Shown one piece after another: positions 1 through 64,000 of a DNA stretch of 64,000 bases. The DNA lies in contig CP084166.1 in the NCBI GenBank assembly GCA_021513695.1, forward strand, positions 736,001 through 800,000. Direction: 5' to 3'. Below the pieces are notes generated by a model. The model made no database searches. It had not been told where the DNA came from and was given only the letters and a program-made list of their open reading frames with translations. Every line of letters begins with the position of its first letter. Position 1 is the stretch's first letter. The translations under genes were made by a program, and so were the position numbers. Source of the stretch: Candidatus Heimdallarchaeum aukensis. Its GTDB lineage: Archaea; Asgardarchaeota; Heimdallarchaeia; Heimdallarchaeales; Heimdallarchaeaceae.

Positions 1-972
1 GAATATGAAGGATACGAAGAAAAAATAATTAAACTACGCAATGAATTCGGTAATTTATCTTTTAGCGACTGGACACAGAATTTTTACTGGCAATGGCTTT
101 TTTCCTTACTTCCTTTACTTGAAGAGAAAGGAGAGGGATATCCGGGCTACATGCAAAGTGATGCTTGGACAGATAAATCATTAATGACAGCTTTAGCTTC
201 ATGGGCAGAATTAAAACACGATACCATACTTTATGCGAAACAGGCCTATGCAGCAAAAGTTTCATTACCTGAAGGAGTATACAATTACGTTGAACCTTAT
301 CCTGAGATATATTCAAGGATTGCAGCAACTATATCTATGCTGAAAGAAGGATTAGAAAAAAGAGGTTTGTTATACTCTGACGAATACAACGACTTTGAAA
401 CAAAATTCGATGAATTAATCACTATTATGAATAACTTAACAGCTATCAGTATAAAAGAACTTGAAAATCAGCAAATTACAGAATATGAACAATACTTTAT
501 ACAAAGAACAGGAAAAAGTTTACTGTACATCTCAGTTATTAATGGAAAAACAGGCGATGAACTTACTACAGAAACTGATAAACGCACTGCAATTATTGCA
601 GATGTTTTTACAGAACCAAATAGCGGACAAGTTCTAGAAGTTGGAATAGGTAACCCATACTTAATTTATGTTGTTGTTCAAGATCACAGAGGAAAACTAT
701 ACCTTACCAGAGGAGTAACCTTTTCTTACTATGAGTTCAAACAACCTATGTCTAACAGATTAACAGACGAGGAATGGCAAGAAATGTTAGAAACTTCTCC
801 TCCAGATTTGCCTGAATGGATAAAAGAAAATTTGCCTATTGTTCAAATCGAAGACAATGAAGTGCAAGTTAAACAATTGGTCCTACAAGCATCAGATAAT
901 CAAATAAAGATAAAAAAAGTTAGAAATCAAGGAGATAATTATTGGAATTATGCTATAAAAAGGCACGACTGA
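1..972 (+). CDS. hypothetical protein, 5'-partial (frame open to window start; ORF track shows 151..972)
   Basis: Frame 1 has no stop codon from nt 1 up to the ATG at 151, so the gene continues upstream of the window. The translation is globular-looking with no recognisable catalytic motif. Confidence 0.5.
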   Translation, partial: EYEGYEEKIIKLRNEFGNLSFSDWTQNFYWQWLFSLLPLLEEKGEGYPGYMQSDAWTDKSLMTALASWAELKHDTILYAKQAYAAKVSLPEGVYNYVEPYPEIYSRIAATISMLKEGLEKRGLLYSDEYNDFETKFDELITIMNNLTAISIKELENQQITEYEQYFIQRTGKSLLYISVINGKTGDELTTETDKRTAIIADVFTEPNSGQVLEVGIGNPYLIYVVVQDHRGKLYLTRGVTFSYYEFKQPMSNRLTDEEWQEMLETSPPDLPEWIKENLPIVQIEDNEVQVKQLVLQASDNQIKIKKVRNQGDNYWNYAIKRHD

Positions 973-1558
973 AATCACCCAAGGGGTCAGTGATTCCTTC
1001 AGATTTTCTAACTACAATAACCATTTTTTTTATCCCCATTTCCTCGACTTTTTGAATTTTATCTTTTATATCATCTAAAAAGCCTATAAATTGATTGTTC
1101 AGAATTTCCTCTTTAGTTTTTCTTTTTTCTTCAGGAACTCTCTTATTGATTTTTTCTATTAATTTATCCAATGATTCTTGACTATTTACCAAAGTGATTG
1201 TGTTGAATAATGATACCTCAAATTCTTTTGGGTCTCTGTCGTAATGCTCTAATCTCTCATTTATGTACTGGACTTTTTCTTCTAGCTCTGTAAGAAGAAT
1301 ATAAGGGAGATTTAGTCCATCTGCTTCTCTACAAGCAATATTAATCATTCTTTTTCCAGAAGAACCGAGAACGATTTGAGGATAAGGTTTCTGAATAGGT
1401 TTAGGAAAATTTCTATTACGCTCAAGTTTCCAGAATTTACCGCTAAAATCAGTAACATCTTCAGTAAACAATTTTTTATAAATTGTGAGTGATTCTTCTA
1501 ACTGATCGACTCTCTCTTTTGGTGAAGGAAAAACATTTAAATAATTTCGTTTACTTAG
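953..1558 (-). pseudogene. truncated luciferase-like monooxygenase (LLM, flavin/F420-dependent oxidoreductase) C-terminal fragment
   Basis: The ORF 953..1471 starts at TTG and the frame stays open upstream to a stop codon at 1559-1561. The translation ...VDQLEESLTIYKKLFTEDVTDFSGKFWKLERNRNFPKPIQKPYPQIVLGSSG... matches the conserved middle/C-terminal LLM region (E-ALEI-KLWTEE-VSF-G-Y-L----PKP-Q-P-PPI--GG). About 130 N-terminal residues of a normal ~330-aa LLM are absent, and only ~60 nt separate the stop from the next gene. Confidence 0.5.
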
Positions 1559-1618
1559 TTACTATATGAAAATAAAAAAAAACATATAAAAGAACTAACA
1601 ATATTATTTAGTTTATTT

Positions 1619-3271
1619 TTGAGTTCAAGTTTAATATCTGCGGATACAGCACCCATTTTTTTCGACATAACAATCATTTCTCCCAACACTTGTCCAGCGC
1701 GAAACCAATGGGAACCTCTATTAGATCAGATCTTACCCCAAATAGGAATAAATGTTACTCATGTATATATTAACTGGGGCTTTATCTCTGAAAGAACATG
1801 GAATTATCCAGTAGGTGAAGAAGGATATGAAGATCATATACCATCCTATGAAAAAGGAGGATACGACATACTTACAATTGGATGGGGGTGGGATTTTGAT
1901 TGGGATCCAACAGGATTATTCGATTCAGCTTCAATTGTCCCAAATGGAGATAACTTTTACCAGTATAACAGTTCAGAATTTGACAATACTCTAGAAGAAT
2001 ATTTATCAGAATTTGAACTCTCAAAAAGAATAGAAAAAGCAAAGGAGCTTCAATCAATATTATATAATGATTTACCTTCAATTGCTGTTTTCTATCCTCG
2101 AGAAAAGAGTTTCTACTTACATGGTGTCTCCAATGTTGATTTTGAATTACTAGAACAGGGTATTCCCAGAACAGAATATTGGAAAAACAGTGAAAAGAAT
2201 AATATAACATATATGACATATTATGATTTTTATTCTCCTAACTTGTTTCTAAAAGATAATTATATTGAAGAAATAATGGGTAATATTATTTTTTATGGAC
2301 TTTTTGAGAGAGCACAAAATACACATTTGTATGAACCAGTTATTGCTCAGAATTATTCTATATCAGAAGATAAGAGAATTATCACTGTTGATATTAACCA
2401 TGGCGCTTATTTTAGTAATGGAGATCCTGTAACTGCTTATGATGTAGATTTTAGTTATGAGCTGTTTATGACACCTGGAGTACGTGATTACCTTTATTCA
2501 TATTACAATACTTATGATTTACTAACAACATACTTTGAGAACAATGATAGTATTCGAGTTATAGATGAGGATACTGTTCAATTCGAATTCAAAGAACCTT
2601 ACATTTTCTGGCCATACTTATTAAGTATGGATATTGTAAACAAGAAGTTATTTGAAGAATATATTGAAGATAATGGTTACAACTTTGATACCAATAATCA
2701 AACATTGTTTATTGGAGCAGGTCCATTCACTTTAAATGAAACTACAGATTATAATTTAGAAAATCAAACAGTAACTTTACATAAAAATGAATACTGGAAA
2801 TTAACTGAGAAAATCAATCTTGATTCTATTATCTTTCAATGTAAAATCTATAGTAACGATGCAACAGATAAAATTGAAAATAAAGAAATAGATATTATTG
2901 ATGATCTTTACAGATATTTAGATATTCTAGTAAACAACACAGAGTGGGAAAGCACAGAAATTAGAACAACAGGATACACAGAATTAACGATCAACATGCG
3001 CCATCCAATTTTAGGAACAGGAGAACTTACACCTCTCGGAACTGCAGAAGCAGCTAATAATATCAGAAGAGCAATAAGCCATTCTATAAATAGAGAACAA
3101 ATTATAGAAGAAGTGTTAGAAGGGCTGGGTAAACCAGGAGTTGTACCTTTATCAGAATTGTGTATAGGTTTTGATAGTACTCTTACACCTTACTCCTACA
3201 ATATCACATTAGCTAAATCTTTAATGGAAGAAGCAGGATACAGTTTGAGCATATCATTAAAAAAGCTGTAA
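1619..3271 (+). CDS. extracellular solute-binding protein, family 5 (peptide/nickel ABC SBP-like); true start probably ATG 1566 with a frameshift in an A9 run
   Basis: Residues resemble SBP_bac_5 segments (YNSSEFDNTLEEYLSE..RIEKAKELQSILYNDLPSIAVFYP and ...GDPVTAYDVDFSYELF...). The called start is TTG and the product has no signal peptide. ATG at 1566 plus one extra base in the A9 run (1574-1582) would give MKIKKKHIKELTILFSLFLSSSLISADTAP..., a typical signal peptide. Confidence 0.5.
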   Translation: MSSSLISADTAPIFFDITIISPNTCPARNQWEPLLDQILPQIGINVTHVYINWGFISERTWNYPVGEEGYEDHIPSYEKGGYDILTIGWGWDFDWDPTGLFDSASIVPNGDNFYQYNSSEFDNTLEEYLSEFELSKRIEKAKELQSILYNDLPSIAVFYPREKSFYLHGVSNVDFELLEQGIPRTEYWKNSEKNNITYMTYYDFYSPNLFLKDNYIEEIMGNIIFYGLFERAQNTHLYEPVIAQNYSISEDKRIITVDINHGAYFSNGDPVTAYDVDFSYELFMTPGVRDYLYSYYNTYDLLTTYFENNDSIRVIDEDTVQFEFKEPYIFWPYLLSMDIVNKKLFEEYIEDNGYNFDTNNQTLFIGAGPFTLNETTDYNLENQTVTLHKNEYWKLTEKINLDSIIFQCKIYSNDATDKIENKEIDIIDDLYRYLDILVNNTEWESTEIRTTGYTELTINMRHPILGTGELTPLGTAEAANNIRRAISHSINREQIIEEVLEGLGKPGVVPLSELCIGFDSTLTPYSYNITLAKSLMEEAGYSLSISLKKL

Positions 3272-3701
3272 CTGCTCCTGAATTATAGCCTTTGACCTTT
3301 TTCTGAAATACTAAAAGGTGCCCAACTATATTTACAACGTTAAAAATAATCATTGCAAATCCAAGCCAAGGAGCAATAGAACTAATCAATGCAGCAAAAA
3401 CAAAAATAGCCCAAACACCCAAATTTATCACAACCACCACAACATCATTTATAGGTTCAAAACCAGAAGAATCTTCAACAGCAAAAACAGTTTTATAATT
3501 AATAAATTGTTTAAAACCACCAGGAAAAACATATTCTTCAAATTCGTGAAGCATTAAAACTGCTAAATTCAGCCAATAAAGTAAAGAGAGCTTGTTGGTA
3601 AGACTGCAATTTTTCCAAAGAAAAATAACTATAAAAATAATAACGATTGCAAAAAATCCTCCCACCTTTGGCCAAATTGTGTTAAATTTTTTAAGTTTCA
3701 T
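3213..3701 (-). CDS. small integral membrane protein (4 predicted TM segments)
   Basis: Hydrophobic helices alternate with short loops. The antisense ORF 3318..3557 is low-complexity K/N-rich and was rejected. Confidence 0.4.
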   Translation of the reverse strand: MKLKKFNTIWPKVGGFFAIVIIFIVIFLWKNCSLTNKLSLLYWLNLAVLMLHEFEEYVFPGGFKQFINYKTVFAVEDSSGFEPINDVVVVVINLGVWAIFVFAALISSIAPWLGFAMIIFNVVNIVGHLLVFQKKVKGYNSGAVTAFLMICSNCILLLPLKI

Positions 3702-3932
3702 GAGGATTTTAATAAAAAAGGTTATTTAAAGATTCTTTATTAAAAAATAATTTTGTAATTTGCAAAGCCGTAGTGCTTGAATCAACACTAATTAGGAGTT
3801 CAAAAAAACCATAAATATTTTTCTAAAAATCGCTACTATAAGAGTGCAAGTTGAGAAATAGGAGAAAAACAGTTAATAAAATATTTTTTTTATTTAACAG
3901 TTTAAAAAAAGAAAAATAAGAAATTAAAAAAA

Positions 3933-5750
3933 TTATAATCTTCTCTTAAAGAAGTCTAAAAATAATTTTAGAGTTCTAATCCTCATACTTATATCAGAAT
4001 ATGCACCATGCCCCTCTTCTTTAAATTCAACATATTCAAAGGTTTTTTCTCCTTCTTTACCTTCTTTCCAGCCTAATTCAATAAGTTTGTCTCTGAATTG
4101 TCTACTCTCATCTACAGGACATCTAGGATCGTTTACACCATGAATCATTTGAATTGGAGCTTTGATTTTCTCGATATGTGTCAAAGCTGATCTATCTTCC
4201 CATAATTCTTTATTCTCTTCGTATGTTCCCATGTGTTGATTAAGGAAAAACTTGAAATGTGGTTGAGATTTATCATACATTGTTTTTAGATGTGATATAC
4301 CTATCCAAGCTGAACCTGCTTTCCATCCTGCGTCCGCATATTTTGTTAATTGCAAGAAAGTCATATATCCTCCATAAGAACCACCGAAAACACCTATTCT
4401 TTCATGGTCAACGTATTCTAGTTTTTCTAGGTATTTTTTGGCGTATACAACATCTTTTGCATCTCCTCCACCCCAATCCATTAGGTTCATTTCTTGAAAC
4501 TTCTTTCCATAACCTGTACTTCCTCTGATATTCGGGCATAGAATAACAAATCCTTCGTGGGCAAATACTTGAGACATTATATCAAACATTCTGTAGTATT
4601 GACCAGTAGGTCCTCCATGAACATGTACTAAAGCAGGATATTTCTTTCCCTTTTCTATCTTTGGAGTAGTAAGAGTAGCAGCTATTTCCATTCCATCAAA
4701 GGAAGGATACTTGATATATTGCATGTCATAAAAGTCTTCTTCAGTAAGATCAGTTTGAGGAGGAATAATTATTTTTTCTTCGTCAGTCTCTAAATTATAC
4801 ATTGCTAGGCTTGTAGGCATTTTGGGTGCACTTCTAAGATAAATCAGATATTTATCGTTTAGAGCAAACTGAGTATAGTAAGCTATTCCTTCAAAGTCTA
4901 GTTCTTTTTTGTCTCCAGTCTCTAAATCGTAAATTATAGGTCTCATTTCTGCTTCTTTATTTTGAAGAACTGCTAGTTTCTTTCCATCCTTAGAAAATTC
5001 AACGGCGAACTCTTCATATTTTCCATCACTTAACCATTTTACTTCTTTTGTTTCTGTGTCAAATACTCCTGCTTGGCTTACACCTGTACTGTCGCTTGTA
5101 ACCGCTAGATACCGGCCATCTTCAGAAATATCAGAGAACTGATCATTTGAAACATCTGAAACTCTAAATACTAAATCAGTTTCACTTCCATCAGCTTTAA
5201 TAGCCCAAACATCAGAATTTTTTATATTATAGGTATCATTAAAATTGTAATAAATCCAACCATTTTTACTCCAGCTAGCTTTTCCCCAAGTAGGTTTATC
5301 ATGAGCTGTAAGTTGCTTGACCTCTTTACTATCTAAATCCATAATGAACAAGTTAAGTTGTCCATTTCTCGTAGAAGCAAAAAGAAGACTTTTTCCATCA
5401 GGACTTATTGCATGAGGATATTCTTGCGCTTCTGGAGTTTCAGTTAATTTAATACTCTCTTTTGTTTCTATGTTAAATAGGAAAATATCATGCATTTCAT
5501 TTCCATCTTTGTCTCTGGTATAGGTAATATGTTTACTATCTTTTAACCATACATACCCTGCGCGTATGGCTCGAGGAAGTTCTCCATCTGTAACTTGTTT
5601 ATAATCTAATGATTTTAAATCTAAAATATAAAATTCATTTCTTTTTGTTTTATTCCAATAAAATCCAAGCAAATTTTTTTCTTTATTTGTTTTTAACATC
5701 ATCATGCTTGGTATTGAAGCTAACTTTTCTACCGTAATTTTCTTGGTCAT
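3933..5750 (-). CDS. S9 family serine peptidase (prolyl oligopeptidase / acylaminoacyl-peptidase type)
   Basis: The N-terminal half is beta-propeller-like. The C-terminal alpha/beta hydrolase carries GGSYGGY (nucleophile elbow GxSxGG), a downstream Asp/His and HGxxD. ATG start. Confidence 0.85.
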   Translation of the reverse strand: MTKKITVEKLASIPSMMMLKTNKEKNLLGFYWNKTKRNEFYILDLKSLDYKQVTDGELPRAIRAGYVWLKDSKHITYTRDKDGNEMHDIFLFNIETKESIKLTETPEAQEYPHAISPDGKSLLFASTRNGQLNLFIMDLDSKEVKQLTAHDKPTWGKASWSKNGWIYYNFNDTYNIKNSDVWAIKADGSETDLVFRVSDVSNDQFSDISEDGRYLAVTSDSTGVSQAGVFDTETKEVKWLSDGKYEEFAVEFSKDGKKLAVLQNKEAEMRPIIYDLETGDKKELDFEGIAYYTQFALNDKYLIYLRSAPKMPTSLAMYNLETDEEKIIIPPQTDLTEEDFYDMQYIKYPSFDGMEIAATLTTPKIEKGKKYPALVHVHGGPTGQYYRMFDIMSQVFAHEGFVILCPNIRGSTGYGKKFQEMNLMDWGGGDAKDVVYAKKYLEKLEYVDHERIGVFGGSYGGYMTFLQLTKYADAGWKAGSAWIGISHLKTMYDKSQPHFKFFLNQHMGTYEENKELWEDRSALTHIEKIKAPIQMIHGVNDPRCPVDESRQFRDKLIELGWKEGKEGEKTFEYVEFKEEGHGAYSDISMRIRTLKLFLDFFKRRL

Positions 5751-5875
5751 TTCTACACCTTGTTAAAATATTTTTTTTAACCTTAATTCTCCTTTAATAC
5801 TTATATATTTTAGCTTTTAACTATAAAATTTTGAAAAATAGGAATATTATTAAAAAAGAAATCCTTCTTTAAATT

Positions 5876-6397
5876 ATGAATTATGAGGATATGGTTCTTA
5901 AAGCTAGAGAAGAAAAAGATAAGTTCTTTAGAAGTCATCCTTATTCGCCCTTAACAACTGAACAAAAAAGGAATTTCAAAGGGTTGAATTATTTTGAACC
6001 AGACATTTCCTACAGATACGAAGTTGAAATTAAAAAATATGAAGATCAAAGGAAAGTTTCTATTCGAACTTCAAAAGGTACTGTTCAAGATTACATCAGA
6101 TGGGGATTTATCGAATTCGAAAGAGATGGCAAAATAAATATTTTAAGCGTTTTTAAACAAGAAGGAGAAAATTATTTTTTCATTCCTTTTAAAGATAAAA
6201 CCACCGGAAAGGAGACCTATTCTGCAGGTCGATATATAGAAGTAGAGGATCTAGGTGATAACATATACTTGCTAGATTTCAATTTTGCTTACAATCCTTA
6301 TTGTGCTTACAATGATAATTGGGTTTGTCCATTAACACCTTTTGAAAATACTTTAGAAATAGCAATTGAAGCAGGAGAAAAAAAGTTTCACGAATAA
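5876..6397 (+). CDS. DUF1684 family protein
   Basis: Matches the DUF1684 pattern (HPYSPLT..., FNFAYNPYCAYNDNWVCPLTP). ATG start. Confidence 0.6.
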   Translation: MNYEDMVLKAREEKDKFFRSHPYSPLTTEQKRNFKGLNYFEPDISYRYEVEIKKYEDQRKVSIRTSKGTVQDYIRWGFIEFERDGKINILSVFKQEGENYFFIPFKDKTTGKETYSAGRYIEVEDLGDNIYLLDFNFAYNPYCAYNDNWVCPLTPFENTLEIAIEAGEKKFHE

Positions 6398-6429
6398 AAT
6401 AAAAAAAAGTTAAAAAACTTAAAGATTAA

Positions 6430-7356
6430 TTATTTTAATTCTTTTAGAGCTTCTATTACTTTTTCAGCAACTTGAACGCTAGCTCTGTAATTTCCTTCAA
6501 GTGTTTGAGCACCTATATGAGGAGTCATAATTACATTGGGGTGTTTTAGGAGTTTGTTTTCTTCTTTAGGAGGTTCTTTTTCAAAGACATCAGTAGCATA
6601 TACAGCTAGTTTTCCTTTTTCTAAAGCTCGGTAAGCTGCTTCTTCGTCAACAACTCCTCCTCTTGCACAGTTAATGAGAACTACATTTGTTTTCATTTTC
6701 TCAAAAGCTTCATCTGAAATCATATGCCTTGTTTCATCAGTTAGTGGAAGATGAAGGCTGATGTAATCTGCTTTTTCAAAGACCTTGTCAATTGAACTTT
6801 GTAGGTCTATAACTCCGCTTTGTTTGATATACGCATCATATCCTATGGTTTTCATTCCGAGTGCTTTAGCTTTTACAGCTAAACTTGATCCTATTCTTCC
6901 TGTACCTATAATTCCTAATGTTTTTCCTTCTATTTCAACTGAAAATAATTCTTTTTTTAGTTTTTTAAATTCTGAAGGATTTTTTCTCAATCTTTCTGTT
7001 CCTGTTACTACTCGTCTGGTAGCTGCTAAAATCATAGTTAAAGCTAGTTCTGCAACTGAATTAGTTGTAGCATTTGGAGTGTTAATTACTTTTATTCCTC
7101 TTTCTCTTGCTGATTGTAAATCTATATTATCTAATCCTACACCAGCTCTACCTATAACTTTAAGATTTTTTGCTACTTCTAGTAGATGCCCTTTAACTTT
7201 AGTAGCAGACCTTACAATAATTGCGTCATATTCAGGTATAATGTGCTCTAATTCTTCTTTAGGTACATCCCAGGCTTTTTTTACTTCAAAACCTTCTTTT
7301 TCTAGCATTTCTACAGCTACTTCATTCAACTTATCAGCTATTAGTACTTTAAACAT
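6430..7356 (-). CDS. serA: D-isomer-specific 2-hydroxyacid dehydrogenase (D-3-phosphoglycerate dehydrogenase-like, no ACT domain)
   Basis: Rossmann motif GIIGTGRIGS, a catalytic R/E/H arrangement, and about 308 aa. It lies next to a class-V aminotransferase. Confidence 0.8.
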   Translation of the reverse strand: MFKVLIADKLNEVAVEMLEKEGFEVKKAWDVPKEELEHIIPEYDAIIVRSATKVKGHLLEVAKNLKVIGRAGVGLDNIDLQSARERGIKVINTPNATTNSVAELALTMILAATRRVVTGTERLRKNPSEFKKLKKELFSVEIEGKTLGIIGTGRIGSSLAVKAKALGMKTIGYDAYIKQSGVIDLQSSIDKVFEKADYISLHLPLTDETRHMISDEAFEKMKTNVVLINCARGGVVDEEAAYRALEKGKLAVYATDVFEKEPPKEENKLLKHPNVIMTPHIGAQTLEGNYRASVQVAEKVIEALKELK

Positions 7357-7366
7357 TTAATTCACC

Positions 7367-8446
7367 TCAATTAAGTTCCCAGATTTCATTAATATTGTTT
7401 AGCAATTCCTGAATTGTTTCTACTGTATGATCTCCCATATGTCCAATTCTGAAGGTTTTATCTTTAAGATTACCATAACCATTAGCTAGTTCCATTCCTC
7501 TTTCAGCTAATGCAGCATTTAGTGCTCCTACATCCTTATTTAATGTATTTTCTATTGTTGTGACAGTAACTGATTCATATCCTTCTTCTGCAAAGAGTTT
7601 AAACCCTTTTTCTAAAGCCCATTTTCTTGTTAACTCTGCCATTGCTTTATGTCTCTCATAACGACCTTTTGCTGTCTCTTTAAGCATTTTTCCAAGTTGA
7701 TAATCAAGAGCATAAAGTAATGAGATTGCTGGTGTAGAAGGAGTTTGTTTCTTCTTCAAATAGTACTTATGAACTTTTAGTAAATCAGTATAAGTTCCCC
7801 TATTCTTTACTTCTTCTGCTCGTTTAATAGCTTTTTCAGAATAAATCATAATGGTTAATCCTGGAGGTAGAGCAAAAGCTTTTTGGGTTGAAGCAAAAAC
7901 GAAATCAGTATGCATTTCGTCAGGTAGGATTAAATCTCCTCCTAAACTTGAAACAGTATCAACAACGAGTAATGTTTCAGGATACTTACTAATTACTTCA
8001 CCTATTGCTTTAAGATCACTTCTCACTCCTGTACTTGTCTCATTTTGACAAACAGTAACAACATCATACTCTTGTTCTTTAAGTTTTTCTTCAATCACTT
8101 CAGGTTTGATAGCTTTACCCCATTCTACTTCTAAAACATCAACATTATGCCCACAATCTTTTAGAGTATCAGCCATTCTTTTAGAAAAAGCTCCATTAAC
8201 ACAACTTAAAGCTGCTTTTCCTTCTCTAATCAGATTTCTACCCGTGATGTCCATACCAATTGTTCCTGAAGCAGCAAAGACAGCAATGTGTTGCTCAGTC
8301 TTAAAATATTCTCGAAGTTGGGTCAAAATGCTTGCATATAGAGCAGTAAAATCTTTATGACGATGACCAATCATTGGTTTTACTTGTGCTTGAAGCACAT
8401 CCTCACTTACTTCAGTAGGTCCTGGAATATACAATCTTCTGTGCAT
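7367..8446 (-). CDS. class V aminotransferase (archaeal-type phosphoserine / serine-pyruvate aminotransferase)
   Basis: Class-V fold with a PLP-lysine region (SSTQKAFALPPG). It is adjacent to, and on the same strand as, the serA-like gene. Confidence 0.8.
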   Translation of the reverse strand: MHRRLYIPGPTEVSEDVLQAQVKPMIGHRHKDFTALYASILTQLREYFKTEQHIAVFAASGTIGMDITGRNLIREGKAALSCVNGAFSKRMADTLKDCGHNVDVLEVEWGKAIKPEVIEEKLKEQEYDVVTVCQNETSTGVRSDLKAIGEVISKYPETLLVVDTVSSLGGDLILPDEMHTDFVFASTQKAFALPPGLTIMIYSEKAIKRAEEVKNRGTYTDLLKVHKYYLKKKQTPSTPAISLLYALDYQLGKMLKETAKGRYERHKAMAELTRKWALEKGFKLFAEEGYESVTVTTIENTLNKDVGALNAALAERGMELANGYGNLKDKTFRIGHMGDHTVETIQELLNNINEIWELN

Positions 8447-8577
8447 TTAAATTCTCTCCTAATTTTTATTTAAGATATACAAGATATAATTATACTGAAT
8501 TCAAGAAATAGTTTTAACTAAAAAAATTTGTGTTATGAAGATAAAAAAGCTAATTAAAGTGTATGCAAAAATTATTA

Positions 8578-10533
8578 CTAAAACTCAATAAATGGTAAGA
8601 AAATAGATACTTTCGTTCCAACATGATGAATGCTATCTATAAATATTTGTCCATCATGTAATTCTACAAGATTTTTTGTTATATACAAACCTAACCCTGT
8701 TCCTTCACTTTTTTCAGCTTCATCTGTTCTGAAAAAGGGCTTGAAAACATATGGGAGATCATGACTAGGGATACCAATTCCATGGTCTTGAATCTGAATG
8801 AGTAATCCTTTTCTGTTATCAGGATTATATTCACCTACATAATCTTTGATAACTGTAACTTCGATTTTAGAATTACTTAAAGAATATTTTATTGCATTAT
8901 CTAAAACATTGGATATTATCTGCTTAATTCTTTTTGGATCACCAAAATACTGAATATCTTTTGTTTCGAATTTCTTTTCTAACCTAATTTTTTTGCTTTT
9001 TAATTGTTCTTCAAAACTTCTTATTGTCGAATTAATGTTTCTAATAATATTAAACTTCTTTTTCTCTACTTTGAATCTATTATTTTCTATTTTAGAGACT
9101 ACAAGTAAATCTTCAATTAATGTTGTTAAAAGATCTGCACTTTCTTCCATTACTTCCAAGGTAGAGAAAATCTTTCTTTTAGGTAATCTTTCCCAGTATT
9201 TTTTAAGAAATTGAATACTCAAACTTATAGATGTAATGGGAGTTCTTAATTCATGACTGACAGAAGAGATAAAGTTTTTTCTTAGTTTATCCAAAGTAAG
9301 AAAGGGAGTAATATCTTGAAATTCTATTAGAGCACCTATAAAACTCCCAGAAGAGGTGATATTTACTCCTGAGACCTGAATAAAGAAATTTTCAGACAAC
9401 TCAAATGTATCACAGACTTTTTCTTTTTCTATTATTAATTCTTTAATAAAGGAGAATAAAGGGTCGTCTTTAAACTTTTCAGAAAAGATATTTAATGATA
9501 ATAAAGGTTCTTTATCTTCGGGATAGAGAACACGATAGAATTCTTCAAATTTCTTATTAAATAGACTAAAATTCCCTTCATCATCAATCAACAACAAACC
9601 AGGTGAAACTGTTTCAAAAATTGCTTCAAGTTTTAGTTTCTCTTCTAAAAGTTCTTCATTTTTTCGCTCTACTATCATTGATAATTCAGAGCTTGTTTCT
9701 TTTAGCTCTTTTTCTCTTTCTACATGTTTAGTAATATCTGTTGCAACCCCTAAAGCTGCTATCTCACCACTTGGTAATTTAATAGGAATCTTTCTTACTT
9801 CAATTGTTCTTTTTTCTCCAAAGGCATCAGTAAAAGAGCTTGTAGTTTTTATCCTACTTTTAGTATCTATTACTTTCCTATCATACTTTAAGAAATAATC
9901 AGTTTCACTCTTTACAGGTTGTATATCATGCTGAATAGAACCCTCAATCTCGCTTATTGGTAAATTAAAACGGTCTGCTAAAGCTTTGTTAGCTAATAGA
10001 AATCTCCCTTCTTCATTTTTTACAAAAATCATTTGTGGAACTTGATCTATTACTTCTCTTAAGATATTTTTATTGAATTCGAGTTCCATAATTTCATCCA
10101 ATTTTGATGAAAAAGAAGAAGCTACAGCAACATGACAATCATTGGACGAGTTAAAAATCACTTTTAGTTTTACAGGTAGTCTTTTTCCTTCTTTTGCAAG
10201 TAAAAAAGTTACAAAAGTAAAAAAACTTTTTTTTGAATCTGATAACTTTAAATAATATTCCAAATTTTTTTCTTTGTCTTTCTCTTCGAAATACTCATTT
10301 ATTTTTTTTTCAAGTATGATAGACTTCTTAACTCCTATAAGATCTTCAGCTCTTTTGTTTATATAAAGAATGGATAGATTGTTATTAAAAACAAAAATTG
10401 CTTCTTCTAAACTATCAAAACAAGATAGAATATCTTCATATTTCAGCTTTAATCCATCTACTCTAGCAGATTCGTTTTCTGTATTTTTATTTTTTTTATT
10501 TGAAGATACATCATTGGAAAAAAGATTACTCAA
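8578..10533 (-). CDS. sensor histidine kinase with multiple PAS domains
   Basis: Three PAS-like segments are followed by HisKA (SHELRTPITSI) and an HATPase_c N/G-box region (NAIKYS, DHGIGIP, GTGLGLYI). TTG start sits 3 nt after the response-regulator stop. Confidence 0.85.
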   Translation of the reverse strand: MSNLFSNDVSSNKKNKNTENESARVDGLKLKYEDILSCFDSLEEAIFVFNNNLSILYINKRAEDLIGVKKSIILEKKINEYFEEKDKEKNLEYYLKLSDSKKSFFTFVTFLLAKEGKRLPVKLKVIFNSSNDCHVAVASSFSSKLDEIMELEFNKNILREVIDQVPQMIFVKNEEGRFLLANKALADRFNLPISEIEGSIQHDIQPVKSETDYFLKYDRKVIDTKSRIKTTSSFTDAFGEKRTIEVRKIPIKLPSGEIAALGVATDITKHVEREKELKETSSELSMIVERKNEELLEEKLKLEAIFETVSPGLLLIDDEGNFSLFNKKFEEFYRVLYPEDKEPLLSLNIFSEKFKDDPLFSFIKELIIEKEKVCDTFELSENFFIQVSGVNITSSGSFIGALIEFQDITPFLTLDKLRKNFISSVSHELRTPITSISLSIQFLKKYWERLPKRKIFSTLEVMEESADLLTTLIEDLLVVSKIENNRFKVEKKKFNIIRNINSTIRSFEEQLKSKKIRLEKKFETKDIQYFGDPKRIKQIISNVLDNAIKYSLSNSKIEVTVIKDYVGEYNPDNRKGLLIQIQDHGIGIPSHDLPYVFKPFFRTDEAEKSEGTGLGLYITKNLVELHDGQIFIDSIHHVGTKVSIFLPFIEF

Positions 10534-10535
10534 TA

Positions 10536-11441
10536 TTAATCACCTTGAATAGGTAGGACTGTAAGTATTTCTTCCCAAGCTTTCTTTATATCCCATTTTT
10601 CTTCATTTTTAACCTTATTTGAATAAGGAGCTAGTATTTCTTCCAATCTTTTAGTAATTATATAATCAATCCTTGGAGCAATAACTACAAGCATAAATGG
10701 TATTTGCTGAGATAAGCTTTCAAAATCCTCATACGCATCAATGTATATATAACAAGCCATACCTATATTTTCTAAAAACAAAGGCACTCCCTGGGGATTT
10801 GTTACTTTTAATTCTCCATATACAGAGATAATAGTTTGAAAGATTTGAACGCCTAAACTATCTAATTCAATTTGTTGTTCTATTTTCTTGGGAAAATAAT
10901 CTACTGGCTGAGGGCCCAGCACATCATGCCATTTAATTAAAAGCAAAAAAACAGAATCTTTTGAATAACTATATATACTATCATGAGCCATTAAATTCTG
11001 ACTTAACTCTAAAGTTATTTTCTTCTTTAGTTCTTCTCTAATTTGATAATTTAATTTTCTTTTAGCTAACTTTCCTTCAACTATTGCTATCAAATCTTCT
11101 TCTTTGAAGGGTTTAATTATATAATCATCTATTCCCAAAGATTTACCATATCTTACTGACTCTGGGTCACTTTTAGCAGTAAGAAAAACAAAAGGAATGT
11201 CAAAAAATCTTTCATCTCTTGAGATTTTTTCATATAGAGAATAACCATCCATTCCTGGCATCATTATATCACAAAGAATAAGATCAGGGGGTCGAGTTAG
11301 ATTTTCTAACAAAGTTAATGCTTCATCTGCACTCTGGGCTAAAACAGGAAAGTAGTCATACATAGATAAAATACTGTCTAGTAAATACAAGATTTGCTTA
11401 TTATCATCAATAATTAAAATCGTTCCTTTCAAATTATCCAA
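10536..11441 (-). CDS. response regulator: REC domain plus ~170-aa C-terminal domain of unknown function
   Basis: REC motifs ILIIDDN, the phospho-acceptor D in LILCDIMMPGMDG, and K in DDYIIKPF. The C-terminal half is not an HTH; it may be roadblock-like. TTG start. Confidence 0.8.
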   Translation of the reverse strand: MDNLKGTILIIDDNKQILYLLDSILSMYDYFPVLAQSADEALTLLENLTRPPDLILCDIMMPGMDGYSLYEKISRDERFFDIPFVFLTAKSDPESVRYGKSLGIDDYIIKPFKEEDLIAIVEGKLAKRKLNYQIREELKKKITLELSQNLMAHDSIYSYSKDSVFLLLIKWHDVLGPQPVDYFPKKIEQQIELDSLGVQIFQTIISVYGELKVTNPQGVPLFLENIGMACYIYIDAYEDFESLSQQIPFMLVVIAPRIDYIITKRLEEILAPYSNKVKNEEKWDIKKAWEEILTVLPIQGD

Positions 11442-11530
11442 TTTATAAATTAGGGCTAGATAAAATAAAATTTTTGCTAGTGCTAGTTTTGTTTAAATTT
11501 TGTTTAAATTTAATGAAATAGATGAGCACT

Positions 11531-12934
11531 CTAAATGTTCAGTACTACCAGTAGAATTGAATAGGCTGTACTTATTATCCCCATTATTATTATAAGAGGA
11601 AAGATTTTTTTAAAATAGTCTTTAAAAGTAAATTCTATTCCTTCTCTTTTCAAAATATCAAGAGACATCAGAATTGTTACACTTCCTAAGGGAGTGAGAG
11701 CTCCTCCTACATTATCAGCCAAGATTAAACTAACCCAAGTCCCTTTGAAAATAGGAACAGAAACGGTGTTAGAAATAGTGATGAAAATGTAAGAGAAAAT
11801 TAGAGCTGCACTTGTGTTATTTAGAAAACCAGCTAGTGGTATACCAATGATTATAAAGAATACAACAACTAAAATTTGTGCTACTGTAGGTGAAAAATTC
11901 AAATCAAAGAATAACAAAATTAAATTAGATAAAGGAATAAGAGCCCCTGAAGCAGCGAATATCCCCATAAGAGTGAAAAGCATTACAAAAAATGTAATCA
12001 TTTCCCATTCTACACCATGTTCTACATATTTTTTTAAAGTTGAATTAAAAATAAAAACTCCAATGACAGCTACAATGAAAGCTATTGTTCCTACATCTAA
12101 ACCTAATACTGAAGATAATAGAAATCCTCCAAATAGAAGCAATAGTAAAGCAAAAGATTTCCAAACTTTAATCTTACTTTCTACACTAGACCATGGATTA
12201 ATTCTAGCGATTTGACTTTTTTTATCTCTATCTACTTTTTTGTTTATTTCCTTTTTGAAGATATAGTAAAAGTATCCATAGGCTACAAAGAATAAAATAA
12301 ACGATATTGGAAACATTAAAGCAGTGAAACCAATAAAAGTAATGGTACCTGGATAGAGACTAAAGAATATAATGTTGGGTATAGATGAAACAGGAGTAGG
12401 CATTCCTCCGATAATTGTATTAATTCCAACGAAAAGAACAAAAGGTAATGGATTTACATCCAGTTGTTTGCAAATTACAATAGTTAAAGATCCTAGCAGT
12501 ATAATAGCTGAAAGATTATCAAAAAACATACTGATGAAGAATGTTAGTCCTCCAATTGACATGAAGAGCATTTTGGGATTTCCTTTTGTCAGTTTAATGA
12601 TGTAAAGAGATATGAAATCGAAAAACCCTGAATCCTTTATTAGTTGAACAATAATACTTACTGAGAATATAATCAAGATTGCTTCTACATTTACTAAATC
12701 CGAAATCGCTTCAATAAAATGAGGATGTTCATTTTCAAAATTATAACCAAGATTCACTTCAAGAAGATGTTCCCAATCCATTAAAAAGAAGAAAACTACT
12801 ATTGACAAAATTGTACCTAATGCAGTTACTTTCAAGGAATCAAACTTTTCGTTCATTAATCCAGCAATTGTTCCTAGAACAATTATTGTAATCAATATTG
12901 AGCCTACTATTGTTAGTGTTACCACGTTTATCAC
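11531..12934 (-). CDS. ArsB/NhaD-superfamily permease (Na+/H+ antiporter NhaD / citrate-transporter-like), copy 1
   Basis: About 12 TM segments in an internally duplicated topology. It is 50-60% identical by eye to the next gene. GTG start. Confidence 0.7.
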   Translation of the reverse strand: MINVVTLTIVGSILITIIVLGTIAGLMNEKFDSLKVTALGTILSIVVFFFLMDWEHLLEVNLGYNFENEHPHFIEAISDLVNVEAILIIFSVSIIVQLIKDSGFFDFISLYIIKLTKGNPKMLFMSIGGLTFFISMFFDNLSAIILLGSLTIVICKQLDVNPLPFVLFVGINTIIGGMPTPVSSIPNIIFFSLYPGTITFIGFTALMFPISFILFFVAYGYFYYIFKKEINKKVDRDKKSQIARINPWSSVESKIKVWKSFALLLLLFGGFLLSSVLGLDVGTIAFIVAVIGVFIFNSTLKKYVEHGVEWEMITFFVMLFTLMGIFAASGALIPLSNLILLFFDLNFSPTVAQILVVVFFIIIGIPLAGFLNNTSAALIFSYIFITISNTVSVPIFKGTWVSLILADNVGGALTPLGSVTILMSLDILKREGIEFTFKDYFKKIFPLIIIMGIISTAYSILLVVLNI

Positions 12935-13164
12935 CTAAAGGGCTATTATAGCATTGGATATTTTCATACATTTTTATCGCTTGAAAGTAAACTGATTTTC
13001 CATATAATATTAAGTTTCCAATCCCTAAATAGTATTCTTTTATATATTTTTTTTATTTTTTGATTAGCACAAAAAAGATATAATATTTTACTTATTTATA
13101 GAATAAATGTCAAGAAATTGTGGAAAATAAGTCCTTAAAACCAAGTTTTATGATTTTTGTTAAA

Positions 13165-14553
13165 CTAAGCTCCAAGAAGGATTAGAACTATTGAATAACC
13201 AATACTAAGTAACGCAAATGTTAGAGTTAGTGGAATTGTTTTTTTGACATAATCCATGAAAGTAATTTTATATCCTTCTCTATTCAATATCTCCAGAGCC
13301 ATCAAAATTGTTATACTTCCTAAAGGCGTTAGAGCTCCTCCAATATTACCTCCAAGTACAAAAGCTATCCATGTTCCTTTTCCAATAGTTGTTGAAACAG
13401 AAGCAACCATGGTTGTAAAAATATATGAGAATATTAAAGCTGCAGAAGAACCGTTAAGAAATCCTGTAATAGGTAAACCAATTAATCCTATTATTAGTGC
13501 AACGAGTATTTGAGCCGTTGTGGGTGAAATATCCAGATCGAAAATAGAGATAAATAGATTCGCAATAGGTTGCAAAGCTCCAGAGCCAGCGAGGACACCC
13601 ATTAAAACAAACAAGGCTACAAAAAATACAATCATCTCCCACTCTATTCCAGAGTGAATAAACTTTTTTAACTTTTTATTAAATAAGAATAATCCAAAAA
13701 CTGCAACTATTAGAGCTATTGTTGCTACATCTAAACCTATAACTGAAGAAAGGAGAAATCCTGAAAATAGAACAATTAACAGCCCTATTGATTTATATAC
13801 TTGACTTCTTTCTTCAATTCCAGACCAAGGATTAATTCTAGAGATTTGTTTTTGTTTTTCTTCGGGTATTTTAATGAATATATCTTTTTTGAATATAATA
13901 AAGAAATAGAGAGAAGACAAGATGAAGAACAGTAAAGCTATTGGAAACATTAATGCTGTGAACTTAATAAAACTCATATCACCCTCATACAAGCTGTAAA
14001 AGATGATATTTGGAAGTGAAGAAACAGGTGTAGGTAGTCCCCCTATTATAGTATTAATTCCAACAAATAAAACAAATGGAATAGGATTTAAATCCAATTG
14101 TTCACAGATAACTACAGTTAGAGATCCTAACAAAATTATTGCTGAAAGATTGTCGAAAAACATGCTAATGAAAAAAGTCAATCCTCCTAAAGCGATAATA
14201 AGCTTTTTAGGATCTCCTTTTGTTAATTTTACAATAGAAAGCGAGACAAAATCGAAGAATCCTGCTTCTTTGGTCAAAGAAACGATCACACTTACTGAAA
14301 AAATGATCAAAATTGCTTCTACATTTATCATCTCAGCAATAGCTTCTAAATAACCCTCAGGAATAAATTCATGGCTAGTGTTTTCTAGTAACAATTTATG
14401 CCAATCTGTAAAAAAGAAAAAAATCACCATAACTACAGAAGCTCCAGTTACTGTTATTTTTGTAGTGTCAACACCTTCAACCATTAAAGCTATTATTGTT
14501 GCAATTACAGTTACAGATATTAATATTATTCCTATTGTTTCCACTACAGCCAT
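13165..14553 (-). CDS. ArsB/NhaD-superfamily permease, copy 2 (tandem paralog)
   Basis: Collinear similarity to 11531..12934 (e.g. FFDNLSAIILLGSLT, GINTIIGG.PTPVSS.PNIIF). ATG start. Confidence 0.7.
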   Translation of the reverse strand: MAVVETIGIILISVTVIATIIALMVEGVDTTKITVTGASVVMVIFFFFTDWHKLLLENTSHEFIPEGYLEAIAEMINVEAILIIFSVSVIVSLTKEAGFFDFVSLSIVKLTKGDPKKLIIALGGLTFFISMFFDNLSAIILLGSLTVVICEQLDLNPIPFVLFVGINTIIGGLPTPVSSLPNIIFYSLYEGDMSFIKFTALMFPIALLFFILSSLYFFIIFKKDIFIKIPEEKQKQISRINPWSGIEERSQVYKSIGLLIVLFSGFLLSSVIGLDVATIALIVAVFGLFLFNKKLKKFIHSGIEWEMIVFFVALFVLMGVLAGSGALQPIANLFISIFDLDISPTTAQILVALIIGLIGLPITGFLNGSSAALIFSYIFTTMVASVSTTIGKGTWIAFVLGGNIGGALTPLGSITILMALEILNREGYKITFMDYVKKTIPLTLTFALLSIGYSIVLILLGA

Positions 14554-14574
14554 AAAATATTCCTTCTTTACAAC

Positions 14575-16485
14575 TTATTCAAAGTCATCAGTTTTTACTT
14601 CTTCTTCAAGTTCTTCTTCAATTTCTTCTGATTCTTCAAGCTTTTCTTTTTCAGTTGATTTTTTTGTTTCTGGCTTTTCTTTTTCTTCTTCCTTTAATGG
14701 AGTTTCTTCAGTTAATTCAGAAATTATTTCTTCTTTGATTAATGTCTTTGGGTCTTTTAGTTCTCTCTTCAGTTCATATTTTATTTCTTCTTTTATCTCT
14801 TCCCTTATCTCTTCTTTAATCTCTTCTTTTAATAAAGATAATGCATCTTTAGAAAAATCTTTCATTATCTCTTTCTTCAGTTCTTTTTTTGGTGCTTCTT
14901 TAATCTCTTTCTTTATTTCTTCTTTAATCTCTGCTTTAATCTCTGCTTTAATCTCTTCTTTAATTTCCTCTTTTTCATCTAAGGGTTTTTCTTCAATTTT
15001 ATCCATAATTAACTCCTCTTCAATTTCTTTTTTCTCTTCTTTCTCTTCCTTCTCTTCTTTCTTTTCTCTTTCTTCCTTCTCTTTTTTCTCTTCTTTCTCT
15101 TCTTTCTTTTCTTTCTCTTCCTTCTCTTCTTTCTTTTCTCTTTCTTCCTTCTCTTTTTTCTCTTCTTTCTCTTCTTTCTTTTCTTTCTCTTCCTTCTCTT
15201 CCTTCTTTTCTTTCTTTATTTCACTTTTTGTTGGCTTTTCTTTTACTTTTTTCTCTTCTTTAGTCTTTTCTTTAGTTTCTTTTTCTTCTATTACAGATGC
15301 TTCTTCAGGCTCTTCTATACCAAAAAGTTCTCTCTTTACTTCTTCTTTGATTTCCTCTCTAACAGTTTCTCCAATATCTATTTTCTTCGAAATAGTTTCT
15401 TCTTTAGGAACTGTATCACTAGAAACTGCTTTCTCTTCTTTTTTCTCTTTCTTTTTTATATCTTCAGTAATGATTAATAGAGGAACAGTAACATCAGGGT
15501 CGCTTAACAGATCTATAAACAGTCCATATAAATTGGCTAATTTAGATGGAAGATAAATAATTAATAATCCAAGATCCTTACCAAAACTAATCATTTGGTT
15601 TTTTAACTCTTCATGGTCAGATAAAGAAAGAATTTCGAAATCTACAAATCGTTGTGAATCTTCAAAAACAACTTGATTCGCGCGCTCGAATTTATTCATT
15701 TCTTCTTTTTGTTTTGAAAGTAATTCTAAAAACTCTTCATCATTTAGATCTTGATACAAATATCTATTTAACAAGAACATGCAGTGTATGTTTGCATTTT
15801 TTATACTAAATTGAATAGATTTTTCAATTAAATACGATAGTCTACTTATACTTCCTGTTACTATACCGATGTGTTTCCACAAATACTCAGTATTTAATTC
15901 TTGACTCTCAATTATTAATACGGGAACATCGTTTTCTTCTAAAAGATAATTGAAAACATCACCCATAACTTCTATTTTTGCTTCTTCTTTATCTTCTTCT
16001 TGCTTTACTTTAATACTTTTTTTCATACCAATAAAGGAAGAAGGAACAACAATAAGATCATAGGTTGAAGCGTTAATTATTGCAGAAATAATATTTTTTA
16101 ATCCATCAAGATCTTCAACAACATGACCTTTAATATTAAAAAGTTTGCTAGATAGATGCTCATATGCAAAAGACAATGCTTCATCATACTGTTCTTTATT
16201 TGTATCTTCTTTAGAATAAAAACAGATAACATCTACCGTTGCTTGGAAGAACAATCTGAGTTCTTCAGCAAGTAAAACAACAGTACGAGATTTTTTAGAA
16301 CCATCTATAAGAACTAATACACTTTTTATTGGTTTAGCTGAAGGATCAACTGAAGGTAGAAGGTTTGCAAACTTCTTTTTCTGCTCCTCAATTGTTTCCT
16401 TTTGCACTTCTATTTTATCCTGATGATTGGACATACTAATTCCTCTCTCTATGCTTTTTAATTTTTCTTTTTGATTTTTAAACAT
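14575..16485 (-). CDS. tandem universal-stress-protein (UspA) domain protein with ~300-aa C-terminal poly-Lys/Glu low-complexity tail
   Basis: Two USP-like units (VLVLIDGSKKSR...LIVVPSS and IGIVTGSISRLS...LLIITED). These are followed by EEIKEEVKRE..., (EIKx)n and an (EEKEEKEKKEEKEEKKEKEEREKK)n tail. ATG start. Confidence 0.65.
   Translation of the reverse strand: MFKNQKEKLKSIERGISMSNHQDKIEVQKETIEEQKKKFANLLPSVDPSAKPIKSVLVLIDGSKKSRTVVLLAEELRLFFQATVDVICFYSKEDTNKEQYDEALSFAYEHLSSKLFNIKGHVVEDLDGLKNIISAIINASTYDLIVVPSSFIGMKKSIKVKQEEDKEEAKIEVMGDVFNYLLEENDVPVLIIESQELNTEYLWKHIGIVTGSISRLSYLIEKSIQFSIKNANIHCMFLLNRYLYQDLNDEEFLELLSKQKEEMNKFERANQVVFEDSQRFVDFEILSLSDHEELKNQMISFGKDLGLLIIYLPSKLANLYGLFIDLLSDPDVTVPLLIITEDIKKKEKKEEKAVSSDTVPKEETISKKIDIGETVREEIKEEVKRELFGIEEPEEASVIEEKETKEKTKEEKKVKEKPTKSEIKKEKKEEKEEKEKKEEKEEKKEKEEREKKEEKEEKEKKEEKEEKKEKEEREKKEEKEEKEEKKEIEEELIMDKIEEKPLDEKEEIKEEIKAEIKAEIKEEIKKEIKEAPKKELKKEIMKDFSKDALSLLKEEIKEEIREEIKEEIKYELKRELKDPKTLIKEEIISELTEETPLKEEEKEKPETKKSTEKEKLEESEEIEEELEEEVKTDDFE
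15041..15200. repeat. perfect 72-bp tandem repeat (2.2 copies) inside the K/E-rich coding tail
   Basis: 15041-15112 is identical to 15113-15184 and the next ~16 nt continue the unit. Each unit encodes a 24-aa K/E repeat on the minus strand. Confidence 0.9.
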
Positions 16486-16618
16486 CTCGAAATCGGTTAG
16501 TATATCGCTGTTATTACATTTTTTAAAATATTAAGTAAATGAGCGGTTTAGCTCAAAAAAAATGAGAGCATATAAAAAATGAATTTTCAAATTTTGTTAA
16601 CATAATTGATGAAATAAG

Positions 16619-17722
16619 TTAACTAAAGGCAGATTCCAGTTCTTCTTGCGTTGCAGGAGGGACAGTTGCAACTTTTAGATTCTCTTTAATATGTTCTTCA
16701 CCTTTCATGCCTATTAAAGTTGAAACAATACGTGGATGAGCAGAACGAGCATACTGAATTGCTTGTTGGGCTTTTGTAATTAAAAGAGAGAATTTTGGTT
16801 GAACTGACGATTTAAGTACTTGCCCTTGGAGTAAAGGAACAGAAGTAAATAAGTATAAGTTAAAATGTTTTGCAGCTTCAGCAAGAGAATATTTTGTATT
16901 CTCAATGTACTGATTCTTTAAACTTACAGCTTGGTGATAAATAAAATTCAGTGGGACTTGGATAAAACGAAATCCGTGATTTTCTCCACCCACTTTTTTT
17001 GCAATATTGAATACTTTTTCCAATTGCAAATAATGAGGATGTTTATCTTGAACCCTCAAACTATCCCAAGTTGCTAAACCGTACCACCTAATTTTATTAA
17101 TATCTCTCATTCTTTCAAAAAAAGAGAAAGCATCTTCAAGTTTATCATAGAATTCACTCGGTGTTATATAATCAAGTTGTGATTCTGCTGCATTGTGAAG
17201 ATATAATAGATCTATAGATGAAACTTTTAAGTTTTTCAAAGATTGTTCTAACTGAAATTCAAGAAAAGAAGGTGCCATAGAATGTATTCCACCGACTATA
17301 TCTTCTTTTCTGCAAACATAGCGGTGAATAAGTTCTTCAAAAATATATTCATTTAATTTACCATAATATTTTTCTTTAGAAGGAGCAATATATCCATTCT
17401 TTGTAGAAATAAAAATCTGTTCTCTGGTTATTTTATCTTCAGAAATTAATTCTTGAAGAGCATTACCTATAGCTCTTTCTGCTCTCTGGTGCCTATAATT
17501 TATGGCAGTATCAATAACATTTATTGCTCCTGATTCAATGCATGTTTTAACAGCATTTTTTACTTTAATATCATCTTCCTCTGTAGGTTGCCCAAGATAA
17601 GTACCTAAACCTAAAGAACTTAGGTGAAGTCCAAGTACTTCCCTAAAATGTTGTGGATGAATGTTTTTTACGGATATAGCTCTTTCTTTAAATGACTTTG
17701 TACCTTCTTCTGTAGCAAACAT
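16619..17722 (-). CDS. aldo/keto reductase family oxidoreductase
   Basis: AKR signatures (IDTAINYR, GLATWDS, Tyr/Lys/His catalytic-tetrad context). Confidence 0.8.
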   Translation of the reverse strand: MFATEEGTKSFKERAISVKNIHPQHFREVLGLHLSSLGLGTYLGQPTEEDDIKVKNAVKTCIESGAINVIDTAINYRHQRAERAIGNALQELISEDKITREQIFISTKNGYIAPSKEKYYGKLNEYIFEELIHRYVCRKEDIVGGIHSMAPSFLEFQLEQSLKNLKVSSIDLLYLHNAAESQLDYITPSEFYDKLEDAFSFFERMRDINKIRWYGLATWDSLRVQDKHPHYLQLEKVFNIAKKVGGENHGFRFIQVPLNFIYHQAVSLKNQYIENTKYSLAEAAKHFNLYLFTSVPLLQGQVLKSSVQPKFSLLITKAQQAIQYARSAHPRIVSTLIGMKGEEHIKENLKVATVPPATQEELESAFS

Positions 17723-17881
17723 AAAACTACTTTTGTTTTTTTTCTATAAAAGTCTTGTTCAAAACAAAAATAGCAGATTGCTTAAAAATTAAGTGAAAAC
17801 AAAAGACTTATCTAATTTTTTTATCAAATTAATTAAAGAAAGCAATTAAAAGATTGAAATTTCCATCAAAAGGTAAATTTA

Positions 17882-18655
17882 ATGAAGAAAAGATACTTAG
17901 AAGTCAAAGCAAGGTTTATTGCTGAAAAAATTTCACAAGCAAAGCACTTTATTGCTTTAACAGGTGCAGGGATTAGTACAGAGTCAGGTATTCCAGATTA
18001 TAGAGGAGATAACGGAATATACAAAAGTAAAGCACAAGGTAAAGAAGTGAAAGTAAAGCCTTTAGAAGAATTTGAGCCGAACCCTGCACACTACGCTTTA
18101 GTTAGATTACAAGATTTAGGCTTGTTAAAATTCATCATATCTCAAAATATAGATGGATTACATATTAAATCAGGAATAAAAGAATCACTAATTGCTGAAA
18201 TACACGGAAATTATTCTATTCTCAAATGTATTGAATGTGACTCAAGATTCACAAAAAAAGAAATGAATTGGGACAACGAGAAATATGGTTGGGGAGCAAG
18301 AAGTGCAGAGCCTAGCCCTGAACAACCAAACTGTCAAAATTGTGGTGGAAGATTAATTTCTTCAATTGTTAACTTTGGAGAACCAATGCCAGAAAAAGAG
18401 ATGAAATTAGCTAAAGAACATTCAAAAAAATGTGACTTAATGCTTGTTATTGGAACTAGCTTGAGAGTTGCACCAGCTAACACTCTTCCGAGTATCGCGG
18501 AGAAAAATGGTGCAGAGGTTTTTATCATTAACCTTAAACCTACAGGATTGGATAACATCTTAAAAAATGAAAGAATAAAAGCAAAAGCAGGAGAAATCTT
18601 GCCTTTAATAGTTAATTATATAGAGGAGAATATTGAAAAAGACAGTAAAACTTAG
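17882..18655 (+). CDS. Sir2-family NAD-dependent protein deacylase
   Basis: GAGISTESGIPDYRG, QNIDGLH, the Zn ribbon CIECDSRF...CQNCGG, and GTSLRVAP. Confidence 0.85.
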   Translation: MKKRYLEVKARFIAEKISQAKHFIALTGAGISTESGIPDYRGDNGIYKSKAQGKEVKVKPLEEFEPNPAHYALVRLQDLGLLKFIISQNIDGLHIKSGIKESLIAEIHGNYSILKCIECDSRFTKKEMNWDNEKYGWGARSAEPSPEQPNCQNCGGRLISSIVNFGEPMPEKEMKLAKEHSKKCDLMLVIGTSLRVAPANTLPSIAEKNGAEVFIINLKPTGLDNILKNERIKAKAGEILPLIVNYIEENIEKDSKT

Positions 18656-20325
18656 TTATCCTGATAAACTATTTCAACATCGATTAATGAAGAATAGTTA
18701 ATCTTACAACCCACAAAAGAACAAATTAAAATTAACCCATTTTTGAGTTCAGGAAAATTGTTTCCAAGTTCATTTAAAGTGATTTTTCTTCTTTGTTTAA
18801 TGAATTCTCTTAGATTTTCATATTTTATTTGTGTAATTATTCCAAATTCTGGAACAAAAACAAGGTTATTTTTTTCTATTTGTTCTTTGATTTGTTCGTA
18901 ATCCATGATTTTTTTGATATTATCAACGGAATAAAGACCTAGTTCATCAGCTAATTGATTAATCTCCACTACTTCATTATTGGAGGAGATTAATTCACAT
19001 ATTCCGATAAATTTTGTTATTATTGTTTCAATCCTTTCGCTTATATCAGAATATTTAGATTCAAGTAGATTATGTAACGTTAAACTAGGAATTTTGTTCT
19101 TCTTATAATAAACAATATCTACTGTTTCCAGAATATCATTAAAATGAGACTCTAGTTTTTTATCAACGAGATAGATTATAGGAAGATCAGTTTTCGCTAT
19201 TTCCAGCATTTTTGTTCTTTTTTTATGGATGTATTTTTCTGTATAGAAGCCTACAATTTCAAGGTAAACTTTCTTTTCTCCTCTTTTAAGCGTAAAATCT
19301 GGAACAAATATCTTATCAGCTAAAAAAATAGTTTCTGGTTCTGCTGTAGCTGTCCATCCTTTATTATTTTGCCATTGAGATAAGAAAATTCTTTCAATTT
19401 CTGAGTCTACTTCAAGTTGTTTTTCTTGTTCTCCTTCAGCTACAAATGTGTCTGATTTTCCAAAAGGAAGAGGAGGAGGATTAAAAGAATCTAATTGAAA
19501 AATTAAATTTCTTTTTCTTGGTTTTACTACGCTTTCTAGCTTAAATTGAATATTTTCCAAAAAGCAATATTTTATTATGAACAGAGCTACTGAAGTAATA
19601 TTTTTCCCCCATGTTGAAGCTCCTTCAAAAAATTCTGTAGGCGGTTCAATTTTCACTGAATAAGGAAAGTCAGGGTCATCTGTTTTCAATATTTCAGACC
19701 AAACATAATTAGCTTTAGAAAGAAAGATTATTCTTTTGGAAAATCCTCCAGGTAAGGAGGAAAGATTTATTGAAACATTTAAAGAGAAATTGAGTAGAGT
19801 TTCAATTAGGTCATAATTATATTCTTCTACAAGTTTTTTCGAATCAACATCATTCTCTATAACTTTAGTCAATATTTTCTCATGCTCTTTGTCTGCATAA
19901 AGTAAATTTTCTATATCTTGTTCAGAGATATTTTTTTCTTCCTTTATTTTTTGTAAGAAACTTGTTCTTTCTTCTTTACTTACAAAACCTTCTTGGTAGT
20001 GTTCACTTACAAAATCAAATATAAATTCTCTAAATTCTTCTATAGTTTCTATATTTAGACTTTCAAACTTCACATTAGGTTGCTGAAAGGTAAAATATCT
20101 TCTTGATGAAATTAAAATTGCTTCAGAAATCTTTTCTGATGGAAAAATCTCATTTAGAACCTTAAAATTTATTTCTCTTCTTTTCTTACCAATATTTGTT
20201 TCTAAAAAATTGATTATAACTGCTATTTTATTTTCATCTTTATATGTGAGAAAATAAGGAAAGATTTGCATTTTCTTGTTTATTTTTCTGGTTTCATATT
20301 CAAGTTTTGATAAAGCTAACCTCAC
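18652..20325 (-). CDS. Bax1-like nuclease (DUF790) partner of XPB
   Basis: It sits immediately downstream of, and co-directional with, the XPB helicase, with a 14-nt gap. This is the canonical archaeal xpb-bax1 arrangement. The size (557 aa) is consistent. The call rests on synteny, not on a verified motif. Confidence 0.55.
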   Translation of the reverse strand: MRLALSKLEYETRKINKKMQIFPYFLTYKDENKIAVIINFLETNIGKKRREINFKVLNEIFPSEKISEAILISSRRYFTFQQPNVKFESLNIETIEEFREFIFDFVSEHYQEGFVSKEERTSFLQKIKEEKNISEQDIENLLYADKEHEKILTKVIENDVDSKKLVEEYNYDLIETLLNFSLNVSINLSSLPGGFSKRIIFLSKANYVWSEILKTDDPDFPYSVKIEPPTEFFEGASTWGKNITSVALFIIKYCFLENIQFKLESVVKPRKRNLIFQLDSFNPPPLPFGKSDTFVAEGEQEKQLEVDSEIERIFLSQWQNNKGWTATAEPETIFLADKIFVPDFTLKRGEKKVYLEIVGFYTEKYIHKKRTKMLEIAKTDLPIIYLVDKKLESHFNDILETVDIVYYKKNKIPSLTLHNLLESKYSDISERIETIITKFIGICELISSNNEVVEINQLADELGLYSVDNIKKIMDYEQIKEQIEKNNLVFVPEFGIITQIKYENLREFIKQRRKITLNELGNNFPELKNGLILICSFVGCKINYSSLIDVEIVYQDN

Positions 20326-20339
20326 TTTAATCCCTTATC

Positions 20340-21746
20340 CTAAATAATTTCACTTTTCTTTCTCCTTTTTGCCGTCGAAACTTCTAAACTGCTTGATGTT
20401 ACAAGTTCATACAGTTTCACTTTTTCTGTTTTGGGTCTTAATAACCTGCCTAAACGTTGAATAAATTGTCTTGATTGCCCAGAACCACTAACTATAATTC
20501 CTACATTAGCTTCTTTTACATCTAATCCTTCATCCAAAACTTTACCCGTAACTAATTTTGAATACTTTCCTTCTTTGAATTTCTTGAGAATAACGTTTCT
20601 TTCCGAACTTTTTGTTTCGTGAGTGATTGAAGGAATAAGAAATCTTTTGCTTATCATATAGACCATATCATTGAATTCGCTAAAAATGAGTACTCGATCA
20701 CTCTTATGCCTTTTTAGTAATTCTGCTATTTTAACCAATTTAGATTGAGAAGAATAAACAATTGTTCGTGCTTTCCTATGTGCTTCTAAAGCTTCTTTAG
20801 CTTCTGGGTCAACATTTACTCTAAAGACTAAATAACGTTCATAATCTTTGGGAGATCTTATTTGAATTTTTCTTTTTCTTAAATAAGAGCGGTAAATGTT
20901 CATATATTTTTCATATTGCATTTGCTCTTTTTGGAACAAATCAATTTCAATTGTCTCTAAATCAAATTTGGCAACAAAACCTTCATTTACTAAATCAGAA
21001 ATAGTAGAAACAACGATTTGAGGACCAATTAATGTATAAAGTTCTTTTTCACCACTATCTGCTCTATCAGGTGTTGCAGTCAATCCTAATCGATAAGGAG
21101 CAGGAAATCCTTCTGCTATCTTAATTGTTTTTTCTGCAGGAAGATGGTGGACTTCATCAAAAATAATAAACGAAAAATGTTTTCTTAATGTGTTAATATT
21201 TTGCCTTGCACTTGCATAGGTTGTTACTGTAATATCTTTAATTTCTTTGACATTATCACCAAATTGACCTACCATTTCTCTTGTTATTGAAGTAAACTCT
21301 ACAATCGCTTTTATCCACTGCTCTAATAGGTTAATTACAGGAACAACAATCAATGTTTTTTGTTTTATTTTTTCTAAAGCTGAAAGACCAATAATTGTTT
21401 TTCCTGCAGCTGTAGGTAAGATAACTACTCCTCTATATTTGTTTAAAGTAAATCTTGTTAAGGTTTCTTTTTGATAATCTCTAAGTTGAACATTCAATTT
21501 AAGAGCTTGTTTGTATTCGTCTGATAAATGAATCTCTTCCAAGATTGTTGAATTAACAAAAAACCCTTCTCTTTTTAGTCTTTCAACTATTGTTTGATAA
21601 CGAAAAGGAAGAGCTCTATACTCATTTTCAACTTTTTTACTTATTTTAACTATTCTTGACCATTTCTTCATTTCTAAAGGGTGTGATGTCTGAATTATTA
21701 AATCAAAAGCAAGACCTAGTTTCACTTTAGCTTCTTTTCTATTCAT
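20340..21746 (-). CDS. xpb: XPB/Rad25-type SF2 DNA helicase
   Basis: Q-motif RDYQKE, Walker A LPTAAGKT, motif II DEVHH, and motif VI QRLGRLLR. There is an N-terminal damage-recognition-like domain. Confidence 0.75.
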   Translation of the reverse strand: MNRKEAKVKLGLAFDLIIQTSHPLEMKKWSRIVKISKKVENEYRALPFRYQTIVERLKREGFFVNSTILEEIHLSDEYKQALKLNVQLRDYQKETLTRFTLNKYRGVVILPTAAGKTIIGLSALEKIKQKTLIVVPVINLLEQWIKAIVEFTSITREMVGQFGDNVKEIKDITVTTYASARQNINTLRKHFSFIIFDEVHHLPAEKTIKIAEGFPAPYRLGLTATPDRADSGEKELYTLIGPQIVVSTISDLVNEGFVAKFDLETIEIDLFQKEQMQYEKYMNIYRSYLRKRKIQIRSPKDYERYLVFRVNVDPEAKEALEAHRKARTIVYSSQSKLVKIAELLKRHKSDRVLIFSEFNDMVYMISKRFLIPSITHETKSSERNVILKKFKEGKYSKLVTGKVLDEGLDVKEANVGIIVSGSGQSRQFIQRLGRLLRPKTEKVKLYELVTSSSLEVSTAKRRKKSEII

Positions 21747-21918
21747 TCTTTATCTCTCTACACCTTATTCGAGTAAAATTAACTATAAAAATATGACTAG
21801 AATATTACTAGAATTGTATTTTTCTATTTCTTAAGAAAACAAGTTCGTTATTCTTTTTTTTAAAAGAATAGCTTTATTAAAGCCTTATTTCAATGAATTC
21901 CAAGAAGGGAAAGTCGAA

Positions 21919-22764
21919 ATGGTAGCAGAGGATAATATACATCATTCATATGACTCTACTGAAGGTGAGTTTACTGTAAAAGCAACTAATCTTGTTAAAA
22001 GGTTTGGTGATGTAATTGCTGTAAATAACCTTACTTTTAACGTGAGAAAAGGAGAGATTTTTGGACTTTTGGGACCAAATGGAGCAGGAAAAACAACTAC
22101 TGTAAAAATGATATTAGGATTATTGGAACCTGATGAGGGAGAAATAAGAGTATTTGATCTTCATCCTGAAAAAGATGAAATCGAGGTTAAAAAAAGAGTA
22201 GGGTATGTCTCAGAAGAACCTCTAATTTACCGTTCTATGACTGCTAGACAATTATTTAATTTTGTAGCTTCCTTAAGGAATTTGGAACCAGAAGAATTTA
22301 ACCAGAAGCTTCAATCCCTTTTAGAAAGTTTTGAAGCTCTACCTTATTATGATAAAATAATAGCTACTCTTTCAAGAGGAAATAAGCAAAAAATGCAAGT
22401 TATTGCTTCCTTATTACATGAACCAGATTTGCTAATTATGGATGAACCTCTAACCGGATTAGATGCAAAATCAGCTAAAGTCCTAAAAGAAATCTTAGAG
22501 ATGCATAAAGAAAAAGGAGGTTCGGTTATTCTTTCTACCCACATTTTAGAGATCGCTGAAGAGCTATGCGACAGAATAGCAATAATTGATCATGGAAAAT
22601 TGGTAGCTTTAGGTACAATAGAAGAGCTGTCTCATTTAGCTAACAAAGTAGGAGCCGACCTTGAAGATATTTTCCTAAAACTAATCAATCAAGATGAATC
22701 CGTGGATATAATTGTTGATAAATTGAGAAAGTCTTTGAAAAATGGAAAAAACAACAAGAAATAG
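21919..22764 (+). CDS. ABC transporter ATP-binding protein
   Basis: Walker A GPNGAGKTT, the signature LSRGNKQKM, Walker B LLIMDEPLTGLD, and an H-loop. Confidence 0.9.
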   Translation: MVAEDNIHHSYDSTEGEFTVKATNLVKRFGDVIAVNNLTFNVRKGEIFGLLGPNGAGKTTTVKMILGLLEPDEGEIRVFDLHPEKDEIEVKKRVGYVSEEPLIYRSMTARQLFNFVASLRNLEPEEFNQKLQSLLESFEALPYYDKIIATLSRGNKQKMQVIASLLHEPDLLIMDEPLTGLDAKSAKVLKEILEMHKEKGGSVILSTHILEIAEELCDRIAIIDHGKLVALGTIEELSHLANKVGADLEDIFLKLINQDESVDIIVDKLRKSLKNGKNNKK

Positions 22765-24508
22765 AGGGATAGGAGTGGCTAGTTTAATTTCTTTGTATAA
22801 ATTATCGAAAAGAGTTTATCATGAATCAATTTTACATTCTCAATTAGAATCATCTGGTAGCAATATTGCCAAATTATTAGAGAGAATAGGTAGAAATCCA
22901 AAAATCATCTCTTCTCAACCAAAAATAATGAAATTTTTGTCTTCTTTTTACATTCTCTTTTTAACAATAATCCCTGTAAGATCCATAACCGTAGTTAATT
23001 TTATAATATCAAGTAACAAACCCTCCCACACTCAAATACCACAACAGTGGATTACACTTGTAGGAAGTATGATGTCCAGTGCTTTTTTACTTTTAGAACC
23101 TTTTATTCTGATAATTTTTTCTATAATGATGACTTGGGGATTGTTCTCACCAGAAATTTATGCTTGGCCACAAACTCTACCTCTTAGAAAAAAAGATGTT
23201 GAAAAATTAAGCCTTTTAACCTTCATAAGAGGAATAAACATTCAATTACTCTTTATGATATTAGTATTTCCTTTAGGAATAGCTATAGGCATTTTAATTG
23301 ATTTTTCACTTTATTCACCTATAATGGCCTTTTTATTAATTCTTACTGCACTTATTATATCAATAGTCTCAGCTTTCTTCAATTTAGGTGTTGTTGTTTT
23401 TATTTCCAAAAAAATGTATATTTTGATGGATGAAAAAGAAGACAATTCAGGGAAATCTTCAATAATTAAAACAACTATTTCGCTCCTTTATTTAATTTTT
23501 TCAATGACTTTAATGTATATTATCCAAATCTCAATTGAAAAAATTCCTGATTACTTTACAACAGTTCTACTGTCAAATGAACAATCTTTATTGGTTAACA
23601 ATATTTTAAGCTTTATTCCATTTCCTTTCTCTGGGGGATACTTGATTACTATCCTTATAACAAATCATTCTCTTTACTTTTCACCTATTACAGTCATTGG
23701 TTCCATAACTGGCTTGATTGTATTTGCAATTCTCACCTATTTTCTAATAAAACATTCTGTAAGTACGCTTCTAAACACACCTAAAATAAAATCGGATTCA
23801 ATGAAAGAAAAAAGGAATAAAAAAGAAATAATTGTTCAATTGCAAACAACTTCTCCTCTAAAAGCATTTATTCGGAGAGATCTGACAATAATTTCAAGAG
23901 ATATGCAATTGATAATGGTTTTTGTCATGCCAATTGTTATTCCAATCTTTGCAGTGATTACAGATATTGAAGACAATGTTTTATTAAATGAGGTTGGACT
24001 TACAGGAGCTTTTCTCTCTGTCTTATTTTACATAGCTTTGACTACTTACATGATAATAACAGGTGTTACAAACATTGAATCTGGAGGAGAAACAATTACC
24101 TCATCAATTCCAATAAGAACAAGAGATCAAGTTAAGAGTAAAATTCCCTACTTTTTCACATCAATAGTTCTAGCTTTTCTTATATGGCACTTGTTTTTCA
24201 TTAATGATGAATTTTTCTCGAAAATGATAGTATTTGGTCTTGTTTATCTTCCAGTTATCCCTTTAGCAGGTATAGGAGGATTGTTTTTCAAAATACTCAT
24301 GTTTGGAAAGTTAAGATACAAGTATGTAGTAGAAGAAATAAAAACAGAACATCGTTTTATTAAACATATTAGTTCATTTCTGTTTGTTCTACTATCTTTG
24401 TTACTTTTTGTAGGACTCTCTTTCCTTGGATATGGGGCTTTGGGAATAGGAGAAATAGTTTACTTGACTCTATTAATTGTTGTATTTAATCATATGTTCC
24501 CGAAGTAA
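22742..24508 (+). CDS. polytopic membrane protein, probable permease partner of the ABC ATPase
   Basis: Its start overlaps the ATPase stop by 23 nt. It has at least 12 hydrophobic segments and no other motifs. Confidence 0.5.
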   Translation: MEKTTRNRGIGVASLISLYKLSKRVYHESILHSQLESSGSNIAKLLERIGRNPKIISSQPKIMKFLSSFYILFLTIIPVRSITVVNFIISSNKPSHTQIPQQWITLVGSMMSSAFLLLEPFILIIFSIMMTWGLFSPEIYAWPQTLPLRKKDVEKLSLLTFIRGINIQLLFMILVFPLGIAIGILIDFSLYSPIMAFLLILTALIISIVSAFFNLGVVVFISKKMYILMDEKEDNSGKSSIIKTTISLLYLIFSMTLMYIIQISIEKIPDYFTTVLLSNEQSLLVNNILSFIPFPFSGGYLITILITNHSLYFSPITVIGSITGLIVFAILTYFLIKHSVSTLLNTPKIKSDSMKEKRNKKEIIVQLQTTSPLKAFIRRDLTIISRDMQLIMVFVMPIVIPIFAVITDIEDNVLLNEVGLTGAFLSVLFYIALTTYMIITGVTNIESGGETITSSIPIRTRDQVKSKIPYFFTSIVLAFLIWHLFFINDEFFSKMIVFGLVYLPVIPLAGIGGLFFKILMFGKLRYKYVVEEIKTEHRFIKHISSFLFVLLSLLLFVGLSFLGYGALGIGEIVYLTLLIVVFNHMFPK

Positions 24509-24559
24509 CTTTTTTTCATTTTTTATTAATTGTTAATTAGAAACTAATAAAAACGTTAA

Positions 24560-25759
24560 TTGAATTATATTCTTATGGCAAAGATAACGAAATTTTATGG
24601 TACTGCATGGTGTAGAGATTGTAAACAAGCAAAGGCATTTTTAGCTAAACATAGAATAGAATATAATTACATAGATATAGATTATGATGAAGAAGCTTCT
24701 GAAATTGTTAAAAAACTTAATAATGGTAAACGCAAAGTCCCAACTATTACATTTGATGATGGCACATTTTTAGTTGAACCTTCAGATGCAGAACTAGCAG
24801 AGAAGCTTGGTTTAATTCCAAAAATAGAAAAAGAAGAATATGATTTGGTAATTATTGGAGGAGGACCTGCTGCACTTACTTGTGCAATATATACTTCAAG
24901 AGAAGGAATATCAACCCTTGTCCTAGAAAAAGGTTCTTTTGGAGGACAAATGGGATATACAAACAAGATTGATAATTATCCTGGTTTTCCTGAAGGAATA
25001 ACAGGTAAAGAACTTGCAGAAAAATTTGTTCTTCATGCAAAGAAATTCGGAGCAGAACTTGTAAATGCTGTTGAAGTACAAAATGTTACTAAACTTGATG
25101 ATGATATTTTTGAAATAACTACTTCTACAGGTGTTAAAATTAAGGCTAAAGCAGTTGTAGTCGCAACTGGAACAACTTATCGCTCCTTGGGTGTCCCTGG
25201 AGAAGAAATACTTTTAGGATATAAAATCCATTTTTGTGCCACTTGTGATGGCCCATTCTATAAAGGTAAACATATTCTTGTAATAGGTGGAGGAAATAGT
25301 GCTTTTGAGGAATCTATGTTTTTAGCCAAGTTTGCCGAAAAAGTTGCAATTATTGAGATAATGGATCATTTCAATGCTTCAAAAATAATTCAAGAAAAAG
25401 CTTTATCCAATCCTAAAATCGAAGCTTTTACCAGTTATGAAACAAAAGAATTTATTGTTGGTCAAAGAAAAACATTAGAAGCTGTTGTCTGTTATGACAG
25501 AGCTAATAACAAAGAAGTGATTCTCAAACCAGATGCAGTTTTTGAATATGTAGGATTAAAACCTAACATCGAACCTGTAAAAGACCTTGTCGAATTAGAC
25601 AAAAATGGCTTTATTAAAACAGATGAGCACTTTATGACTTCAGTTAAAGGTCTATTTGCAGCAGGAGATTGTAGAGGAGGATCAATCCAACAAGTAACAT
25701 CATCAACAGGAGAAGGAACAGCTGTAGCTCTTCATATAAGAGAATTTTTGAATTCATAA
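24560..25759 (+). CDS. glutaredoxin-like domain fused to thioredoxin-disulfide reductase
   Basis: N-terminal Grx fold with WCRDCKQ (CxxC). This is followed by a TrxR FAD motif (YDLVIIGGGPAALTCAIY), the redox CATCDG and an NADPH motif (VIGGGNSA). ATG at 24575 (MAKIT...) is an alternative start. Confidence 0.8.
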   Translation: MNYILMAKITKFYGTAWCRDCKQAKAFLAKHRIEYNYIDIDYDEEASEIVKKLNNGKRKVPTITFDDGTFLVEPSDAELAEKLGLIPKIEKEEYDLVIIGGGPAALTCAIYTSREGISTLVLEKGSFGGQMGYTNKIDNYPGFPEGITGKELAEKFVLHAKKFGAELVNAVEVQNVTKLDDDIFEITTSTGVKIKAKAVVVATGTTYRSLGVPGEEILLGYKIHFCATCDGPFYKGKHILVIGGGNSAFEESMFLAKFAEKVAIIEIMDHFNASKIIQEKALSNPKIEAFTSYETKEFIVGQRKTLEAVVCYDRANNKEVILKPDAVFEYVGLKPNIEPVKDLVELDKNGFIKTDEHFMTSVKGLFAAGDCRGGSIQQVTSSTGEGTAVALHIREFLNS

Positions 25760-25938
25760 TTCCCACTATTTGTGTATGACTTTTTTCTCAACCCTCCTTT
25801 CTTTCCTTGTAGTTTATTTTTCGTGGTTAAGTTATCAAATGATTAAACTCTTGTTATCTTTCTTGAAAGACAGAGTGCGAAAAACTTACGTAAAAAGTAA
25901 TCATTAAACTTATAATTCCGTCTGTTTCTTTTTTTACA

Positions 25939-27009
25939 ATGGGTGATAAATACAAATTTATTGTTAATCCTAACGCAGGTTTAGGAAAGTGCATTGATAG
26001 GTGGGAAATAGCAGAAAAAATAATCAAGGAATATTCTGTTGACTATGATGTTGAATTTACTTCAGGACCTTTTCAAGCTGAAGATCTCGTAATCAAAGCT
26101 GTTAATGAGGGGTACAATAAAATTGTCTCTGTTAGTGGAGATGGAGTTCTAAATGAAATAACAAATGGTTTAATGAAGGTTCCTGAAGAAAAAAGGAAAA
26201 AGGTTTCATTAGGTGTATTACCTTTTGGAACTGGAAATGATTATAACACTGTTCTTGGTTTTCCTTGGAGCCCAAAAAATGCAATTGTGCATTTGATGGA
26301 GAAATCGGCAACCAGTCCAGTATCTATAGGAAAGATGAAAGTAGTAGATACAGGGTTAGAAAAGTATTTTATCAATGTTTTAGACGTAGGTATCTCTAGT
26401 ATTGTCGGACACGCTGCAAATTTAGGAGAAGGATCATTTATTAAGGGGCCAAGTAAATATACCTATTTAGCTCTAAAGAAATTATTAACAGTAAAACAGA
26501 TTAAAGCTAATATAAAACTAGATGAAAAAGAATTTTTGCCTATTAAGCTAATGATGGTAACTATTGGAACAGGAAAGTGTAATGGTGGTGGGATGTTATG
26601 TTGTGTAGACGCACATCCTCAGCATGATAGCTTTAATGTTTTTATAACTAAATCAGTTACCAAGCTTCAAACATTGATTGGAATAGGTAGGATAAAAGAC
26701 GGAAAGCATAAAACAATGAAAGGAACATTATTCACTTATGCTAAAAAAGTGGAAATAAAAACAGAGAAACCCATTGCTTTTCAATTTGATGGAGAAGTCT
26801 ATATTCCACCAAAATATCCTCAATCTTCTGTGGGTACGCATATGATAGCAGAAATTATTCCTCAAGCATTGAACGTGATTTATAATACTGAACATAAGTC
26901 AATGGATTGGTTAAATCAAGAGGAATTATTAGAAGGAAAGATGCCTTCTTTAGAAGAGAAAAAGGATTGGTCTCACAAAAAATACAGAAAATGGTTAGAG
27001 CAGAATTAG
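25939..27009 (+). CDS. DAGK_cat-family lipid kinase (diacylglycerol/sphingosine-kinase-like, YegS-type)
   Basis: FIVNPNAGLGK, VSGDGVLNEI (GGDG-like) and GTGNDY motifs. Confidence 0.7.
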   Translation: MGDKYKFIVNPNAGLGKCIDRWEIAEKIIKEYSVDYDVEFTSGPFQAEDLVIKAVNEGYNKIVSVSGDGVLNEITNGLMKVPEEKRKKVSLGVLPFGTGNDYNTVLGFPWSPKNAIVHLMEKSATSPVSIGKMKVVDTGLEKYFINVLDVGISSIVGHAANLGEGSFIKGPSKYTYLALKKLLTVKQIKANIKLDEKEFLPIKLMMVTIGTGKCNGGGMLCCVDAHPQHDSFNVFITKSVTKLQTLIGIGRIKDGKHKTMKGTLFTYAKKVEIKTEKPIAFQFDGEVYIPPKYPQSSVGTHMIAEIIPQALNVIYNTEHKSMDWLNQEELLEGKMPSLEEKKDWSHKKYRKWLEQN

Positions 27010-27056
27010 CTATTTTTCTACTCAAACTTTTTTGTTCTAATTTTCTATTTTTCATC

Positions 27057-27908
27057 TTAAGAAGCTAGCATCACTCTTCTTGATTCAGGTCTGTATATAA
27101 CAACTCCAATCTCATGCATGAAACTTACTGCTCTTTTTACTTCAACAGCTGAAAGGTTCAATATTGCTGTTAATTCGTCTAGAGTAAGACTATTTGATTT
27201 TGAGTCCTGTAAAGCTAAAAAAACTCTTCCATGGTCGGTAGAATTTAATAGTATCCTTAAAAGTGAAGATTGCTCCTCTCTTTTTGTTTCTTGGAGCTCT
27301 TTCTCTTGTGCAATGCTTTTTTCTGTCTCTTCTTTTAATTGCTCTTTTTCTTGTTTAATTTTTTCTACTTCCTCTGTCTTTTCTTTTAATTGTCTTTCTA
27401 AATCTATTAATTTAGAAGATAAGTCGGTATTCTCAACGTTAAGTTGCTCCGTTTCTAATTTTAAGTTGTTAAATTCTCTCATCTTGACTTCAAGATCTTT
27501 TTCAATCATCACTTGTTTCTCTTTTAGTTGAGAAATTAAAGCTTCTTTTTCATCTAAAAGAGTGGTTAACCTTTTAATTTCTTTTACTTTTTTTTCTATT
27601 ACTTTGTTAAGATCTTCTAGATATGAGTTAGATTTAGACATTTCATCTTTAAGTTCTTCAATTTTTTTATCTTGTAAATTAGATCTGGAAATAATTAATT
27701 CTGAAATATCAATTATTTTGTTATTGAATGACTTTTCAGTTTCATTGATGTATTGTTTTAAATCTTCTTTGAGATCTGTTATATTTTTTGAGCTATCTTT
27801 TTTTTGAGCATCCAGTTGAATTTCAATACTCGATTTTAGTTCTGATAGTGTGTCGGAGATTTTAATTACCGATTCTAATATTTGCTCTATATCTTTACCT
27901 TTAACCAT
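27057..27908 (-). CDS. coiled-coil protein with C-terminal winged-helix-like domain
   Basis: About 200 aa of heptad-rich coiled coil (LKEEL/EKE repeats) followed by LTLDELTAILNLSAVEVKRAVSFMHEIGVVIY, which is wHTH-like. Confidence 0.45.
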   Translation of the reverse strand: MVKGKDIEQILESVIKISDTLSELKSSIEIQLDAQKKDSSKNITDLKEDLKQYINETEKSFNNKIIDISELIISRSNLQDKKIEELKDEMSKSNSYLEDLNKVIEKKVKEIKRLTTLLDEKEALISQLKEKQVMIEKDLEVKMREFNNLKLETEQLNVENTDLSSKLIDLERQLKEKTEEVEKIKQEKEQLKEETEKSIAQEKELQETKREEQSSLLRILLNSTDHGRVFLALQDSKSNSLTLDELTAILNLSAVEVKRAVSFMHEIGVVIYRPESRRVMLAS

Positions 27909-28468
27909 ACTAATATAGAAAGTAAAAAAATATTAAAAGTTTTTTAAGGAATAATTGCAATTTTTTGTTCTATTACCTTAAAATTTTAGGAACTATAGAA
28001 CTTGAAAAAGGTAATTTAGATAAAGCAGAAAAACAACCAGAAAAAACGCTTGAATTAAATGAATATTTCACTCTTGAATGGGAAAATTTAGCTTTTGTCA
28101 GGACACAATTAGGAAATAAAAAGGAGCTAAGGAAGCAGAAAAGAAACTAAAAGAAATTTTGTCATCTTTCTTGGCTTGGAGAAGTAAAACAGGCAACAAT
28201 TATTTAAATTTGTTAGTTACTGTCCAATTCTCACTATATTACAACCCTTTTTGTAATGAGTAGAAAAATCTTCAATAAGTACATAGCTAGTTTTAATAGA
28301 AATTAAAAACGAGAAAACTCTATCTTTATGCAATAAACTATTAGGAATTTTTCTATTCTTTTTTTTATGATATTAAAAAAATAGATTATATGATTACTTG
28401 AGAAACAAAATAGTAGAAGTATGATGTTTTCGAAAAACACTAATACATAAAGAAATTGTAGGTTTATA

Positions 28469-29800
28469 ATGAAGATAATATTGTTTAAAAATAAACAGCT
28501 TTTGTTTCATTTTTTACAGATATTATTGTCTGCATTTGGTATAGGATTAGCTCGGTTACTCTTACCTTTTCGAATAATAGAGCTAGGTGGAAGCGAATCA
28601 CTAGTTTCATTTTCCTCAGTTCTTTATGCAATTGGACAAATAGGAGGATTAATTATACTTTCTAAAATGAGTGGAAAAAGAAGAGAAGCTTTCTTTATAG
28701 TTATGTTAATGTGGTTTTCAAGTTTGACAATTATGTTTTTCCCTTTTCTTTTTACAGCCGTTGTTTCTAGATTTTTTGAGGGTTTAGGTTACGGTTTACT
28801 AGTTATTGCTATACTTAATTATGCTGAAAGTTTCTTCCAAGAAAATAAAGGAGAAGTTGTAGGAACTCTATTTGGGAGTATATTTTTAGGAGGAGCAATT
28901 GGACAAGGTTTGGCAGGTTTTTTTGAGGAAAAACTATTTGGTAGTGTTGTTAATTGGATATTGACACCATTTCAAATTGTTCTATTAGTTGGAATGTGCT
29001 TTACTTTCCTTTCACTTATACTTTCTATATTTCAACTAAAAGAAATCAAAAATAAGAAAATCTTTGAGATTACTAGTATCTCTCTCCCCCATTTCCATTT
29101 TAAGAATATTAAAAACATGTTCAAATATACACCATTTTTACTTCTGTTGCTTATTTATTCTCTCTACGATTTTGCACATGGTGTATATACACCAAATCTA
29201 CCTCTAGTTCTTTCAGATCATAATATTTCCAAAATCCATATCTCACTAATTTTTTTCACGGGAGACGCTGTCTGGGGAATTGCTCAAATATTTACTGGAA
29301 AACTTGTTGACAAATTAGGTTCTTGGATTCCTATGGGATTAAGTATGCTAATAAAAGGATTAGGAGTAGCTGGATACAATTTAATATATGTATGGATTGG
29401 TGTTCTTTTCCTTTTCATTATCGTTGGAATAGGCGAATCTTTAATGGAACCAGCGAGGAATATTGCTATACTCGATATAGAAAATTATTTTGATTCAAAG
29501 TTATCTAAAAATAAAGTTATTCACGAACATAAACACTTAAACATCTCAATAAGTAGAGGACAAGGTTTTACGTTTGGAGTTCATTCACATTTACATGAGC
29601 ATAAACCAAGTAAAGAATCAATTATTATGGGGCTCCAGTTGGTGGGGATACTTTCTTTTGCACTTGGGGGAATTGTTGGAAGTATCATAATAAACTTTGG
29701 AGGAACTGCAGAGTTTCTAATATATATTGGAGCAGTCGTGTTAATTATCTCATCACTTGTCGGAGGATTGGGCCAAATAATCAAAAAAAAGAAATTTTGA
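28469..29800 (+). CDS. MFS-type transporter
   Basis: 12-TM topology in two 6-TM halves separated by a central loop. Confidence 0.65.
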   Translation: MKIILFKNKQLLFHFLQILLSAFGIGLARLLLPFRIIELGGSESLVSFSSVLYAIGQIGGLIILSKMSGKRREAFFIVMLMWFSSLTIMFFPFLFTAVVSRFFEGLGYGLLVIAILNYAESFFQENKGEVVGTLFGSIFLGGAIGQGLAGFFEEKLFGSVVNWILTPFQIVLLVGMCFTFLSLILSIFQLKEIKNKKIFEITSISLPHFHFKNIKNMFKYTPFLLLLLIYSLYDFAHGVYTPNLPLVLSDHNISKIHISLIFFTGDAVWGIAQIFTGKLVDKLGSWIPMGLSMLIKGLGVAGYNLIYVWIGVLFLFIIVGIGESLMEPARNIAILDIENYFDSKLSKNKVIHEHKHLNISISRGQGFTFGVHSHLHEHKPSKESIIMGLQLVGILSFALGGIVGSIIINFGGTAEFLIYIGAVVLIISSLVGGLGQIIKKKKF

Positions 29801-29894
29801 AGATTCGTAAATTAAATATTAATAGTAAAAAGTTCAAACCATTACAAGGAGAAAACTTAACTTTTTTATTTAATAAAGAATAAATTCAAGATTT

Positions 29895-30416
29895 TTATTT
29901 AACAATACCTTTTTCTAGAAGGGTTTCAAAATCCTCTTTATTCTTCTTTTTCTCTTCTAACTCTTCTACAAATCTTTTTCCGACTTTCGAGGGTTTCTTA
30001 TCTTCTCTTACATTTTTTATGAAAACAAAAACCGAAGCTAGTTGAAATAGAATAGTTACTCCTACAACTATCCATTTTAATAAATCTCTATATTGATCAC
30101 TCATTTTGGTAAAGAATAGGATGTAAATCGCAATTGGAAGATAAAAAACTGAAACTACTAAAATAGGAACTCCAAAAATTGAATAAACAAGTTCATTCCA
30201 AATGTAAGCAAATGTTGATCCTTTTCCTGTTGAAGTTACGAAATTAATTAGTTTATAAGTAAGAACCATAAAGGAAATTATTCCTATAACTGCTACTAAA
30301 ACAATTCTTATTGTGTTTCCACCTACTATAAACAGTGTGAATGAAACAACAAGAGCAAGTATCAAAAGAATTAACTTATCTCTTTTTCTTTTTTTAGCAG
30401 AATTATAACTTATCAT
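29895..30416 (-). CDS. membrane protein (4 TM) with charged C-terminal tail
   Basis: Based on hydrophobicity pattern only. Confidence 0.4.
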   Translation of the reverse strand: MISYNSAKKRKRDKLILLILALVVSFTLFIVGGNTIRIVLVAVIGIISFMVLTYKLINFVTSTGKGSTFAYIWNELVYSIFGVPILVVSVFYLPIAIYILFFTKMSDQYRDLLKWIVVGVTILFQLASVFVFIKNVREDKKPSKVGKRFVEELEEKKKNKEDFETLLEKGIVK

Positions 30417-30619
30417 TACAACAAATCGAATGCTTTTTACTTCAATTTAAACTTATCTTTTCAAAGTTGATTCTTTTTAGCAGTTTTAAAATAATACTAA
30501 ACATACATTTTTTTCCCGACAATAATATTGACGTATTACAATTACTTTAAAAACTAATTTCTAGAATATAATTTTAGCCGACAAAAATGCTGTCAATAAA
30601 ATACAGGTGACATTTAAAA

Positions 30620-30841
30620 ATGAAGTTAGAAAATGGTTTATTCTTTGTATTGGATGCTGGTGAAGATAAATATATCTTTACTAAGCGAAAGGAAGCTATC
30701 GCCAAAATAAAAGAAGTAGTAAAAAATGGTGGCGGGCAAGAAACTAAGTTATTAGCAATAGATTGCCAAAATGATAAGTGGGCAATCACACAGGTTCCTT
30801 GGCAGGAAATAGCCTTTGAACTAATTAAAGAAGAGAAATAA
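30620..30841 (+). CDS. small soluble protein (73 aa), first gene of an operon with the ParB-like gene
   Basis: A GGTGA RBS-like sequence lies 8-10 nt upstream. The product looks globular. The antisense ORF 30574..30873 is low-complexity and was rejected. Confidence 0.35.
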   Translation: MKLENGLFFVLDAGEDKYIFTKRKEAIAKIKEVVKNGGGQETKLLAIDCQNDKWAITQVPWQEIAFELIKEEK

Positions 30842-30889
30842 AGAGAGATAGCATATTTTGTCATGTGTTCCAACAGGAGATGACAAAAA

Positions 30890-31972
30890 TTGGAAATTGC
30901 AGAAATAGAAATAAAGAAAATTACTCCTAGTCCATTCCAGCCTCGAGAAACTTTTGATAAAGAGGCTTTAGAAGAACTTGCTGAATCAATAAATGAATTC
31001 GACTTATTGAATCCTATTTTAGTAAGGAGAACGGGAGAAGATTCTTATCAAATTATAGCAGGAGAACGTCGATGGAGAGCAGCTCAATTTGCAGGTTTAA
31101 AAAAGATCTCTGCAATTATTAAAGATATAGATGAAGATAGGCAAAAAATCGAATCACTTATTGAAAATGTTCACCGTCGAGACTTATTGATGATCGAAAA
31201 AGGGAGAGGAGTTTTAGAGATTTTTAGAGCTTATGGTTTTCACTTATCACCAAAAAATCTTGCTAATTTAATTAACAGTATAGAACGAAAGAAATCTAAA
31301 AACATTGCCTTAATTCCTACAGAAGAGCAAATAGATAACATAATCAAAAAGATACATGTTAAACCTAACACCATCAGATTATGGTTAGAAGCTGCTTCAG
31401 TCAACCCTGAAATCATAGAGCAAGAATTGAAGAAGCCAGATGATGAAAGAATTCCTGAAAGAATTTTATCAAGATTAAGCACTATCCAAGATGATGAACT
31501 TCAAAAGAAAGCTTATACCAAAATAATTGACCTTAATTTAAATAAAGATGAAGCTTCTAAATTTGTCTCCACAATCAAAAAACTTCCAAAAGAAGAGCAA
31601 GAAGCTGTTTTAACTAAAGGAGTACCTGTTGAAATCGTTGGAAATAAGGAAACAGGTTACTCAATTGAAGTGCCTAAAGAGAAAATAGAAGAAGTCAAAA
31701 AAACAATTGAGGTAAAGAAGAGCGCTGAAGTTTTACTTTCGCCTATAAAAGAGGAAAGACAAAGACATAGAAAGAATGTTGTCGCACATCAGAAGCTTCT
31801 TGAGCTTTTAGACGACTTATTCTGTCCCTTTACTGGTCAAAAAGCTTCTACTCACTTAAGGTGGATTTCAGACCCAAAAAAAACCTTAGAAGAAGCTTTA
31901 GAACAAGCTAAAAAGAATCTTGAAGATGCAGAAAAGAGAGAAAAAGCTGACCCTAGATTTATCGAAGAATAA
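30890..31972 (+). CDS. ParB/Srx N-terminal nuclease-like domain protein with long K/E-rich C-terminal region
   Basis: ParBc motifs (ILVRRTGEDSYQIIAGERRWRAA, an IENVHR box). There is no recognisable ParB HTH or dimerisation domain. Confidence 0.7.
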   Translation: MEIAEIEIKKITPSPFQPRETFDKEALEELAESINEFDLLNPILVRRTGEDSYQIIAGERRWRAAQFAGLKKISAIIKDIDEDRQKIESLIENVHRRDLLMIEKGRGVLEIFRAYGFHLSPKNLANLINSIERKKSKNIALIPTEEQIDNIIKKIHVKPNTIRLWLEAASVNPEIIEQELKKPDDERIPERILSRLSTIQDDELQKKAYTKIIDLNLNKDEASKFVSTIKKLPKEEQEAVLTKGVPVEIVGNKETGYSIEVPKEKIEEVKKTIEVKKSAEVLLSPIKEERQRHRKNVVAHQKLLELLDDLFCPFTGQKASTHLRWISDPKKTLEEALEQAKKNLEDAEKREKADPRFIEE

Positions 31973-31985
31973 TCTTCTCTTTTTT

Positions 31986-33083
31986 TTAAGGTATAATTTC
32001 AGTCGTATTATTGTATTTAGGATAGTTCAAATCCTCTTTTCTTATAATTCCATTTTCTATTAATTTTTCAACATCTGGTTTTATTTTTTTCAATTCAGAG
32101 ATAAGATGCTTTACTGTTCTACAGACTTTAGCAAAACCTTCTTCTCCCCATAACTTTGTTTTGTTTGCAAAAAGACACCTTCCTCCACACAAATCATATA
32201 CTTCACAACTTAAACAAGGTTCTTCTATCAATACAGAGTTTAGAACATCAGAAGGCTTATTCTCTTTAATGTTTCCTACCACTGAAAATTCATATTCTGG
32301 AGGAAGAGGACAAACTGTTATAACTCCATCAGTTCTTACAGCAAAACTTGTTAATCCTGCTTGACATGGAAGAGAAGTTTTCTTATCGTTTAAAATATTC
32401 CAAAAAATACCCAAAAAAGGAACTATTCCGAGAATTTTTCCTTTTTTCATCTCTTTTAACCAATAATTAACTAATTTCGATATACCATTATTGTAATTTA
32501 TGATCCAACTATCCAGATCTTTCCACCTGGTGTGTTCTATATCATCCCATAAAACATCAAGTTGCCAATGAACATGGTTAAATCCTAACTCTTCATCATT
32601 CAGTAAGAAATATACATCCCGAAAAATGTCTGCTGTTTCAGAAACTGCCATTCTTGCTATTAAATCTCCTTTAAATCCTTTTTCCCTTATAATCCTGATA
32701 TTATCCTTTATTTTATCAAAAACTCCTTCTCCTCTGTTAGCATCTGTAATTTCCTTATCACCATCAATAGATATTAGAATTGTTGAAAATCGCAGTAAAT
32801 ACTCTTTAGATAACTTGTTTAAAAGCCATCCGTTAGTCTGAATTGTGTAATGTTCCGCATGGATCTCATCCATTACTTCTTTAATCAGTTTTAGATTAAG
32901 TAGTGGTTCTCCGCCATAAAAAGCTATAGTAGGATTAGGATCTTGAGAAATAAAATTCTTCAATTGTTTGATATCCCAGCTTGCATTAACTGGTAAATCG
33001 GGATGGGGTTCATTTTGGCAATATTGACAGTAGAAATTGCACCTATTTGTCGTTACTAAAAACCAGTTCATTCTTACTTTCAC
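31986..33083 (-). CDS. radical SAM enzyme with C-terminal SPASM/twitch domain (anSME-like maturase)
   Basis: An N-terminal CNFYCQYC (Cx3Cx2C) cluster. The C-terminal Cys cluster is CQAG...C, CLSCEVYDLCGGRC, then C. Confidence 0.8.
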   Translation of the reverse strand: MKVRMNWFLVTTNRCNFYCQYCQNEPHPDLPVNASWDIKQLKNFISQDPNPTIAFYGGEPLLNLKLIKEVMDEIHAEHYTIQTNGWLLNKLSKEYLLRFSTILISIDGDKEITDANRGEGVFDKIKDNIRIIREKGFKGDLIARMAVSETADIFRDVYFLLNDEELGFNHVHWQLDVLWDDIEHTRWKDLDSWIINYNNGISKLVNYWLKEMKKGKILGIVPFLGIFWNILNDKKTSLPCQAGLTSFAVRTDGVITVCPLPPEYEFSVVGNIKENKPSDVLNSVLIEEPCLSCEVYDLCGGRCLFANKTKLWGEEGFAKVCRTVKHLISELKKIKPDVEKLIENGIIRKEDLNYPKYNNTTEIIP

Positions 33084-33238
33084 TTGAAAAAATTTCTAGA
33101 TATTTAAAAGTGCTTTTAATTGGTCACTCCTACATATTACCTACATATTATCACAGATTAAGTTATCAAATAAAATAAATTGAATTAGGATTTAAACCTT
33201 CAAAATTAGAGGTTAATCTAAACTTAAAAGAATAATAT

Positions 33239-34219
33239 GTGATGCGTTTGAAAATAATCATTACAACAGAAACTGGAGAATTGCTATTTTCATATGATTC
33301 CTTTACTGAAAATAGAAAATACGATAACGTACTGATTACTGGGTTGATTTCTGCAATTGTGGTTCTATCCAATGAAGTAGTTAGTTCTTTTCCAAGAGAA
33401 ATCGAATTTGAAGGAAAAATTCTTTATTTTTATAGAGAAAATGAATTTATAGCAGCTTTACTTGCAGATATAGAGTCACCTTTTAATGGTAGTATTCTTC
33501 CAGTTATTTTAGGAGAATTTAAGAAAGTACAAGAAAAACATGGCTTTCCTACACATAAAGCAATGAGATATGACAAAGAAATTGCTTATGCAGTAAAAGA
33601 TTGTTTAGCCATGTATTTAGCAAACATGCAGAAAAAGATGGTCAAATTATTAGATGACACAGATGTAGCGGATTACAATTCAATTATAAAAGTTAAAGCT
33701 GTAGCTAAAGATTTTTTGAAAGATGCAGCTCAATTTTTGCCTATTGATTTAATTTGCAGAATGATTCCTGATGGAATGGATAAAATTCTTTATAGTTTGA
33801 TTGTAGGTATTCCTATTGTAATTTCAGGAAACAAAGATATTGTTGAGCAGTTAATTAATAGTCTAAGAATGCTTTGTCCTACAAGAATTTTAAAAATAAA
33901 ATTTTGGTCAGACAAATATATTACAGGATATGACATTATAGGAACAAATGACATAAAAATAGTTAAACCTTCACTTTATCAATTGTACATTGATATTAAT
34001 AACGGAATAGTTTTAGGGGGTAAATCATCACAATATTTCAAAGATATTGAATGTCAAATATGTAATCTAAATACTGTAGAAGCTTTTAACTTCATAAGAA
34101 GCGAGTTGAATTGGATTTTCCAAGCATTCGAAGAATTAAAAATAGATGTTTTTTCTAAAAAATCACTACCACTTGAAAAACAGCTAATTTTGTTTGAACT
34201 TTTAAAAAGGTTACATTAA
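33239..34219 (+). CDS. hypothetical protein with N-terminal longin/roadblock-like fold
   Basis: Residues 1-100 show a beta-alpha-beta-beta pattern (KIIITTETGELLFSY / ITGLISAIVVLSNEV / GKILYFYRENEFIAALLAD). The remaining ~220 aa are unassigned. Confidence 0.4.
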   Translation: MMRLKIIITTETGELLFSYDSFTENRKYDNVLITGLISAIVVLSNEVVSSFPREIEFEGKILYFYRENEFIAALLADIESPFNGSILPVILGEFKKVQEKHGFPTHKAMRYDKEIAYAVKDCLAMYLANMQKKMVKLLDDTDVADYNSIIKVKAVAKDFLKDAAQFLPIDLICRMIPDGMDKILYSLIVGIPIVISGNKDIVEQLINSLRMLCPTRILKIKFWSDKYITGYDIIGTNDIKIVKPSLYQLYIDINNGIVLGGKSSQYFKDIECQICNLNTVEAFNFIRSELNWIFQAFEELKIDVFSKKSLPLEKQLILFELLKRLH

Positions 34220-34278
34220 AATTTCAATTACGAAAAAACTATTAATAACCATTTTTAATTTAGATTAAACTTTAAATA

Positions 34279-34599
34279 GTGATGATTGTGGAGAAAAAAT
34301 CTAAAACTACTATAAAAAAATGGATTTCAAATTTAGATATCAGAAAATTAAGTTTTAGAGGAAAACTCATAATAATTATTTCATTTCTCCTTATCAGTTC
34401 TGCAATCATAATTAATTACATCAATAACTTTCAAGGAAAGATAGTAAAATATTCTGTTTGGATTCTTTTCGGTTGGTTTTTTCTCATAATAATTTTCTAT
34501 ATATCAATTAAACTACTCTCATTCACAGTTCTACGAAATAAGCAACAAAAGTTAAAAGAAGAAATAGAAAGTGATAAATTTGATCAGAGTAAAGATTAA
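34279..34599 (+). CDS. small 2-TM membrane protein (106 aa)
   Basis: GTG followed by ATG start. Two hydrophobic helices. The stop overlaps the next gene. Confidence 0.4.
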   Translation: MMIVEKKSKTTIKKWISNLDIRKLSFRGKLIIIISFLLISSAIIINYINNFQGKIVKYSVWILFGWFFLIIIFYISIKLLSFTVLRNKQQKLKEEIESDKFDQSKD

Positions 34600-34900
34600 A
34601 CCAAAAATTGCACACGTTGTTTTTGAAATTATAGCACTACTTGCAGCCATTGCAGGTTCTCTTTACATTGCTTCTATTGCTAATAAAATTGTATTATGGA
34701 TTTTTGAGACAATAATTGTCATTGTTCTGCTTTTCTTTGGTGGAAAGAGTATATACAATAAAATGAAACCATTTTATGTTTCAGCTCCCTTAAGAGAAGA
34801 CATGATAAAGGATCAAGAAGGTAGAAAGAGAATAATAACAGAACCTACAAAAAGAGGATTAACCAATGAAGACAAAGAAATTCAAAAAAATGACGAATAG
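34571..34900 (+). CDS. small 2-TM membrane protein (109 aa)
   Basis: GTG start overlaps the previous gene's end. Two hydrophobic helices and a charged tail. Confidence 0.4.
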   Translation: MINLIRVKIKPKIAHVVFEIIALLAAIAGSLYIASIANKIVLWIFETIIVIVLLFFGGKSIYNKMKPFYVSAPLREDMIKDQEGRKRIITEPTKRGLTNEDKEIQKNDE

Positions 34901-35096
34901 AGAATATTCAAGAGTCTATGCTACTGTTTTTCTTTTAATAATTAGTTTTCCTGTTGTTTTTATATCACAAAAATATATAGTTCCTTTTTTAGGAAATTAT
35001 GAAACAATTTATTGGTTTAGCGTTTTTTTATTACTTTCTTTTACTTTTCCCTTATTTAATTCAATTTTTTCAAAGATCATAGATAAAGAAAAATGA
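34866..35096 (+). CDS. small 2-TM membrane protein (76 aa)
   Basis: ATG start overlaps the previous gene's end. Basic N-terminus and two helices. Confidence 0.4.
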   Translation: MKTKKFKKMTNREYSRVYATVFLLIISFPVVFISQKYIVPFLGNYETIYWFSVFLLLSFTFPLFNSIFSKIIDKEK

Positions 35097-35181
35097 ATTA
35101 AACAATTCCCGACATTAATCGCAAAATAATGATTGGTGTAAGACACACATTTATATACCCTAATAAGGATATATTCAAAAA

Positions 35182-35400
35182 ATGACTGAAAGAATTATCC
35201 CTTTAATCTCACATTGTAAACAAGAAAAGATATCTATTTCACTACTTCTTTCTTCTTTAAGACTAATAGAAAAAGGCTTGATAAGAAAACAGTCTGAACT
35301 TAATGAATATCTCAAAAGAAGAGCAAAATATGAACCTCGAATCTTGAAAGATATTGAAAAAGTAGAAAGGTTGATTGTTGAAAGTAATATCATCAAATAA
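35182..35400 (+). CDS. small protein (72 aa), possible regulator
   Basis: Preferred over the overlapping antisense ORF 35175..35396, which is low-complexity. Confidence 0.3.
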   Translation: MTERIIPLISHCKQEKISISLLLSSLRLIEKGLIRKQSELNEYLKRRAKYEPRILKDIEKVERLIVESNIIK

Positions 35401-35405
35401 TTAAA

Positions 35406-36782
35406 TCATTCTATAACTTTCTTTCTTTTAGCATATTGTATCAGCATTTTAATGGCATAAGCAGCTTCTCGTGGATTTAGAAATATGGGACTACTTTCTT
35501 TTTTGGCTATTCTCTTAGATTCATTTAACAAATTTCCACTCATGAATATGGGAATTATAGGTTTCTTTCTACCTGTTTCATTCCACGCTCTAATAACTCC
35601 TTCATAATGTTCTGATGTGGTCATTCCTAAAAATGTGGGTATTACTGCAATTGGAACAACAATATCAATGTTAGGATCTTCTAGCATTGCTTTAGTTACT
35701 TCATAGTACTCTTTTCCAGTTGCTCCTGCTATCATATCCAGAGGATTAACCTTTTTTACTAAAGGAATCAAAAAAGGATCAATTTTCTCTTTGAACTCTT
35801 CAGTAAATGTGGCTAGTTTTAGTCCGAAATCATCCGCAAAATCACTGAACATCACTGCACTTCCTCCACTATTTGTTAGTACTCCTATTTTTTCGCCTTT
35901 AGGAAGTGGAAGAAATGAAAAAGCTTTAATTGCAGCAATGTAATCTGTGATACTTTCACACATTATGGCTCCTGCTTGTTTAACTGCTGTTTTTAGAGAA
36001 CTATAGTCTGTAGCCATAGAACCTGTATGGCTTGAAGCTGCTCCCATTCCAGTAGCAGTTCTTCCTCCTTTAAGTACAACAACGGGTTTATCTTTTGCTA
36101 CTTCATGTAGTTCTTCATAAAATACTCTTCCATCAACAACATTTTCTAAATAAATAGTTACCACTTTTGTGTTTTCATCTTCCTTATAGAACCTTAAAAC
36201 ATCTGTTAAATTTATGTCTGCCATATTTCCTAAATTTGCAAATTTAGAGAATCCTAATCCTTGCCAAACCATTTCATACAAAACTATTGCCCCAACTGAA
36301 CCTGATTGTGTAATCATGCTTACATTTCCTTTAGGTGGGGTTTGAATGAATGATGCATTCATTCCTATATCTACATTTTGTATTCCTACACAGTTAGGTC
36401 CTATTAACCTTATTCCTGCATCTTTCAATTTTTGAGATAACTGTTCTTGCACTTTTCTTCCTTCTTCATTAATTTCTGCAAAACCAGCAGTTACGATAAT
36501 AATCCTCTTAACTTTTTTCTCTATACATTCATCGACAACATGAGGAACAATCTTTGCAGGAACAAGTAAAATCGCTAAATCGATCTCATCTGGTATTTCT
36601 AGTACAGACTTATATGCTTTTAATCCTCCAATAGTTTCAGCTTTAGGATGAACAGGACACAATTTTGCTTTCAGATCTTTATTCTCCATTAAGTTAGCTG
36701 TTACAGCATGTCCAAACTTTTTTTCATTATCTGTCGCACCAATAATTGCAATAGAATCTGGATAGAAAAACTTCCTAGTCAT
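35406..36782 (-). CDS. acetyl-CoA synthetase (ADP-forming) alpha subunit / CoA-binding + succinyl-CoA-synthetase-like domains
   Basis: N-terminal CoA-binding Rossmann (SIAIIGATDNEKKFGH) and SCS-alpha-like flavodoxin domains. A phosphohistidine-loop context is present. Confidence 0.75.
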   Translation of the reverse strand: MTRKFFYPDSIAIIGATDNEKKFGHAVTANLMENKDLKAKLCPVHPKAETIGGLKAYKSVLEIPDEIDLAILLVPAKIVPHVVDECIEKKVKRIIIVTAGFAEINEEGRKVQEQLSQKLKDAGIRLIGPNCVGIQNVDIGMNASFIQTPPKGNVSMITQSGSVGAIVLYEMVWQGLGFSKFANLGNMADINLTDVLRFYKEDENTKVVTIYLENVVDGRVFYEELHEVAKDKPVVVLKGGRTATGMGAASSHTGSMATDYSSLKTAVKQAGAIMCESITDYIAAIKAFSFLPLPKGEKIGVLTNSGGSAVMFSDFADDFGLKLATFTEEFKEKIDPFLIPLVKKVNPLDMIAGATGKEYYEVTKAMLEDPNIDIVVPIAVIPTFLGMTTSEHYEGVIRAWNETGRKKPIIPIFMSGNLLNESKRIAKKESSPIFLNPREAAYAIKMLIQYAKRKKVIE

Positions 36783-36872
36783 TGTTCTTTTTAGAAATTG
36801 TGTCCTTTTAATTTTTTCTTATTGAACTAAAAAAAGAGTGAAAAAGAGTTTTCAAAATATTAAGACGATTTT

Positions 36873-37835
36873 TTATTGGTTTATATATCCGTGCTCAATT
36901 ACACACTTATCAGCGTCTAGATTTAAAACACTTATAGTATACTTTTTGATGTCATCATAACTTGTACTCGTCTTATCTATAAGATCAGCGAGAATATCAA
37001 GCAACCTCCTAGCTTCCTCGTGACTTTCATCAGTTTTTATTACCAATCCAAAGATATGAGATTGTGAAGAACGGAGAATGAATTTATAGTCTTTAGACAT
37101 GATAAACTGAATAATATTTTGTTCATTGAAAGTTTTTTTTGCAAAAGTTTGTATAGCTGAGAGAAAACCAGAATAGAGAGATATTTTATCTGAAAGTTTT
37201 TTCTTTGAGATACTTAAAATTGGCAATCCATCTCTATCTGCAAGTAAAAAAGACTCAGGAGTAACTTTTCTTTTTTGAATAAGTTTAGATAACTGATTTT
37301 GTAACCAATATAGGACAGAATCAAAATTTTCTCCAGTTTGCATGCTTATCTTAAAAAATTGAAAAGAGGCATTTGGAATCATAGCGAGATTATATATTTC
37401 CACGGTATTGATAATTTCTTCCAGGTTCATACTATTTTCTAAATCTGCTTTGTTACACAGAAATAGAATTAGAAACTCATCTCCGTTATCTTTTAACTTT
37501 ATTGACTTCCAAAATTCTTCTTTTGCTTCAAGTAATGATTCTCTATCTGAAGAATCAATGATAAAAATTATCCCATAAGCTAACTTAATGTAATTTTCCC
37601 AGATAGTCTTTCTAAAAACTTCTTGTCCCCCTAAATCAAAAATATTTACTTTTAGATCAAATAGTTCATATTGTTCTAACTGAACCCCCATAGTTGGTTT
37701 AGGACTAGTGAATTTTCCTGTGAGAATTCTGTTAACAAAAGTAGTTTTTCCAGCATTAGGTAAACCTAAAATTACTAAAGGAATTCCTTTTTTCTCAAAA
37801 GAAAGTAGTTTTTCAGATATTTTCTTCTTACTCAA
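36873..37835 (-). CDS. Arf/Rag(Gtr)-like small GTPase fused to a C-terminal roadblock/longin-like domain
   Basis: G1 GLPNAGKTT; switch I KPTMGVQLE; G3 FDLGGQEVF....W.NY (Arf/Rag-type DxGGQ); G4 NKAD; G5 ISMQTGENF. The ~140-aa C-terminal domain shows a beta-beta-alpha-beta-beta-beta-alpha pattern (FLLADRDGLPILSI...IFGLVIKTDE...LLDILADLI). Confidence 0.75.
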   Translation of the reverse strand: MSKKKISEKLLSFEKKGIPLVILGLPNAGKTTFVNRILTGKFTSPKPTMGVQLEQYELFDLKVNIFDLGGQEVFRKTIWENYIKLAYGIIFIIDSSDRESLLEAKEEFWKSIKLKDNGDEFLILFLCNKADLENSMNLEEIINTVEIYNLAMIPNASFQFFKISMQTGENFDSVLYWLQNQLSKLIQKRKVTPESFLLADRDGLPILSISKKKLSDKISLYSGFLSAIQTFAKKTFNEQNIIQFIMSKDYKFILRSSQSHIFGLVIKTDESHEEARRLLDILADLIDKTSTSYDDIKKYTISVLNLDADKCVIEHGYINQ

Positions 37836-38016
37836 TTTCGTTTAAACATGTTTAAAACAATTAATAAATATATTGATAATAATAAAGAAACAAGATAATT
37901 CTAATTAAAAGCGTACATTTATTCTATTAAATTTAGGAGTGCGCTCAAGGAACTTATGATTACAGCATATCTTTTTTATATTAAAAGAGTAATTTGAAGC
38001 TAGAAAGGTGAAATAA

Positions 38017-38961
38017 TTGACAAAAAGGATTTTAGTAACTGGTAGTTACGGACAAATTGGTCAAGTTCTTGTTCCTGCTCTAATGAATAGATATGGAAAA
38101 GAAAATATTATTGCAACAGGAAGAAAAAAGATTCCTTCAGTTTTTAAAGAAAAAGATGTTCATTATCATCGATTGGATGTTCGAGACTTAGCACAAATGC
38201 AGACTCTTCTCGTTGAACACGATATCGATATCTTAATTCATAATGCATCTGTTCTTTCTGCTACAGGAGAAAAAAATCCTCAACTTGCACATTCAATTAA
38301 TTTTGAAGGTTTTTATAATGCTTTAGAAGCCACAAGAATGCTAAATCTTGAACAACTTTTTGCTCCAAGTTCTATTGCAGCTTTTGGCCCATCTACTCCA
38401 AGAGAGAATACTCCTAATGATGTAATCACTCGACCTACTACAATATATGGAATAAGTAAAGTCTATATAGAGCTAATGGGAGAGTACTATCATCAGAAAT
38501 ATGGTTTGGACTTTAGATCTCTTCGTTATCCTGGAGTAATTTCTCCTGAAGAACCTGGCGGTGGAACAACAGATTGGGCAATATGGATTTTCTGGGAAGC
38601 TTTACGTAATAAAAAATACACTTGCTTCTTAAAAGAAGATACTTCTCTTCCAATGATGTATATGCCAGACTGTATTAAATCCACTATTGATTTAATTGAA
38701 GCAGATAATTCAAAGCTTGAACATCGTTCATTTAATGTAACCGCATTTAGTTTAGCTCCCAAAGATTTAGTAGAACCTATAAGAGAGGTTATTCCTGAAT
38801 TTAAAATAGCATATGAACCTGATTTTAGACAACAAATTGCTGAATCTTGGCCAGCTTCAATTGATGACAGTGTAGCTAGAAAAGAATGGGGTTGGAAACC
38901 TGATTACGATATTCCTGCTATGACAAAAGATATGCTAGAAAAAATATCCAAAATGATTTAA
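38017..38961 (+). CDS. NAD-dependent epimerase/dehydratase family; L-threonine 3-dehydrogenase-like
   Basis: Rossmann motif VTGSYGQIG and a YxxxK (YGISK) in SDR-extended context. Length 314 aa. Confidence 0.75.
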   Translation: MTKRILVTGSYGQIGQVLVPALMNRYGKENIIATGRKKIPSVFKEKDVHYHRLDVRDLAQMQTLLVEHDIDILIHNASVLSATGEKNPQLAHSINFEGFYNALEATRMLNLEQLFAPSSIAAFGPSTPRENTPNDVITRPTTIYGISKVYIELMGEYYHQKYGLDFRSLRYPGVISPEEPGGGTTDWAIWIFWEALRNKKYTCFLKEDTSLPMMYMPDCIKSTIDLIEADNSKLEHRSFNVTAFSLAPKDLVEPIREVIPEFKIAYEPDFRQQIAESWPASIDDSVARKEWGWKPDYDIPAMTKDMLEKISKMI

Positions 38962-39104
38962 TTTATTTTGCATTAGTATGTAAAATTCTTTAGCAAATTT
39001 TTTTTCCATTTTTTATAGTTTAGGACTTTTTAAGCACAATGATTATTTGAAAAATATCATCTTTAAGAAAAATTAAAAAGGAAAAAACAAATGAACGGAA
39101 TGGA

Positions 39105-40541
39105 ATGAAAATAATGAAAGAAGGATTAACTTTTGATGATGTTCTTCTTATTCCTAAACGTTCCTCTGTCCGCTCTAGACGAGAAATAGATACTTCTACA
39201 CAGTTATCTAAGAATATTAGATTGAACATCCCTATAGTAAGTGCAAATATGGACACAGTTACAGAAAGTGCGATGGCTATTGTTATGGCACAACAAGGAG
39301 GAATAGGAATCATACATCGATTTATGCCTATAGTTGAACAAGTAAACGAAGTTAACAAAGTTAAACGTGCTGAAATGATAAGAATTGACAATCCTTATTG
39401 CTTAAAGCCTGAAACCTCGTTACAAGAAGCTAAAGAGTTTATGAAAGAAAAAGGAATATCAGGATTGCTCATTACAGATAACAATAACATTTTACAAGGA
39501 ATTCTTACTTCACGAGACATTAAATTTACAGAAGATGAAAATGTTTTAGTAAAAGAACTAATGTCAACAGATCTTATTACAGCAAGACCAGATATTTCGA
39601 TTGAGGAAGCAAAAAATATTCTAAAGAAGAATAGAATTGAAAAACTTCCCCTTGTTGATGAAAAAGGAGTAGTAAGAGGACTAATAACAGCAACAGATAT
39701 TATCAAGGCTAAAATATTACCTAAAGCAAGTAAGGATTCTAAAGGAAGGTTAAGAGTAGGTGCAGCAATAGGAGTAGTAGGAGATTATTTAGAAAGAGCA
39801 GAAGCCCTTTATAATGCTGGAGCTGATGTTCTAGTTTTAGATATCGCACATGGTCATTCAGATTTGGCAATAAATGCAATAAAAGAAATTAGAAAGAATC
39901 TTGGAGATGTAGAATTAATTTCGGGAAATGTTGCTACAGCAGAAGGAGCAAAAGATCTAATTGAAGCGGGTAGTGATGGAATTAAAACTGGAGTGGGGCC
40001 AGGTTCAATATGTATAACAAGAGTAGTGGCAGGAGCTGGTGTTCCACAACTTACAGCTATAATTGAAACATCAAAAGTAGCTAAAGACTATGGGGTGCCT
40101 GTAATCGCAGACGGAGGCATTCGTACTTCAGGAGATATTACTAAGGCTATAGCTGCAGGAGCACAAACAGTTATGATTGGAAGCTTACTAGCAGGAACTG
40201 AAGAAAGTCCTGGAGCAGCTATTCTAAGACATGGGAGAAGATATAAAGTTGTCAGAGGAATGGCTTCTCTTGGAGCTACATTAGGTCGAGAAGCAAAAGA
40301 AAAGAAAGGAAGTTTTGACGAATTTGATTTAGGTTCTGTGGTTCCAGAAGGAGTAGAAGCAATGGTGCCATATCGTGGTTCAGCAGTAGACGTATTGAAT
40401 CAGCTAGTAGGTGGATTTAGAAGTGGTGTAAGTTACTGCGGAGCTTCTTCGATTCCAGAAATGCAAGAAAAAGCAGAATTTATAAAAATAACCTCTGCAG
40501 GAAGAAAAGAATCAACATCACATGATGTAGAATTAATTTAA
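39105..40541 (+). CDS. guaB: IMP dehydrogenase with CBS pair
   Basis: [13 protein letters not shown] start, a CBS pair at residues 100-210, the catalytic loop [20 protein letters not shown] and GGIRTSGDI. Confidence 0.9.
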
Positions 40542-40620
40542 ATTGAAACTTTTTAAACACAATTTTAATTTTTTTTTAAAAAAATATTTATAAACTTATA
40601 AACTTGGTTTATCCTAACAA

Positions 40621-42060
40621 ATGAATAGTGTTGATGGGGTTAGCCTGGTAATCGGGGACATATGTAAAAGAGACATTCGTTTTTTATTAGAAAAAAGAAA
40701 AAATTCTCTCCTACCTTATAGTCCATATTGCTTTTCAACAGTTTTTGGAGACATTACCGAAGAAGATAAACAATTATTTGAAAAAATAAAGAAAAAATAT
40801 GGGTTAATTACAACAGATATGTTTTATCGATTAGTGGGTTTAAGGATTTTAATTCAAAAGGAACTTATAATTATTCAACAAAGAAAGGAGGAAGAAACAA
40901 ATAATCCTCAAGAACAGATTCATAACATAGATCAATTTCAGTTGTGCCTATTCCTTCATTCAATGCATGAGTGCGGAGAATATTCTTTTTTTTCGGAAAA
41001 GATAAATAAACAGATAGTTATAAAGCAATATTTCTTTACTCCTCCCTATTCTGTAAAGATTAAAAAAAGAAATACAAAGTGGTTTAATTTTAATAAACTA
41101 TCCAAAAAAATAAACAACTTAAATATTCATTTAGACCCTCTTTCAAACCTTTTTTTTGAAATTTTTTATGATAGAAAATTTAATTTATTTGAAACAATTA
41201 AACGCTTAGAGTATAAAGAAGAAAAATCCAAAATCAATCCAAGTTTATGGCTTTTCAAACATAAATCACCTATTGTTCCTCCAGATAATTATATCAACAC
41301 ATTTGTTGTGGGAAATAAATACAAATATATTATTGATCCTGGAGCTGACAGTAAAAAAGAAATGATAAAATCAGGTTTTCTAGACTTTATAGAAAATCAT
41401 GTAACAGAAATTGATGGAATACTACTGTCACATGGTCATTTAGATCATTGTAATCAGATCGATTTCCTTAGGAAAAATTATGGTATCCCTGTTTTTAGTT
41501 CCAAAAATACAGCAAAAAAATTATTAGAAAAAACCAATTTTAAGATTAACGGTTTCTTAAATGATAACCAGCTCATAGACCTCGGGAACTCACCTTTTTC
41601 TAAAAAAAGATGGTATCTAAAAGTAATAAACCTTAATGGTCATACAAAGGGCTCTATTGGTTTCCTTGATATGAATCGTGGTTTCTTATTTAGCGGGGAT
41701 TTTATTTTGGAAGGAAGACAAACCATTGTAGATCCAAATTATGGTTCTTTGGTAGATTTAAGGAGAAATATTAAAAAATTGCTTAAACTAAATATCACTT
41801 TTATTCATCCAGGACATGGAGATATCTTTAAGTTTGACAGAAAATGGGTAAAAACAAATCTTACATTACTAGACAATCAAGAAGAAAAAATAAAAGAGAG
41901 TATAGAATCAGGATATTCTTCAATTGAAGAGATAACTAAACATGTTTTCTCTGATAGTACAGCCCACATAGGAAGATTTCTCACTTTAGCCCACATTCAA
42001 CATCTCGAAGAAAAAAATGTTGTTATAAAAAGAGGAGAGGACTATTTCTTGAATAAGTAA
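40621..42060 (+). CDS. metallo-beta-lactamase-fold hydrolase with ~230-aa N-terminal extension of unknown function
   Basis: MBL motifs DPGAD, LLSHGHLDH and HPGHGD. The N-terminal half has no recognisable motif. Confidence 0.7.
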   Translation: MNSVDGVSLVIGDICKRDIRFLLEKRKNSLLPYSPYCFSTVFGDITEEDKQLFEKIKKKYGLITTDMFYRLVGLRILIQKELIIIQQRKEEETNNPQEQIHNIDQFQLCLFLHSMHECGEYSFFSEKINKQIVIKQYFFTPPYSVKIKKRNTKWFNFNKLSKKINNLNIHLDPLSNLFFEIFYDRKFNLFETIKRLEYKEEKSKINPSLWLFKHKSPIVPPDNYINTFVVGNKYKYIIDPGADSKKEMIKSGFLDFIENHVTEIDGILLSHGHLDHCNQIDFLRKNYGIPVFSSKNTAKKLLEKTNFKINGFLNDNQLIDLGNSPFSKKRWYLKVINLNGHTKGSIGFLDMNRGFLFSGDFILEGRQTIVDPNYGSLVDLRRNIKKLLKLNITFIHPGHGDIFKFDRKWVKTNLTLLDNQEEKIKESIESGYSSIEEITKHVFSDSTAHIGRFLTLAHIQHLEEKNVVIKRGEDYFLNK

Positions 42061-42118
42061 AAGTCTTATTGTTCACATAAGGATTAAGTTTTTAAAATAT
42101 TTTTTTTAACGTAAAAAC

Positions 42119-43561
42119 ATGACAGTTAATGTTCTTGCAGATAAATGTGAAATATCTAAATGTAATAGTGAGTGTGTTGAAGTTTGCCCTCAAAATAAAA
42201 AAGGCATTTCAACCATTATAATAGAACAAAATAAAGCTCAGATATTTCACAAAAACTGTATTGAGTGTCTCTTATGTATCCAATATTGCCCTCTTAAAGC
42301 TATAGAAATTCAGCAATCTAAAGAAAAAAAAGCAAGAAGAAAAGATAAAAAAAAGAGAAAAGCAAAGTTAAATCAGTCTCCTTTTGAAATTGATGAAAAA
42401 ATATATCAGCCAATGAGTGAAAAAAAGACTATTTTTGCTAGAGTTATGTGGGATGAATCATTTAAAGGTTACCAGAGAGGAATTTTTGAAGGAGCAAAAA
42501 ACAAAATTCCTCTAAACTTGGATGGATATTCTGAAATTGAACATGCTGCTATTTCTGGTGCATGGTCTATTGATAGTGTTATTGGTATGTTCGAAAGAGA
42601 ACAGTTAACAAAAATGAACCAAGAATCAAGAGCAGCAGAGAACAGTAGAGAAAAAAAGGAAAAGAAAGATCTACTTAATCCTGAGCAAAGTGTAAAAAGC
42701 AAAAGATTAATGGAAAATAATCCTTCTGAACTAACTACATGGGTAAAAAAAATAGCTATGGTTTATGGAGCAGATCTTGTAGGAATTACACCTATAAACC
42801 TTAAGTGGATATACACTGAAGATAGAAAAGGTGACCCTCTGAACCTTCCTGAAGGATTAACACATGCAATAGTTTTTGCAGTAGAAATGGATATTGATGC
42901 AATTAATACTGCTCCAAAATATCCGAGTGGAATAGCAACAGGTTTAGGCTATTCTAAAATGGCTTTTATTCGTACTCTACTAACATTTTTTATCAGAAGG
43001 ATGGGATATAAAGCTATTCCAGCAGGAAATAATATCGCCCTTTCAGTTCCTCTAGCTGTAGAAGCTGGACTTGGTGGATATGGAAGACATGGATTACTTA
43101 TTACAAAAAAATATGGGCCTAGAGTGAGAATTGCAAAAGTTTTAACTGATATGCCCTTGGTTCCAGATAAACCTGATTATAAATTTATAAAAGCAGTCGA
43201 GCGTTTTTGTAAAACTTGTAAAACCTGTGCTAAAAAATGTCCAAGCAATTCTATTCCTTTTGATAAAGAACCTAGCTTCAAAATACAAAGTGAAGTGAGC
43301 AACAATCCAGGAATAAAGAAATGGTATGTAAATGTTGAAACTTGTTATATGTTTTGGACTGAAAACGGATGTGACTGTAGTAGATGCATTTCTGATTGTG
43401 AATATAATCATGTCTATACACTTCCTCACAAAATTGTTAATTGGATTGTTATGAATCTCCCCTTCCTTAACCCTATTTGGCCTTTTATTGGAAAAATCCT
43501 AGGATATGGAGGAAATAAATCAGCAAAAAAGTATTGGAAGAAAATAAAAGTTTATCCCTAG
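42119..43561 (+). CDS. iron-sulfur protein: N-terminal 2x[4Fe-4S] ferredoxin domain, Lys/Arg-rich linker, C-terminal reductive-dehalogenase/QueG-like domain with 2 further Fe-S motifs
   Basis: N-terminal CEISKCNSECVEVCP and CIECLLCIQYCP. C-terminal FCKTCKTCAKKCP and CDCSRCISDC. Confidence 0.45.
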   Translation: MTVNVLADKCEISKCNSECVEVCPQNKKGISTIIIEQNKAQIFHKNCIECLLCIQYCPLKAIEIQQSKEKKARRKDKKKRKAKLNQSPFEIDEKIYQPMSEKKTIFARVMWDESFKGYQRGIFEGAKNKIPLNLDGYSEIEHAAISGAWSIDSVIGMFEREQLTKMNQESRAAENSREKKEKKDLLNPEQSVKSKRLMENNPSELTTWVKKIAMVYGADLVGITPINLKWIYTEDRKGDPLNLPEGLTHAIVFAVEMDIDAINTAPKYPSGIATGLGYSKMAFIRTLLTFFIRRMGYKAIPAGNNIALSVPLAVEAGLGGYGRHGLLITKKYGPRVRIAKVLTDMPLVPDKPDYKFIKAVERFCKTCKTCAKKCPSNSIPFDKEPSFKIQSEVSNNPGIKKWYVNVETCYMFWTENGCDCSRCISDCEYNHVYTLPHKIVNWIVMNLPFLNPIWPFIGKILGYGGNKSAKKYWKKIKVYP

Positions 43562-43584
43562 TTTCTTGTTTTTCTTTCTTATTT

Positions 43585-44472
43585 TTATTTTTCAAGGAAA
43601 GATTCAAGACTTACTTGTCCTTCATATTTATCGGTCAAAGGGTTAATAGGAGAAAAACCCTTTTTTTCAAACTCTTTAACTAATTGTTTAGCTGTTGGAG
43701 GAGCAAAACCTGTTAAATGATTGTTTACATAAATAAAACATGTATCTTTGGTTTTATTCTTTGAAAAATAATAAGATACAAGTTCAACAATATCTTTGAG
43801 TAAGTTAGTTCTATCAAGAACTATTTTTCCTTCTTCTATGTTAACATCCCAAGACCCTATTAATCTTAAGTAAAAGTAGTTAACTTCGACTTGATCTATT
43901 ATTTTAAATTTAATATACGGAAGAAACGAACTTACAAGCCCAACTTTAAAACTGTTTAAAATTTCAAAGATATCGTTTGAAAACCAATTTTCATCTCTAA
44001 ATTCAATTGCTAATTGAAAATTTTTTAATGGAAATTCTTCAAGAAAAGCTTCAAGTTCTTTTTCAGTTCTTTTCTCTTTCTTAAAACTAGGTGAGAATTG
44101 GAGAACCAAAGGCCCTAAATTTTTCTTTAAAGGTTCCATAGCATCTAGAAATTTATCCAGATAATCTTGTGTTTGAGAAACATTTTCAGCTTGAGAAATT
44201 ACCTTTGGTATTTTTGCTGTAATTATAAAACCTTCTGGCAAACTTTTAGCCCATTTTTGTGTAGTTTCTTTACTTGGAATCGTATAATAAGTTGAATTAA
44301 CCTCTACTGTAGGAAATTTAGTAACATAGTACGAAAGTAGTTTATCTTGAGATATTGAAGGTGGGTAAAATCCTCCTTTTTTAGCCATCCAACTATTATA
44401 GTTAAAACCAGTACATCCTACATAAATTTTCTTTGTTTCCATTATTTTCACTAATAATTTACACTTTTCCAT
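43585..44472 (-). CDS. DUF72 family protein
   Basis: IYVGCTGFNY.SW....FYP...S.....YYV..FPTVEVNSTYY matches the DUF72 N-terminal signature. Confidence 0.8.
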   Translation of the reverse strand: MEKCKLLVKIMETKKIYVGCTGFNYNSWMAKKGGFYPPSISQDKLLSYYVTKFPTVEVNSTYYTIPSKETTQKWAKSLPEGFIITAKIPKVISQAENVSQTQDYLDKFLDAMEPLKKNLGPLVLQFSPSFKKEKRTEKELEAFLEEFPLKNFQLAIEFRDENWFSNDIFEILNSFKVGLVSSFLPYIKFKIIDQVEVNYFYLRLIGSWDVNIEEGKIVLDRTNLLKDIVELVSYYFSKNKTKDTCFIYVNNHLTGFAPPTAKQLVKEFEKKGFSPINPLTDKYEGQVSLESFLEK

Positions 44473-44645
44473 TAAAATACCTTTGTGAAGAATTTCAAAA
44501 TAAAAGGTTTTTAAAAATAATGAAGAACTTTTACTAGAGTTTTTCTAATTAATTTTTGTAACATATTGCGGACAAAACTACCAATATTGATTTAAAAAGA
44601 GAAACATATTATAAATTGCCCTAGTACCCCAAGTAAAAACTAGGA

Positions 44646-44676
44646 AATAGGGGGTTTATGGTTTTCTCCCCCTATT
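44646..44676. promoter_or_regulatory. GC-rich stem-loop (AATAGGGGG-N13-CCCCCTATT) in divergent intergenic region
   Basis: Perfect 9-bp inverted repeat with G5/C5 runs, in an otherwise ~25% GC spacer. A second hairpin (CCTAGT-N13-ACTAGG) lies immediately upstream at about 44620-44645. Confidence 0.3.
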
Positions 44677-44808
44677 CATCTTCTTCTTTAGTGGATTAAA
44701 TATTAATGACAATTTGTTTTTCATTAAATATAAGAATTCTCAGAGTATATACAAAAAAATTGATATAGAAAAGACCTTATCTTTGGTAGAATATTAGGAG
44801 GAATTGTT

Positions 44809-46122
44809 TTGACAGCACTAGATATTTTAAAAAAGCACATGCTAGTAGATGGTTATCCAATTGTTTTAGATTTACAAAAGAGTGAAGGGTGTTATATTTA
44901 TGACAAAATTACAGGAAAGAGATATCTCGACTTCTTCTCCTTCTTTGCTTCTGCACCTTTAGGAATGAATCATCCTAAACTTACTACTAAAGAATTTAAA
45001 GATAAATTGGCTTATGTAGCAGTTAATAAACCAAGTAATAGTGATTTTTATACTGATGAGCTTGCAGAATTTGTAGATACTTTAGAAAAAATAGGTATGC
45101 CAAGCTTTTTACCTAATCTCTTTTTAATTAGTGGAGGAGCTCTTGCTGTTGAGAATGCACTTAAAACAGCTTTTGATTGGAAAGTAAGAAAGAACTTTTC
45201 TAAGGGAATCAAAGAAGAGAAAGGACATCAAATTGTTCATTTTAAAGAAGCATTTCATGGAAGATCAGGATATACTCTCTCTTTAACTAACACTTTTGAT
45301 CCAAGAAAATATATTTATTTCCCAAAATTCGATTGGCCAAGAGTTTCAAATCCCAAAATAAAATTTCCATTAGAAAAACACATTGATGAAGTCAAGAAAG
45401 CAGAAGAGCAAAGCCTTAATGAAATAAGAGAGGCCATAGCTTCAAACAAAGATGATATCGCAGGAATAATAATCGAACCAATTCAAGCTGAAGGTGGAGA
45501 CAATCATTTTAGACCAGAATTTTTCCATGAATTACGAAAAATAGCTGATGAAGAAGATATAATCTTGATTTATGATGAAGTACAAACAGGAGTAGGTTTA
45601 ACTGGAAAGTTCTGGGCTTTTGAGCATTTCGGAGAAAAAGGAAAACCAGATATCATTAGTTTTGGTAAGAAAATGCAAGTTTGTGGAATAATGGCTTCTG
45701 ACAGAATAAAAGAAGTAGAAAAGAACGTTTTTGAGGAATCAAGCAGAATTAACAGCACTTGGGGTGGAAACTTAGTTGATATCGTCAGAGCAACTAAATA
45801 CTTAGAGGTTATAAAAGAAGATAAACTTGTTGAAAATGCTTCTAAACAAGGAGAATACATATTGAAATTACTACACGAGATTCAAGACAAGTATCCTGAC
45901 AAAATAAACAATGTTAGAGGAAAAGGTCTAATGATAGCTTTTGACCTACCAAATAGCGAAATTAGAGACAAACTTAAGAACATAGCATTTGATAAAGATT
46001 TGATAATTCTTCCATGTGGAGCTAAATCTATTCGCTTCAGACCACCTTTAATCATTGAACAGGAAATTATTGATAAAGCATTTTCTATTCTAGAAGAATC
46101 AATAAAAGAAGTACAAATATAA
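44809..46122 (+). CDS. class III (omega) aminotransferase, L-lysine 6-aminotransferase-like
   Basis: Class-III PLP fold with the PLP lysine in ISFGKKMQVCG. AGGAGG RBS 8 nt upstream of a TTG start. Confidence 0.65.
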   Translation: MTALDILKKHMLVDGYPIVLDLQKSEGCYIYDKITGKRYLDFFSFFASAPLGMNHPKLTTKEFKDKLAYVAVNKPSNSDFYTDELAEFVDTLEKIGMPSFLPNLFLISGGALAVENALKTAFDWKVRKNFSKGIKEEKGHQIVHFKEAFHGRSGYTLSLTNTFDPRKYIYFPKFDWPRVSNPKIKFPLEKHIDEVKKAEEQSLNEIREAIASNKDDIAGIIIEPIQAEGGDNHFRPEFFHELRKIADEEDIILIYDEVQTGVGLTGKFWAFEHFGEKGKPDIISFGKKMQVCGIMASDRIKEVEKNVFEESSRINSTWGGNLVDIVRATKYLEVIKEDKLVENASKQGEYILKLLHEIQDKYPDKINNVRGKGLMIAFDLPNSEIRDKLKNIAFDKDLIILPCGAKSIRFRPPLIIEQEIIDKAFSILEESIKEVQI

Positions 46123-46332
46123 TTAGTTCTTTAATTTCTTCCATTTTTTCTCTATTTTAGCTAAAAATAGCTCTAAATCCTTTTTAACCTATTTTTTTAG
46201 TAAGTTTTTATAATACATGTATTTGATTTTTCGTATATTTGTTAAATCAGTTAACTATGTAGCTAAGTATTTTGCGGTAGTGTTAAAAAGGGTGAGAGGA
46301 AAACAGCTTATCAAAAAAAAAGGTAGAAATAA

Positions 46333-47229
46333 ATGCCATTAGTAGAATGTGTTCCTAATTTTTCGGAAGGAAGAAGAAAGGAAGTTGTAGACAAAATTGT
46401 AGAAGAGATTCAAAAAGGTGGAAAAGTTACTTTGCTTGATTCAAGAATGGATCCTGACCATAATCGTGCAGTAGTAACTTTCATTGGAGAACCACAGGAA
46501 TGTTTTAAAGCAGCATTTGCAGGATGTAAAAAAGCTGCAGAGCTCATAGACATGGACCAACATACTGGAGAGCATAACCGATTTGGTGCCACAGACGTAA
46601 TTCCATTTATTCCTATAAGTGACATCACTATCGAGGAATGCGCAGAACTTGCAGATAAGCTTGCTAAGAAAATTGGTGAGGAATTAAATATTCCTACTTA
46701 TCTCTATGGTGCAGCAGCCAAAAGACCAGAGCGTGAAGTTCTTCAGAAGTATAGAACAAAATCATTCCAATATGAACAACTAAAAGAAGAGATAGCTACT
46801 AATCCTCTTTACGAACCAGATTATGGTCCTAAAGAAGTTCCAAAGGCAGGAGCTACAAATGTTGGTGCAAGAGAGTTTTTGATAGCTTACAACGTCTATC
46901 TTGATACTAATGACTACGAAATTGCAGCAAAGATTTCAAGAGCAATACGTTTCAGTGGAGGAGGATTAAGGTACATTCAAGCTGGTCCTATGGAAATAAA
47001 AGAGAGAAATTGTGTTCAGGTTAGTATGAATATTACAAACTACAAAGGAACGCCTATTCATAGAGTTTTAGAAATGATTAAGCGAGAAGCTGCACAATAT
47101 GGAGTAAATGTTACTGAGACTGAAGTTTATGGAATGATTCCATTAGATGCTTTGCTTGATGCAGCAATTCATTATCTTCAATTACACAACTTTGATAAGC
47201 AACAAATAATTGAAAAAAGAATAGAATAA
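46333..47229 (+). CDS. glutamate formimidoyltransferase (FtcD N-terminal formiminotransferase domain), stand-alone
   Basis: MPLVECVPNFSEGR... is the hallmark N-terminus of the formiminotransferase domain. Confidence 0.8.
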   Translation: MPLVECVPNFSEGRRKEVVDKIVEEIQKGGKVTLLDSRMDPDHNRAVVTFIGEPQECFKAAFAGCKKAAELIDMDQHTGEHNRFGATDVIPFIPISDITIEECAELADKLAKKIGEELNIPTYLYGAAAKRPEREVLQKYRTKSFQYEQLKEEIATNPLYEPDYGPKEVPKAGATNVGAREFLIAYNVYLDTNDYEIAAKISRAIRFSGGGLRYIQAGPMEIKERNCVQVSMNITNYKGTPIHRVLEMIKREAAQYGVNVTETEVYGMIPLDALLDAAIHYLQLHNFDKQQIIEKRIE

Positions 47230-47230
47230 G

Positions 47231-47881
47231 GTGAAAAAAATGGGAGAAGAATTACTAATTAATAAAAAAATAGTAGATTTCTTAGATGAACTTGCTTCAG
47301 ATAGCCCTGCTCCTGGAGGAGGTTCTGCGGCTTGTATAGCTGGAGCAATGGGTGCGTCTCTTGGTTCAATGGTTGCCAGACTAACCATTGGTAAGAAGGG
47401 ATATGAAGAAGTAGAAGAGTTTTTCAAAGAGAAACTAGAAAAAACAGAAGAACTAAGAAAAGATTTAACCAATCTAGTTGATAAAGACGCCAACGCTTTT
47501 TCAGGAGTTATAGAAGCTTTTAAGATGCCTAAAGAAACTGAAGAACAAAAAGCTGCTCGTTCTGCAAAAATTCTAGAAGAGTATAAAAAAGCAGCTGAAG
47601 TTCCAATGCTAACTTGTAAAAAATGCCGAGAAGTCATAGATTTATTGGCGGAAATGGGTACTAAAGGAAATAAAAACGCTCTTTCTGACATTGCAGTAGG
47701 AGCTCTATGTGCATTAACTGGTCTACGTTCTGCAGCTCATAATGTAGAAATAAATCTCGGATACATAAAAACTAAAGATGCAGAATATGCAGACAAGATG
47801 TACAAAGAGCTAGAAGAACTTCTAGAAGGAATAGAAGAAAAAGTTAACAAACTTGATGAAGACGTAAGAGCAACATTCTAG
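47231..47881 (+). CDS. formimidoyltetrahydrofolate cyclodeaminase (FtcD C-terminal domain), stand-alone
   Basis: The ASDSPAPGGGSAACIAGAMGASLGSMVARLTIGKK cyclodeaminase/cyclohydrolase signature. The start is 1 nt after the previous stop. Confidence 0.8.
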   Translation: MKKMGEELLINKKIVDFLDELASDSPAPGGGSAACIAGAMGASLGSMVARLTIGKKGYEEVEEFFKEKLEKTEELRKDLTNLVDKDANAFSGVIEAFKMPKETEEQKAARSAKILEEYKKAAEVPMLTCKKCREVIDLLAEMGTKGNKNALSDIAVGALCALTGLRSAAHNVEINLGYIKTKDAEYADKMYKELEELLEGIEEKVNKLDEDVRATF

Positions 47882-47923
47882 TTTTCTTTTTTTTTAAAAA
47901 TTTATTTTTAATTAAGAAAAAAT

Positions 47924-48514
47924 ATGTTTTTAAGTACATCTTTTTCTCTTTTTTTAATGAATAAATCTCTTAATTACGAGGCAATAAAATTAGAGCTGAT
48001 TCCTTTAGATGCACCTATCAAAAAAATTCCAGAACTTAAACTTGGTACTGTACTTATTCCTATCTTTCCCTCTAGCAACCAAATAATGTTTACAAAAAGA
48101 TCCAATAAAATGAAAAATCATCCAGGGCAGATATCTTTTCCTGGGGGAGCAGTAGAAGAAGGAGAGACAATCGTAGAAGCTTGTCTACGAGAAACAAATG
48201 AGGAAGTAGGAATTAATAATGAAAAGATCCAACTTTTAGGTCGTCTACCTCCTCTAGCAACAAGTAGTAATTTTTTTGTTTATCCAATTGTTGGTTTAGT
48301 TGAAAGCGATGTAAAGATTTCTGTTAATCCAGATGAAGTAGAAAAAGTTTTTTTTGTTCAAATTGAGGAACTACTAAACGATAATAACAAAGTAGTAGAA
48401 AAAGAATCGGATTCCTCTAAAACTTATTATTTAGCTGGAAACTACACTATTTGGGGAGTGACCGCTCAGATACTTGAGGAGTTATTCTCAACAATAAATA
48501 AAATAGAAAATTAG
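47924..48514 (+). CDS. NUDIX hydrolase (CoA pyrophosphatase-like)
   Basis: Nudix box GGAVEEGETIVEACLRETNEEVGI. Confidence 0.75.
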   Translation: MFLSTSFSLFLMNKSLNYEAIKLELIPLDAPIKKIPELKLGTVLIPIFPSSNQIMFTKRSNKMKNHPGQISFPGGAVEEGETIVEACLRETNEEVGINNEKIQLLGRLPPLATSSNFFVYPIVGLVESDVKISVNPDEVEKVFFVQIEELLNDNNKVVEKESDSSKTYYLAGNYTIWGVTAQILEELFSTINKIEN

Positions 48515-49672
48515 TTAATTATTTCTAATTTTTAATTCTCTAACTGTTGTCTTAAAGCAAACATTTCTCTTTTCTAGTTCATTTATTAAAATCTCAAATA
48601 CTTCGTGATTCTCGCCTATTAGTTCTGGGGGTACAAGTGTTTTAGGAGCATACTTTCCTTTGACTACTAAGTTTGCAATAATAGAGCATGTAAAACCTGT
48701 AGTTCTGGCCATAGAAATCATTTGCTCTTGTTTGTCATATTTATCTAGTAAGTAGTACCTGTGTTGGACTATTTTATTTTCATGTTTACCTTCTACTTCA
48801 ATCTCCATAATAGTATAATCTTCTTCTCCAGGGCTTAGTTTCCATTCTTTAAAAAGCAGTTTAGTTGTTAGATCAATAGGTTTTATTTTTACCCCCTTGA
48901 TTTCAATATCTTCTTTTCCAAAAAAGCCAGTTTCTCGAAGTATCTTCATCTTTTCAATATGTCCTGGATATCTCAAAGTCTTTTCTTTTAGATTTGGAAT
49001 GTGAGGCATTGTCTTTAGGAGTGTTCTCAAGCCATCAGTATTGAAAGCTTCTAGTGTGCCTATTCCTTCAAATTCCAACAATTCTGGATCAGATAAGGCT
49101 GGTTTTACAACTACTTTTCCATTTTCTACAAAACGTGCGGGACGAGTATATTCTTCTATAACATCGATTGGCGAAAAAGGTGCTTTATATTCATATGGCC
49201 AAGTTCGTATAACGGGAAGACCACCTACATAACAAAGAAAAGATTCTACTTTCTCCATTATATTATTAACATACCCTAAAATTATATTACTTAATCCTGG
49301 AGCAACTCCGCAATCTATAACTGCTGTTACTCCTTTTTCTTTTGCTAATTCAGATAAAGAAAATGGGTCTTCATCAAAGAATGATATATCTACAATATCT
49401 TTTCCTTCTTCAATTACAGTTTTAAGTGTTTGATAACCCATGAAACCAGGAACTGCTCCAACCACCAAATCAAAATCAGCTATAATTTTCTTTAAATTTT
49501 CAGTGTTTGATAAATCAGCCTTAATACCTTGTATATTGAAATTGCTTTTTAGAAAATCCAAAGCTTTTTGATTAATATCTGCTACAGTAACTTCAATTTC
49601 AGGATCTTTTGCTAAATCTCTTGCAATTACGTTTCCTACTAAACCTGCGCCTAATACAACTATTTTTTTCAT
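48515..49672 (-). CDS. saccharopine dehydrogenase family oxidoreductase
   Basis: N-terminal Rossmann motif KIVVLGAGLVGNVIARDL and saccharopine-DH-like C-terminal domain. Confidence 0.75.
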   Translation of the reverse strand: MKKIVVLGAGLVGNVIARDLAKDPEIEVTVADINQKALDFLKSNFNIQGIKADLSNTENLKKIIADFDLVVGAVPGFMGYQTLKTVIEEGKDIVDISFFDEDPFSLSELAKEKGVTAVIDCGVAPGLSNIILGYVNNIMEKVESFLCYVGGLPVIRTWPYEYKAPFSPIDVIEEYTRPARFVENGKVVVKPALSDPELLEFEGIGTLEAFNTDGLRTLLKTMPHIPNLKEKTLRYPGHIEKMKILRETGFFGKEDIEIKGVKIKPIDLTTKLLFKEWKLSPGEEDYTIMEIEVEGKHENKIVQHRYYLLDKYDKQEQMISMARTTGFTCSIIANLVVKGKYAPKTLVPPELIGENHEVFEILINELEKRNVCFKTTVRELKIRNN

Positions 49673-49829
49673 TTTAGCACCTATTTGCTATTATGCAATT
49701 ATCTTTTTAACTTTAACCTTAAAATTCGAAATAGTTCTAAAAAGTGTTCTAGAAGAAAAAAGAGAATAAAGAAGAACTTCATTACAAGAAGAATATTCAA
49801 TCTTTGGATTCTTCAGATTTTGCTTCTTC

Positions 49830-51140
49830 TTAATGGTTACTTGAAATTTTGTCTTCTTTTTTTACACTTTCACCTTTTGTTTCTTCACTACTTTGTTCTT
49901 CTTCCTTTTCTTCCTTATCTCCCTTTTCTTTAAATACTAGCTGTAACATCAGTGGCGTTAGGAGAACTGTTACAAATACAAGTAGAATAACTACTGTAAA
50001 TATATTTTCATCAAATATCCCATTTTCTAGGCCTATACCAGCAATAACTAGTAAAATTTCAGCTCTAGGAGTTATTCCAGTTGCTATACGTAGTGCTGAT
50101 TTTGAGGAAAAACCTGTCATTTTTGAACCTACAAAAGCTCCTATTCCTTTTGATAGAATAGCAAAGGGTATCACTAACCATATCCCCCATGGAAAAACGT
50201 AATTAGCGCTTCCTAGTTGAGTAAGATCAATCTGGAAATTAGACCCGACAGAGAAGAAGAATAATGGGATAAACACTCCTTCACCAAATTTTGTGATTGT
50301 TCCTTTTATTTCACCTACTATTATTCTATCTTGCTGAATTGATATTCCGAGTAGAAAAGCCATAACAGCACCAGAAAAATGTAGTTCTTCCGCAAAATAA
50401 GCTAACAAAGATATTAAACCAAAAACTATACCTAGCGTGAAGTTATTAGTGCGAGAACGAGTGAAAACATTAAAACGGTATTCTATCCAATTCAAGAATT
50501 TAGGTAAAAGAACAACTACTATCAGAATGAAAGCTGCTAAAAGACCTAAATCTTTCAGAATTATTGTAGCGATATTTCCTTCTTCAGTATTGAATAAAGC
50601 ACTAGCAAGTATTAAAACAAGAATTAGTGCGATAAAATCGTCCAAAACGGCTATAGAAAGTAAAGTTTGTCCTTCTTCAGAACCAAGTTTCTTTAAGTCA
50701 GAAAGAGATCTTACGGTAACACCTATAGAAGTAGCTGTAAACAAAGTTCCAAAAAAGATTGCAAATCTTACATCTCGTTCAAGAAAAATAAAGGCTGTTA
50801 GAAATCCTCCTAATAAAGCCAAGCTAACCTCAGTAATCGATATAGTCATACTTCTTTTTCCAGTTTTTAACAATGAGTTTACGTTTATCTCCATTCCAAC
50901 AATGAATAATAGCAAAATTATACCAATTTGACTAAAGGAACGCAATGAGTTTTTATCCATAAATAAATCATTAATTTCTGATAAACCTAAAATAGAAAAT
51001 AAAGGCCCACCTAACAGAATACCTGCGAATAATTCTCCTAATATAGCAGAAAGTTTCAATCGTTCAAATATTTCTCCGAAAATCCTCGCAGCAAGAATTG
51101 CTACACCAATATATAGAAGCAAGGAAGTGGCTTCGTTCAT
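49830..51140 (-). CDS. CPA2-family cation:proton antiporter (Kef/NapA-type Na+/H+ exchanger)
   Basis: About 12 TM segments and Na_H_Exchanger motifs (LGGPLFSILG, a DD pair in TM5/6 region). Acidic C-terminal tail. Confidence 0.8.
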   Translation of the reverse strand: MNEATSLLLYIGVAILAARIFGEIFERLKLSAILGELFAGILLGGPLFSILGLSEINDLFMDKNSLRSFSQIGIILLLFIVGMEINVNSLLKTGKRSMTISITEVSLALLGGFLTAFIFLERDVRFAIFFGTLFTATSIGVTVRSLSDLKKLGSEEGQTLLSIAVLDDFIALILVLILASALFNTEEGNIATIILKDLGLLAAFILIVVVLLPKFLNWIEYRFNVFTRSRTNNFTLGIVFGLISLLAYFAEELHFSGAVMAFLLGISIQQDRIIVGEIKGTITKFGEGVFIPLFFFSVGSNFQIDLTQLGSANYVFPWGIWLVIPFAILSKGIGAFVGSKMTGFSSKSALRIATGITPRAEILLVIAGIGLENGIFDENIFTVVILLVFVTVLLTPLMLQLVFKEKGDKEEKEEEQSSEETKGESVKKEDKISSNH

Positions 51141-51668
51141 TTAAATATCACCTTTACAAGAGAGATCGTTGTTAGATTTTTCTTTGTATTCTAACCATTT
51201 GTCTTTGACAAAATTTAGTATATCAATAAAGAGAATTACTCCTTTTACTTCGCTTTTTCTATCCTTAGCTCTTGGAAGGACATTCGTAGAGTATTTTAAC
51301 ATTAATTCTGCCACATCCTCTAGCTTTAGATCATCATAAACAACGGGTAACTTTTTGTCTACTATTTCATCAGCAGTAGCCTTCTCGAGATAAATCTTCT
51401 GAAGGAAAGGATCACGTAAGTCTGAATGAACAGGATTGAATAGTTTGAGAAAATTTTTTGGTGTTAATAGTCCAAGAAAGTTTTCTTTTTCGTCATTAAT
51501 AATCATAACAGGACTATCATAATCAAAGAAGCAACTAAATAGCTTGTCACAGGAAATAGTTGAGGGTAACTCAGGTACCTTTTTCATAGGTATCTCTAAA
51601 ACACTTACATTTCTCATATTTGTTAAAAAATCTTCTAATGAACCAGTCATGCAGTTTTGTGTTAACAA
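51141..51668 (-). CDS. CBS-domain pair protein
   Basis: Two CBS-like repeats. It abuts the antiporter gene (stop/start adjacent). Confidence 0.55.
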   Translation of the reverse strand: MLTQNCMTGSLEDFLTNMRNVSVLEIPMKKVPELPSTISCDKLFSCFFDYDSPVMIINDEKENFLGLLTPKNFLKLFNPVHSDLRDPFLQKIYLEKATADEIVDKKLPVVYDDLKLEDVAELMLKYSTNVLPRAKDRKSEVKGVILFIDILNFVKDKWLEYKEKSNNDLSCKGDI

Positions 51669-51715
51669 ACTACTAATTAAACTTTATTCTTTGTAAAAAA
51701 AAAGAAAGAAGGCTA

Positions 51716-52537
51716 TTAAAATAGAAAAGGTATTAGTGCTTTCCTATTATTTGGGTAATCAGTGAATTTTTCTTGATACCAATTGTGATGAGCTCGGGCT
51801 CTGGGTGCTAAGTTGAAAAATGTCCATAAAGCAAAAACCAATCCAGGAACTGACCAAGTTAATATTGCCCAACCTATCCATTCCATTATCTCTCCAAGAT
51901 AATTAGGAGATGAGACAAACTTGAACATTCCACCATAAGGAATCTTATACCCATCTTTTGCTCCTTTTTCTCTGAGATTGCGGAGAATATGATCTGATTG
52001 CTTGTTAATAAAAAATCCAGTAATAAACATAATAATGCCAATGATAAATTGTGGAGAATAAAACCATGTATTGGTGTACATATTTTCTGGAACAAGGTAA
52101 AAAAGCCATATTCCCTGAATATAAGTATTGAAGAGATTAAAAGTTACTCCAAAGAGCATTATCAATATAGGCATTTTTTTCCTTCCTCTTAACATCCAAG
52201 GATAAATTAGGGCCCGATGAATATAGTGAATTTCAAATATTGCAATAAAGACAATGAAAACTGGATCCTTTATTCTTTCACTTCCAAAAAAGTAAATTGC
52301 CATTAACAATGCGGACGGAAATTCCATTATAAACCAAGCTACTCTATCATCTAAAGTTGGCCCCCATCCTTTTCTTCTATGACGTCCATAGGGTGCTGTT
52401 ATGAAAAACAGTAAGATGAATATTGAAACTCCTAACCCTAAAAAAACGTACATTACAGCTTTAAAATATAAAGGGTTACCAAATACAGAAAGAATAGATT
52501 CCATAAGTGAAGATAGTAAAGACATTATTCTTTTCAA
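51716..52537 (-). CDS. steroid 5-alpha-reductase family / DUF1295 membrane reductase (polyprenol-reductase-like)
   Basis: C-terminal GGMFKFVSSPNYLGEIMEWIGWAIL matches the 3-oxo-5-alpha-steroid 4-dehydrogenase C-terminal signature. 6-7 TM segments. Confidence 0.65.
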   Translation of the reverse strand: MKRIMSLLSSLMESILSVFGNPLYFKAVMYVFLGLGVSIFILLFFITAPYGRHRRKGWGPTLDDRVAWFIMEFPSALLMAIYFFGSERIKDPVFIVFIAIFEIHYIHRALIYPWMLRGRKKMPILIMLFGVTFNLFNTYIQGIWLFYLVPENMYTNTWFYSPQFIIGIIMFITGFFINKQSDHILRNLREKGAKDGYKIPYGGMFKFVSSPNYLGEIMEWIGWAILTWSVPGLVFALWTFFNLAPRARAHHNWYQEKFTDYPNNRKALIPFLF

Positions 52538-52586
52538 AAAGCAGCTTTTATTTAAATTTTATTTAAAACCTAAAAAAAAGAAGAAA

Positions 52587-54074
52587 TTAGGGGAGTTTAT
52601 TCATATTTTCAGCTATACTCCGTATAACCTCCCATATTACACCTACACTTTCTATCTCCACTTTTTCATCGGGAGAGTGGGGAGAGAGAATTGTTGGTCC
52701 AATCGAAGTCACTTGTAAATTAGGATCTAAAGCTAAAAACAGACTGCATTCCAATCCTGCATGAATGGCTTCTAGCTTTACTTCTTTTTTATACACTTGT
52801 TCATACTGTTCTTTAACAAGTTTCAAGAATGGTGAATTAAGATTTGGCTCCCAACCAGGATAAGCTTTTCCTTGAGAGACATTGGCACTCACTTTTTCTC
52901 CGATTTTCTTCAGTTTTAGTCTTACTTCTTCAAGCTCATTCATTACTGAACTTCTGGTTGAAACATGAATTTCAACTTGCTTCTCACTAGTTTTTACAAC
53001 TGCAAGGTTGTTAGAAGTTTGAACTAAATCACTTATTTCTTTGCTATATGAAATAACTCCATGTTGAATCTCATCTAAAACATAGATTACATTCTTTGTT
53101 GTTTCTTCAGTAAATATTTTTTCTACATTGTCCTTTTCAAACATTTCAAACTTGAAGTTAGGTTCATATTCTTTAATTTCATGTGAATTCTTTCTAAACC
53201 ACTCTTTCAAAGCTTTCTTTGCTTCTTTCTCATTTTCCTTAGGTAATGCTATTCGAACTGAACAATCTCGGGGTATTGCATTATGTGCCGTTCCTCCTTC
53301 GATACTTACAAGATGAAAAGGCTTTACTTCGAGTTCAGTCAATTTATCTCTTAAGAAGTTTAAGGCTGAAATAGCAACTTTTATTGCATTAGCTCTTGGT
53401 AAATTAATGTCTACTCCTGAATGTCCCCCTTGAAGTCCTGATAGAACAAAACGAATCTCTACCCAATTCTCAGGGTTATCTATGCTCTCAAACTCTATTG
53501 GAATATCTATCTGTGTTCCTCCTCCCCCTGCGCTACTTATTGTTATTTTACCTAAATCCTCAGAATCAACATTCAGCAAATATTTTCCTGTGAAAAAACC
53601 TTTCTTTACATTAAAAGCTCCAGTCAATCCCGTTTCCTCGTCAACAGTAATAAGCAACTCCAGTTTTCCATGCTTTACCTCATCATCTAGAAAAAGAGCT
53701 AAACCCATAGCCAATCCTAAACCATTGTCAGCTCCTAAAGAGGTTCCTTGTGAAAAAACATACTTATCGTTAAAAGTTACAGGAATAGGGTCTTCTTCAC
53801 AATTAAAATTTGGATCATCTGCTTGACAAACCATGTCCATATGAGCCTGAATTATAAGAGTTGGGTATTTTTCACATCCTTTACTTGCTTCTTTCGTTAA
53901 AAGAAGATTTCCTGTCTCATCCTCCTTAAACTTAATATTATTCTCTTTCGCCCAACTTTTTATCCATTCTCTAATTTTTTCTTCTTTTTTTGAAGGACGG
54001 GGGACTTGTGTTATTTCATAAAAAATTCTCCACACTTGTTCAGGTTGTAATTCAGATAATTTATTTGAAGTCAT
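52587..54074 (-). CDS. pepD: aminoacyl-histidine dipeptidase (M20 family, PepD-type)
   Basis: M20 metal ligands HMDMV and DNGLG, DEETG, and the PepD-type lid. 495 aa. Confidence 0.85.
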   Translation of the reverse strand: MTSNKLSELQPEQVWRIFYEITQVPRPSKKEEKIREWIKSWAKENNIKFKEDETGNLLLTKEASKGCEKYPTLIIQAHMDMVCQADDPNFNCEEDPIPVTFNDKYVFSQGTSLGADNGLGLAMGLALFLDDEVKHGKLELLITVDEETGLTGAFNVKKGFFTGKYLLNVDSEDLGKITISSAGGGGTQIDIPIEFESIDNPENWVEIRFVLSGLQGGHSGVDINLPRANAIKVAISALNFLRDKLTELEVKPFHLVSIEGGTAHNAIPRDCSVRIALPKENEKEAKKALKEWFRKNSHEIKEYEPNFKFEMFEKDNVEKIFTEETTKNVIYVLDEIQHGVISYSKEISDLVQTSNNLAVVKTSEKQVEIHVSTRSSVMNELEEVRLKLKKIGEKVSANVSQGKAYPGWEPNLNSPFLKLVKEQYEQVYKKEVKLEAIHAGLECSLFLALDPNLQVTSIGPTILSPHSPDEKVEIESVGVIWEVIRSIAENMNKLP

Positions 54075-54166
54075 TTATGGTCTTTTAAACATTCTTTAGA
54101 TGATGATAAAAATGTTTTTGAAAAACGATATTTGTTTTTTTCAATTCTAAATAAACTAATGAATAG

Positions 54167-54841
54167 TCACTCATAGTTTTTTAGAAATTTATCAAGTACC
54201 AGCTTACTTACTATTCGATAAGAAGGATTATAGTTCGTTCTAAATATAGCTGAATGAGAAATAAGAGGAAGATCCAAACACGACTTATATCCTTTAAGCT
54301 GAATAGAAATGTCTGATAAAGTATTTTTCAGCAATCTTATTTGATTGTCTTCTGTTGTTAATATTCCCTCCTTAAAAAAGTAACAAATTTGATTCCAACT
54401 ATCAATAAATATCAATAATGTTTGAGGGGTAGCTCTTAAACTTTCTTCCATTAATTTCCATATATAAGAAGAGGATAAACCAAGTTCTTCTTTCCAAACC
54501 CTCAAATTCAGTCTTCCAAACATGGTTTTTTCATTTAATAACTCAAACAGTACTTCATCTTCTCTTTTCTTATTACAAGCATCCAGTTCTCGTTCTAAAT
54601 AGACTTTTACTCGTTCTAAATTTGAGATCTTCTTTAAGTGAATCCACCCACAACTTCCTTGGTAAATAAATTTATACAAATCTCCCCACGTTTGTTTTGG
54701 ATACTTCTTCAGATAAAATAAAAGGGAAGAAGGAATTTTTTCTTCTATTATCTCATTAAACTTAGTAATAAGATTAAACTCGTGTAATAGTTGAATATTG
54801 TTCTGTTCGTTCATTTTCCTTAGAAAGTTAATTGATGCCAA
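54167..54841 (-). CDS. hypothetical protein (224 aa)
   Basis: Overlaps the DsrE-like gene by 22 nt on the same strand (operon). No motif recognised. Confidence 0.4.
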   Translation of the reverse strand: MASINFLRKMNEQNNIQLLHEFNLITKFNEIIEEKIPSSLLFYLKKYPKQTWGDLYKFIYQGSCGWIHLKKISNLERVKVYLERELDACNKKREDEVLFELLNEKTMFGRLNLRVWKEELGLSSSYIWKLMEESLRATPQTLLIFIDSWNQICYFFKEGILTTEDNQIRLLKNTLSDISIQLKGYKSCLDLPLISHSAIFRTNYNPSYRIVSKLVLDKFLKNYE

Positions 54842-55155
54842 CCTTCTTTAAGCATTTCAGTGACTAATGTGCCCACGTACTTTACATCAATTCCTAATTC
54901 TTCTAGCTTATCGCTAACACCGAAGTTGTCACTACATGCTTTGCAAGCGATTACTTCTACTCCTGCATTAAGTAAGGCTAAAACATATTCTTGAAAATTT
55001 TTATCTTCTGCAGCTATTTTTTCTGTTGGCCCCCAGAGAATTACACGAACTTCATCCATCCATTTAAGCTTTTTTGCATTAATTGCATAAGGAAAACTAG
55101 CTTCTTGATGCACTACTACATCTCCACTTGTTAGAATCAAAAATACTTTGTTCAT
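54820..55155 (-). CDS. DsrE/DsrF-like (YchN-fold) protein
   Basis: Small alpha/beta protein of 111 aa. It begins VFLILTSGDVV and has the conserved Cys region IACKACS typical of DsrE-like sulfur-relay proteins. Confidence 0.55.
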   Translation of the reverse strand: MNKVFLILTSGDVVVHQEASFPYAINAKKLKWMDEVRVILWGPTEKIAAEDKNFQEYVLALLNAGVEVIACKACSDNFGVSDKLEELGIDVKYVGTLVTEMLKEGWHQLTF

Positions 55156-55231
55156 ACAATTTTTTTTGAACCCAGTTTTTATGTTTTTTTAAAAGTAAAA
55201 AAGTAGTTAAAGCTTCTATTTTCATCTTCTC

Positions 55232-56314
55232 TTATTTATTAACAGTTTTTATTATAATCTCTGCTAGTTCTTCAGATTCTAGACCTTCAATTTTATTTTC
55301 GCTAAATTGGTAAAAACTATCTATTTTTTGTTTTAGTAATTCTTGAGAAAGTTCTGTTCCCATAAGGTTTTCTTCTAATTTCGAGAGATTAAAGGGGTTC
55401 TTGATGAAGAAATCTCCTGTTATTGCTATGTCTGCTATCGTATTTTCTTCTACTTGAATATAGAGTGATATAAGTCCTCCTTTAGTTTTTACTTCGTTAA
55501 AGAAGCATCTTACTCCAGATTTAATTTTTAGTGAGATTAAATCTTTGTGTCTTCTTTCAACATAATTTATCCATTCTTCTGTCTGGTAATATTGATTTAA
55601 CCTTTGAATCTCGTTTTTCTCTAGCTCTGTTAACGAACCAACTTCAAGAGATATTCCTAAAATGTCCTCGAATTCTTTCTTAAAATTGTAAATTAAATCT
55701 AGTTTATCTGGAGAATAACCCAAAAAGTACTTTATACTACCTATTCTTTCCTCAAGTGTTTTTGCTATCTTGTCTCTAAATTTCTCGTCTGGCACTTTAA
55801 GAATTCTAGACATCTCTTTGACAGGAAAATCTAGAATAAAGTTCCCCACTAAGATTGTTGATCTATCTATCGCACTTGCTCCATTCCCACTGATTTTTTT
55901 ATCTAAAGCTACTATATCATTTAACGGTTGGTATTTTGCGGGTATACCTAAATATCTATAAGTAGAAACAACTGGCTGCAAAAAATGTTCAAACAACTCT
56001 TTTACAGAGAAAGGGTAATCATTTTTGTTAAAAATCAATTGATAAAACAACTGGTTTTGATCTAAATAAACTGCCCCTCCTCCAGTTATTCTTCTTATCA
56101 AAGGAATATCCATTTCTGATATTGCGTTGGTATCTACAACTAAATCTATAACCTGATGTATTCCAATAGAAACATAAGGGGTATTTGGCCAAGTAAGAAT
56201 AAGAGTATTAGGAGAGTTATGTTTAGACTGGATATTAGCTAATGCGTGGTAAACTGTTTGTGTTTCAAGAGGGGGGAGATCAGGTAAAACAATTAATCTC
56301 CAATTATTTTTCAT
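55232..56314 (-). CDS. lplA: lipoate-protein ligase A (catalytic + C-terminal accessory domain fused)
   Basis: BPL/LPL catalytic domain with RRITGGGAVY and the lipoyl-AMP lysine in KKISGNGA. There is a C-terminal LplA accessory domain. Confidence 0.8.
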   Translation of the reverse strand: MKNNWRLIVLPDLPPLETQTVYHALANIQSKHNSPNTLILTWPNTPYVSIGIHQVIDLVVDTNAISEMDIPLIRRITGGGAVYLDQNQLFYQLIFNKNDYPFSVKELFEHFLQPVVSTYRYLGIPAKYQPLNDIVALDKKISGNGASAIDRSTILVGNFILDFPVKEMSRILKVPDEKFRDKIAKTLEERIGSIKYFLGYSPDKLDLIYNFKKEFEDILGISLEVGSLTELEKNEIQRLNQYYQTEEWINYVERRHKDLISLKIKSGVRCFFNEVKTKGGLISLYIQVEENTIADIAITGDFFIKNPFNLSKLEENLMGTELSQELLKQKIDSFYQFSENKIEGLESEELAEIIIKTVNK

Positions 56315-56326
56315 TTTAATCAGCGT

Positions 56327-57022
56327 TTAGCTTCCCTTTACAGGAGACCATGCGTCTTCGTTGGATAAGAATAAGATAGGATACTCATTGTTATCAATTA
56401 AAATTACTCTTCCAAAACTGATTTTGTAATTTCCATCTTCTCTTTCTAGATTTGCATTAAAGGTCACTGTTATTATGTACTTTAGTTGTATTCCCCTACT
56501 ATCAATTTCATCAATAATATTTCCAATAGAAGGATATTGTCCAGTAGCAAATGTTGAATAGGCGTCTGTTTCTATATCCAATTTTACAAACATGAAGGTA
56601 CTTGAACCATTTAATGTTTCATTATATTCTGTGTAAAATGTATCAGTATTATTATCCCACAAACTTATTCTCATTGTTAAGTTGAAGATGTGGACATTAT
56701 CTTTAAAACCACCATAGTTTTGAGTATTTACAGTTGCGAGGAAGTCTTCTTCTCCTATAATAAGTTCTGTAATGTTATTAATATAGCTTAATTCAGGAAG
56801 AGCACCTAATGAATCCCAATAACTCGAACTTCCATTTATTTTTGCTGTTTCGTTTAATATCATTGCACTTCTTCCATCTTGCACAGTGTCTATAATGTTT
56901 ATTTCAGAATAGAATTGCTCGGGGGTTGGAGGAACAGTACTGTAATGTATAAGTATTATCGGTAAACCTAGTAAGAGAAATCCCAAAATAATTACAAAAA
57001 AGTTGAAACTTGAGTTACTCAT
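56327..57022 (-). CDS. N-terminally membrane-anchored extracellular protein
   Basis: An N-terminal TM/signal (FFVIILGFLLLGLPIIL) followed by an N-glycosylation-sequon-rich ectodomain. Confidence 0.4.
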   Translation of the reverse strand: MSNSSFNFFVIILGFLLLGLPIILIHYSTVPPTPEQFYSEINIIDTVQDGRSAMILNETAKINGSSSYWDSLGALPELSYINNITELIIGEEDFLATVNTQNYGGFKDNVHIFNLTMRISLWDNNTDTFYTEYNETLNGSSTFMFVKLDIETDAYSTFATGQYPSIGNIIDEIDSRGIQLKYIITVTFNANLEREDGNYKISFGRVILIDNNEYPILFLSNEDAWSPVKGS

Positions 57023-57103
57023 AGATAGTATTAGAATCTTATAGTTAAAAAATCTTATCTTTTTAAAAAGTAATAAAAAATTAAGAAGAGATTTATACCT
57101 TCT

Positions 57104-58375
57104 CTATTTAGTGTTCTTCTTTACCTTTGAAAAAATAAAATTAACAGTAAAAACGACCACAAATAAAGCAAGCGTACCTATAAAGTAATAGATTGCGGGA
57201 TTGTTTAAGAATGTGTAAACACCAAAATAGGAAGTTGTCCATCTATATCCATCTTTAGAGAAGAAGAAAGCTATTTCAGGTGTTTGAAGACTTGATTTTA
57301 CACTTGGCCCTTGTTCTGTTGCTACAACGACATTGTCCTTAAATGTTGTTACTTCAGGAACACGTTCATAATAATCATCATGAAGTGGAGAAGAAATGTT
57401 ATGGAATTCTAGCGTTTCTTCTTTTGTAATGTCTTCTACCCAGAAGCCCCAGAGAAACATTTCATAACGATTGACTTTATGGATAGTTGTATTGCTGATA
57501 TCCTGGGCAACAACGTAAAATCCATCATTCCATCTTGTTAATGATGGATACAACAAACCTACATCTTGAGCAACAACTTCAGTTAAGTTTGCATCTGCTA
57601 AATCTAATTGGAAAGGTGCTCCTACAGATATTCCAGAACTAAATGAACTACCATCTACGGTGGATGTAAGTTTAACTAGATTGTCTTCTGTATAAGTAAT
57701 ATACAATAAATTATTATATGAATATAAGTTAAAATCTCTTCCCAAACTTATTGAAGCAGAAGTTACTTCTGTACTATTTTTAAATGTCTGTAAATCAAAA
57801 TGAACAATGCTTGTTAATACTCGTGTATGTACGATAACTTTGACTTCATAGCTGAAAAATATAACTAATTCATTATTGAGAATAGCAGAGTCAAACCACA
57901 CAAAATCCTTATTGAAGACAGTAGAATTACCCAGTTCTACATAGTCGCTCCATGTTTTTCCATCATCATCTGAATATTTCATAAAGAAATATGTGAAATC
58001 AGTGTCATTTCTTTGTATTGCAAAAAGTACCATAGTTCGTCCATTATAATATATAGCATCACTCTTCTGAACTTTAAAGGAAGTTTTATTGATCACAAAA
58101 GTTGTCGGAGTTATCTCTATTTCTTCAGTATCATGCGTTTTAAACTCTGTAACAGTTTCATAACATGGTCTAGCATAGATTTCCGAACTAACTACTCTAT
58201 CAGCGTCATAACCAATTTTAGTATAAATTAGCAAATACTGTTCAGGAGAAGTTTCTATGAAATATGGACTCTTTTCGTGATAAAGTATTTTTGCCTTTGC
58301 TACATAAGGATTAAATGCATTAAGAAGCAAAATGAATATTGATAACAAAACGATTTTTTTCACTGCTCTTCTCAT
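57104..58375 (-). CDS. secreted BNR/Asp-box repeat (sialidase-like beta-propeller) protein with C-terminal TM anchor
   Basis: Signal peptide MRRAVKKIVLLSIFILLLNAF. Asp-boxes YSDDDGKTWSDY and FSKDGYRWT. C-terminal helix LALFVVVFTVNFIF followed by a KKNTK stop-transfer. Confidence 0.5.
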   Translation of the reverse strand: MRRAVKKIVLLSIFILLLNAFNPYVAKAKILYHEKSPYFIETSPEQYLLIYTKIGYDADRVVSSEIYARPCYETVTEFKTHDTEEIEITPTTFVINKTSFKVQKSDAIYYNGRTMVLFAIQRNDTDFTYFFMKYSDDDGKTWSDYVELGNSTVFNKDFVWFDSAILNNELVIFFSYEVKVIVHTRVLTSIVHFDLQTFKNSTEVTSASISLGRDFNLYSYNNLLYITYTEDNLVKLTSTVDGSSFSSGISVGAPFQLDLADANLTEVVAQDVGLLYPSLTRWNDGFYVVAQDISNTTIHKVNRYEMFLWGFWVEDITKEETLEFHNISSPLHDDYYERVPEVTTFKDNVVVATEQGPSVKSSLQTPEIAFFFSKDGYRWTTSYFGVYTFLNNPAIYYFIGTLALFVVVFTVNFIFSKVKKNTK

Positions 58376-58645
58376 TTACTAAACACCATTAAACTTACAA
58401 CCTAATTCAAATTGAAATATATATAAGTTTTGTCAAAGAATTTCATATGGTTTTATTCAAGATATAGTGTCGAGAAAGAAAAAATTCTCCATTTTTCTCA
58501 ATTATGCATTTCTTAGCTATTTTTTGTCCTTAGAATTCACTAATAGATAAACAAAATTCTTGTTTCTTCATCGAGAAAATTTAAAACGAAAATTGGGCTG
58601 ATGTGATAAGGTAAAAATTTACTCTTAACTACTATACTGAGAACT

Positions 58646-58879
58646 CTAGGATATTATGCTTATGTAAGCTTTAAACCCTAGATAGTTCAAAGAACGAACT
58701 ACTTTTTTTCTGTTAATTATTGAGGGGTTTAGTCTAACTTTCACATTTTTTGCCTGAAAATCTACGTTACTGTCCATGATTCCTTCTAAATACTTTAAAG
58801 TTATAGCAATTGTCTTCGCACAATTCTTACAGTGAATATCTGGAATGGCAATTGTCAATTCTTCTTCAAATTCTTTCAT
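58646..58879 (-). CDS. heavy-metal-associated (HMA) domain metallochaperone
   Basis: The metal-binding motif in IPDIHCKNCAKTI (a CxxC type) in a ferredoxin-like fold of about 65 aa. Confidence 0.6.
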   Translation of the reverse strand: MKEFEEELTIAIPDIHCKNCAKTIAITLKYLEGIMDSNVDFQAKNVKVRLNPSIINRKKVVRSLNYLGFKAYISIIS

Positions 58880-59074
58880 TTAATCATCTCAAGATAACGT
58901 ATTTTTAAACCCTTTTTAAAGTTGGGATAATACTAGATGTTGAATCAAGAATATGTAGAAAAAACTTATTTTTTGAAATATTAATAAGTTATTTGACTTA
59001 ACTCGAAAATGAAATGGACTAAATATTTAACAATTAAGAGTTATTTTTTATTTAGATAGTGGAGAGCTGTAAAA

Positions 59075-60376
59075 TTGCAATACTATATTCCAGAATGGGA
59101 CGATATGGTTAGTTCAAGGTATGACTATTGGAATGACACTGAACTACCTGATTCTAGAAAGGTTTATGCACATGAAATTTATCCCAAACCCAACTATGAT
59201 GGAATTTTAGTATCTAGAATGAAGATTGAAGAGAGTAAAACTAAGATTGAAAAAATAAAGAAAGTAGGAGTGCATAGATTTTTCAAGTTCAATGGACCCA
59301 TTTTTGGAGATTGTGGAGCTTGGGGATATATAAATGAAAAAGATCCTCCATTTGAAACAAAAGACATGTTAAATTACTATGAATCTTTTGGCTTTAATAT
59401 AGGTGTTTCCATTGACCACTTATGTATTCCCCAAGTTAAATCAGAATGGTATTATAGACAAGAATTGACACTAAAAAATGCAGAAAAATTTTTCAAATAT
59501 TATGAAAGTGGAGACTATTCTTTTGAAGCAGTAGGGGCAGCTCAAGGATGGGATTTAGAATCGTATAGATATGCAGTGCAAGAATTGCTAGATATAGGAT
59601 ATGATTTTATTGCCTTAGGAGGATTAGCACGAGCACAAACAGGAATAATTATTAAGATTCTTAAAAATATTCAAGATTTAATTAAAGAAAAGAAAATAAA
59701 GATCCATTTATTTGGTGCTGCAAGATTAGATGGCCTACGTGCATTCAATAATTTAGGAGTAACAAGTTTTGATTCAGCTTCTCCTCTTAGAAATGCGTGG
59801 TTAGGTTCTAAAAAGAATTATAGAGGTTTAGATTGGAAGGGTTATACTGCTATTCGTTTACCTTTCCTTTCAAGAACAAAGAAATATCAAAAGTTAGTAG
59901 AGGAAGGACTATTCACTATCAAAGAGCTAGAAGAATTCGAAAAGTCTATCTACGCTCTCCTAAGAAGATATGAAATAGAAAAATCTAGAAGTCCAGAAGA
60001 AATAATAGAAGCTTTTGAAATGCTCAACCAGACATTTACTTTAAGAGATGATCTTAAAGAAGACTACCTTGAAATCTTGAATGAACGACCATGGGAAAAA
60101 TGCTCTTGTCCTGTTTGCAAAGAAGCAGGAATGGATGTAGTTATTTTTAGGGGGAACAACAGGAACAGAAGAAGAGGTTTCCACAACACCTATGTTTTTT
60201 ATCAATTAATGCAGAAAATTCTTAATGAACCTAATTTCAAAGGAACTCCGCATTTAAATTTAATAAATGAAAAAGATTTTTCAATTCCAATTCAAGTTCA
60301 AGCGAAAAAATTAAAATCCAAATTTAACAAACAAACAAAAATTGATAATTTTATAGAACAAATAAGTGAGGAATAG
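59075..60376 (+). CDS. tRNA-guanine-transglycosylase (TGT) superfamily protein, divergent (possible DpdA-like transglycosylase)
   Basis: The TGT zinc site CSCPVCKE...(22 aa)...H (CxCxxC-H). An SFDSASPLRNA segment aligns to the TGT catalytic FDCVLPTRN region. ALGGLA resembles the GLAVGE barrel motif. It lacks the FMPVGT N-terminal motif and has no PUA domain. Confidence 0.55.
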   Translation: MQYYIPEWDDMVSSRYDYWNDTELPDSRKVYAHEIYPKPNYDGILVSRMKIEESKTKIEKIKKVGVHRFFKFNGPIFGDCGAWGYINEKDPPFETKDMLNYYESFGFNIGVSIDHLCIPQVKSEWYYRQELTLKNAEKFFKYYESGDYSFEAVGAAQGWDLESYRYAVQELLDIGYDFIALGGLARAQTGIIIKILKNIQDLIKEKKIKIHLFGAARLDGLRAFNNLGVTSFDSASPLRNAWLGSKKNYRGLDWKGYTAIRLPFLSRTKKYQKLVEEGLFTIKELEEFEKSIYALLRRYEIEKSRSPEEIIEAFEMLNQTFTLRDDLKEDYLEILNERPWEKCSCPVCKEAGMDVVIFRGNNRNRRRGFHNTYVFYQLMQKILNEPNFKGTPHLNLINEKDFSIPIQVQAKKLKSKFNKQTKIDNFIEQISEE

Positions 60377-60378
60377 CA

Positions 60379-61200
60379 ATGAATTCAGAGTTTGAGAATA
60401 TAGCCACCGAAATTATGATACAAGTGGGGACTGAAAAAGAAGAAGCATTAAGATGTCTTTATTACGAACCAAAAAATGAAATAAAACAAACTATTGTTCT
60501 TATTCCAGGTTTTTTTTCTCTGCCTAGTGCTTGGGACGAACTTTTAATAAATGCAAAAGAAGATTATAGAATATTCTTGATTGAAACCAGAGAGAAGCAT
60601 ACAGCAAAAATAAATAAAAAAAGTGACTTTTCTCTGGAACGTTTTGCTAATGACATCGCTGAAGTAATTGATTACTTAATGTTAAAAGATTATATTTTAG
60701 TTACAAGTAGTATGGGAGGAGCTTTCACATTAACTGCAATGAAAGAAAGCTTAATTCACCCTAAACATAGTTTTCTGGTAGGTCCTGTTTTAAGAGTTGA
60801 AATTCCTGATTGGTCATGGCCTTTAGTTAGAATAACTACTCCTTTCTTTTATCGTTTTATCTTAAAACCTTCAATAAAACTTTATGTCAGAAGAAAGTTC
60901 GAAAGAGATCAAGCTGAAAAATACTGTGTTTCATTAGATAACTTAGAAATTAGAAGAGTAAAGAAAACAATGCTAACGCTTAAAAAATTCCGCATTACTG
61001 CTGAAGACCTTAATGTCATAAATTCTCATTGTGTCCTCATAGGAGCTGAAAAGGATAAGCTCCATCAGTCTCAAATTACAAAATGGATTCATGAACAAAT
61101 ACCTAATTCAGACTATGTAGATTTAGGGTCAAATGTAGTTGCACATGGAATTCCACTCTTAGAATTAATAGAAAAAACAATAGAAAAAGATAATAATTGA
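60379..61200 (+). CDS. alpha/beta-hydrolase fold protein
   Basis: Starts 3 nt after the TGT-like stop. Nucleophile elbow VTSSMGG (GxSxG-type) and a downstream Asp/His. Confidence 0.55.
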   Translation: MNSEFENIATEIMIQVGTEKEEALRCLYYEPKNEIKQTIVLIPGFFSLPSAWDELLINAKEDYRIFLIETREKHTAKINKKSDFSLERFANDIAEVIDYLMLKDYILVTSSMGGAFTLTAMKESLIHPKHSFLVGPVLRVEIPDWSWPLVRITTPFFYRFILKPSIKLYVRRKFERDQAEKYCVSLDNLEIRRVKKTMLTLKKFRITAEDLNVINSHCVLIGAEKDKLHQSQITKWIHEQIPNSDYVDLGSNVVAHGIPLLELIEKTIEKDNN

Positions 61201-61278
61201 TTCCTATTATAAAGCAAATTTCTTTTATAAATACCTAATATACCAAAATTTAAAAATTCTTATTTTTTTAATTTAAGT

Positions 61279-62871
61279 ATGCAATTTCTCGCACCTTTTT
61301 CTATAAGACATTCAAAGATATTGGATCAAGATACTTTAGAACAACTAAAAAACGCTCTAAGCAATATAAAAGGGAAAAATATTCTTGTGGAGTTTACCCG
61401 AAACTTTTCTACATTGCTAAAAAACAAAGAAAAAGATAAAGATTTCACAAACTTGGCTTTAGATATCTTTTTCTCAATTGAAGATTATGAAAAAATCCTA
61501 GAATACTCATCGCCCCTTTACGCCGCAGAGTATTATTTTTATCGGGCATTAGCTTTCTATAAACTTAATCAGTTCAATAAGATTGCAAGCCTTAAGCTAC
61601 AATTTGAGATGAAATTTGAGAGAGCATTAGATTTACCTCGTAATCGCTTAATACTTGCTTTTTTAGATCTTTTTATTACTCTTAAAGAAAATCCTGAAGA
61701 AGTCGATCTTAAACTAGAAGAAATAGGTGCGTTTTTAGATAGCCAAGATGAAGAATTCAAAAGTAAATTTTGGGTCATAATAGTATTTTCCTATTATTCT
61801 GAACTCTTATTTATAAGAGATCACTTGAATAAAACAGAAGAAATTGCTAGATTGATTCTTTCCTATTCTCTTCAAAATCAAGACCCATACTTACAAAGTA
61901 ATGCACTCATATTGCTTTCCTCAATTTATATAAGAAAAGGAGAATTTAGAAAAGCAAAACAAATGATTAAATCCTCTCTTGTTCCTGTTAATCAAACAGG
62001 AGAACTAACAAATAAAGCTAAAATACTAAACAATCTTCTGCTTTTAGATTTAGCAAAAATGGACTATCTAAAAGCAGTTGATAGAATTTCAAAGATGAAA
62101 GAACTAAAAATAAGTGATACAAAAAGAAAAGAGTTAGAGATACTTGAACTCAAGTTAAAAATTCATTTAAAACTTGAAAATAATATAGAAGAAAAAATTA
62201 ATGAAATAACTTCAGATTTAGAAAAAGAAGATGAATTCTATCAAGATATTCTCCTCCTACAGTGTTGGTATAGCTTAAAAAAGAAGAACTATGACGAAGC
62301 AAAGAAAACAATAGAAGAACACCTAAAACTCACAGAAAATAACCTAAGTTCATTGTTGAAAAATCGATATTATTATGGATTATATCATAAAGAAGTAGAA
62401 GACTATGAAAAAGCTTTTTCAGATTTTGAGGAAGTAATTGAACTAAGTAAAAAAGACTACAAAATAGAATTATTAGTAAAAAGTTTGATGCATTTCCTTG
62501 ATCTTGCTTTCTCTAATAATAACGAAAAGTATTCGCTTTCTGAAATTATTCAAAAGATAAACATTTTGGAAGAAACTTCAACAAAGCAATTTATTCCTAA
62601 ATTGCAAGTAGATGCTTTAATGATAAAAATGATTTTCACACTTCTAAATTCAACAGAAATAGACATTATGGAAGATTGGGAAAATGCAATGAAAAAAGTT
62701 CATAAATTTAGATACATTGATCGTGTTAAACAACTAAACATAATAAGAAGTTGCTCTGAAAACAATTCTGAAAATAACAATATATATCAACTTGAAGAAT
62801 TATTCAAAGAAATAATACAACCTTACGAATGCTTCTTTTTTATTAAGAAGCCAAAGAAAGAAGAGGGGTAG
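61279..62871 (+). CDS. TPR-like helical repeat protein
   Basis: Repeated 34-residue helical-hairpin periodicity with W/LG/Y/A/F positions. No other motif. Confidence 0.4.
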   Translation: MQFLAPFSIRHSKILDQDTLEQLKNALSNIKGKNILVEFTRNFSTLLKNKEKDKDFTNLALDIFFSIEDYEKILEYSSPLYAAEYYFYRALAFYKLNQFNKIASLKLQFEMKFERALDLPRNRLILAFLDLFITLKENPEEVDLKLEEIGAFLDSQDEEFKSKFWVIIVFSYYSELLFIRDHLNKTEEIARLILSYSLQNQDPYLQSNALILLSSIYIRKGEFRKAKQMIKSSLVPVNQTGELTNKAKILNNLLLLDLAKMDYLKAVDRISKMKELKISDTKRKELEILELKLKIHLKLENNIEEKINEITSDLEKEDEFYQDILLLQCWYSLKKKNYDEAKKTIEEHLKLTENNLSSLLKNRYYYGLYHKEVEDYEKAFSDFEEVIELSKKDYKIELLVKSLMHFLDLAFSNNNEKYSLSEIIQKINILEETSTKQFIPKLQVDALMIKMIFTLLNSTEIDIMEDWENAMKKVHKFRYIDRVKQLNIIRSCSENNSENNNIYQLEELFKEIIQPYECFFFIKKPKKEEG

Positions 62872-62952
62872 TTTTTCTTTAGAAATTTTGTAATTAAAAA
62901 AAAGTTAAATAGGAAAAAAAGGATATTTTTTTACCAAAAAAGAGGAATAAAA

Positions 62953-63120
62953 ATGACACAAAAATGGATTTGTACTTTATGTGGCTACATTTATGACCCT
63001 GCCGAAGGAGACCCTGACGGAGGAATCGCTCCAGGAACAGCTTTTGAAGATATCCCTGAAGATTGGGTTTGTCCTGAATGCGGAGCTGCAAAAGAAGATT
63101 TCGAACCCTATGAAGAATAA
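62953..63120 (+). CDS. rub: rubredoxin (55 aa; missed by the ORF track size cutoff)
   Basis: [55 protein letters not shown] carries both CxxCG knuckles and the conserved GDPD..GI.PGT.FED.P.DW core. ATG start, TAA stop. Confidence 0.9.
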
Positions 63121-63142
63121 TAACAAAGTTTTAAATTGTTTT

Positions 63143-64000
63143 TTACAACTTTCTATTTTTTCTTGATAATTGAACTATTTTTTTTATTACTACAAATTCT
63201 GTTTCATTTAGGACGTTTTTTGTGATTTTTATTTTTTCTTGCTGAATTCTTACTTGGTTTGCATATTCATTCTCAACTAATAGCTCCATCTCCTCTGTTA
63301 TCGCTCCATCTACATTTGTTTTAATAACTTCCATGAGGTTATTATATTTTTCTAGTATTTTTTCATAAACAGCTAATTTTGAAGAGAATTTTGATGTATA
63401 CTTATTTATTTCTTCAGCTCGTTTAATGTCTATAGAAGTTAAACTATCAGTAGCTTCAGATAAATCTCTTAATTCTTCTTCACTAAATTCTCTTTTAACA
63501 AAACTTGAAATTATAGAAATAAGTGATTTATCCAGCAAATAATCTGTTTTTCTCTCATAGCTTATACTAGGGATTGATTTTGATAGAGAAGATTTTTTAC
63601 TTTTGAAGGTAGTATCTTTTTTTTCTGTTGTTAAATACTTTTCAACAAGAACTAATTTTTCATTCCACCATTCCTTAAAAGAAAGACCAGGAGTATATTC
63701 AATAGCAAAATTTAGAAAAATTGTTCCTTTAGCTAAAACTGTTGCGCCTATAGGTTTTTTGAATATGGGTTTACTTGTTCTTTTACCTACAAAGTCATAT
63801 GTACTAAAAGAATGAAAGTTTGAGGGAAGATCTTTTGCTTTACCAAAAAAAATTATTTCTTTTCCAAGATTTGCTAAATCTTTGAGATCTCCTAAAGTTA
63901 CTAAATAATCTTCTCCTAACGAAAGATAAACAAGATCATAAGTTTTTTTGGATAATTTTCTAACAGATTCTGGAATAGCTAATTTTTCTGCTCTTTCTTT
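63143..64000 (-). CDS. hypothetical protein, 5'-partial (frame open to window end; ORF track shows 63143..63538 from an internal TTG)
   Basis: The minus-strand frame is uninterrupted from nt 64000 down to the stop at 63143, so the gene starts beyond the window. The overlapping plus-strand ORF 63603..63815 was rejected. Confidence 0.45.
   Translation of the reverse strand, partial: KERAEKLAIPESVRKLSKKTYDLVYLSLGEDYLVTLGDLKDLANLGKEIIFFGKAKDLPSNFHSFSTYDFVGKRTSKPIFKKPIGATVLAKGTIFLNFAIEYTPGLSFKEWWNEKLVLVEKYLTTEKKDTTFKSKKSSLSKSIPSISYERKTDYLLDKSLISIISSFVKREFSEEELRDLSEATDSLTSIDIKRAEEINKYTSKFSSKLAVYEKILEKYNNLMEVIKTNVDGAITEEMELLVENEYANQVRIQQEKIKITKNVLNETEFVVIKKIVQLSRKNRKL

Follow-up and report, generated by a model that had tools for sequence, protein, structure and literature searches.

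A 64-kb window carrying eukaryote-like GTPase, longin and DENN genes belongs, very probably, to the published Candidatus Heimdallarchaeum aukensis PM71 chromosome

Results

Gene content of the window

The whole stretch of DNA analyzed here, 64 kb in length and called the window below, carries genes for information processing, metabolism, two-component signaling and eukaryote-like proteins (Table 1). Its GC content is very low (0.306 overall, 0.286-0.326 per 4-kb block), as a sequence-only reading had remarked, and all of the gene and composition features listed in that reading were found in the window. A search for RNA genes in the 64 kb returned neither tRNAs nor Rfam RNAs.

Table 1. Features of the window, with coordinates, strand and basis of assignment
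Feature	Coordinates	Strand	Basis
Segment, very probably, of the Ca. Heimdallarchaeum aukensis PM71 chromosome	1..64000	.	protein matches, GC 30.6%
Short D-3-phosphoglycerate dehydrogenase (PGDH)-like 2-hydroxyacid dehydrogenase	6430..7356	-	Pfam 2-Hacid_dh_C
Class-V (AGT-like) aminotransferase (UJG41436.1)	7367..8446	-	Pfam Aminotran_5; all NCBIfam matches below cut-offs
PAS-domain histidine kinase adjoining response regulator	8578..10533	-	Pfam PAS_4, PAS_8, HisKA, HATPase_c
Response regulator: receiver and C-terminal domain with W-x-D-x-x-G-P motif	10536..11441	-	Pfam Response_reg, residues 8-121
Lys/Glu-rich (KEKE) repeat protein, annotated 'universal stress protein' (UJG41441.1)	14575..16485	-	translation, exact match
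Bax1 (DUF790) nuclease, XPB partner, directly downstream (UJG41444.1)	18652..20325	-	Pfam DUF790 1.9e-43
XPB-type DNA repair helicase (UJG41445.1)	20340..21746	-	Pfam ResIII, Helicase_C, ERCC3_RAD25_C
Folliculin-like longin and DENN protein	33239..34219	+	homologues only in Heimdallarchaeaceae and Heimdallarchaeota
NDP-forming acyl-CoA synthetase, alpha-type subunit (UJG41461.1)	35406..36782	-	Pfam CoA_binding, Succ_CoA_lig
Arf-family small GTPase with C-terminal longin-type domain (UJG41462.1)	36873..37835	-	Pfam Arf 1e-35
SDR/epimerase-type L-threonine 3-dehydrogenase (TDH)	38017..38961	+	exact H. aukensis match; PDB matches
IMP dehydrogenase guaB (UJG41464.1)	39105..40541	+	exact match; Pfam IMPDH and CBS
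Glutamate formimidoyltransferase (FtcD) and cyclodeaminase-domain gene	46333..47881	+	TIGR02024 400 bits (cut-off 221); Pfam FTCD_N, FTCD, FTCD_C
SRD5A-family (3-oxo-5-alpha-steroid 4-dehydrogenase-like) membrane reductase	51716..52537	-	Pfam Steroid_dh 184 bits
PepD-type beta-Ala-His / cytosol non-specific dipeptidase (UJG41476.1)	52587..54074	-	TIGR01893 507 bits (cut-off 344); exact match
TPR-containing protein (UJG41485.1)	61279..62871	+	weak TPR_2, TPR_12, TPR_8 matches; exact match

The downstream partner that had been proposed for XPB is the Bax1 nuclease. The best NCBIfam match of the helicase is repair_heli_XPB (235 bits, below the cut-off of 610), and the nuclease matches the endonuclease Bax1 models with 107 and 96 bits, both below their cut-offs. 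We also observed a gene for a DpdA-type transglycosylase at 59075..60376 (+), with scores of 388 bits for NCBIfam NF041059 (cut-off 200) and 352 bits for PADLOC DpdA.

Among the metabolic genes, the expected epimerase-type TDH was recovered, with PDB L-threonine 3-dehydrogenases matching at E=1e-108 to 1e-66 (6jyg, E=7e-108). UJG41461.1 had been read as the alpha subunit of an ADP-forming acetyl-CoA synthetase; profile matches confirm the predicted family (TIGR02717 AcCoA-syn-alpha, 443 bits) but not the substrate, the score lying below the cut-off of 567. A class-V phosphoserine aminotransferase next to serA had likewise been suggested, and here the aminotransferase class and the PGDH-like neighbor (TIGR01327, 354 bits against a cut-off of 454, over model positions 1-303 of 525) both stand; that UJG41436.1 is a phosphoserine aminotransferase is possible, a function suggested solely by the adjoining PGDH-like gene. 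Amino-acid and peptide catabolism genes are present as anticipated, with amino-acid fermentation as their putative role: besides PepD and FtcD with the cyclodeaminase, they comprise an S9 peptidase, an aminotransferase of class III and a gene resembling saccharopine dehydrogenase.

Eukaryote-like and repeat proteins

What had been described as an Arf/Rag-roadblock GTPase is an Arf-family protein whose C-terminal domain belongs to the longin/roadblock superfamily. This part of UJG41462.1 matches Fuz_longin_1 (27.4 bits on the isolated domain), Robl_LC7 and MAPKK1_Int, and in the AF2 model (pLDDT 84, pTM 0.83) it has the order bbabbbaa. At the top of the Foldseek results stand Arf1 and two Asgard ArfR structures, 8ouk and 8oum. 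The longin-like protein of the sequence-only reading, in turn, proved to combine longin and DENN domains. In the response regulator, the domain that follows the receiver defines a family of 123 representatives in which the WDDxxGP motif is conserved; its top PDB profile match is the C9orf72 longin (E=0.17, not significant), and it is probably a GAP-type longin.

Assignment of the membrane reductase to the SRD5A family, also foreseen, agrees with its matches to PDB 7c83 (E=4.6e-67) and 7bw1 (E=1.8e-49). The KEKE-tailed protein corresponds to UJG41441.1, whose gene carries tandem repeats at 14599-15278 and whose product gave no match when searched against Pfam, and the TPR protein to UJG41485.1.

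Identity with a published Heimdallarchaeum genome

Exact-sequence lookup of 20 window proteins gave identical GenBank entries for 18 of them, all from Ca. H. aukensis and in the range UJG41433–UJG41485. The UJG accession numbers increase monotonically along the window, all 18 matches lie on one circular genome of 3,081,793 bp, and no difference from strain PM71 was detected among the proteins compared. For the two remaining proteins, the SRD5A-family reductase and the longin-DENN protein, no identical record was returned, likely because the start of the mechanical ORF (TTG/GTG) is unlike the annotated one; the longin-DENN product measures 325 aa as called on a Logan contig versus 326 aa from the mechanical ORF. 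In addition, Logan contig SRR15988954_605, an independent assembly from run SRR15988954, is 100% identical to window 29105-50541.

The PM71 genome, closed, circular and 3.08 Mbp in size (BioProject PRJNA721962), was obtained from an enrichment of Auka hydrothermal vent sediment, Pescadero Basin, and 76 concatenated markers place it in Heimdallarchaeota (Wu et al. 2022, Nat Microbiol, PMC8813620). In the NCBI lineage it falls under Promethearchaeati (= Asgard); Ca. Heimdallarchaeota; Heimdallarchaeia; Heimdallarchaeales; Heimdallarchaeaceae. The last of these was formerly called 'ancient archaea group'. There is very little doubt, from protein-level matches, that the 64 kb of the window derive from the PM71 chromosome, and so from an already published genome.

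The closest relative compared is the sister species Ca. H. endolithica PR6 (CP084167.1), of the same genus, which is collinear with window 29869-49478 at 86.3% nucleotide identity, apart from an indel of approximately 1 kb between window positions 46140 and 46242. For this pair of species, an ANI of 88% has been published (PMC8813620). Tetranucleotide correlations of the window with H. endolithica (r 0.96-0.975) are higher than those of the thirds of the window among themselves (0.93-0.94).

Weighing of other origins

The sequence-only reading had placed the window in an Asgard archaeon of Loki-like type. The Asgard part holds, while the Loki-like part does not: the exact matches to H. aukensis proteins refute it, Lokiarchaeum being in a separate phylum, Promethearchaeota, in the NCBI taxonomy, and we regard an origin in Lokiarchaeia/Promethearchaeia as highly improbable. 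In its favor, Lokiarchaeia too typically have a GC content of around 30% and numerous eukaryote-like signature genes, and GTPase-longin and GTPase-roadblock fusions are known in the Loki archaeon MK-D1. Lokiarchaeia/Promethearchaeia (e.g. Lokiarchaeum, Prometheoarchaeum) are of the same kingdom and likewise encode eukaryote-like proteins, namely small GTPases, longins and roadblock proteins. The markers, however, point elsewhere. Matches of guaB are, in order, H. endolithica (97% amino acid identity), a 'Promethearchaeati archaeon' MAG (75%) and a Heimdallarchaeota MAG (74%), and no Loki or Promethearchaeota titles occur among the guaB, GTPase and longin-DENN matches. XPB is 55-89% identical within Heimdallarchaeaceae/Heimdallarchaeota versus 44-45% in Promethearchaeota, a level equal to that of Thermoplasmata or Methanosarcinales-type matches (Euryarchaeota); XPB homologues at least 55% identical, as well as the named GTPase and longin-DENN homologues, are from Heimdallarchaeaceae, Heimdallarchaeota or 'Asgard group', and the 90% cluster of pepD holds only Heimdallarchaeum and Heimdallarchaeaceae names. 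Two Promethearchaeota-type MAG loci (L062 and L064) carry XPB and DUF790/Bax1 as the window does, but both have an aminotransferase gene between the two, accompanied by NifU in L064, and a split Bax1, whereas in the window XPB and Bax1 are adjacent. The composition of these loci is also different (GC 0.37-0.38, tetranucleotide r 0.68-0.79), the correlations being no better than those of unrelated low-GC DPANN loci.

A very close Heimdallarchaeaceae strain or population, rather than the PM71 chromosome itself, is a very unlikely source, if somewhat less so than a Loki-like one. Proteins from Heimdallarchaeaceae MAGs, for example MHA1415477.1 (GTPase) and MHA1115592.1 / MHA1415476.1 (ACD-type), are also exact matches of some window proteins, so that such MAGs may fit parts of the window, and identity with PM71 was measured at the protein level. 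Nevertheless, each of the 18 exact-match sets includes a UJG accession, and several clusters, guaB among them, are without a MAG copy. Moreover, the window contains an unbroken copy of the KEKE-repeat gene, at which the short-read assembly breaks, and the exact match of this gene is found in NCBI-derived sources (NCBI, UniRef, nr) and not in Logan. Least probable of all is a DPANN or bacterial contig with mis-assigned proteins. The second tier of guaB matches does consist of Aenigmatarchaeota, Nanoarchaeota (DPANN) and Chloroflexota at 56-60%, which shows only that guaB performs poorly as a deep marker, and proteins of a 'Candidatus Pacearchaeota archaeon' (RLG12867, RLG12869, RLG12870) share 90%-identity clusters with window proteins. 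The latter lie on short contigs (4.6 kb for two of them), as against dozens of Heimdallarchaeaceae records, and are better explained by mis-binning. A non-Asgard origin would further need a chimeric H. aukensis assembly at this place, against which the collinear H. endolithica region argues, and the source genome is closed, circular and assigned to Heimdallarchaeota by its markers.

Eukaryote-like architectures within the lineage

With the window placed in H. aukensis, the lineage assignment serves as a frame for weighing its other findings. The mix of gene types is ordinary content of the Heimdallarchaeaceae lineage, and the eukaryote-like genes are typical of this lineage and not new. Gene families were assigned directly. 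XPB-Bax1 and the NDP-forming acyl-CoA synthetase represent an archaeal housekeeping share, to which a share of peptide and amino-acid catabolism is added, amino acids presumably being fermented with ATP formed by the acyl-CoA synthetase. The two-component genes constitute a bacterial-type signaling share, and the Arf-longin GTPase, the longin-DENN protein, the probable receiver-longin regulator and the SRD5A-like reductase a eukaryote-like trafficking/signaling share, in which longin or DENN proteins may regulate the GTPase.

FLCN-like longin-DENN proteins of Heimdallarchaea, fusions of longin with two-component domains and GTPase-longin/roadblock fusions have been described in Asgard or Heimdall archaea (bioRxiv 10.1101/2020.10.19.343400, Liu et al. 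2020/21; PMC10933270, Tran et al. 2024). The window contains one example of each of these three already described architectures, the receiver-longin one being probable. Its gene arrangement differs from the DENN operon in the same sets, which comprises a roadblock (LAMTOR1-like) protein, a Rab-like GTPase and a DENN protein. In the window, approximately 2.6 kb separate the longin-DENN gene from the Arf-longin GTPase, an interval occupied by an acyl-CoA synthetase gene and by small membrane-protein genes.

Source genome of the window

Exact-sequence comparison with GenBank showed that 18 of 20 window proteins are identical to Ca. H. aukensis proteins, whose accessions (UJG41433, 41434, 41436, 41441, 41444, 41445, 41449, 41461, 41462, 41464, 41472, 41476, 41479, 41481, 41484 and 41485, among others) follow the order of the window from 3.9 kb to 62.9 kb. 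The other two of the 20 ORFs had no exact H. aukensis match in this comparison, probably because the mechanically chosen TTG or GTG start differs from the annotated one; for one of them, the Logan gene call is one residue shorter. At the nucleotide level, 29105-50541 is 100% identical to the Logan assembly of run SRR15988954, and 29869-49478 is collinear with the chromosome of the sister species Ca. H. endolithica PR6 (CP084167.1), with 86.3% identity over 19.6 kb, which agrees with the published average nucleotide identity of 88% between the two Heimdallarchaeum species (PMC8813620). The window belongs to a Heimdallarchaeum genome that is closed, annotated and already published.

This genome, a circle of 3.08 Mbp (Wu et al. 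2022, PMC8813620), comes from Auka vent sediment (Pescadero Basin) that had been enriched with added alkanes, and a 76-marker phylogeny puts H. aukensis in the 'ancient archaea group' of the Heimdallarchaeota (PMC8813620). In the NCBI taxonomy, its lineage reads Promethearchaeati (Asgard), Ca. Heimdallarchaeota, Heimdallarchaeia, Heimdallarchaeales, Heimdallarchaeaceae; Lokiarchaeum stands in a separate phylum, Promethearchaeota. Features of the window are collected in the table.

Features of the window, with coordinates and assignments
Position	Strand	Feature	Remarks	Place in conserved order
953-1471	-	Luciferase-like monooxygenase ORF	TTG start
1619-3271	+	SBP_bac_5 gene	
6430-7356	-	Phosphoglycerate-dehydrogenase-like gene	Short
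7367-8446		Class-V aminotransferase	Adjoins 6430-7356
8578-10533	-	PAS histidine kinase	Adjoins 10536-11441
10536-11441	-	Response regulator	C-terminal domain of ~180 aa
11531-14553	-	Two CitMHS-family transporters	467 and 462 aa
14575-16485	-	KEKE (Lys/Glu repeat) protein	Tandem repeats at 14599-15278
18652-20325	-	DUF790/Bax1 nuclease	Single gene, 557 aa
20340-21746	-	XPB helicase	
30890-33083	+ / -	ParB_N-domain protein (+), radical SAM protein (-)	Converge tail-to-tail
33239-34219		Longin-DENN protein		First
		Small membrane-protein genes	Four ORFs on Logan contig	Second
35406-36782	-	NDP-forming acyl-CoA synthetase, alpha type		Third
36873-37835	-	Arf-longin GTPase	Pfam Arf, 123 bits (cut-off 22.3)	Fourth
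38017-38961		SDR-type L-threonine dehydrogenase	PDB matches to E=1e-108	Fifth
51716-52537		SRD5A-family reductase	
59075-60376	+	DpdA-type transglycosylase	NCBIfam DpdA, 388 bits (cut-off 200); PADLOC DpdA, 352 bits
61279-62871		TPR protein	

Marker genes and composition point away from Loki

The sequence-only reading had attributed the window to an 'Asgard (Loki-like) archaeon'. The Asgard half of this attribution stands on the exact H. aukensis protein matches, and the eukaryotic signature proteins expected of an Asgard genome are present in the form of the Arf-longin GTPase and the longin-DENN protein; the Loki-like half is contradicted by XPB identities and by gene order. Nor did any match titled Loki or Promethearchaeota occur among those listed for guaB, the GTPase or longin-DENN. 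The nearest matches of the markers were overwhelmingly from the Heimdall group, rather than from Bacteria or Euryarchaeota.

XPB homologues from Heimdallarchaeaceae and Heimdallarchaeota are 55-89% identical to the window protein, and below this band there is a clear gap, followed by a second band at 42-50% that holds Hermod-, Jord- and Borrarchaeal proteins, another protein labelled Heimdallarchaeota (46%), Promethearchaeota (44-45%), Thermoplasmata, Methanohalarchaeum and Methanolobus. Judged by XPB identity, Loki is no closer than Euryarchaeota. The surroundings of the gene differ as well: in Heimdallarchaeum, XPB and Bax1 abut and Bax1 is single, whereas in two Promethearchaeota-type MAG loci (L062, 10001-16109, and L064, 10001-14973) a class-V aminotransferase, accompanied by NifU in L064, lies between XPB and DUF790/Bax1, and two ORFs (~247 and ~347 aa) make up a split Bax1. 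For the GTPase and PepD, as for longin-DENN, every relative with a name falls under Heimdallarchaeaceae, Heimdallarchaeota or 'Asgard group'.

The top guaB match among those listed was that of H. endolithica PR6 (97% amino acid identity), followed by a 'Promethearchaeati archaeon' MAG (75%) and a Heimdallarchaeota MAG (74%); further matches listed were from DPANN and Chloroflexota, at 60% or less. None of the matches listed was titled Loki or Promethearchaeota, which is weak evidence, since the search was seeded by short patterns against one genome per GTDB species and absent taxa are not meaningful. We rejected guaB as a deep marker, given that the next matches listed beyond the Heimdall group were these DPANN and Chloroflexota proteins, at 56-60%, which makes it a poor marker past the family level.

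Tetranucleotide usage clearly identifies Heimdallarchaeum. Usage deviations of H. endolithica correlated with those of the window at 0.96-0.975, and those of the MAG with 75% guaB identity at 0.92, versus 0.68-0.79 for the Promethearchaeota-type sample, which comprises two loci only (17-21 kb, GC 0.37-0.38). Unrelated low-GC DPANN loci gave 0.78-0.87, and the Promethearchaeota-type loci did no better than these; tetranucleotide usage, which fails to separate the two, is therefore weak evidence against Loki when taken alone.

A DPANN origin was also considered, as 'Candidatus Pacearchaeota archaeon' proteins RLG12867, RLG12869 and RLG12870 share 90%-identity clusters with an aminotransferase, a DUF1684 protein and an S9 peptidase of the window (3933-8446). 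These proteins carry locus tags in the range DRN69_06355-06370, with a 4.6-kb contig recorded for two of them. They look like products of mis-binned short contigs, the DNA in question being probably that of a Heimdallarchaeaceae member placed in a DPANN MAG, and we rejected this origin.

Gene content and its meaning for the lineage

Very low GC had been remarked upon from the sequence and was measured at 0.306 overall, with 0.286-0.326 per 4-kb block. Family searches recovered both the SRD5A-family reductase and XPB, whose downstream partner is the directly adjacent DUF790/Bax1 nuclease gene, and the KEKE-tailed, TPR and epimerase-type TDH proteins named in the same reading were likewise located. 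What had been called an ADP-forming acetyl-CoA synthetase alpha is an NDP-forming acyl-CoA synthetase alpha-type protein; because its score of 443 bits against TIGR02717 is under the equivalog cut-off, it is assigned to the family and not to a particular substrate. The proposed class-V PSAT next to serA holds as far as the family and the neighbouring gene are concerned, PSAT function being suggested by adjacency only. Peptide and amino-acid catabolism is represented by genes for an S9 peptidase, PepD, FtcD and cyclodeaminase, together with a class-III aminotransferase gene and one that resembles saccharopine dehydrogenase. Scans of the 64-kb window for tRNA genes and Rfam families gave no match, and hence nothing usable as a marker.

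Since the Heimdallarchaeum genome is published and closed, the Arf-longin, longin-DENN, candidate receiver-longin and XPB-Bax1 architectures are to be expected for the lineage and are not discoveries. Indeed, the eye-catching gene architectures are already known from the Asgard literature, the eukaryote-like genes of the window are typical of the Heimdall lineage, and the attribution itself brings nothing new to biology. Its practical value lies in a corrected frame: the source sets the baseline for other findings in the window, whose comparators should be Heimdallarchaeaceae and not Lokiarchaeia.

An Arf-longin GTPase and a longin-DENN protein in a conserved neighbourhood

The protein read from sequence as an Arf/Rag-roadblock GTPase was examined by structure prediction, which gave a confident model (pLDDT 84, pTM 0.83). 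In the model, a helix at the N terminus precedes an Arf-type G domain, which is followed by a longin-type domain (bbabbbaa) at the C terminus. Among solved structures, Foldseek matched it best to Arf1 of eukaryotes and to ArfR of the Asgard groups Hod- and Gerdarchaeales. The G domain scores above the curated Pfam threshold for Arf, and the fold is Arf-like. Checked for an amphipathic N-terminal helix with a myristoylated Gly2, the protein has a modelled helix at residues 3-10 and an N terminus, (M)SKKKISEKLL, that lacks Gly2. In Asgard archaea, G domains of the Arf/Rag-like kind are already known to occur fused to longin or roadblock domains (bioRxiv 10.1101/2020.10.19.343400; PMC10933270).

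The longin-like protein of the sequence-only reading proved to combine an N-terminal longin fold with a DENN-type alpha/beta domain. Its relation to folliculin is apparent by fold and weak Folliculin_C matches only, and its family profile found no meaningful match among PDB sequences. The 'GP' motif typical of the GAP-active longins FLCN, SMCR8, C9orf72 and NPRL2 (PMC12290439) is absent between longin strands 1 and 2, where the loop reads TETGELL; in the alignment G13 is invariant, and the following column holds a near-invariant Glu (E14) where the motif has Pro.

The gene order of 33239-38961 is kept in two Heimdallarchaeaceae MAG loci (L067, 8001-16801; L068, 321-9156), at 50-57% protein identity. 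These two MAGs hold three and four small membrane-protein genes and differ from the window in that both carry an extra gene of ~910 aa, placed after the GTPase and before the dehydrogenase. For a remoter homologue (L069, 49% identical), the neighbours at a distance of 3.4 kb are a different Arf-domain protein and a gelsolin gene. The Heimdallarchaeaceae neighbourhood differs from the published operon of roadblock, Rab-like and DENN genes (bioRxiv 10.1101/2020.10.19.343400; PMC10933270). The kept order might reflect a GTPase and its regulator that are connected with amino-acid catabolism. If real, such a pair of longin-DENN and Arf-longin proteins would be a counterpart in prokaryotes of nutrient sensing by FLCN and Rag; we consider it quite improbable, however, that the two proteins work together in this way as a pair distinct from the known roadblock/Rab-like/DENN operon.

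Upstream of longin-DENN, the radical SAM protein that converges with the ParB_N-domain protein gave weak PADLOC matches to prokaryotic viperin (pVip; E about 1e-13), covering the N-terminal radical SAM core only. In L067, too, a radical SAM gene is retained upstream of longin-DENN.

A response regulator with a candidate longin domain

A Pfam search with the C-terminal domain found in the response regulator next to the PAS histidine kinase gave no match. With 123 representatives at 50% identity, the family of this domain shares the consensus WDDxxGP, in which W, G and P never vary (WHDVLGP in the window copy), and the spacing of the motif equals that of W33-D34...G38-P39 in human C9orf72, the reference positions and motif being those of PMC12290439. 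The family profile aligned with residues 30-159 of the C9orf72 longin domain (130 residues, at E=0.17 only), and hhalign detected no similarity between this family and that of longin-DENN (probability 0.4%). Motif and alignment are suggestive of a GAP-type longin resembling those of C9orf72, FLCN and NPRL2. Most family members are ~295 aa long, consistent with an N-terminal receiver domain as in the window protein, and a few stand alone or occur in proteins of 600-820 aa. NPRL2-like longins fused to two-component domains have been reported previously (bioRxiv 10.1101/2020.10.19.343400; PMC10933270). Beside the two-component pair, the two neighbouring CitMHS-family transporters are paralogues in tandem duplication.

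Other loci

The KEKE gene contains tandem repeats of 9, 12, 24, 45 and 72 bp. The Illumina-only Logan contig of the same DNA (SRR15988954_605) ends inside it, near window position 15172, and the window reads through, as would a long-read-scaffolded closed genome. The protein is annotated by NCBI as 'universal stress protein', and no Pfam domain was found in it at E<0.001.

DpdA usually inserts 7-deazaguanine into DNA. The DpdA-type transglycosylase of the window is flanked by an alpha/beta hydrolase and the TPR protein; its surroundings contain no further genes of a Dpd system, and PADLOC identified no further defence-system component around it.

Near the start of the window, the SBP_bac_5 gene carries no obvious signal peptide. 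The luciferase-like monooxygenase ORF on the opposite strand covers profile positions 140-262 of 314 only, and its absent N-terminal part would overlap the SBP_bac_5 gene; this ORF may be a gene fragment or a rearrangement scar.

What the first reader, a model, noticed from the sequence alone, without database searches (positions are those of the whole stretch)
8578..16485. Co-directional cluster: PAS sensor kinase, REC regulator, duplicated NhaD/ArsB permeases and a tandem-USP protein
Five consecutive minus-strand genes sit together: USP-KE protein, permease copy 2, permease copy 1, REC protein (non-HTH output) and a PAS histidine kinase. The HK TTG start is 3 nt after the REC stop. The two permeases are clear tandem paralogs. 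USP-domain proteins frequently regulate, or are co-regulated with, ion/solute transporters. The REC protein lacks a DNA-binding domain, so the output may be protein-protein (possibly transporter-directed) rather than transcriptional. This looks like an integrated stress/ion-homeostasis module.
Basis: partly seen in the sequence, partly recalled or inferred. Interest (0 to 1): 0.5.

Follow-up and report, generated by a model that had tools for sequence, protein, structure and literature searches.

The report
Longin-output response regulator beside transporter genes
In a Heimdall-group archaeon, the five neighbouring genes are two separate units: a conserved stress-protein-like gene with its solute transporter (duplicated here), and a bacterial-style sensor kinase whose partner protein ends in a eukaryote-type 'longin' domain of the class that switches small GTPases, so its output is probably protein-to-protein rather than gene regulation.

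Summary
All five minus-strand genes exist at the stated coordinates. Exact protein matches place the window in Candidatus Heimdallarchaeum aukensis. Three labels need correcting. The permeases are 60% identical CitMHS-type ion-transporter-superfamily paralogs and are not NhaD. Only the first half of the 'tandem USP' protein shows a weak USP signal. The response regulator's unassigned 170 aa are a longin domain of the FLCN/SMCR8/NPRL2/C9orf72 'GAP-longin' class. The AF2 model has pLDDT 92.7 with longin topology. hhalign scores against SMCR8 and C9orf72 lie about 6 SD above shuffles, while SEC22B and LAMTOR2 controls score at null. The GP motif is kept, but the catalytic arginine found in 75% of the family is missing.

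Synteny splits the cluster. The USP-like→permease pair is conserved in 5 of 5 distinct Heimdall loci. The kinase/regulator pair joins it in only two lineages, in opposite orientations, and both times sits directly upstream of an aminotransferase and a phosphoglycerate-dehydrogenase-like gene. Other family members are fused to Ras/Arf GTPases. In two Loki-type loci they occur as Arg+/Arg− pairs beside an Arf/Rag-like GTPase.

Longin fusions to two-component domains in Asgard archaea were already noted by Liu et al. 2020/2021. This is a new member of a known kind, of moderate interest.

The parts
14575..16485 (-). USP-like protein with a K/E-rich tail (ORF of 636 aa; likely start Met18 at 16434)
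   Evidence: ORF. The orthologue in L001 starts at the residue aligned to Met18, and a GAGAGAGGA site precedes it. The family has 31 members, all Heimdall, and some are named 'universal stress protein' by NCBI.
15910..16329 (-). Divergent USP-like domain (aa 53-192)
   Evidence: Pfam Usp E 0.0037, 18.3 bits against a cut-off of 24, covering profile positions 2-140 of 141. 12 of 24 orthologues hit Usp, best E 1.5e-5. Read directly from the sequence, the canonical G-x2-G-x9-G(S/T) ATP motif is not recognisable.
15451..15888 (-). Conserved second domain of unknown fold (aa ~200-345)
   Evidence: About 74% identical to L001 across the N-terminal 328 aa. No Pfam or PDB hit. hhalign against domain 1 is not significant.
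14578..15450 (-). K/E-rich low-complexity tail (291 aa, 64% K+E) with a recent 72-nt tandem repeat
   Evidence: Composition. 72-nt period, 2.6 copies, 97% matches at 15026-15211. The tail is absent from the 331-358 aa family members. The antisense ORF 14378-15556(+) is a by-product of this repeat.
13165..14553 (-). Permease A: CitMHS-type ion-transporter-superfamily permease, the ancestral partner of the USP-like gene
   Evidence: Pfam CitMHS 1.3e-42. 61-77% identical to the single permease of every outgroup locus. 21-nt gap after the USP-like stop, with an AAGGA site. Identical to UJG41440.1.
11531..12934 (-). Permease B: tandem duplicate seen only in Heimdallarchaeum-type loci, faster evolving
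   Evidence: 60% identical to A. Only 50-61% identical to outgroup permeases. Present in H. endolithica (L007) and L003, absent from L001 and L014-18. A 230-nt gap with a T6 run separates it from A.
10536..11441 (-). Response regulator: REC, long linker helix and GAP-type longin domain (301 aa, TTG start)
   Evidence: Identical to UJG41438.1, annotated 'response regulator'.
11079..11420 (-). REC receiver domain with intact D12-D13, D58, T88 and K110
10986..11102 (-). Long alpha-5/linker helix (aa 114-152)
10563..10949 (-). Longin domain (aa 165-293) of the FLCN/SMCR8/NPRL2/C9orf72 class
   Evidence: AF2 pLDDT 92.7 with topology b-b-a-b-b-b-a-a. hhalign against SMCR8 scores 29.1 and against C9orf72 28.2, with nulls of about 12+-2.6 and 0 of 100 shuffles reaching them. 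Controls SEC22B 11.8 and LAMTOR2 9.8 are at null. The family has 132 representatives.
10911..10931 (-). W171-H-D-V-L-G176-P177: the WD/GP motif region before strand 2
   Evidence: Family conservation: W 96%, G 97%, P 95%, D after W 77% (His here). The GP aligns with SMCR8 G68-P69. The motif is defined in PMC12290439.
10713..10715 (-). Leu243 at the position of the catalytic arginine finger (beta4-beta5 loop)
   Evidence: This column is Arg in 91 of 122 family representatives and aligns with SMCR8 R147. It falls in the loop between AF2 strands 228-238 and 246-255.
8578..10533 (-). Cytoplasmic PAS-PAS-(PAS)-HisKA-HATPase_c histidine kinase (651 aa, TTG start)
   Evidence: Pfam. H427 in HELRTP, G1 DHGIG, G2 GTGLG, no hydrophobic segment. 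Identical to UJG41437.1. T6 and T7 runs follow the stop.
6430..8446 (-). Class-V aminotransferase (7367-8446) and short phosphoglycerate-dehydrogenase-like gene (6430-7356): conserved co-directional downstream neighbours of the kinase
   Evidence: Pfam and NCBIfam. The same order regulator-kinase-aminotransferase-dehydrogenase occurs in L001 and L007.

Best explanation
The five-gene run is two functional units lying side by side in Candidatus Heimdallarchaeum aukensis. Unit 1 is a pair found across several Heimdall lineages. It consists of a divergent USP-like cytoplasmic protein followed by a CitMHS-type ion-transporter-superfamily permease of unknown substrate. Only the Heimdallarchaeum-type loci show a tandem duplication of the permease (A ancestral, B derived). 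By analogy with TeaD/TeaABC, I infer that the USP-like protein modulates its permease. Unit 2 is a complete two-component pair: a soluble multi-PAS histidine kinase and a response regulator built as REC, long helix and longin domain. The longin belongs to the FLCN/SMCR8/NPRL2/C9orf72 'GAP-longin' class. It keeps the GP motif and the Trp but lacks the arginine finger, so it resembles the non-catalytic subunit (C9orf72, FNIP, NPRL3). Inferred mechanism: the kinase senses a cytoplasmic signal through its PAS domains and phosphorylates D58. Receiver dimerisation, transmitted through the long helix, then changes how the longin domain pairs with itself or with an arginine-bearing longin partner. That in turn controls an Arf/Rag-like small GTPase, so the output is post-translational. 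Shown: gene structures, domain identities, motif states and synteny patterns. Inferred: phosphotransfer, dimerisation, the GTPase target and the role of the USP-like protein.
For: Organism and gene models. REC and kinase catalytic residues intact. Longin identity: AF2 pLDDT 92.7 with b-b-a-b-b-b-a-a topology; a family profile aligns full-length to the C9orf72 longin; hhalign against SMCR8 scores 29.1 and against C9orf72 28.2 with 0 of 100 shuffles reaching them, NPRL2 19.4 with 1 of 100; SEC22B and LAMTOR2 controls are at null; GP aligns with SMCR8 G68-P69 and the family Arg with R147; one member has a weak Pfam Folliculin hit. Family motif statistics and the window's missing Arg. GTPase link: the same longin is fused to Ras-like (P0056) and Arf-like (P0089) GTPases, and Arg+/Arg- REC-longin pairs lie beside an Arf/Gtr1_RagA GTPase in L020 and L021. 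Kinase link elsewhere in the family: L012 has three kinases alongside, L019 has one, and hybrid kinase-REC-longin proteins exist (P0035; P0045 has the same domain order by direct reading of its sequence). Two-unit architecture: USP-like then permease in 5 of 5 distinct loci, but the kinase/regulator pair adjacent in only 2 lineages and inverted between them. Permease A is orthologous to the outgroup single copies. T-runs and gaps of 230 nt and 89 nt separate A, B and the regulator gene. Literature: Liu et al. report NPRL2-like longin fusions to two-component domains in Asgard archaea. The GAP-longin motif definitions come from PMC12290439.
Confidence: 0.6

Rival explanations
1. Integrated module. 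All five genes form one regulon or operon. The phosphorylated regulator acts directly on the permeases or the USP-like protein to tune solute or ion flux under stress.
For: All five genes are co-directional in H. aukensis and H. endolithica. The kinase/regulator pair also borders the USP-like/permease unit in the more distant L001. Eukaryotic longin GAP complexes are recruited by transporters, for example PQLC2 for C9orf72-SMCR8 (PMC12290439).
Against: The USP-like/permease unit is inverted relative to the kinase/regulator pair in L001. The pair is absent beside the orthologous USP-like/permease unit in L014/15 and L016-18. Intergenic gaps of 230 nt and 89 nt carry T-runs. Other family members sit in unrelated contexts.
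Confidence: 0.15
2. The two-component pair belongs functionally with the downstream aminotransferase and phosphoglycerate-dehydrogenase-like genes. It would be an amino-acid or serine-related nutrient circuit, and the permeases would be only neighbours.
For: The order regulator, kinase, aminotransferase, dehydrogenase is co-directional and conserved in the window, in L007 and in the distant L001, even though the USP-like/permease unit flips. Other REC-longin loci carry glutamine synthetase and AsnC regulators (L020) or a full-length PGDH about 6 kb away (L019). Liu et al. link NPRL2-like longins to amino-acid starvation signalling.
Against: The aminotransferase/dehydrogenase pair also lies next to the USP-like/permease unit without any two-component genes in L014/15, so the adjacency may be inherited rather than functional. 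A 131-nt gap with T6 and T7 runs follows the kinase. A regulator without a DNA-binding domain has no obvious route to these genes. The amino-acid gene neighbours elsewhere are anecdotal.
Confidence: 0.15
3. The arginine-less longin is a decayed or purely structural dimerisation module. The regulator would act as a phosphate sink or scaffold with no GTPase-related role.
For: The arginine finger is missing and Asp34 of the C9orf72 WD motif is His here. No partner is encoded in the window.
Against: The domain is well conserved: 59% identity to P0002 with long invariant stretches that include the WHDVLGPQP motif. About 25% of the family are arginine-less, and some of these sit next to arginine-bearing paralogues. 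This mirrors the obligate non-catalytic subunits of the eukaryotic complexes.
Confidence: 0.1

Closest known systems
Eukaryotic longin GAP complexes: FLCN-FNIP, GATOR1 NPRL2-NPRL3 and C9orf72-SMCR8
   Same: Longin fold, a GP motif before strand 2, a Trp at the C9orf72 W33 position, and across the family an Arg in the beta4-beta5 loop that aligns with SMCR8 R147. Arg+ and Arg- variants coexist and are sometimes adjacent.
   Different: There is no DENN domain. The longin is fused to a bacterial-type receiver and partnered with a histidine kinase. The window's copy lacks the Arg and has His for Asp34. Sequence similarity is marginal in absolute terms. GAP activity is untested.
Asgard 'NPRL2-like longin fused to two-component domains' (Liu et al. 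2020/2021) and Asgard FLCN/SMCR8-type longins (Traffic 2025, PMC12290439)
   Same: The same kind of architecture in the same superphylum. The window's regulator fits this description.
   Different: Neither paper, in the text I searched, describes this protein, the Arg+/Arg- pairing of REC-longin paralogues, or the permease and USP-like context. NCBI and UniRef call it only 'response regulator'.
Myxococcus MglA/MglB with the receiver protein RomR (RomR-RomX)
   Same: A prokaryotic small GTPase is controlled by a Roadblock/longin-type dimer, with a receiver-domain protein in the circuit (abstracts).
   Different: There the REC and the GTPase regulator are separate proteins, and MglB is a Roadblock rather than a GAP-longin. 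A LAMTOR2 roadblock control shows no similarity to this family.
USP-regulated transporters: TeaD with the TeaABC TRAP transporter, and Rv2623 with Rv1747
   Same: A small USP-family protein is encoded with, or acts on, a transporter (cited in PMC12159084). Here a USP-like gene precedes a permease in 5 of 5 loci.
   Different: The USP signal is sub-threshold, the ATP motif is not recognisable, and the protein carries an extra conserved domain and a K/E tail. The permease is CitMHS-type rather than TRAP or ABC. No interaction has been shown.
REC, helical linker and output regulators such as PleD and DgcR
   Different: The output is a longin domain rather than a GGDEF domain. The dimerisation mechanism is inferred only.

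Membership tests
Two-component response regulator (REC) | Receiver fold with an acidic pocket (DD), a phospho-acceptor Asp, a conserved Thr/Ser and a Lys | tested here: met
Two-component response regulator (REC) | A cognate histidine kinase with H-box and G1/G2 boxes encoded alongside | tested here: met
   The kinase starts 2 nt after the regulator's stop. H427 (HELRTP), DHGIG and GTGLG are present. Phosphotransfer itself cannot be tested here.
GAP-type longin (FLCN/SMCR8/NPRL2/C9orf72 class) | Longin fold (b-b-a-b-b-b-a-a) | tested here: met
   AF2 with 60 sequences, pLDDT 92.7: E165-172, E176-183, H193-208, E217-223, E228-238, E246-255, H260-278, H285-293. Not confirmed by a fold library, because those searches were swamped by REC hits.
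GAP-type longin (FLCN/SMCR8/NPRL2/C9orf72 class) | GP motif at the loop/start of strand 2, absent from non-GAP longins (PMC12290439) | tested here: met
   G176-P177. Family G 97%, P 95%. Aligns with SMCR8 G68-P69.
GAP-type longin (FLCN/SMCR8/NPRL2/C9orf72 class) | Catalytic arginine finger (SMCR8 R147, FLCN R164, NPRL2 R78) | tested here: not met
   The window has Leu243 at the column that is Arg in 91 of 122 family representatives and that aligns with SMCR8 R147. The protein therefore resembles the non-catalytic partner type.
GAP-type longin (FLCN/SMCR8/NPRL2/C9orf72 class) | WD motif of the C9orf72-type subunit (W33-D34) | tested here: inconclusive
   W171 is present, but the next residue is His (W-H-D). 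The family has D at that position in 77%.
GAP-type longin (FLCN/SMCR8/NPRL2/C9orf72 class) | Detectable sequence homology to the eukaryotic members | tested here: inconclusive
   hhalign scores of 29.1 (SMCR8) and 28.2 (C9orf72) are about 6 SD above shuffles and the controls are null. However the probability is about 40%, PDB hmmsearch gives E about 1, and FLCN is not significant.
GAP-type longin (FLCN/SMCR8/NPRL2/C9orf72 class) | GAP activity on an Arf/Rag GTPase as a longin heterodimer | not testable with these tools
   Only contextual support: fusions to Ras/Arf GTPases and Arg+/Arg- pairs beside a GTPase in L020 and L021.
Universal stress protein (PF00582) | Match to the family model above its gathering score | tested here: not met
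   18.3-18.5 bits against a cut-off of 24. 12 of 24 orthologues give weak hits, best 1.5e-5. No PDB USP hit with family profiles.
Universal stress protein (PF00582) | Tandem arrangement (a second USP domain) | tested here: not met
   No Pfam hit for aa 200-345. hhalign of domain 1 against domain 2 gives E 0.53.
CitMHS / ion-transporter superfamily permease | Match to PF03600 above its gathering score over most of the protein | tested here: met
   146.6 and 147.1 bits against a cut-off of 31.9. Multiple hydrophobic segments.
ArsB arsenite pump | Reaches NCBIfam ArsB model cut-offs | tested here: not met
   56-91 bits against cut-offs of 415-760. Distant PDB ArsB hit, E 4e-12.
NhaD Na+/H+ antiporter | Reaches the TIGR00775 cut-off | tested here: not met
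   24.8 and 29 bits against 577.
Single co-conserved five-gene module | All components co-occur and keep their order in related genomes | tested here: not met
   Only the USP-like/permease pair is conserved (5 of 5 loci). The kinase/regulator pair is adjacent in 2 lineages with opposite relative orientation. The duplicated permease was seen only in Heimdallarchaeum-type loci.

The most novel reading that the evidence does not exclude
A prokaryote-type phosphorelay (PAS kinase to REC) directly controls a eukaryote-type longin GAP subunit. That subunit works as an Arg+/Arg- heterodimer on an Arf/Rag-like GTPase. In Heimdallarchaeum the switch is physically and functionally coupled to a solute permease and to amino-acid biosynthesis genes. 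This would make it an archaeal forerunner of the transporter, longin-GAP and Rag/Arf nutrient-sensing axis (PQLC2 with C9orf72-SMCR8, SLC38A9 with FLCN, GATOR1).
Probability: 0.12. Interest if true: 0.85.

Novelty: new member of a known kind. Interest (0 to 1): 0.5.

Why it matters
Heimdallarchaeia are among the closest known archaeal relatives of eukaryotes. The FLCN, GATOR1 and C9orf72-SMCR8 longin GAPs are central to eukaryotic nutrient sensing. This regulator is publicly annotated only as 'response regulator'. It is a compact, tractable case in which such a longin is wired to a classical kinase/receiver pair. It gives a defined set of proteins for testing whether phosphorylation controlled longin-GTPase switches before eukaryotes arose, and whether the division into a catalytic and a non-catalytic subunit predates eukaryotes. 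The analysis also corrects the functional reading of the cluster. There is no evidence for an ion-homeostasis operon. What is conserved is a USP-like/permease pair of unknown substrate.

Tried and rejected

(2) The word-indexed homologue search found only 2 relatives of the longin domain, both with the single sequence and with the profile. The exhaustive representative search was needed to find the family.

(3) Related-locus scans gave little. The A4 profile was too divergent to use. The permease profile found only H. endolithica in GTDB representatives. The USP profile found nothing in metagenome contigs. The regulator profile found one 1-kb contig.

(4) Pfam and NCBIfam at E<=10 on the regulator's C-terminus gave nothing. 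Scanning 38 family members gave one weak Folliculin hit.

(5) PDB sequence and profile searches for the USP-like protein gave no USP hit.

(6) An internal-duplication test of the USP-like protein was negative.

(7) I considered and rejected a mobile-island origin. GC is flat at 29-30% across the region, and the window has no tRNA or Rfam hits.

(8) The sigma-70 promoter/terminator scanner was not used, because the organism is an archaeon. I only read T-runs and Shine-Dalgarno-like sites by eye.

(9) The supplement of PMC12290439 is not held, so I could not check whether its 14 Asgard longins include REC fusions.

Full report
**1. What is in the sequence**

The window region 8578-16485 holds five consecutive minus-strand ORFs at exactly the stated coordinates:
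- a 636-aa protein with a K/E-rich tail (14575-16485);
- two permeases of 462 aa (13165-14553) and 467 aa (11531-12934);
- a 301-aa receiver protein (10536-11441, TTG start);
- a 651-aa histidine kinase (8578-10533, TTG start).

The kinase start follows the regulator's TAA stop after two bases. GC content is flat at 29-30% through the region. The window has no tRNA or Rfam hits.

Exact-sequence look-ups identify the regulator, the kinase and permease A as UJG41438.1, UJG41437.1 and UJG41440.1. These lie on the 3.08-Mb chromosome of Candidatus Heimdallarchaeum aukensis. Public annotation calls the regulator only 'response regulator'.

**2. Permeases**

Both permeases match Pfam CitMHS strongly (about 147 bits against a cut-off of 31.9), ArsB weakly and DctM marginally.

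They stay far below every NCBIfam cut-off: ArsB-type models 56-91 bits against 415-760, MamN 76-91 against 500, DASS 37-58 against 199, and NhaD 25-29 against 577. The only solved relative is an ArsB, at E 4e-12.

They are therefore uncharacterised members of the ion-transporter superfamily. They are not NhaD, and the substrate is unknown.

They are 60% identical over 457 aa. Every outgroup locus has a single permease, and it is closer to copy A (61-77%) than to copy B (50-61%). A is therefore the ancestral gene. B is a faster-evolving duplicate seen only in H. aukensis, H. endolithica (L007) and near-identical metagenome contigs (L003).

**3. The 'tandem USP' protein**

- Residues 53-192 hit Pfam Usp over the whole profile but below threshold (E 0.0037, 18.3 bits against 24).
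- A family of 31 proteins, all from Heimdall-group archaea, was recovered. NCBI names some of them 'universal stress protein'.
- 12 of 24 members give weak Usp hits, best E 1.5e-5.
- Family profiles hit no USP among solved structures.
- The conserved second half (aa ~200-345) has no Pfam hit and no detectable similarity to the first half.
- The 291-aa tail is 64% Lys+Glu. It contains a 72-nt tandem repeat (2.6 copies, 97% matches) and is missing from the 331-358 aa family members.
- The true start is probably Met18 (16434). The L001 orthologue starts there and a GAGAGAGGA site precedes it.

The protein is best described as one divergent USP-like domain, an unknown conserved domain and a variable charged tail.

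**4. The response regulator's C-terminus**

*4.1 The family.* The receiver is intact: D12-D13, D58, T88 and K110 are present. The last 170 aa match no Pfam model even at E 10.

An exhaustive profile search found 132 cluster representatives. Most are about 295 aa with the same REC-plus-domain layout.

The same domain is also fused to:
- Ras-like (P0056) and Arf-like (P0089) GTPases;
- a hybrid kinase-REC protein (P0035; P0045 has the same domain order by direct reading of its sequence);
- RsbRD_N (P0011) and DUF1638 (P0018).

The named members checked all come from Asgard archaea: Heimdall, Loki and Hel groups.

*4.2 Fold.* AlphaFold2 with a 60-sequence alignment gave pLDDT 92.7. The model shows a receiver, a long helix (114-152) and then strands and helices in the order b-b-a-b-b-b-a-a, which is the longin topology.

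*4.3 Similarity to eukaryotic GAP-longins.*
- A 38-sequence domain profile aligns end to end with the C9orf72 longin domain among PDB sequences, though only at E about 1.
- I verified the human target sequences against PDB chains before using them.
- hhalign of the profile scores 29.1 against SMCR8 55-202 and 28.2 against C9orf72 30-158.
- The shuffled nulls are about 12 +/- 2.6, and 0 of 100 shuffles reach the observed scores.
- NPRL2 scores 19.4 (1 of 100 shuffles reach it). FLCN is not significant.
- Two negative controls score at null: the SEC22B longin (11.8) and the LAMTOR2 roadblock (9.8).
- One member has a weak Pfam Folliculin hit.

*4.4 Motifs.* In the SMCR8 alignment the family's GP falls on G68-P69, and the family's conserved Arg falls on the catalytic R147. 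These are the motifs that PMC12290439 uses to define GAP-type longins, and that paper also reports them in some Asgard longins.

Across the family the conservation is W 96%, the following D 77%, G 97%, P 95% and the loop Arg 75%.

The window protein reads W171-H-D-V-L-G176-P177. It has Leu243 where the Arg should be, as does its 59%-identical relative P0002. It is therefore a GAP-class longin of the arginine-less, C9orf72/FNIP/NPRL3-like kind.

**5. Kinase**

The kinase has two clear PAS domains and probably a third, followed by HisKA and HATPase_c. H427, G1 and G2 are intact, and there is no hydrophobic segment, so it is a cytoplasmic sensor.

It evolves much faster than its neighbours:

| Comparison | Kinase | Regulator | Other genes |
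|---|---|---|---|
| H. aukensis vs H. endolithica | 80% | 94% | 91-97% |
| Window vs L001 | 42% | 61% | 72-87% |

**6. Synteny**

The order USP-like then permease recurs in five distinct loci:
- the window (with L007 and L003);
- L001;
- L014/15;
- L016/17;
- L018.

USP-like identity to the window protein ranges from 74% down to 39%.

The kinase/regulator pair is adjacent only in the window type and in L001. In L001 the USP-like/permease unit is inverted and divergent from the pair.

In L014/15 the USP-like/permease unit sits directly beside, and divergent from, the aminotransferase and dehydrogenase genes, with no two-component genes. In L016-18 a DUF1858-DUF438-hemerythrin-PAS_10 gene precedes it.

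Where the two-component pair is present, the order regulator, kinase, class-V aminotransferase and PGDH-like gene is co-directional in both lineages.

In the window the intergenic distances are:
- 21 nt between the USP-like gene and permease A;
- 230 nt with a T6 run between A and B;
- 89 nt with a T4AT4 run between B and the regulator gene;
- 2 nt between the regulator and the kinase;
- 131 nt with T6 and T7 runs after the kinase.

The cluster is therefore a conserved USP-like/permease pair next to a lineage-specific two-component pair. It is not one co-conserved module.

**7. Context of other family members**

| Locus | Neighbours of the REC-longin gene |
|---|---|
| L012 | three histidine kinases alongside |
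| L019 | a divergent kinase and a stand-alone receiver |
| L004 | no kinase nearby |
| L020 | Arf/Gtr1_RagA-family GTPase and a second REC-longin paralogue |
| L021 | Arf/Gtr1_RagA-family GTPase and a second REC-longin paralogue |

In L020 and L021, one paralogue carries the loop Arg and the other lacks it. In L020 the loop is deleted in the second copy. In L021 one copy has His at that position.

This parallels the pairing of a catalytic and a non-catalytic subunit in FLCN-FNIP, NPRL2-NPRL3 and SMCR8-C9orf72. I did not find this pairing described in the papers I searched.

The window holds no second copy of the domain. Its nearest Arf-family gene is at 36873-37835.

**8. Mechanism**

- Shown: a complete, apparently functional kinase/receiver pair whose output is a GAP-class longin without the arginine finger, and a conserved USP-like/permease pair.
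- Inferred, step 1: PAS-sensed cytoplasmic signals drive phosphorylation of D58.
- Inferred, step 3: this changes longin pairing, probably with an arginine-bearing partner encoded elsewhere, and so controls an Arf/Rag-like GTPase.
- Inferred, by analogy: the USP-like protein modulates its permease, as TeaD does for TeaABC and Rv2623 for Rv1747.

I put about 0.85 on the longin identity, about 0.75 on the two-unit architecture and about 0.45 on a GTPase-directed output.

**9. Relation to what is known**

Liu et al. [quoted passage not shown] They propose that growth regulation there remains centred on two-component systems.

PMC12290439 describes GP-motif and arginine-finger longins in Heimdallarchaeia but does not mention receivers.

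The window's regulator is thus a new, unannotated member of a known kind. Three points are additional here: its arginine-less state, the Arg+/Arg- pairs next to GTPases in other loci, and the finding that the neighbouring permease cluster is a separate conserved unit.

**10. Verdict**

The family labels are partly wrong. The 'integrated stress/ion-homeostasis module' reading is only partly supported.

Interest is moderate (0.5). The locus is an accessible test case for how prokaryotic phosphorelays met eukaryote-type GTPase regulators. The general architecture, however, is already in the literature, and the functional links proposed here are inferred.

Noticed in passing
L020 6191-8968 and L021 5907-10707: REC-longin genes occur as neighbouring pairs, one with the loop arginine and one without, beside an Arf/Gtr1_RagA-family small GTPase. 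This is the same catalytic/non-catalytic split seen in eukaryotic longin GAP heterodimers. L020 also carries glutamine synthetase and AsnC regulators next door.
   Followed up: partly
window 36873-37835 (-): A 320-aa Arf-family small GTPase (Pfam Arf 1e-35, aa 8-181) with an uncharacterised C-terminal extension of about 140 aa. It does not match the REC-longin family profile.
   Followed up: partly
L016 7359-8756, L017 1878-3275, L018 7359-8756: In the more distant Heimdall loci a 465-aa DUF1858-DUF438-hemerythrin-PAS_10 protein is encoded directly upstream of, and co-directional with, the USP-like/permease pair. It may be an alternative sensor for that unit.
   Followed up: no
window 15026-15211 (within the K/E tail of the USP-like gene): A 72-nt tandem repeat (2.6 copies, 97% matches) encodes EKEEKEKKEEKEEKKEKEEREKK-type units. 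The tail is absent from many orthologues, so it is recent and variable. The antisense ORF 14378-15556(+) is a by-product.
   Followed up: partly
window 8578-10533 compared with L007 and L001: The histidine kinase diverges much faster than its neighbours: 80% against 91-97% between the two Heimdallarchaeum species, and 42% against 61-87% to L001.
   Followed up: no
window 18652-21746 (-): An XPB/ERCC3-type helicase (20340-21746) is followed by a DUF790 protein (18652-20325). From my own knowledge this resembles the archaeal XPB-Bax1 nuclease pair; I did not test that here. A Sir2-family deacetylase gene converges on it at 17882-18655.
   Followed up: no
P0074, P0077, P0083, P0098 (e.g. L012 8001-9248, L019 7001-8278): Some family members carry an additional C-terminal domain of about 120 aa after the GAP-type longin. 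It has no Pfam hit. By direct reading of the sequence it looks like another roadblock/longin-type module.
   Followed up: no
window 25939-27009 (+) and L001 2959-4029: A DAGK_cat/YegS-type lipid kinase gene lies immediately next to the permease in L001 (72% identical to the window's copy) but is about 10 kb from the cluster in the window. This shows local rearrangement around the USP-like/permease unit.
   Followed up: no

Follow-up and report, generated by a model that had tools for sequence, protein, structure and literature searches.

A tandem-USP-fold protein of Candidatus Heimdallarchaeum aukensis with a conserved charged tail, a recent 72-bp repeat in its spacer and a neighbouring permease gene

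The locus, its coding strand and the USP-like core

The window analysed here, a stretch of 64,000 nucleotides from Candidatus Heimdallarchaeum aukensis, carries on its minus strand a gene whose product combines a predicted tandem USP fold with a long charged tail, next to two permease genes of the same orientation. The gene, its core domains and its surroundings are laid out as follows.

14575..16485, minus strand: tandem-USP-fold gene with charged helical tail (ORF, 636 aa from M1)
15901..16329, minus strand: USP-like domain 1, residues ~53-195, with the invariant PSSFIG motif
15460..15879, minus strand: USP-like domain 2, residues ~203-342, recognised by fold only (AF2 alpha/beta domain)
13165..14553, minus strand: permease 1, 462 aa, ArsB/CitMHS-type, ion-transporter superfamily (Pfam CitMHS, 1.3e-42)
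11531..12934, minus strand: permease 2, 467 aa, tandem paralogue of permease 1, ~58-60% identical (Pfam, NCBIfam)
14378..15556, plus strand: S/F-rich mirror ORF of 392 aa, produced artefactually by the homopurine coding strand

The start of the gene is ambiguous, an alternative methionine at M18 (ATG at 16434) giving a 619-aa product. Its frame was assessed against the corresponding locus of the sister species Ca. H. endolithica, which is fully syntenic with the window at 84-86% nucleotide identity, and the dN/dS of 0.02 obtained for the USP core indicates purifying selection in the minus-strand frame. An earlier note on this DNA had set aside the plus-strand S/F-rich frame as an artefact, and the comparative data bear this out: despite staying open for 392 aa, the frame shares sequence with the 5' portion of the permease gene, its H. 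endolithica counterpart is cut to 208 aa, substitutions are synonymous in the minus-strand frame, and more than 40 loci preserve the minus-strand product. A true gene on the plus strand is already refuted by these comparisons and retains virtually no probability. An Rfam search of the window gave no match, and a scan for sigma-70 promoters and terminators, a model not applicable to an archaeon, returned counts equal to those of shuffled sequences.

Searched at full length, the protein matched no Pfam or NCBIfam model; domain 1 alone reached 22 bits (E 2.6e-4) against Pfam Usp (PF00582), for which the cut-off is 24, and domain 2 alone gave no match to the same family. The description of the protein as a tandem USP therefore fails at the Pfam threshold but stands at the level of predicted fold, where two consecutive USP-type alpha/beta (HUP-class) domains are found, tandem USP structures aligning over 215-244 residues across both of them. 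Structural matches to the core also include TeaD, the USP domain of KdpD and cotransporter C-terminal domains. In domain 1, the position of the G-2x-G-9x-G-[ST] ATP motif is occupied by an acidic insert of ~21 aa and reads P-S-S-F-I-G, 21 residues, then G-D; the motif is absent from all 36 family members, even in a relaxed form (8-11 spacer residues, G[STD]). Nucleotide binding by the core may still occur, because TTHA0350 lacks a recognisable motif and yet binds ATP (PMC12159084).

Compared with the known tandem USPs (A. fulgidus 3loq, UspE/YdaA 4wy2 and 5cb0, TTHA0350 3ab7, M. tuberculosis Rv2623 3cis), the window protein is only 12-15% identical, scores below the gathering score of Pfam Usp, and belongs to a family with an invariant PSSFIG and the 21-aa acidic insert in place of the ATP motif. 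A profile search of 1.84 billion proteins returned just eight at E <= 0.001, seven of which were recovered with the family profile or match it over at least the first ~80 positions, the eighth being a marginal match (E 5e-5) to a 5229-aa protein. The family was found here only in Heimdallarchaeia, and it includes a tail-less paralogue.

Modular organisation of the charged tail

The tail spans 291 aa, which amounts to 46% of the protein and not to the C-terminal third previously described. Across 24 Heimdallarchaeia orthologues, an alignment of the 24 tails reveals five parts, the last an acidic stretch closed by the invariant C-terminal peptide; from the end of the core to the C-terminus, the corresponding features in the window are the following.

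15388..15450, minus strand: tail linker 1, residues 346-366, varying in length and sequence (24-tail alignment; dN/dS ~0.11)
15319..15387, minus strand: tail motif 1, residues 367-389, KKIDIGETVREEIKEEVKRELFG, conserved amphipathic helix (alignment, AF2)
14977..15318, minus strand: tail linker 2, residues 390-503, variable K/E spacer (alignment, composition, AF2)
14710..14976, minus strand: tail module 2, residues 504-592, ~90-aa charged helical module (conservation, periodicity, AF2)
14599..14709, minus strand: acidic variable stretch, residues 593-629 (24-tail alignment)
14578..14598, minus strand: C-terminal peptide VKTDDFE ([DE]-F-E-COOH invariant in 24 of 24 tailed orthologues)

Tail length in the family ranges from 207 to 291 aa, and none of the tandem USPs named above carries such a conserved charged tail. 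On this alignment most of the tail is an ancient modular appendage, conserved in the 24 Heimdallarchaeia orthologues, rather than the generic polyampholyte portrayed in the earlier note. Tail motif 1 is defined by the block I.ID..[ILM]KE.IKEE[VI]KK.[IL].G, with an AF2 helix at residues 371-388. Module 2 displays I or V at each fourth residue (EEIK repeats), together with a pair of conserved prolines and the sequence IKYELK, nearly invariant apart from an F in place of Y in five orthologues; the hydrophobic periodicity of the module peaks at exactly 4.0, in agreement with the (EIKx)n pattern noticed earlier. Its mean column identity is 83% across 11 orthologues and its dN/dS of 0.022 equals that of the USP core, the linkers standing at ~0.11. 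AF2 predicts module 2 helices at 505-528, 535-543, 546-575 and 581-591, with low pLDDT, and since the i/i+4 pairs of module 2 are same-charge and not opposite-charge, the module itself is not an ER/K helix. Downstream, residues 593-636 have a net charge per residue of -0.32. Many orthologues end in ...TSRMEFE, the SRM context being that of one subclade, and the window protein ends in KTDDFE.

The conserved tail has no matching Pfam family and no matching solved chain. Pfam searches with tail pieces at E <= 10 returned noise only, and the best hit of a module 2 profile among PDB sequences was a designed helical toroid (E 0.08, not significant). Against a set of 5.8 billion proteins, K/E-rich sequences saturated the candidates of the same profile, so far that members of its own family were not recovered.

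Overall, the tail is 64% K+E, with 117 acidic and 84 basic residues (net about -33) and one hydrophobic residue in four. The statement that it is almost entirely K/E thus applies to the 82-aa spacer core within linker 2 (residues 419-500, 88% K/E/D) and not to the tail as a whole. In residues 419-487 the charged fraction is 0.96 and the hydrophobic fraction 0.01, with no Pro or Gly, and a crude count over the spacer core gives 0.54-0.64 opposite-charge i/i+4 pairs and 0.68-0.72 same-charge i/i+3 pairs per residue. AF2 confidence is low in the tail (mean pLDDT mostly <55), where its highest values, a pLDDT of 53-73, fall on one continuous 69-aa helix at residues 429-497.

These properties recall single alpha-helix (SAH) domains, described in each of the three domains of life as linking or spacing elements (PMC5378345, PMC5812594) and known to work as rigid spacers or springs (PMC5378345, PMC4183817). 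Residues 419-487 conform to their compositional definition (at least 40 E/K/R-dominated residues without seam or breakers). As in the ER/K SAH of myosin VI/X, caldesmon, INCENP and the CAF-1 KER, there is a long E/K/R-type stretch that lacks Pro, Gly and any hydrophobic seam and is predicted as a single continuous helix between functional modules; unlike in these, the charges are finely mixed (runs of 1-2) and not arranged in E4K4-like blocks. Well-mixed E/K sequences may also be extended disordered polyampholytes, which counts against a helical spacer. Nucleic-acid binding of the CAF-1 KER type is unlikely given the slightly negative net charge.

The KEKE label given earlier is formally correct under the definition of Realini et al. 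1994, as in PMC3427183 (>12 aa, no W/Y/F/P, no five like charges running, >60% K+E/D): eight segments comply, the longest being residues 419-500 (82 aa, 88%). KEKE being a compositional definition and not a homologous family or mechanism, it says little on function.

Several other assignments were considered for the tail. A coiled coil was rejected, as the periodicity is 4.0 and not 3.5 and the repeat core is essentially devoid of hydrophobic residues; binding of nucleic acids or membranes by the tail is unlikely in view of its net charge and of its hydrophobic content. The C-terminus is not an HbYX motif, with D/E at position -3 and F at position -2 in 24 of 24 orthologues, nor an EEVD-COOH TPR ligand, its actual end being [DE]-F-E-COOH, and the motif itself also led to the rejection of a PDZ ligand or a 14-3-3 mode III site.

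A 72-bp repeat within the spacer

Two overlapping features mark the second linker at the DNA level.

15037..15201, minus strand: perfect 72-bp tandem repeat, 2.29 copies, EEKEEKEKKEEKEEKKEKEEREKK units, residues 429-483 (periodicity, TRF)
15024..15217, no strand assigned: homopyrimidine (plus strand) / homopurine (coding strand) tract, 194 nt uninterrupted, enclosing the repeat, the longest in the window

As reported in the earlier note, the 636-aa ORF contains two identical units, at 15041-15112 and 15113-15184; the maximal perfectly 72-periodic zone extends over 165 nt (15037-15201), or 2.29 copies, and TRF describes it as period 72, 2.6 copies, 97%. The 93 consecutive period-72 matches have a probability of ~1e-24 given the local T/C composition. 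The repeat lies wholly within tail linker 2, which is the longest such linker among the 24 orthologues, and supplies just ~55-62 of the 291 tail residues, so that the tail cannot be said to be built from it. Neither a second copy of the repeat nor any other K/E-rich stretch was found in the 64-kb window, indicating that the K/E spacer does not reflect a general proteome bias. The next-longest homopurine or homopyrimidine run in the window measures 29 nt, and the longest in shuffled sequence 20 nt; the 194-nt tract is a likely substrate for slippage.

An assembly artefact, by which the duplication would not exist or its copy number would be wrong, could be suspected because short-read contigs of the family often end within the tail (L006, L007, L020, L035, L039, L047) and because exact look-ups of the 636-aa and 619-aa products gave no record elsewhere. 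Against this, two independent Logan contigs built from the short reads of run SRR15988954 match both flanks with 100% identity (window positions 10165-15066 and 15172-21722) and stop, at 15066 and 15172, exactly 30 nt (k-1, with k=31) inside the edges of the perfect zone. In a de Bruijn graph such stops reflect repeated 31-mers, implying at least 2.29 copies in the reads. The presence of the repeat in the reads is thus confirmed, its exact copy number resting on a single assembly; an artefact is very improbable, and the residual doubt is limited to whether more copies are present or the population is heterogeneous.

The orthologue of Ca. H. endolithica PR6 has 589 aa, against 636 aa in the window, and lacks the repeat, in line with the very recent duplication that had been proposed. 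The length variation expected among relatives is also seen, both in the range of tail lengths and in five orthologues (L006, L007, L018, L036, L039) with perfect in-frame linker repeats of their own. From these comparisons, the 72-bp repeat is read as a recent in-frame duplication that lengthened a variable spacer after the split from H. endolithica. It would have arisen by slippage or unequal exchange within the homopurine tract, and, taken by itself, it is unremarkable, a recent product of slippage in a charged spacer. Wu et al. 2022 (PMC8813620) report that tandem and intragenic repeats abound in the two circular Ca. Heimdallarchaeum genomes, and the main text of that study makes no mention of the window gene, of USPs or of the 72-bp repeat.

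Pairing with a permease and candidate roles of the tail

Permease 1 shares the strand of the USP-like gene and begins 21 nt beyond its 3' end. Its NCBIfam matches to ArsB and MamN are all far below the cut-offs, and its PDB match to ArsB has an E of 4e-12. In each of the 33 loci with enough downstream sequence, of tailed and tail-less paralogues alike, the gene is followed directly by a permease orthologue in the same orientation. This conserved genetic linkage to a transporter gene, of the kind defining a TeaD/TeaABC-like pair, had been missed in the earlier note. The permeases beside tail-less genes form their own tight group (84-95% identical), and since the tail-less paralogue is also permease-paired, the basic partnership does not require the tail.

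We consider it slightly more probable than not that the protein is a transporter-associated regulatory USP, whose conserved tail serves for docking and is carried on an ER/K-like helical spacer of variable length. In this explanation the protein would be cytoplasmic, its first ~345 residues forming a tandem USP fold without the classical ATP motif, and, to judge from gene adjacency, it would act as a regulatory or accessory partner of the neighbouring permease. USP-fold proteins coupled to transporters, genetically or in cis, are documented (PMC5549992, PMC12159084), and the proposed role would parallel TeaD-TeaABC of H. elongata, Rv2623-Rv1747 and the in-cis tandem-USP-like C-terminal domains of cation-chloride cotransporters (KCC/NKCC), which, like the KdpD USP domain, likewise join a USP fold with a transporter. 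The partner differs here in being an ArsB/CitMHS-type permease, and the interaction is suggested by adjacency in the 33 loci. Module 2 and the C-terminal peptide would constitute the functional docking or regulatory element, and the K/E spacer, predicted as a helix, may be an ER/K-type single alpha-helix setting the reach of these distal elements. Each additional 24-aa unit would then lengthen the helix by ~3.6 nm (24 x 0.15 nm), and the repeat would be tolerated because only the length and charge character of the spacer, and not its sequence, are constrained.

The more useful result lies in the family itself, a permease-paired tandem-USP-fold family with a strongly conserved charged helical tail. 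Should the tail turn out to work as a tether for docking or sensing, Asgard archaea would offer a tractable case of eukaryote-like design, an ER/K tether combined with a C-terminal linear motif, as well as a handle on the regulation of transporters by USP folds. A more specific proposal is that the distal tail (module 2, acidic run and [DE]FE-COOH) on its length-evolvable ER/K tether is an undescribed, Heimdallarchaeia-specific regulatory or docking module, through which a cellular partner or ionic strength would be coupled to the permease. It would then be the archaeal counterpart, among the closest relatives of eukaryotes, of the eukaryote-style pairing of a charged helical tether with a short linear motif at the C-terminus; this proposal is speculative and, on our assessment, fairly unlikely.

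The spacer could also have expanded neutrally, the K/E stretch and its repeat being left over from slippage in an AT-rich genome (~30% GC), having no function that depends on length and being tolerated because they lie between functional modules. This would fit linkers that vary freely in length and sequence at a higher dN/dS (~0.11), independent repeats that appear and vanish across lineages, a source genus reportedly rich in intragenic tandem repeats (PMC8813620) and the existence of the tail-less paralogue. It accords less well with the fact that 24 of 24 tailed orthologues retain a K/E-rich linker, ~35 aa or longer, at the spacer position, with a linker dN/dS that is still well below 1 and with the lack of other K/E-rich stretches in the window; moreover, it covers the spacer only, leaving module 2 and the [DE]FE terminus unexplained. 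We therefore regard neutral expansion as unlikely, albeit with an appreciable chance of being correct.

By analogy, the tail might instead be an ionic-strength or osmotic sensor, in which charged helices respond to K+ or ionic strength and gate the adjacent permease. The osmosensory transporters BetP, ProP and OpuA have charged C-terminal helical extensions, and the tail would be comparable to these, or else to the tandem-USP-like C-terminal domains through which KCC/NKCC are volume-regulated; the extreme charge density, the salt-bridge-dependent predicted helix and the invariant pairing with a permease of an ion-transporter superfamily would suit such a function. The resemblance is purely one of analogy, with no tail homology to any osmosensor in the Pfam, PDB and protein-set profile searches, and the strictly conserved module 2 residues and [DE]FE suggest a specific protein interface rather than bulk electrostatics, so that we hold a sensor of this type to be improbable.

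Docking to a third party is a further alternative, in which the acidic run and [DE]-F-E-COOH would bind a carboxylate-clamp (TPR-like) or ring-ATPase/proteasome-type receptor and the helix would present them. EEVD-type ligands have an acidic / hydrophobic / acidic-COOH chemistry that the terminus shares, [DE]FE is kept in all tailed orthologues with an acidic run before it, and the ...TSRMEFE of many orthologues recalls the ...TSRMEEVD at the end of Hsp90. We nevertheless give such docking a slim chance, as the motif is neither EEVD nor HbYX (D/E precedes F, and F replaces Y), the SRM context is limited to one subclade to which the KTDDFE end of the window protein does not conform, and the window has no linked gene for a TPR protein or another receptor.

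Returning to the USP-tail family as a whole, K/E repeats systematically break short-read assemblies, so that many of its database entries are truncated.

A divergent USP-like family carrying a modular charged tail

The protein, annotated in an earlier note as tandem-USP, deserves this name at the level of the fold, as a member of a very divergent family, and loses it at the Pfam threshold: domain 1 alone reached 22 bits for Usp (cut-off 24), domain 2 alone had no Pfam match, and the whole protein matched nothing in Pfam or NCBIfam. The ATP motif G-2x-G-9x-G-[ST] is missing from 36 of the 36 family members examined, its position being occupied by an invariant PSSFIG, an acidic insert of ~21 aa and GD. 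Profile searching of 1.84 billion representatives recovered only 8 proteins at E ≤ 0.001, 7 of them matching the family profile strongly, and all named sources among the matches were Heimdallarchaeia or unclassified Asgard or archaeal MAGs. No record of the exact product was found elsewhere by look-up of the protein.

Orthologues fall into two groups, tailed (~540–600 aa) and tail-less (~335–360 aa), which occur together in at least 7 MAGs. Past the globular part, the tail spans 291 aa, of which 108 are E and 78 are K (64%), so that its description as almost entirely K/E fits the core only. Its layout was derived from an alignment of 24 non-identical tailed proteins.

Features of the window protein and its tail (all minus strand; residue numbers of the window protein)
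16485..14575: USP-like gene with charged tail (ORF call, 636 aa)
Residues 346-366: linker 1, variable in the 24-tail alignment
Residues 367-389: motif 1, conserved I.ID..[ILM]KE.IKEE[VI]KK.[IL].G
Residues 390-503: linker 2, variable, rich in K/E, reaching its greatest length in the window protein
15037-15201: maximal extent of the perfectly 72-periodic zone (165 nt, 2.29 copies, residues 429-483)
Residues 504-592: module 2, most columns 80–100% conserved, mean column identity 83%
Between module 2 and the C-terminus: acidic stretch, variable
C-terminus: [DE]-F-E, invariant in the aligned tailed proteins

This alignment indicates a modular and ancient tail, built of conserved modules and variable linkers. 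The hydrophobic residues of module 2 are almost exclusively I or V with a period of exactly 4.0, and its i/i+4 pairs are same-charge, not opposite-charge, which rules out both a heptad coiled coil and an ER/K helix; AF2 predicted shorter helices there, split at conserved prolines, at low confidence. The repeat core has a charged fraction of 0.96, lacks a hydrophobic seam, Pro and Gly, contains 0.54–0.64 opposite-charge i/i+4 pairs per residue and satisfies the KEKE definition, and AF2 on the full protein placed a single continuous 69-residue helix over 429-497 (pLDDT 53–73).

The 72-bp repeat and its recent origin

The two 72-nt units singled out earlier proved identical on direct comparison (TRF: period 72, 2.6 copies, 97%), and the run of 93 consecutive period-72 matches has P ~1e-24 with the skewed composition already allowed for. 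The repeat lies wholly inside linker 2, enclosed by an uninterrupted 194-nt tract (15024-15217; homopyrimidine on the plus strand, homopurine on the coding strand), by far the longest such run of the window (runner-up 29 nt; shuffles ≤20 nt). Such a tract may also serve as a substrate for triplex formation or for slippage during replication. In run SRR15988954, two Logan contigs match the window at 100% identity, one over 10165-15066 and the other over 15172-21722; they enter the perfect zone from its low and its high side, respectively, and each breaks off after precisely 30 nt. A de Bruijn graph with k=31 breaks in this way where a real tandem repeat supplies repeated 31-mers, and the 72-bp repeat is thus present in independent read data in at least 2.29 copies.

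Short-read contigs of the family often end within the K/E tail (loci L006, L007, L020, L035, L039, L047 and L048), so many public entries are truncated (e.g. P0005, P0009 and P0011). Database protein P0001 (L035, Ga0180301_10062513) stops at a contig end, precisely at the expected start of the tail; its last residues, CLLYTSPSPRDLSTSRMPSSA, look like translated sequencing-adapter sequence.

The closest complete genome found, that of the sister species Ca. Heimdallarchaeum endolithica PR6 (CP084167.1, locus L004), is syntenic over 13 kb at 84–86% nucleotide identity. In the minus-strand frame, dN/dS against PR6 was 0.022 in both the N-terminal domain and the conserved tail module, and ~0.11 in the alignable portions of linker 1 plus motif 1, as well as in the acidic C-terminal stretch; linker 2 yields no ratio, dS being saturated. 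The plus-strand S/F-rich ORF opposite the tail (14378..15556) has 392 aa in the window versus 208 aa in PR6; its earlier dismissal as an artefact is borne out by this shortening and by the minus-strand constraint.

The 72-bp repeat is absent from the PR6 orthologue (589 aa), whose linker 2 differs and is rich in poly-E, which makes the duplication younger than the split of the two species. In the window protein, the recent in-frame duplication is limited to the variable linker 2. In other lineages, linker 1 or linker 2 contains distinct repeats of its own, likewise in frame and perfect or nearly so. The length variation anticipated by the earlier note is seen at the species and family levels.

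In-frame tail-linker repeats at loci of other lineages
L006: 24 bp x 3.1
L007: 15 bp x 4.5
L018: 18 bp x 2.3
L039: 18 bp x 2.6
L036: 15 bp x 3.5

The start codon is ambiguous (window 16434-16485; L004 5991-6053): of the two candidate methionines, M1 and M18, orthologues outside the genus start at the equivalent of M18, and GAGAGG lies ~9 nt upstream of its ATG. The 51 nt from M1 to M18, 96% identical to H. endolithica versus ~86% overall, could be a conserved leader instead of coding sequence.

Linkage to a permease and proposed role

The divergent tandem-USP fold is invariantly linked to a permease: an orthologue of permease 1 directly follows the USP-like gene on the same strand in all 33 loci with enough downstream sequence, beside tailed and tail-less genes alike, with a gap of 21 nt in the window. 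Permease 1 is of ArsB/CitMHS/DASS type (Pfam CitMHS 1e-42; every NCBIfam match far below cut-off). Permeases beside tail-less genes form a tight group of their own, suggesting that gene and permease were duplicated together as a cassette. In the window, two permease paralogues stand in tandem (11531-12934 and 13165-14553, minus strand; ~58–60% identical); both occur in H. endolithica, a second permease-like gene comes next in L029 and L041, and most other lineages have a single copy within the available sequence.

By analogy with TeaD/TeaABC, Rv2623/Rv1747 and cotransporter C-terminal domains, the protein most likely regulates the permease as its partner in the cytoplasm. The functional distal element would consist of module 2 together with the [DE]FE terminus, and linker 2 would be a spacer of the ER/K-type single-helix kind; SAH domains are spacers known across all domains of life. 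Alternatively, the tail could act as an ionic-strength sensor or as a docking peptide for a third party, or the K/E spacer and its repeat, which taken by itself is ordinary, could be neutral debris. Under the spacer reading, each 24-aa unit would add ~3.6 nm. The duplication probably arose by slippage or unequal exchange within the homopurine tract. Tandem USPs, USP-transporter coupling, ER/K or KEKE sequences and intragenic repeats in Heimdallarchaeum are each already known separately. No description of this USP-like family was found in the literature searched, and neither a Pfam family nor a solved chain matched it, with its conserved charged module of period 4 and its [DE]FE ending.

Other genes of the region

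Immediately after the permeases and in the same orientation, 8578-11441 (minus) encodes a histidine kinase with a PAS domain (651 aa) and a response regulator of 301 aa, which has a receiver domain and no recognised output domain. The regulator also occurs in H. endolithica (L004), and L003 has a response-regulator gene adjoining the USP-like gene on the opposite strand. An XPB helicase and Bax1 nuclease pair typical of archaea (18652-21746, minus) adjoins a Sir2/CobB deacylase (17882..18655, plus). Four sizeable ORFs matched no Pfam family at E ≤ 1e-5: 22742-24508 (plus, 588 aa), 27057-27908 (minus, 283 aa), 29895-30416 (minus, 173 aa) and 33239-34219 (plus, 326 aa). At 36873-37835 (minus) lies a small GTPase of the Arf family (Pfam Arf 1e-35) whose C-terminal extension is ~140 aa long, a protein of the Asgard 'eukaryotic signature' type. 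In L001 (MAG JADCTL010000616), an actin-family gene (608-2071) precedes the orthologous USP-like gene by ~4 kb, and aminotransferase and 2-hydroxyacid dehydrogenase neighbours are common to L001 and the window (6430-8446).

Follow-up and report, generated by a model that had tools for sequence, protein, structure and literature searches.

Genes of the locus

Gene T, the subject of this analysis, lies in a 64,000-nt stretch of the genome of Candidatus Heimdallarchaeum aukensis (contig CP084166.1, positions 736,001 to 800,000), termed the window in the following, which has a GC content of about 30%. It is read on the plus strand between a divergent radical-SAM gene and four small co-directional genes (s1-s4), which are followed by a CoA-ligase-like gene and a GTPase gene on the minus strand, and by an epimerase and an IMPDH gene on the plus strand. 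The genes discussed here are:

31986..33083, minus strand: radical-SAM/SPASM enzyme (Pfam), the divergent neighbour upstream of T
33239..34219, plus strand: gene T, an unannotated open reading frame for a predicted longin–DENN protein of 326 aa
34279..34599, plus strand: s1, 106 aa, two predicted transmembrane (TM) helices (hydropathy), 59 nt downstream of T
34571..34900, plus strand: s2, 109 aa, 2-TM, overlaps s1; kept in 27 loci
34866..35096, plus strand: s3, 76 aa, 2-TM, overlaps s2, paralogue of s1; kept in 25 loci
35182..35400, plus strand: s4, soluble helical protein of 72 aa without a Pfam match; kept in 28 loci
35406..36782, minus strand: CoA-binding/succinyl-CoA-ligase-like protein of the ADP-forming acyl-CoA synthetase type (Pfam Succ_CoA_lig 2.9e-43, CoA_binding_2 5.5e-26)
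36873..37835, minus strand: Arf-family small GTPase of 320 aa (Pfam Arf 1e-35), candidate client of T

The GTG listed as the start codon of T is directly followed by an ATG at 33242 (33239..33244), which is the likelier start since it agrees with the N-termini of the homologues. The exact 326-aa sequence had no match in the protein collection, probably because annotators begin at the ATG, which yields 325 aa. A search of 5.8 billion proteins returned 33 homologue clusters of 48-92% identity, each of about 325 aa, all of which stem from Heimdallarchaeota/Heimdallarchaeaceae MAGs and are labelled 'hypothetical', with a precomputed Pfam domain in none of the 33. The locus recurs in the closed genome of Ca. 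H. endolithica (CP084167.1), where the encoded protein is 92% identical. In an alignment of 30 sequences the mean column identity amounts to 73% and 54 columns are invariant, among them G13, R174, P177, G197 and G260-G261; on the strength of these columns and the 33 conserved clusters, T is a real gene under selection. A chance origin of the reading frame, or of its apparent fold, from AT-rich sequence might be suspected in view of the low GC content and of the lack of a Pfam match that reaches threshold, but this explanation is already refuted by the conservation together with the fold matches described below, on which two search methods agree and with both of which the weak sequence matches are consistent, so that its probability is negligible. 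Elsewhere in the window, four further reading frames are devoid of a Pfam match at E<=1e-3, namely 14575..16485 (minus strand, 636 aa), 22742..24508 (plus strand, 588 aa), 27057..27908 (minus strand, 283 aa) and 57104..58375 (minus strand, 423 aa), while the remainder encodes ordinary metabolism, transport and two-component signalling.

T and s1 to s4 run in the same direction and either overlap or lie no more than 60 nt apart, a spacing that suggests a single transcript. Hence, T is probably co-transcribed with s1-s3, three tiny two-pass membrane proteins. A homologue of s1 adjoins T in 32 loci (jackhmmer), with gaps of 62-559 nt between the two genes across loci, and the s1 profile also matches the s3 positions. 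No relation of s1-s4 to any Pfam family was detectable at threshold. The linkage of T to these small membrane proteins, which an earlier note on this DNA had overlooked, is tighter than that to the GTPase.

Fold and domain architecture

T comprises two domains and a connecting segment:

33239..33661, plus strand: N-terminal longin domain (aa 1-141, ββαβββαα)
33662..33742, plus strand: helical linker of low confidence (aa 142-168; AF2 pLDDT below 50-55 at residues 137-160)
33743..34219, plus strand: C-terminal DENN domain (aa 169-326), an α/β core with the motif ILYSLIVGIPIVISGNKDIVEQLINSLRMLCP plus terminal helices

The AlphaFold2 (AF2) model of T, built on the 30-sequence family alignment, reaches 77 in mean pLDDT and 0.50 in pTM. 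The orientation of the domains towards each other is uncertain at this pTM, as is helix α1 (pLDDT 53-63), and the alignment is shallow (Neff about 2). Residues 4-141 adopt the order β-β-α-β-β-β-α-α, which is the longin topology and not that of a roadblock domain, since the latter would start with a helix. Residues 169-325 fold into an α/β domain with helices at its end. The best full-length Foldseek matches of T are FLCN (6ulg_L, 1.4e-6; 8dhb_J), SMCR8/C9orf72 (6lt0, 7mge) and DENND1B.

At the level of sequence the corresponding signals are faint. The lone Pfam signal on T is Folliculin_C over residues 177-232 (E 0.01), which at 15.8 bits stays below the cut-off of 27; the same model is matched, again sub-threshold, by 22 of the 30 sequences of the family, the best E being 9.8e-5. 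A significant match to a curated DENN-type Pfam model, as defined by the gathering score, was not reached in the T family, the Pfam models DENN, uDENN and dDENN had no detectable sequence similarity to T, and a search of NCBIfam with T returned nothing. A weak alignment of the T family with human FLCN by hhalign (E 0.034) covers the DENN core alone and places T 183-232 on FLCN 364-414. Moreover, in a profile of distant relatives the core motif ILYSLIVGIPIVISGNKDIVEQLINSLRMLCP aligns to SMCR8 723-755. Coiled-coil matches that arose in a search of the family against solved structures (HlyD, E 0.08) were judged spurious.

Taken together, T is very probably a minimal longin–DENN protein in which a longin (uDENN-like) domain is joined to a DENN domain by a flexible helical linker. 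The longin-type N-terminal fold that the earlier note had proposed is therefore borne out by the AF2 topology and the Foldseek matches to FLCN and SMCR8, while the roughly 220 C-terminal residues, which it had left unassigned, hold a DENN domain according to AF2, Foldseek and the recurrent Folliculin_C signal. Its further suggestion of a component of small-GTPase regulation is supported as a candidate role and strengthened by the DENN domain, which gives T the folliculin/DENND-type architecture; the absence of GAP motifs, as well as the DENN domain itself, had escaped that reading.

GAP motifs

Catalytic longin GAPs (FLCN, SMCR8, C9orf72 and NPRL2) and one class of Asgard longins are marked by a GP motif immediately ahead of β2 together with an arginine finger, which resides in the hairpin between the final two longin strands in FLCN (R164), NPRL2 (R78) and SMCR8 (R147) (PMC12290439, a Traffic 2025 survey). 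In the sequence of human FLCN (PDB 6ulg_L), with strands assigned by reading of the sequence and not by superposition, the GP motif corresponds to G15-P16 between the first two strands, and R164 sits in 'SLARGFQ' between the last two strands ahead of helix α2.

In the β1-β2 loop of T, G13 is invariant, the residue after it is E or Q throughout the 30-member family, and a GP motif at the end of this loop was found in none of the sequences. The β4-β5 hairpin of T (aa 66-69), which was equated to the R164 hairpin by secondary-structure register without superposition, displays R, N, T, F, I, Y, Q or K at position 66 across the family, and a conserved arginine finger is absent from it in the 30-sequence alignment. 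Judged by these motifs, T belongs to the non-GP class of longin–DENN proteins. The stretch F51-P52-R53-E54 ahead of β3 (33389..33400) is near-invariant, with R53 replaced by Lys in one orthologue (P0030). It recalls P-G-R-E-G-P before β3 of human FLCN (135-140), a resemblance that may be coincidence.

By longin topology, the α1-β3 loop that bears R53 would share one end of the sheet with the β1-β2 and β4-β5 loops, i.e. the end of the catalytic loops, and a non-canonical finger is therefore conceivable for T. This residue and its FLCN counterpart, the rank of FLCN and SMCR8 as best structural matches, and an Arf-like candidate client, as is the case for C9orf72-SMCR8 (PMC12290439), would fit a catalytic GAP subunit of the folliculin/SMCR8/NPRL2 type whose arginine finger reaches into the neighbouring GTPase. 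We nevertheless consider such a role quite improbable, given the missing GP motif, the variable hairpin, the Lys in P0030 and the lack of a partner longin–DENN gene near T, where GP-type paralogues occur as tandem pairs beside a GTPase gene.

Longin–DENN paralogues in other Asgard genomes

Among 1.8 billion representative proteins, a profile search yielded 107 representative clusters of distant relatives at E<1e-3, which align via residues ~166-305 of T and members of which match the Pfam models Folliculin_C (5.9e-6), Folliculin, C9orf72-like and SMCR8_C. Such longin–DENN paralogues are numerous in Heimdall, Hod and Thor genomes, while within the 64-kb window hmmsearch detected none besides T. 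The GP motif is present in several of them (P0051, P0068 and P0076). On one metagenomic Asgard contig (L039:4802-7817) tandem longin–DENN genes of 395 aa and 363 aa, both with GP after β1, form a tight operon in which a 234-aa GTPase that matches Arf and Gtr1_RagA starts 20 nt after the pair. The operon amounts to a folliculin/FNIP-like pair plus its presumed client, an arrangement of the kind that Liu et al. described for Asgard DENN proteins.

The nearest non-GP paralogues of T (P0037 and P0043; L037:6001-7857 and L038:935-2802) are each followed after 16-57 nt by a conserved membrane protein of 243-270 aa with ~5-6 TM helices, and these two membrane proteins share 47% identity (E 3e-71). 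A comparison of s1-s3 with them detected no homology. A non-GP longin–DENN gene followed by a gene for a membrane protein thus recurs in two families, which, being two only, make the pattern a lead and not a rule.

In a further reading, T would lack any GTPase-related role and serve s1-s3 as cytoplasmic adaptor or chaperone, with the longin domain put to the use known from SNAREs or the SRP receptor. We regard this as improbable in view of the other Asgard longin–DENN members that are operonic with GTPases, and because, to our knowledge, every characterised protein that combines longin and DENN domains (the DENN, FLCN and C9orf72 families) binds small GTPases.

The neighbouring Arf-family GTPase

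The GTPase encoded at 36873..37835 is composed of two domains:

37272..37835, minus strand: G domain (aa 1-188)
36927..37253, minus strand: C-terminal longin-type domain (aa 195-303; Pfam Fuz_longin_1 1.9e-5)

The G domain features a normal P-loop (GLPNAGKT), the switch I Thr, DLGGQ and NKxD. In the AF2 model (pLDDT 81, pTM 0.82) it spans residues 1-188 including a short N-terminal helix, and residues 195-303 adopt the order ββαβββαα; besides Fuz_longin_1, the C-terminal part has weak Pfam matches to LAMTOR3 and Robl_LC7. In Foldseek, the GTPase comes closest to the Asgard HodArfR1 (8ouk) and to eukaryotic Arf1/Arl, with an identity of about 30%. No match to Gtr1_RagA or another Rag family emerged in Pfam. 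The protein belongs to the Arf family of GTPases and carries a longin-type domain at its C-terminus, and the label 'Rag-like' of the earlier note was rejected on the basis of the Arf match, the missing Gtr1_RagA match and the Arf/ArfR structures; 'roadblock-fused' was likewise imprecise. Tran et al. term this architecture class Rag-like or Arf-like (PMC10933270). The longin domain of T and the C-terminal domain of the GTPase align in register by hhalign, at a probability of 8%, a weak match from which no homology beyond the common fold class is claimed.

Two further features of the GTPase family were noted. Codon 71 in switch II gives DLGGQ in Ca. H. aukensis and Ca. H. endolithica and DLGGH in most orthologues (~50% identity), and a switch II His is the Sar1-type catalytic residue. 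In addition, residues 2-13 (37800..37835, minus strand; SKKKISEKLLSF) contain a short N-terminal helix (3-10 in AF2) that is hydrophobic at i, i+4 and i+7 and carries a near-invariant F13; it may constitute an Arf-like amphipathic membrane-binding helix. The CoA-ligase-like gene lies downstream of the GTPase gene in the same direction, and the two (35406..37835, minus strand) may form a transcription unit of a GTPase and a metabolic enzyme.

Conservation of gene order

T and the GTPase are convergent, about 2.65 kb apart in the window, with five genes (s1-s4 and the CoA-ligase-like gene) between them. Synteny was assessed for T orthologues only, in 29 GTDB species-level loci and six loci from contig look-ups. 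In 27 of the 28 loci with both ends visible, a GTPase orthologue lies downstream of T at an interval of 2.5-3.2 kb. The CoA ligase and the GTPase are separated by 52-291 nt (27 loci), the radical-SAM gene and T by 0.1-2.7 kb (23 loci), and the GTPase and the epimerase by 0.14-4 kb among syntenic loci (19 loci). Beyond the radical-SAM gene, ParB and MFS genes are syntenic in the 92% relative only. The T and GTPase families have an identical narrow taxonomic range.

Some lineages deviate from this order. In L005 and L006 the block is rearranged to GTPase (minus), CoA ligase (plus), s1 (plus), s2 (plus), T (plus) and radical SAM (plus), with all members still adjacent, T and s1-s2 still together and co-directional, and the CoA ligase gene inverted in these two loci only. 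In the lineage of L003, L004 and L029, s1 is inverted and s2-s3 are lost. In L002, which carries the most divergent T orthologue (49% identity), the whole neighbourhood has been lost, including s1-s4 and the Arf-longin GTPase. There, T lies downstream of three co-directional genes for a GTPase, a gelsolin-repeat protein and a NosD/beta-helix protein (L002:4717-10966); this GTPase, 3.4 kb upstream of T, is Ras/Roc-like and 636 aa long with an unassigned C-terminal extension of ~440 aa. As a separate observation, the IMPDH orthologue at L005:155-2956 is 933 aa long with weak Hint/Intein_splicing matches, i.e. an apparent intein, which is absent from the IMPDH of the window (39105..40541).

Pairwise distances of T and the GTPase correlate with r = 0.91 (mirror-tree), and a partial r of 0.66 (permutation p ~5e-4) is left once the CoA ligase is accounted for. 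This is compatible with co-evolution of the two proteins and falls short of proof, since the distances of two enzymes of the block, the CoA ligase and the radical-SAM protein, also correlate (r = 0.87). The order of T and the GTPase may, moreover, be inherited and not selected, since the block also holds unrelated enzymes (radical SAM, CoA ligase and epimerase). Genome-wide collinearity was partly rejected as the full cause of the synteny: in relatives at 50-60% identity the upstream genes, ParB and the MFS transporter among them, have lost synteny, and the edges of the block take up insertions whereas its interior does not. Inheritance of the order of a small island is a possible cause.

The evidence for the functional link to the GTPase that the earlier note had thought plausible is circumstantial: the constant distance in 27 of 28 loci and the matching taxonomic ranges speak for it, whereas the convergent orientation, the five intervening genes, the unrelated enzymes in the block and the loss in L002 speak against it. 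The same facts bear on a reading in which T would work as a non-catalytic subunit, similar to FNIP or DENND10, with a longin or longin–DENN partner encoded elsewhere and another GTPase as its target, the proximity to the Arf-longin GTPase being an incidental inherited order. This alternative draws on the many paralogues in Heimdall, Hod and Thor genomes, the mixed content of the block, the lost linkage in L002 and the remark by Tran et al. that Asgard GTPases and their regulators can in general hardly be paired by gene neighbourhood, the two being mostly not adjacent (PMC10933270). It is less easily reconciled with a block that stays compact and unchanged in 27 of 28 loci despite insertions in its flanks, that survives internal rearrangement in L005, and whose T and GTPase families match in range, and we deem it somewhat unlikely.

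Proposed function

In eukaryotes, longin–DENN complexes such as folliculin, C9orf72–SMCR8 and the DENNDs control Rag, Arf and Rab GTPases on endomembranes. By analogy with every characterised longin–DENN protein, T would most likely serve as a binding platform for a small GTPase, whose nucleotide state or location it would control. As T is devoid of the GP motif and the hairpin arginine finger, it would presumably be a GEF-like or non-catalytic scaffold subunit and not the catalytic subunit of a GAP. The small proteins s1-s3 would tether T to the membrane, and the likeliest client would be the Arf-family GTPase at 36873..37835, whose longin-type C-terminal domain could pair with the longin domain of T in the manner of the longin/roadblock pairing in FLCN-FNIP-Rag-Ragulator. 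As a whole, the proposal that T binds a GTPase as a DENN-type platform, is GEF-like or non-catalytic, is recruited by s1-s3 and has the Arf-longin GTPase as client rests on analogy and gene order, and we rate it as evenly balanced; taken by itself, the assignment of this neighbour as the specific client is somewhat less likely than not.

A more far-reaching arrangement, which appears rather unlikely at present, would unite T, s1-s3 and the convergent Arf-longin GTPase in one membrane-anchored switch module, where the longin domains of T and the GTPase pair with each other and the DENN domain contacts the G domain. If so, it would be a prokaryotic equivalent, in streamlined form, of the FLCN-FNIP/Rag-Ragulator assembly of lysosomes or of C9orf72-SMCR8/Arf, with a regulatory chemistry unlike that of the GP/arginine-finger GAPs. 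Such a module might even be wired to acyl-CoA metabolism, since the GTPase gene is co-directional with that of the ADP-forming acyl-CoA synthetase-like protein.

The presence of longin–DENN proteins in Heimdallarchaeia is part of the case for a machinery older than eukaryotes, and we know of no archaeal longin–DENN protein that has so far been matched to its client GTPase. T and the GTPase are a testable candidate pair of archaeal regulator and GTPase, of moderate interest, and the locus, which stems from a closed genome, offers a practical trio for assays in the form of a small soluble-looking protein, a nearby Arf-like GTPase and candidate membrane partners. Furthermore, at least two flavours of Asgard longin–DENN proteins can be discerned, those with GP in tandem beside a GTPase gene and those without GP beside genes for membrane proteins, and this split bears on the divergence of GAP and GEF functions of the longin–DENN fold.

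Comparison with known systems

T is an unannotated member of the Asgard longin–DENN class that has already been reported (Liu et al.; PMC12290439). Longin–DENN proteins with FLCN architecture were described in Heimdallarchaeia by Liu et al., who also reported an operon of a LAMTOR1-like roadblock protein, a Rab-like GTPase and a DENN protein (bioRxiv 10.1101/2020.10.19.343400). As a longin plus DENN protein of Heimdallarchaeaceae, T falls into exactly that class. Its locus differs from the operon in that T lies beside three 2-TM mini-proteins and is convergent with the Arf-longin GTPase at 2.65 kb, and no stand-alone roadblock gene accompanies it; an operon of longin–DENN and GTPase genes is instead found at the paralogue locus L039. 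The FLCN/SMCR8-type Asgard longins discussed in PMC12290439 feature GP and arginine-finger motifs, which T lacks. In the literature searched, we found no description of the missing GP/Arg motifs in the T family, of its fixed association with three 2-TM mini-proteins, or of its conserved convergent pairing with the Arf-longin GTPase and the acyl-CoA synthetase-like gene.

FLCN and FNIP form a longin–DENN heterodimer that acts as GAP for RagC/D. T has the two-domain build of longin and DENN in common with them, yet it is far smaller than FLCN (326 vs 579 aa), is devoid of the zinc-binding or disordered insert, the GP motif and an arginine in the hairpin equivalent to that of R164, and shares only 11-16% sequence identity with FLCN, with the Pfam match below threshold as stated above. 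In addition, no FNIP-like partner gene is adjacent, and the neighbouring GTPase is Arf-like and not Rag. The C9orf72–SMCR8 pair (CSW complex) likewise combines longin and DENN domains and is among the structural matches of T (6lt0, 7mge). It is a GAP for Arf GTPases (PMC12290439), a client class that fits the neighbour of T, although both C9orf72 and SMCR8 carry the GP motif that T lacks, and T is devoid of an R147-type finger as in SMCR8 (PMC12290439) and of a WDR41-like subunit.

Compared with MglB/roadblock proteins, TRAPP Bet5/Trs23 and Mon1-Ccz1, T has a longin and not a roadblock topology and adds a DENN domain. DENND10 and DENND1, the latter a GEF for Rab35, are minimal DENN proteins that share the two-domain build with T, even though T has no detectable sequence similarity to the Pfam DENN models and the clients of DENND proteins are Rabs, whereas the candidate client of T is Arf-like. 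In being non-GP, T resembles FNIP, NPRL3 and the DENND GEFs.
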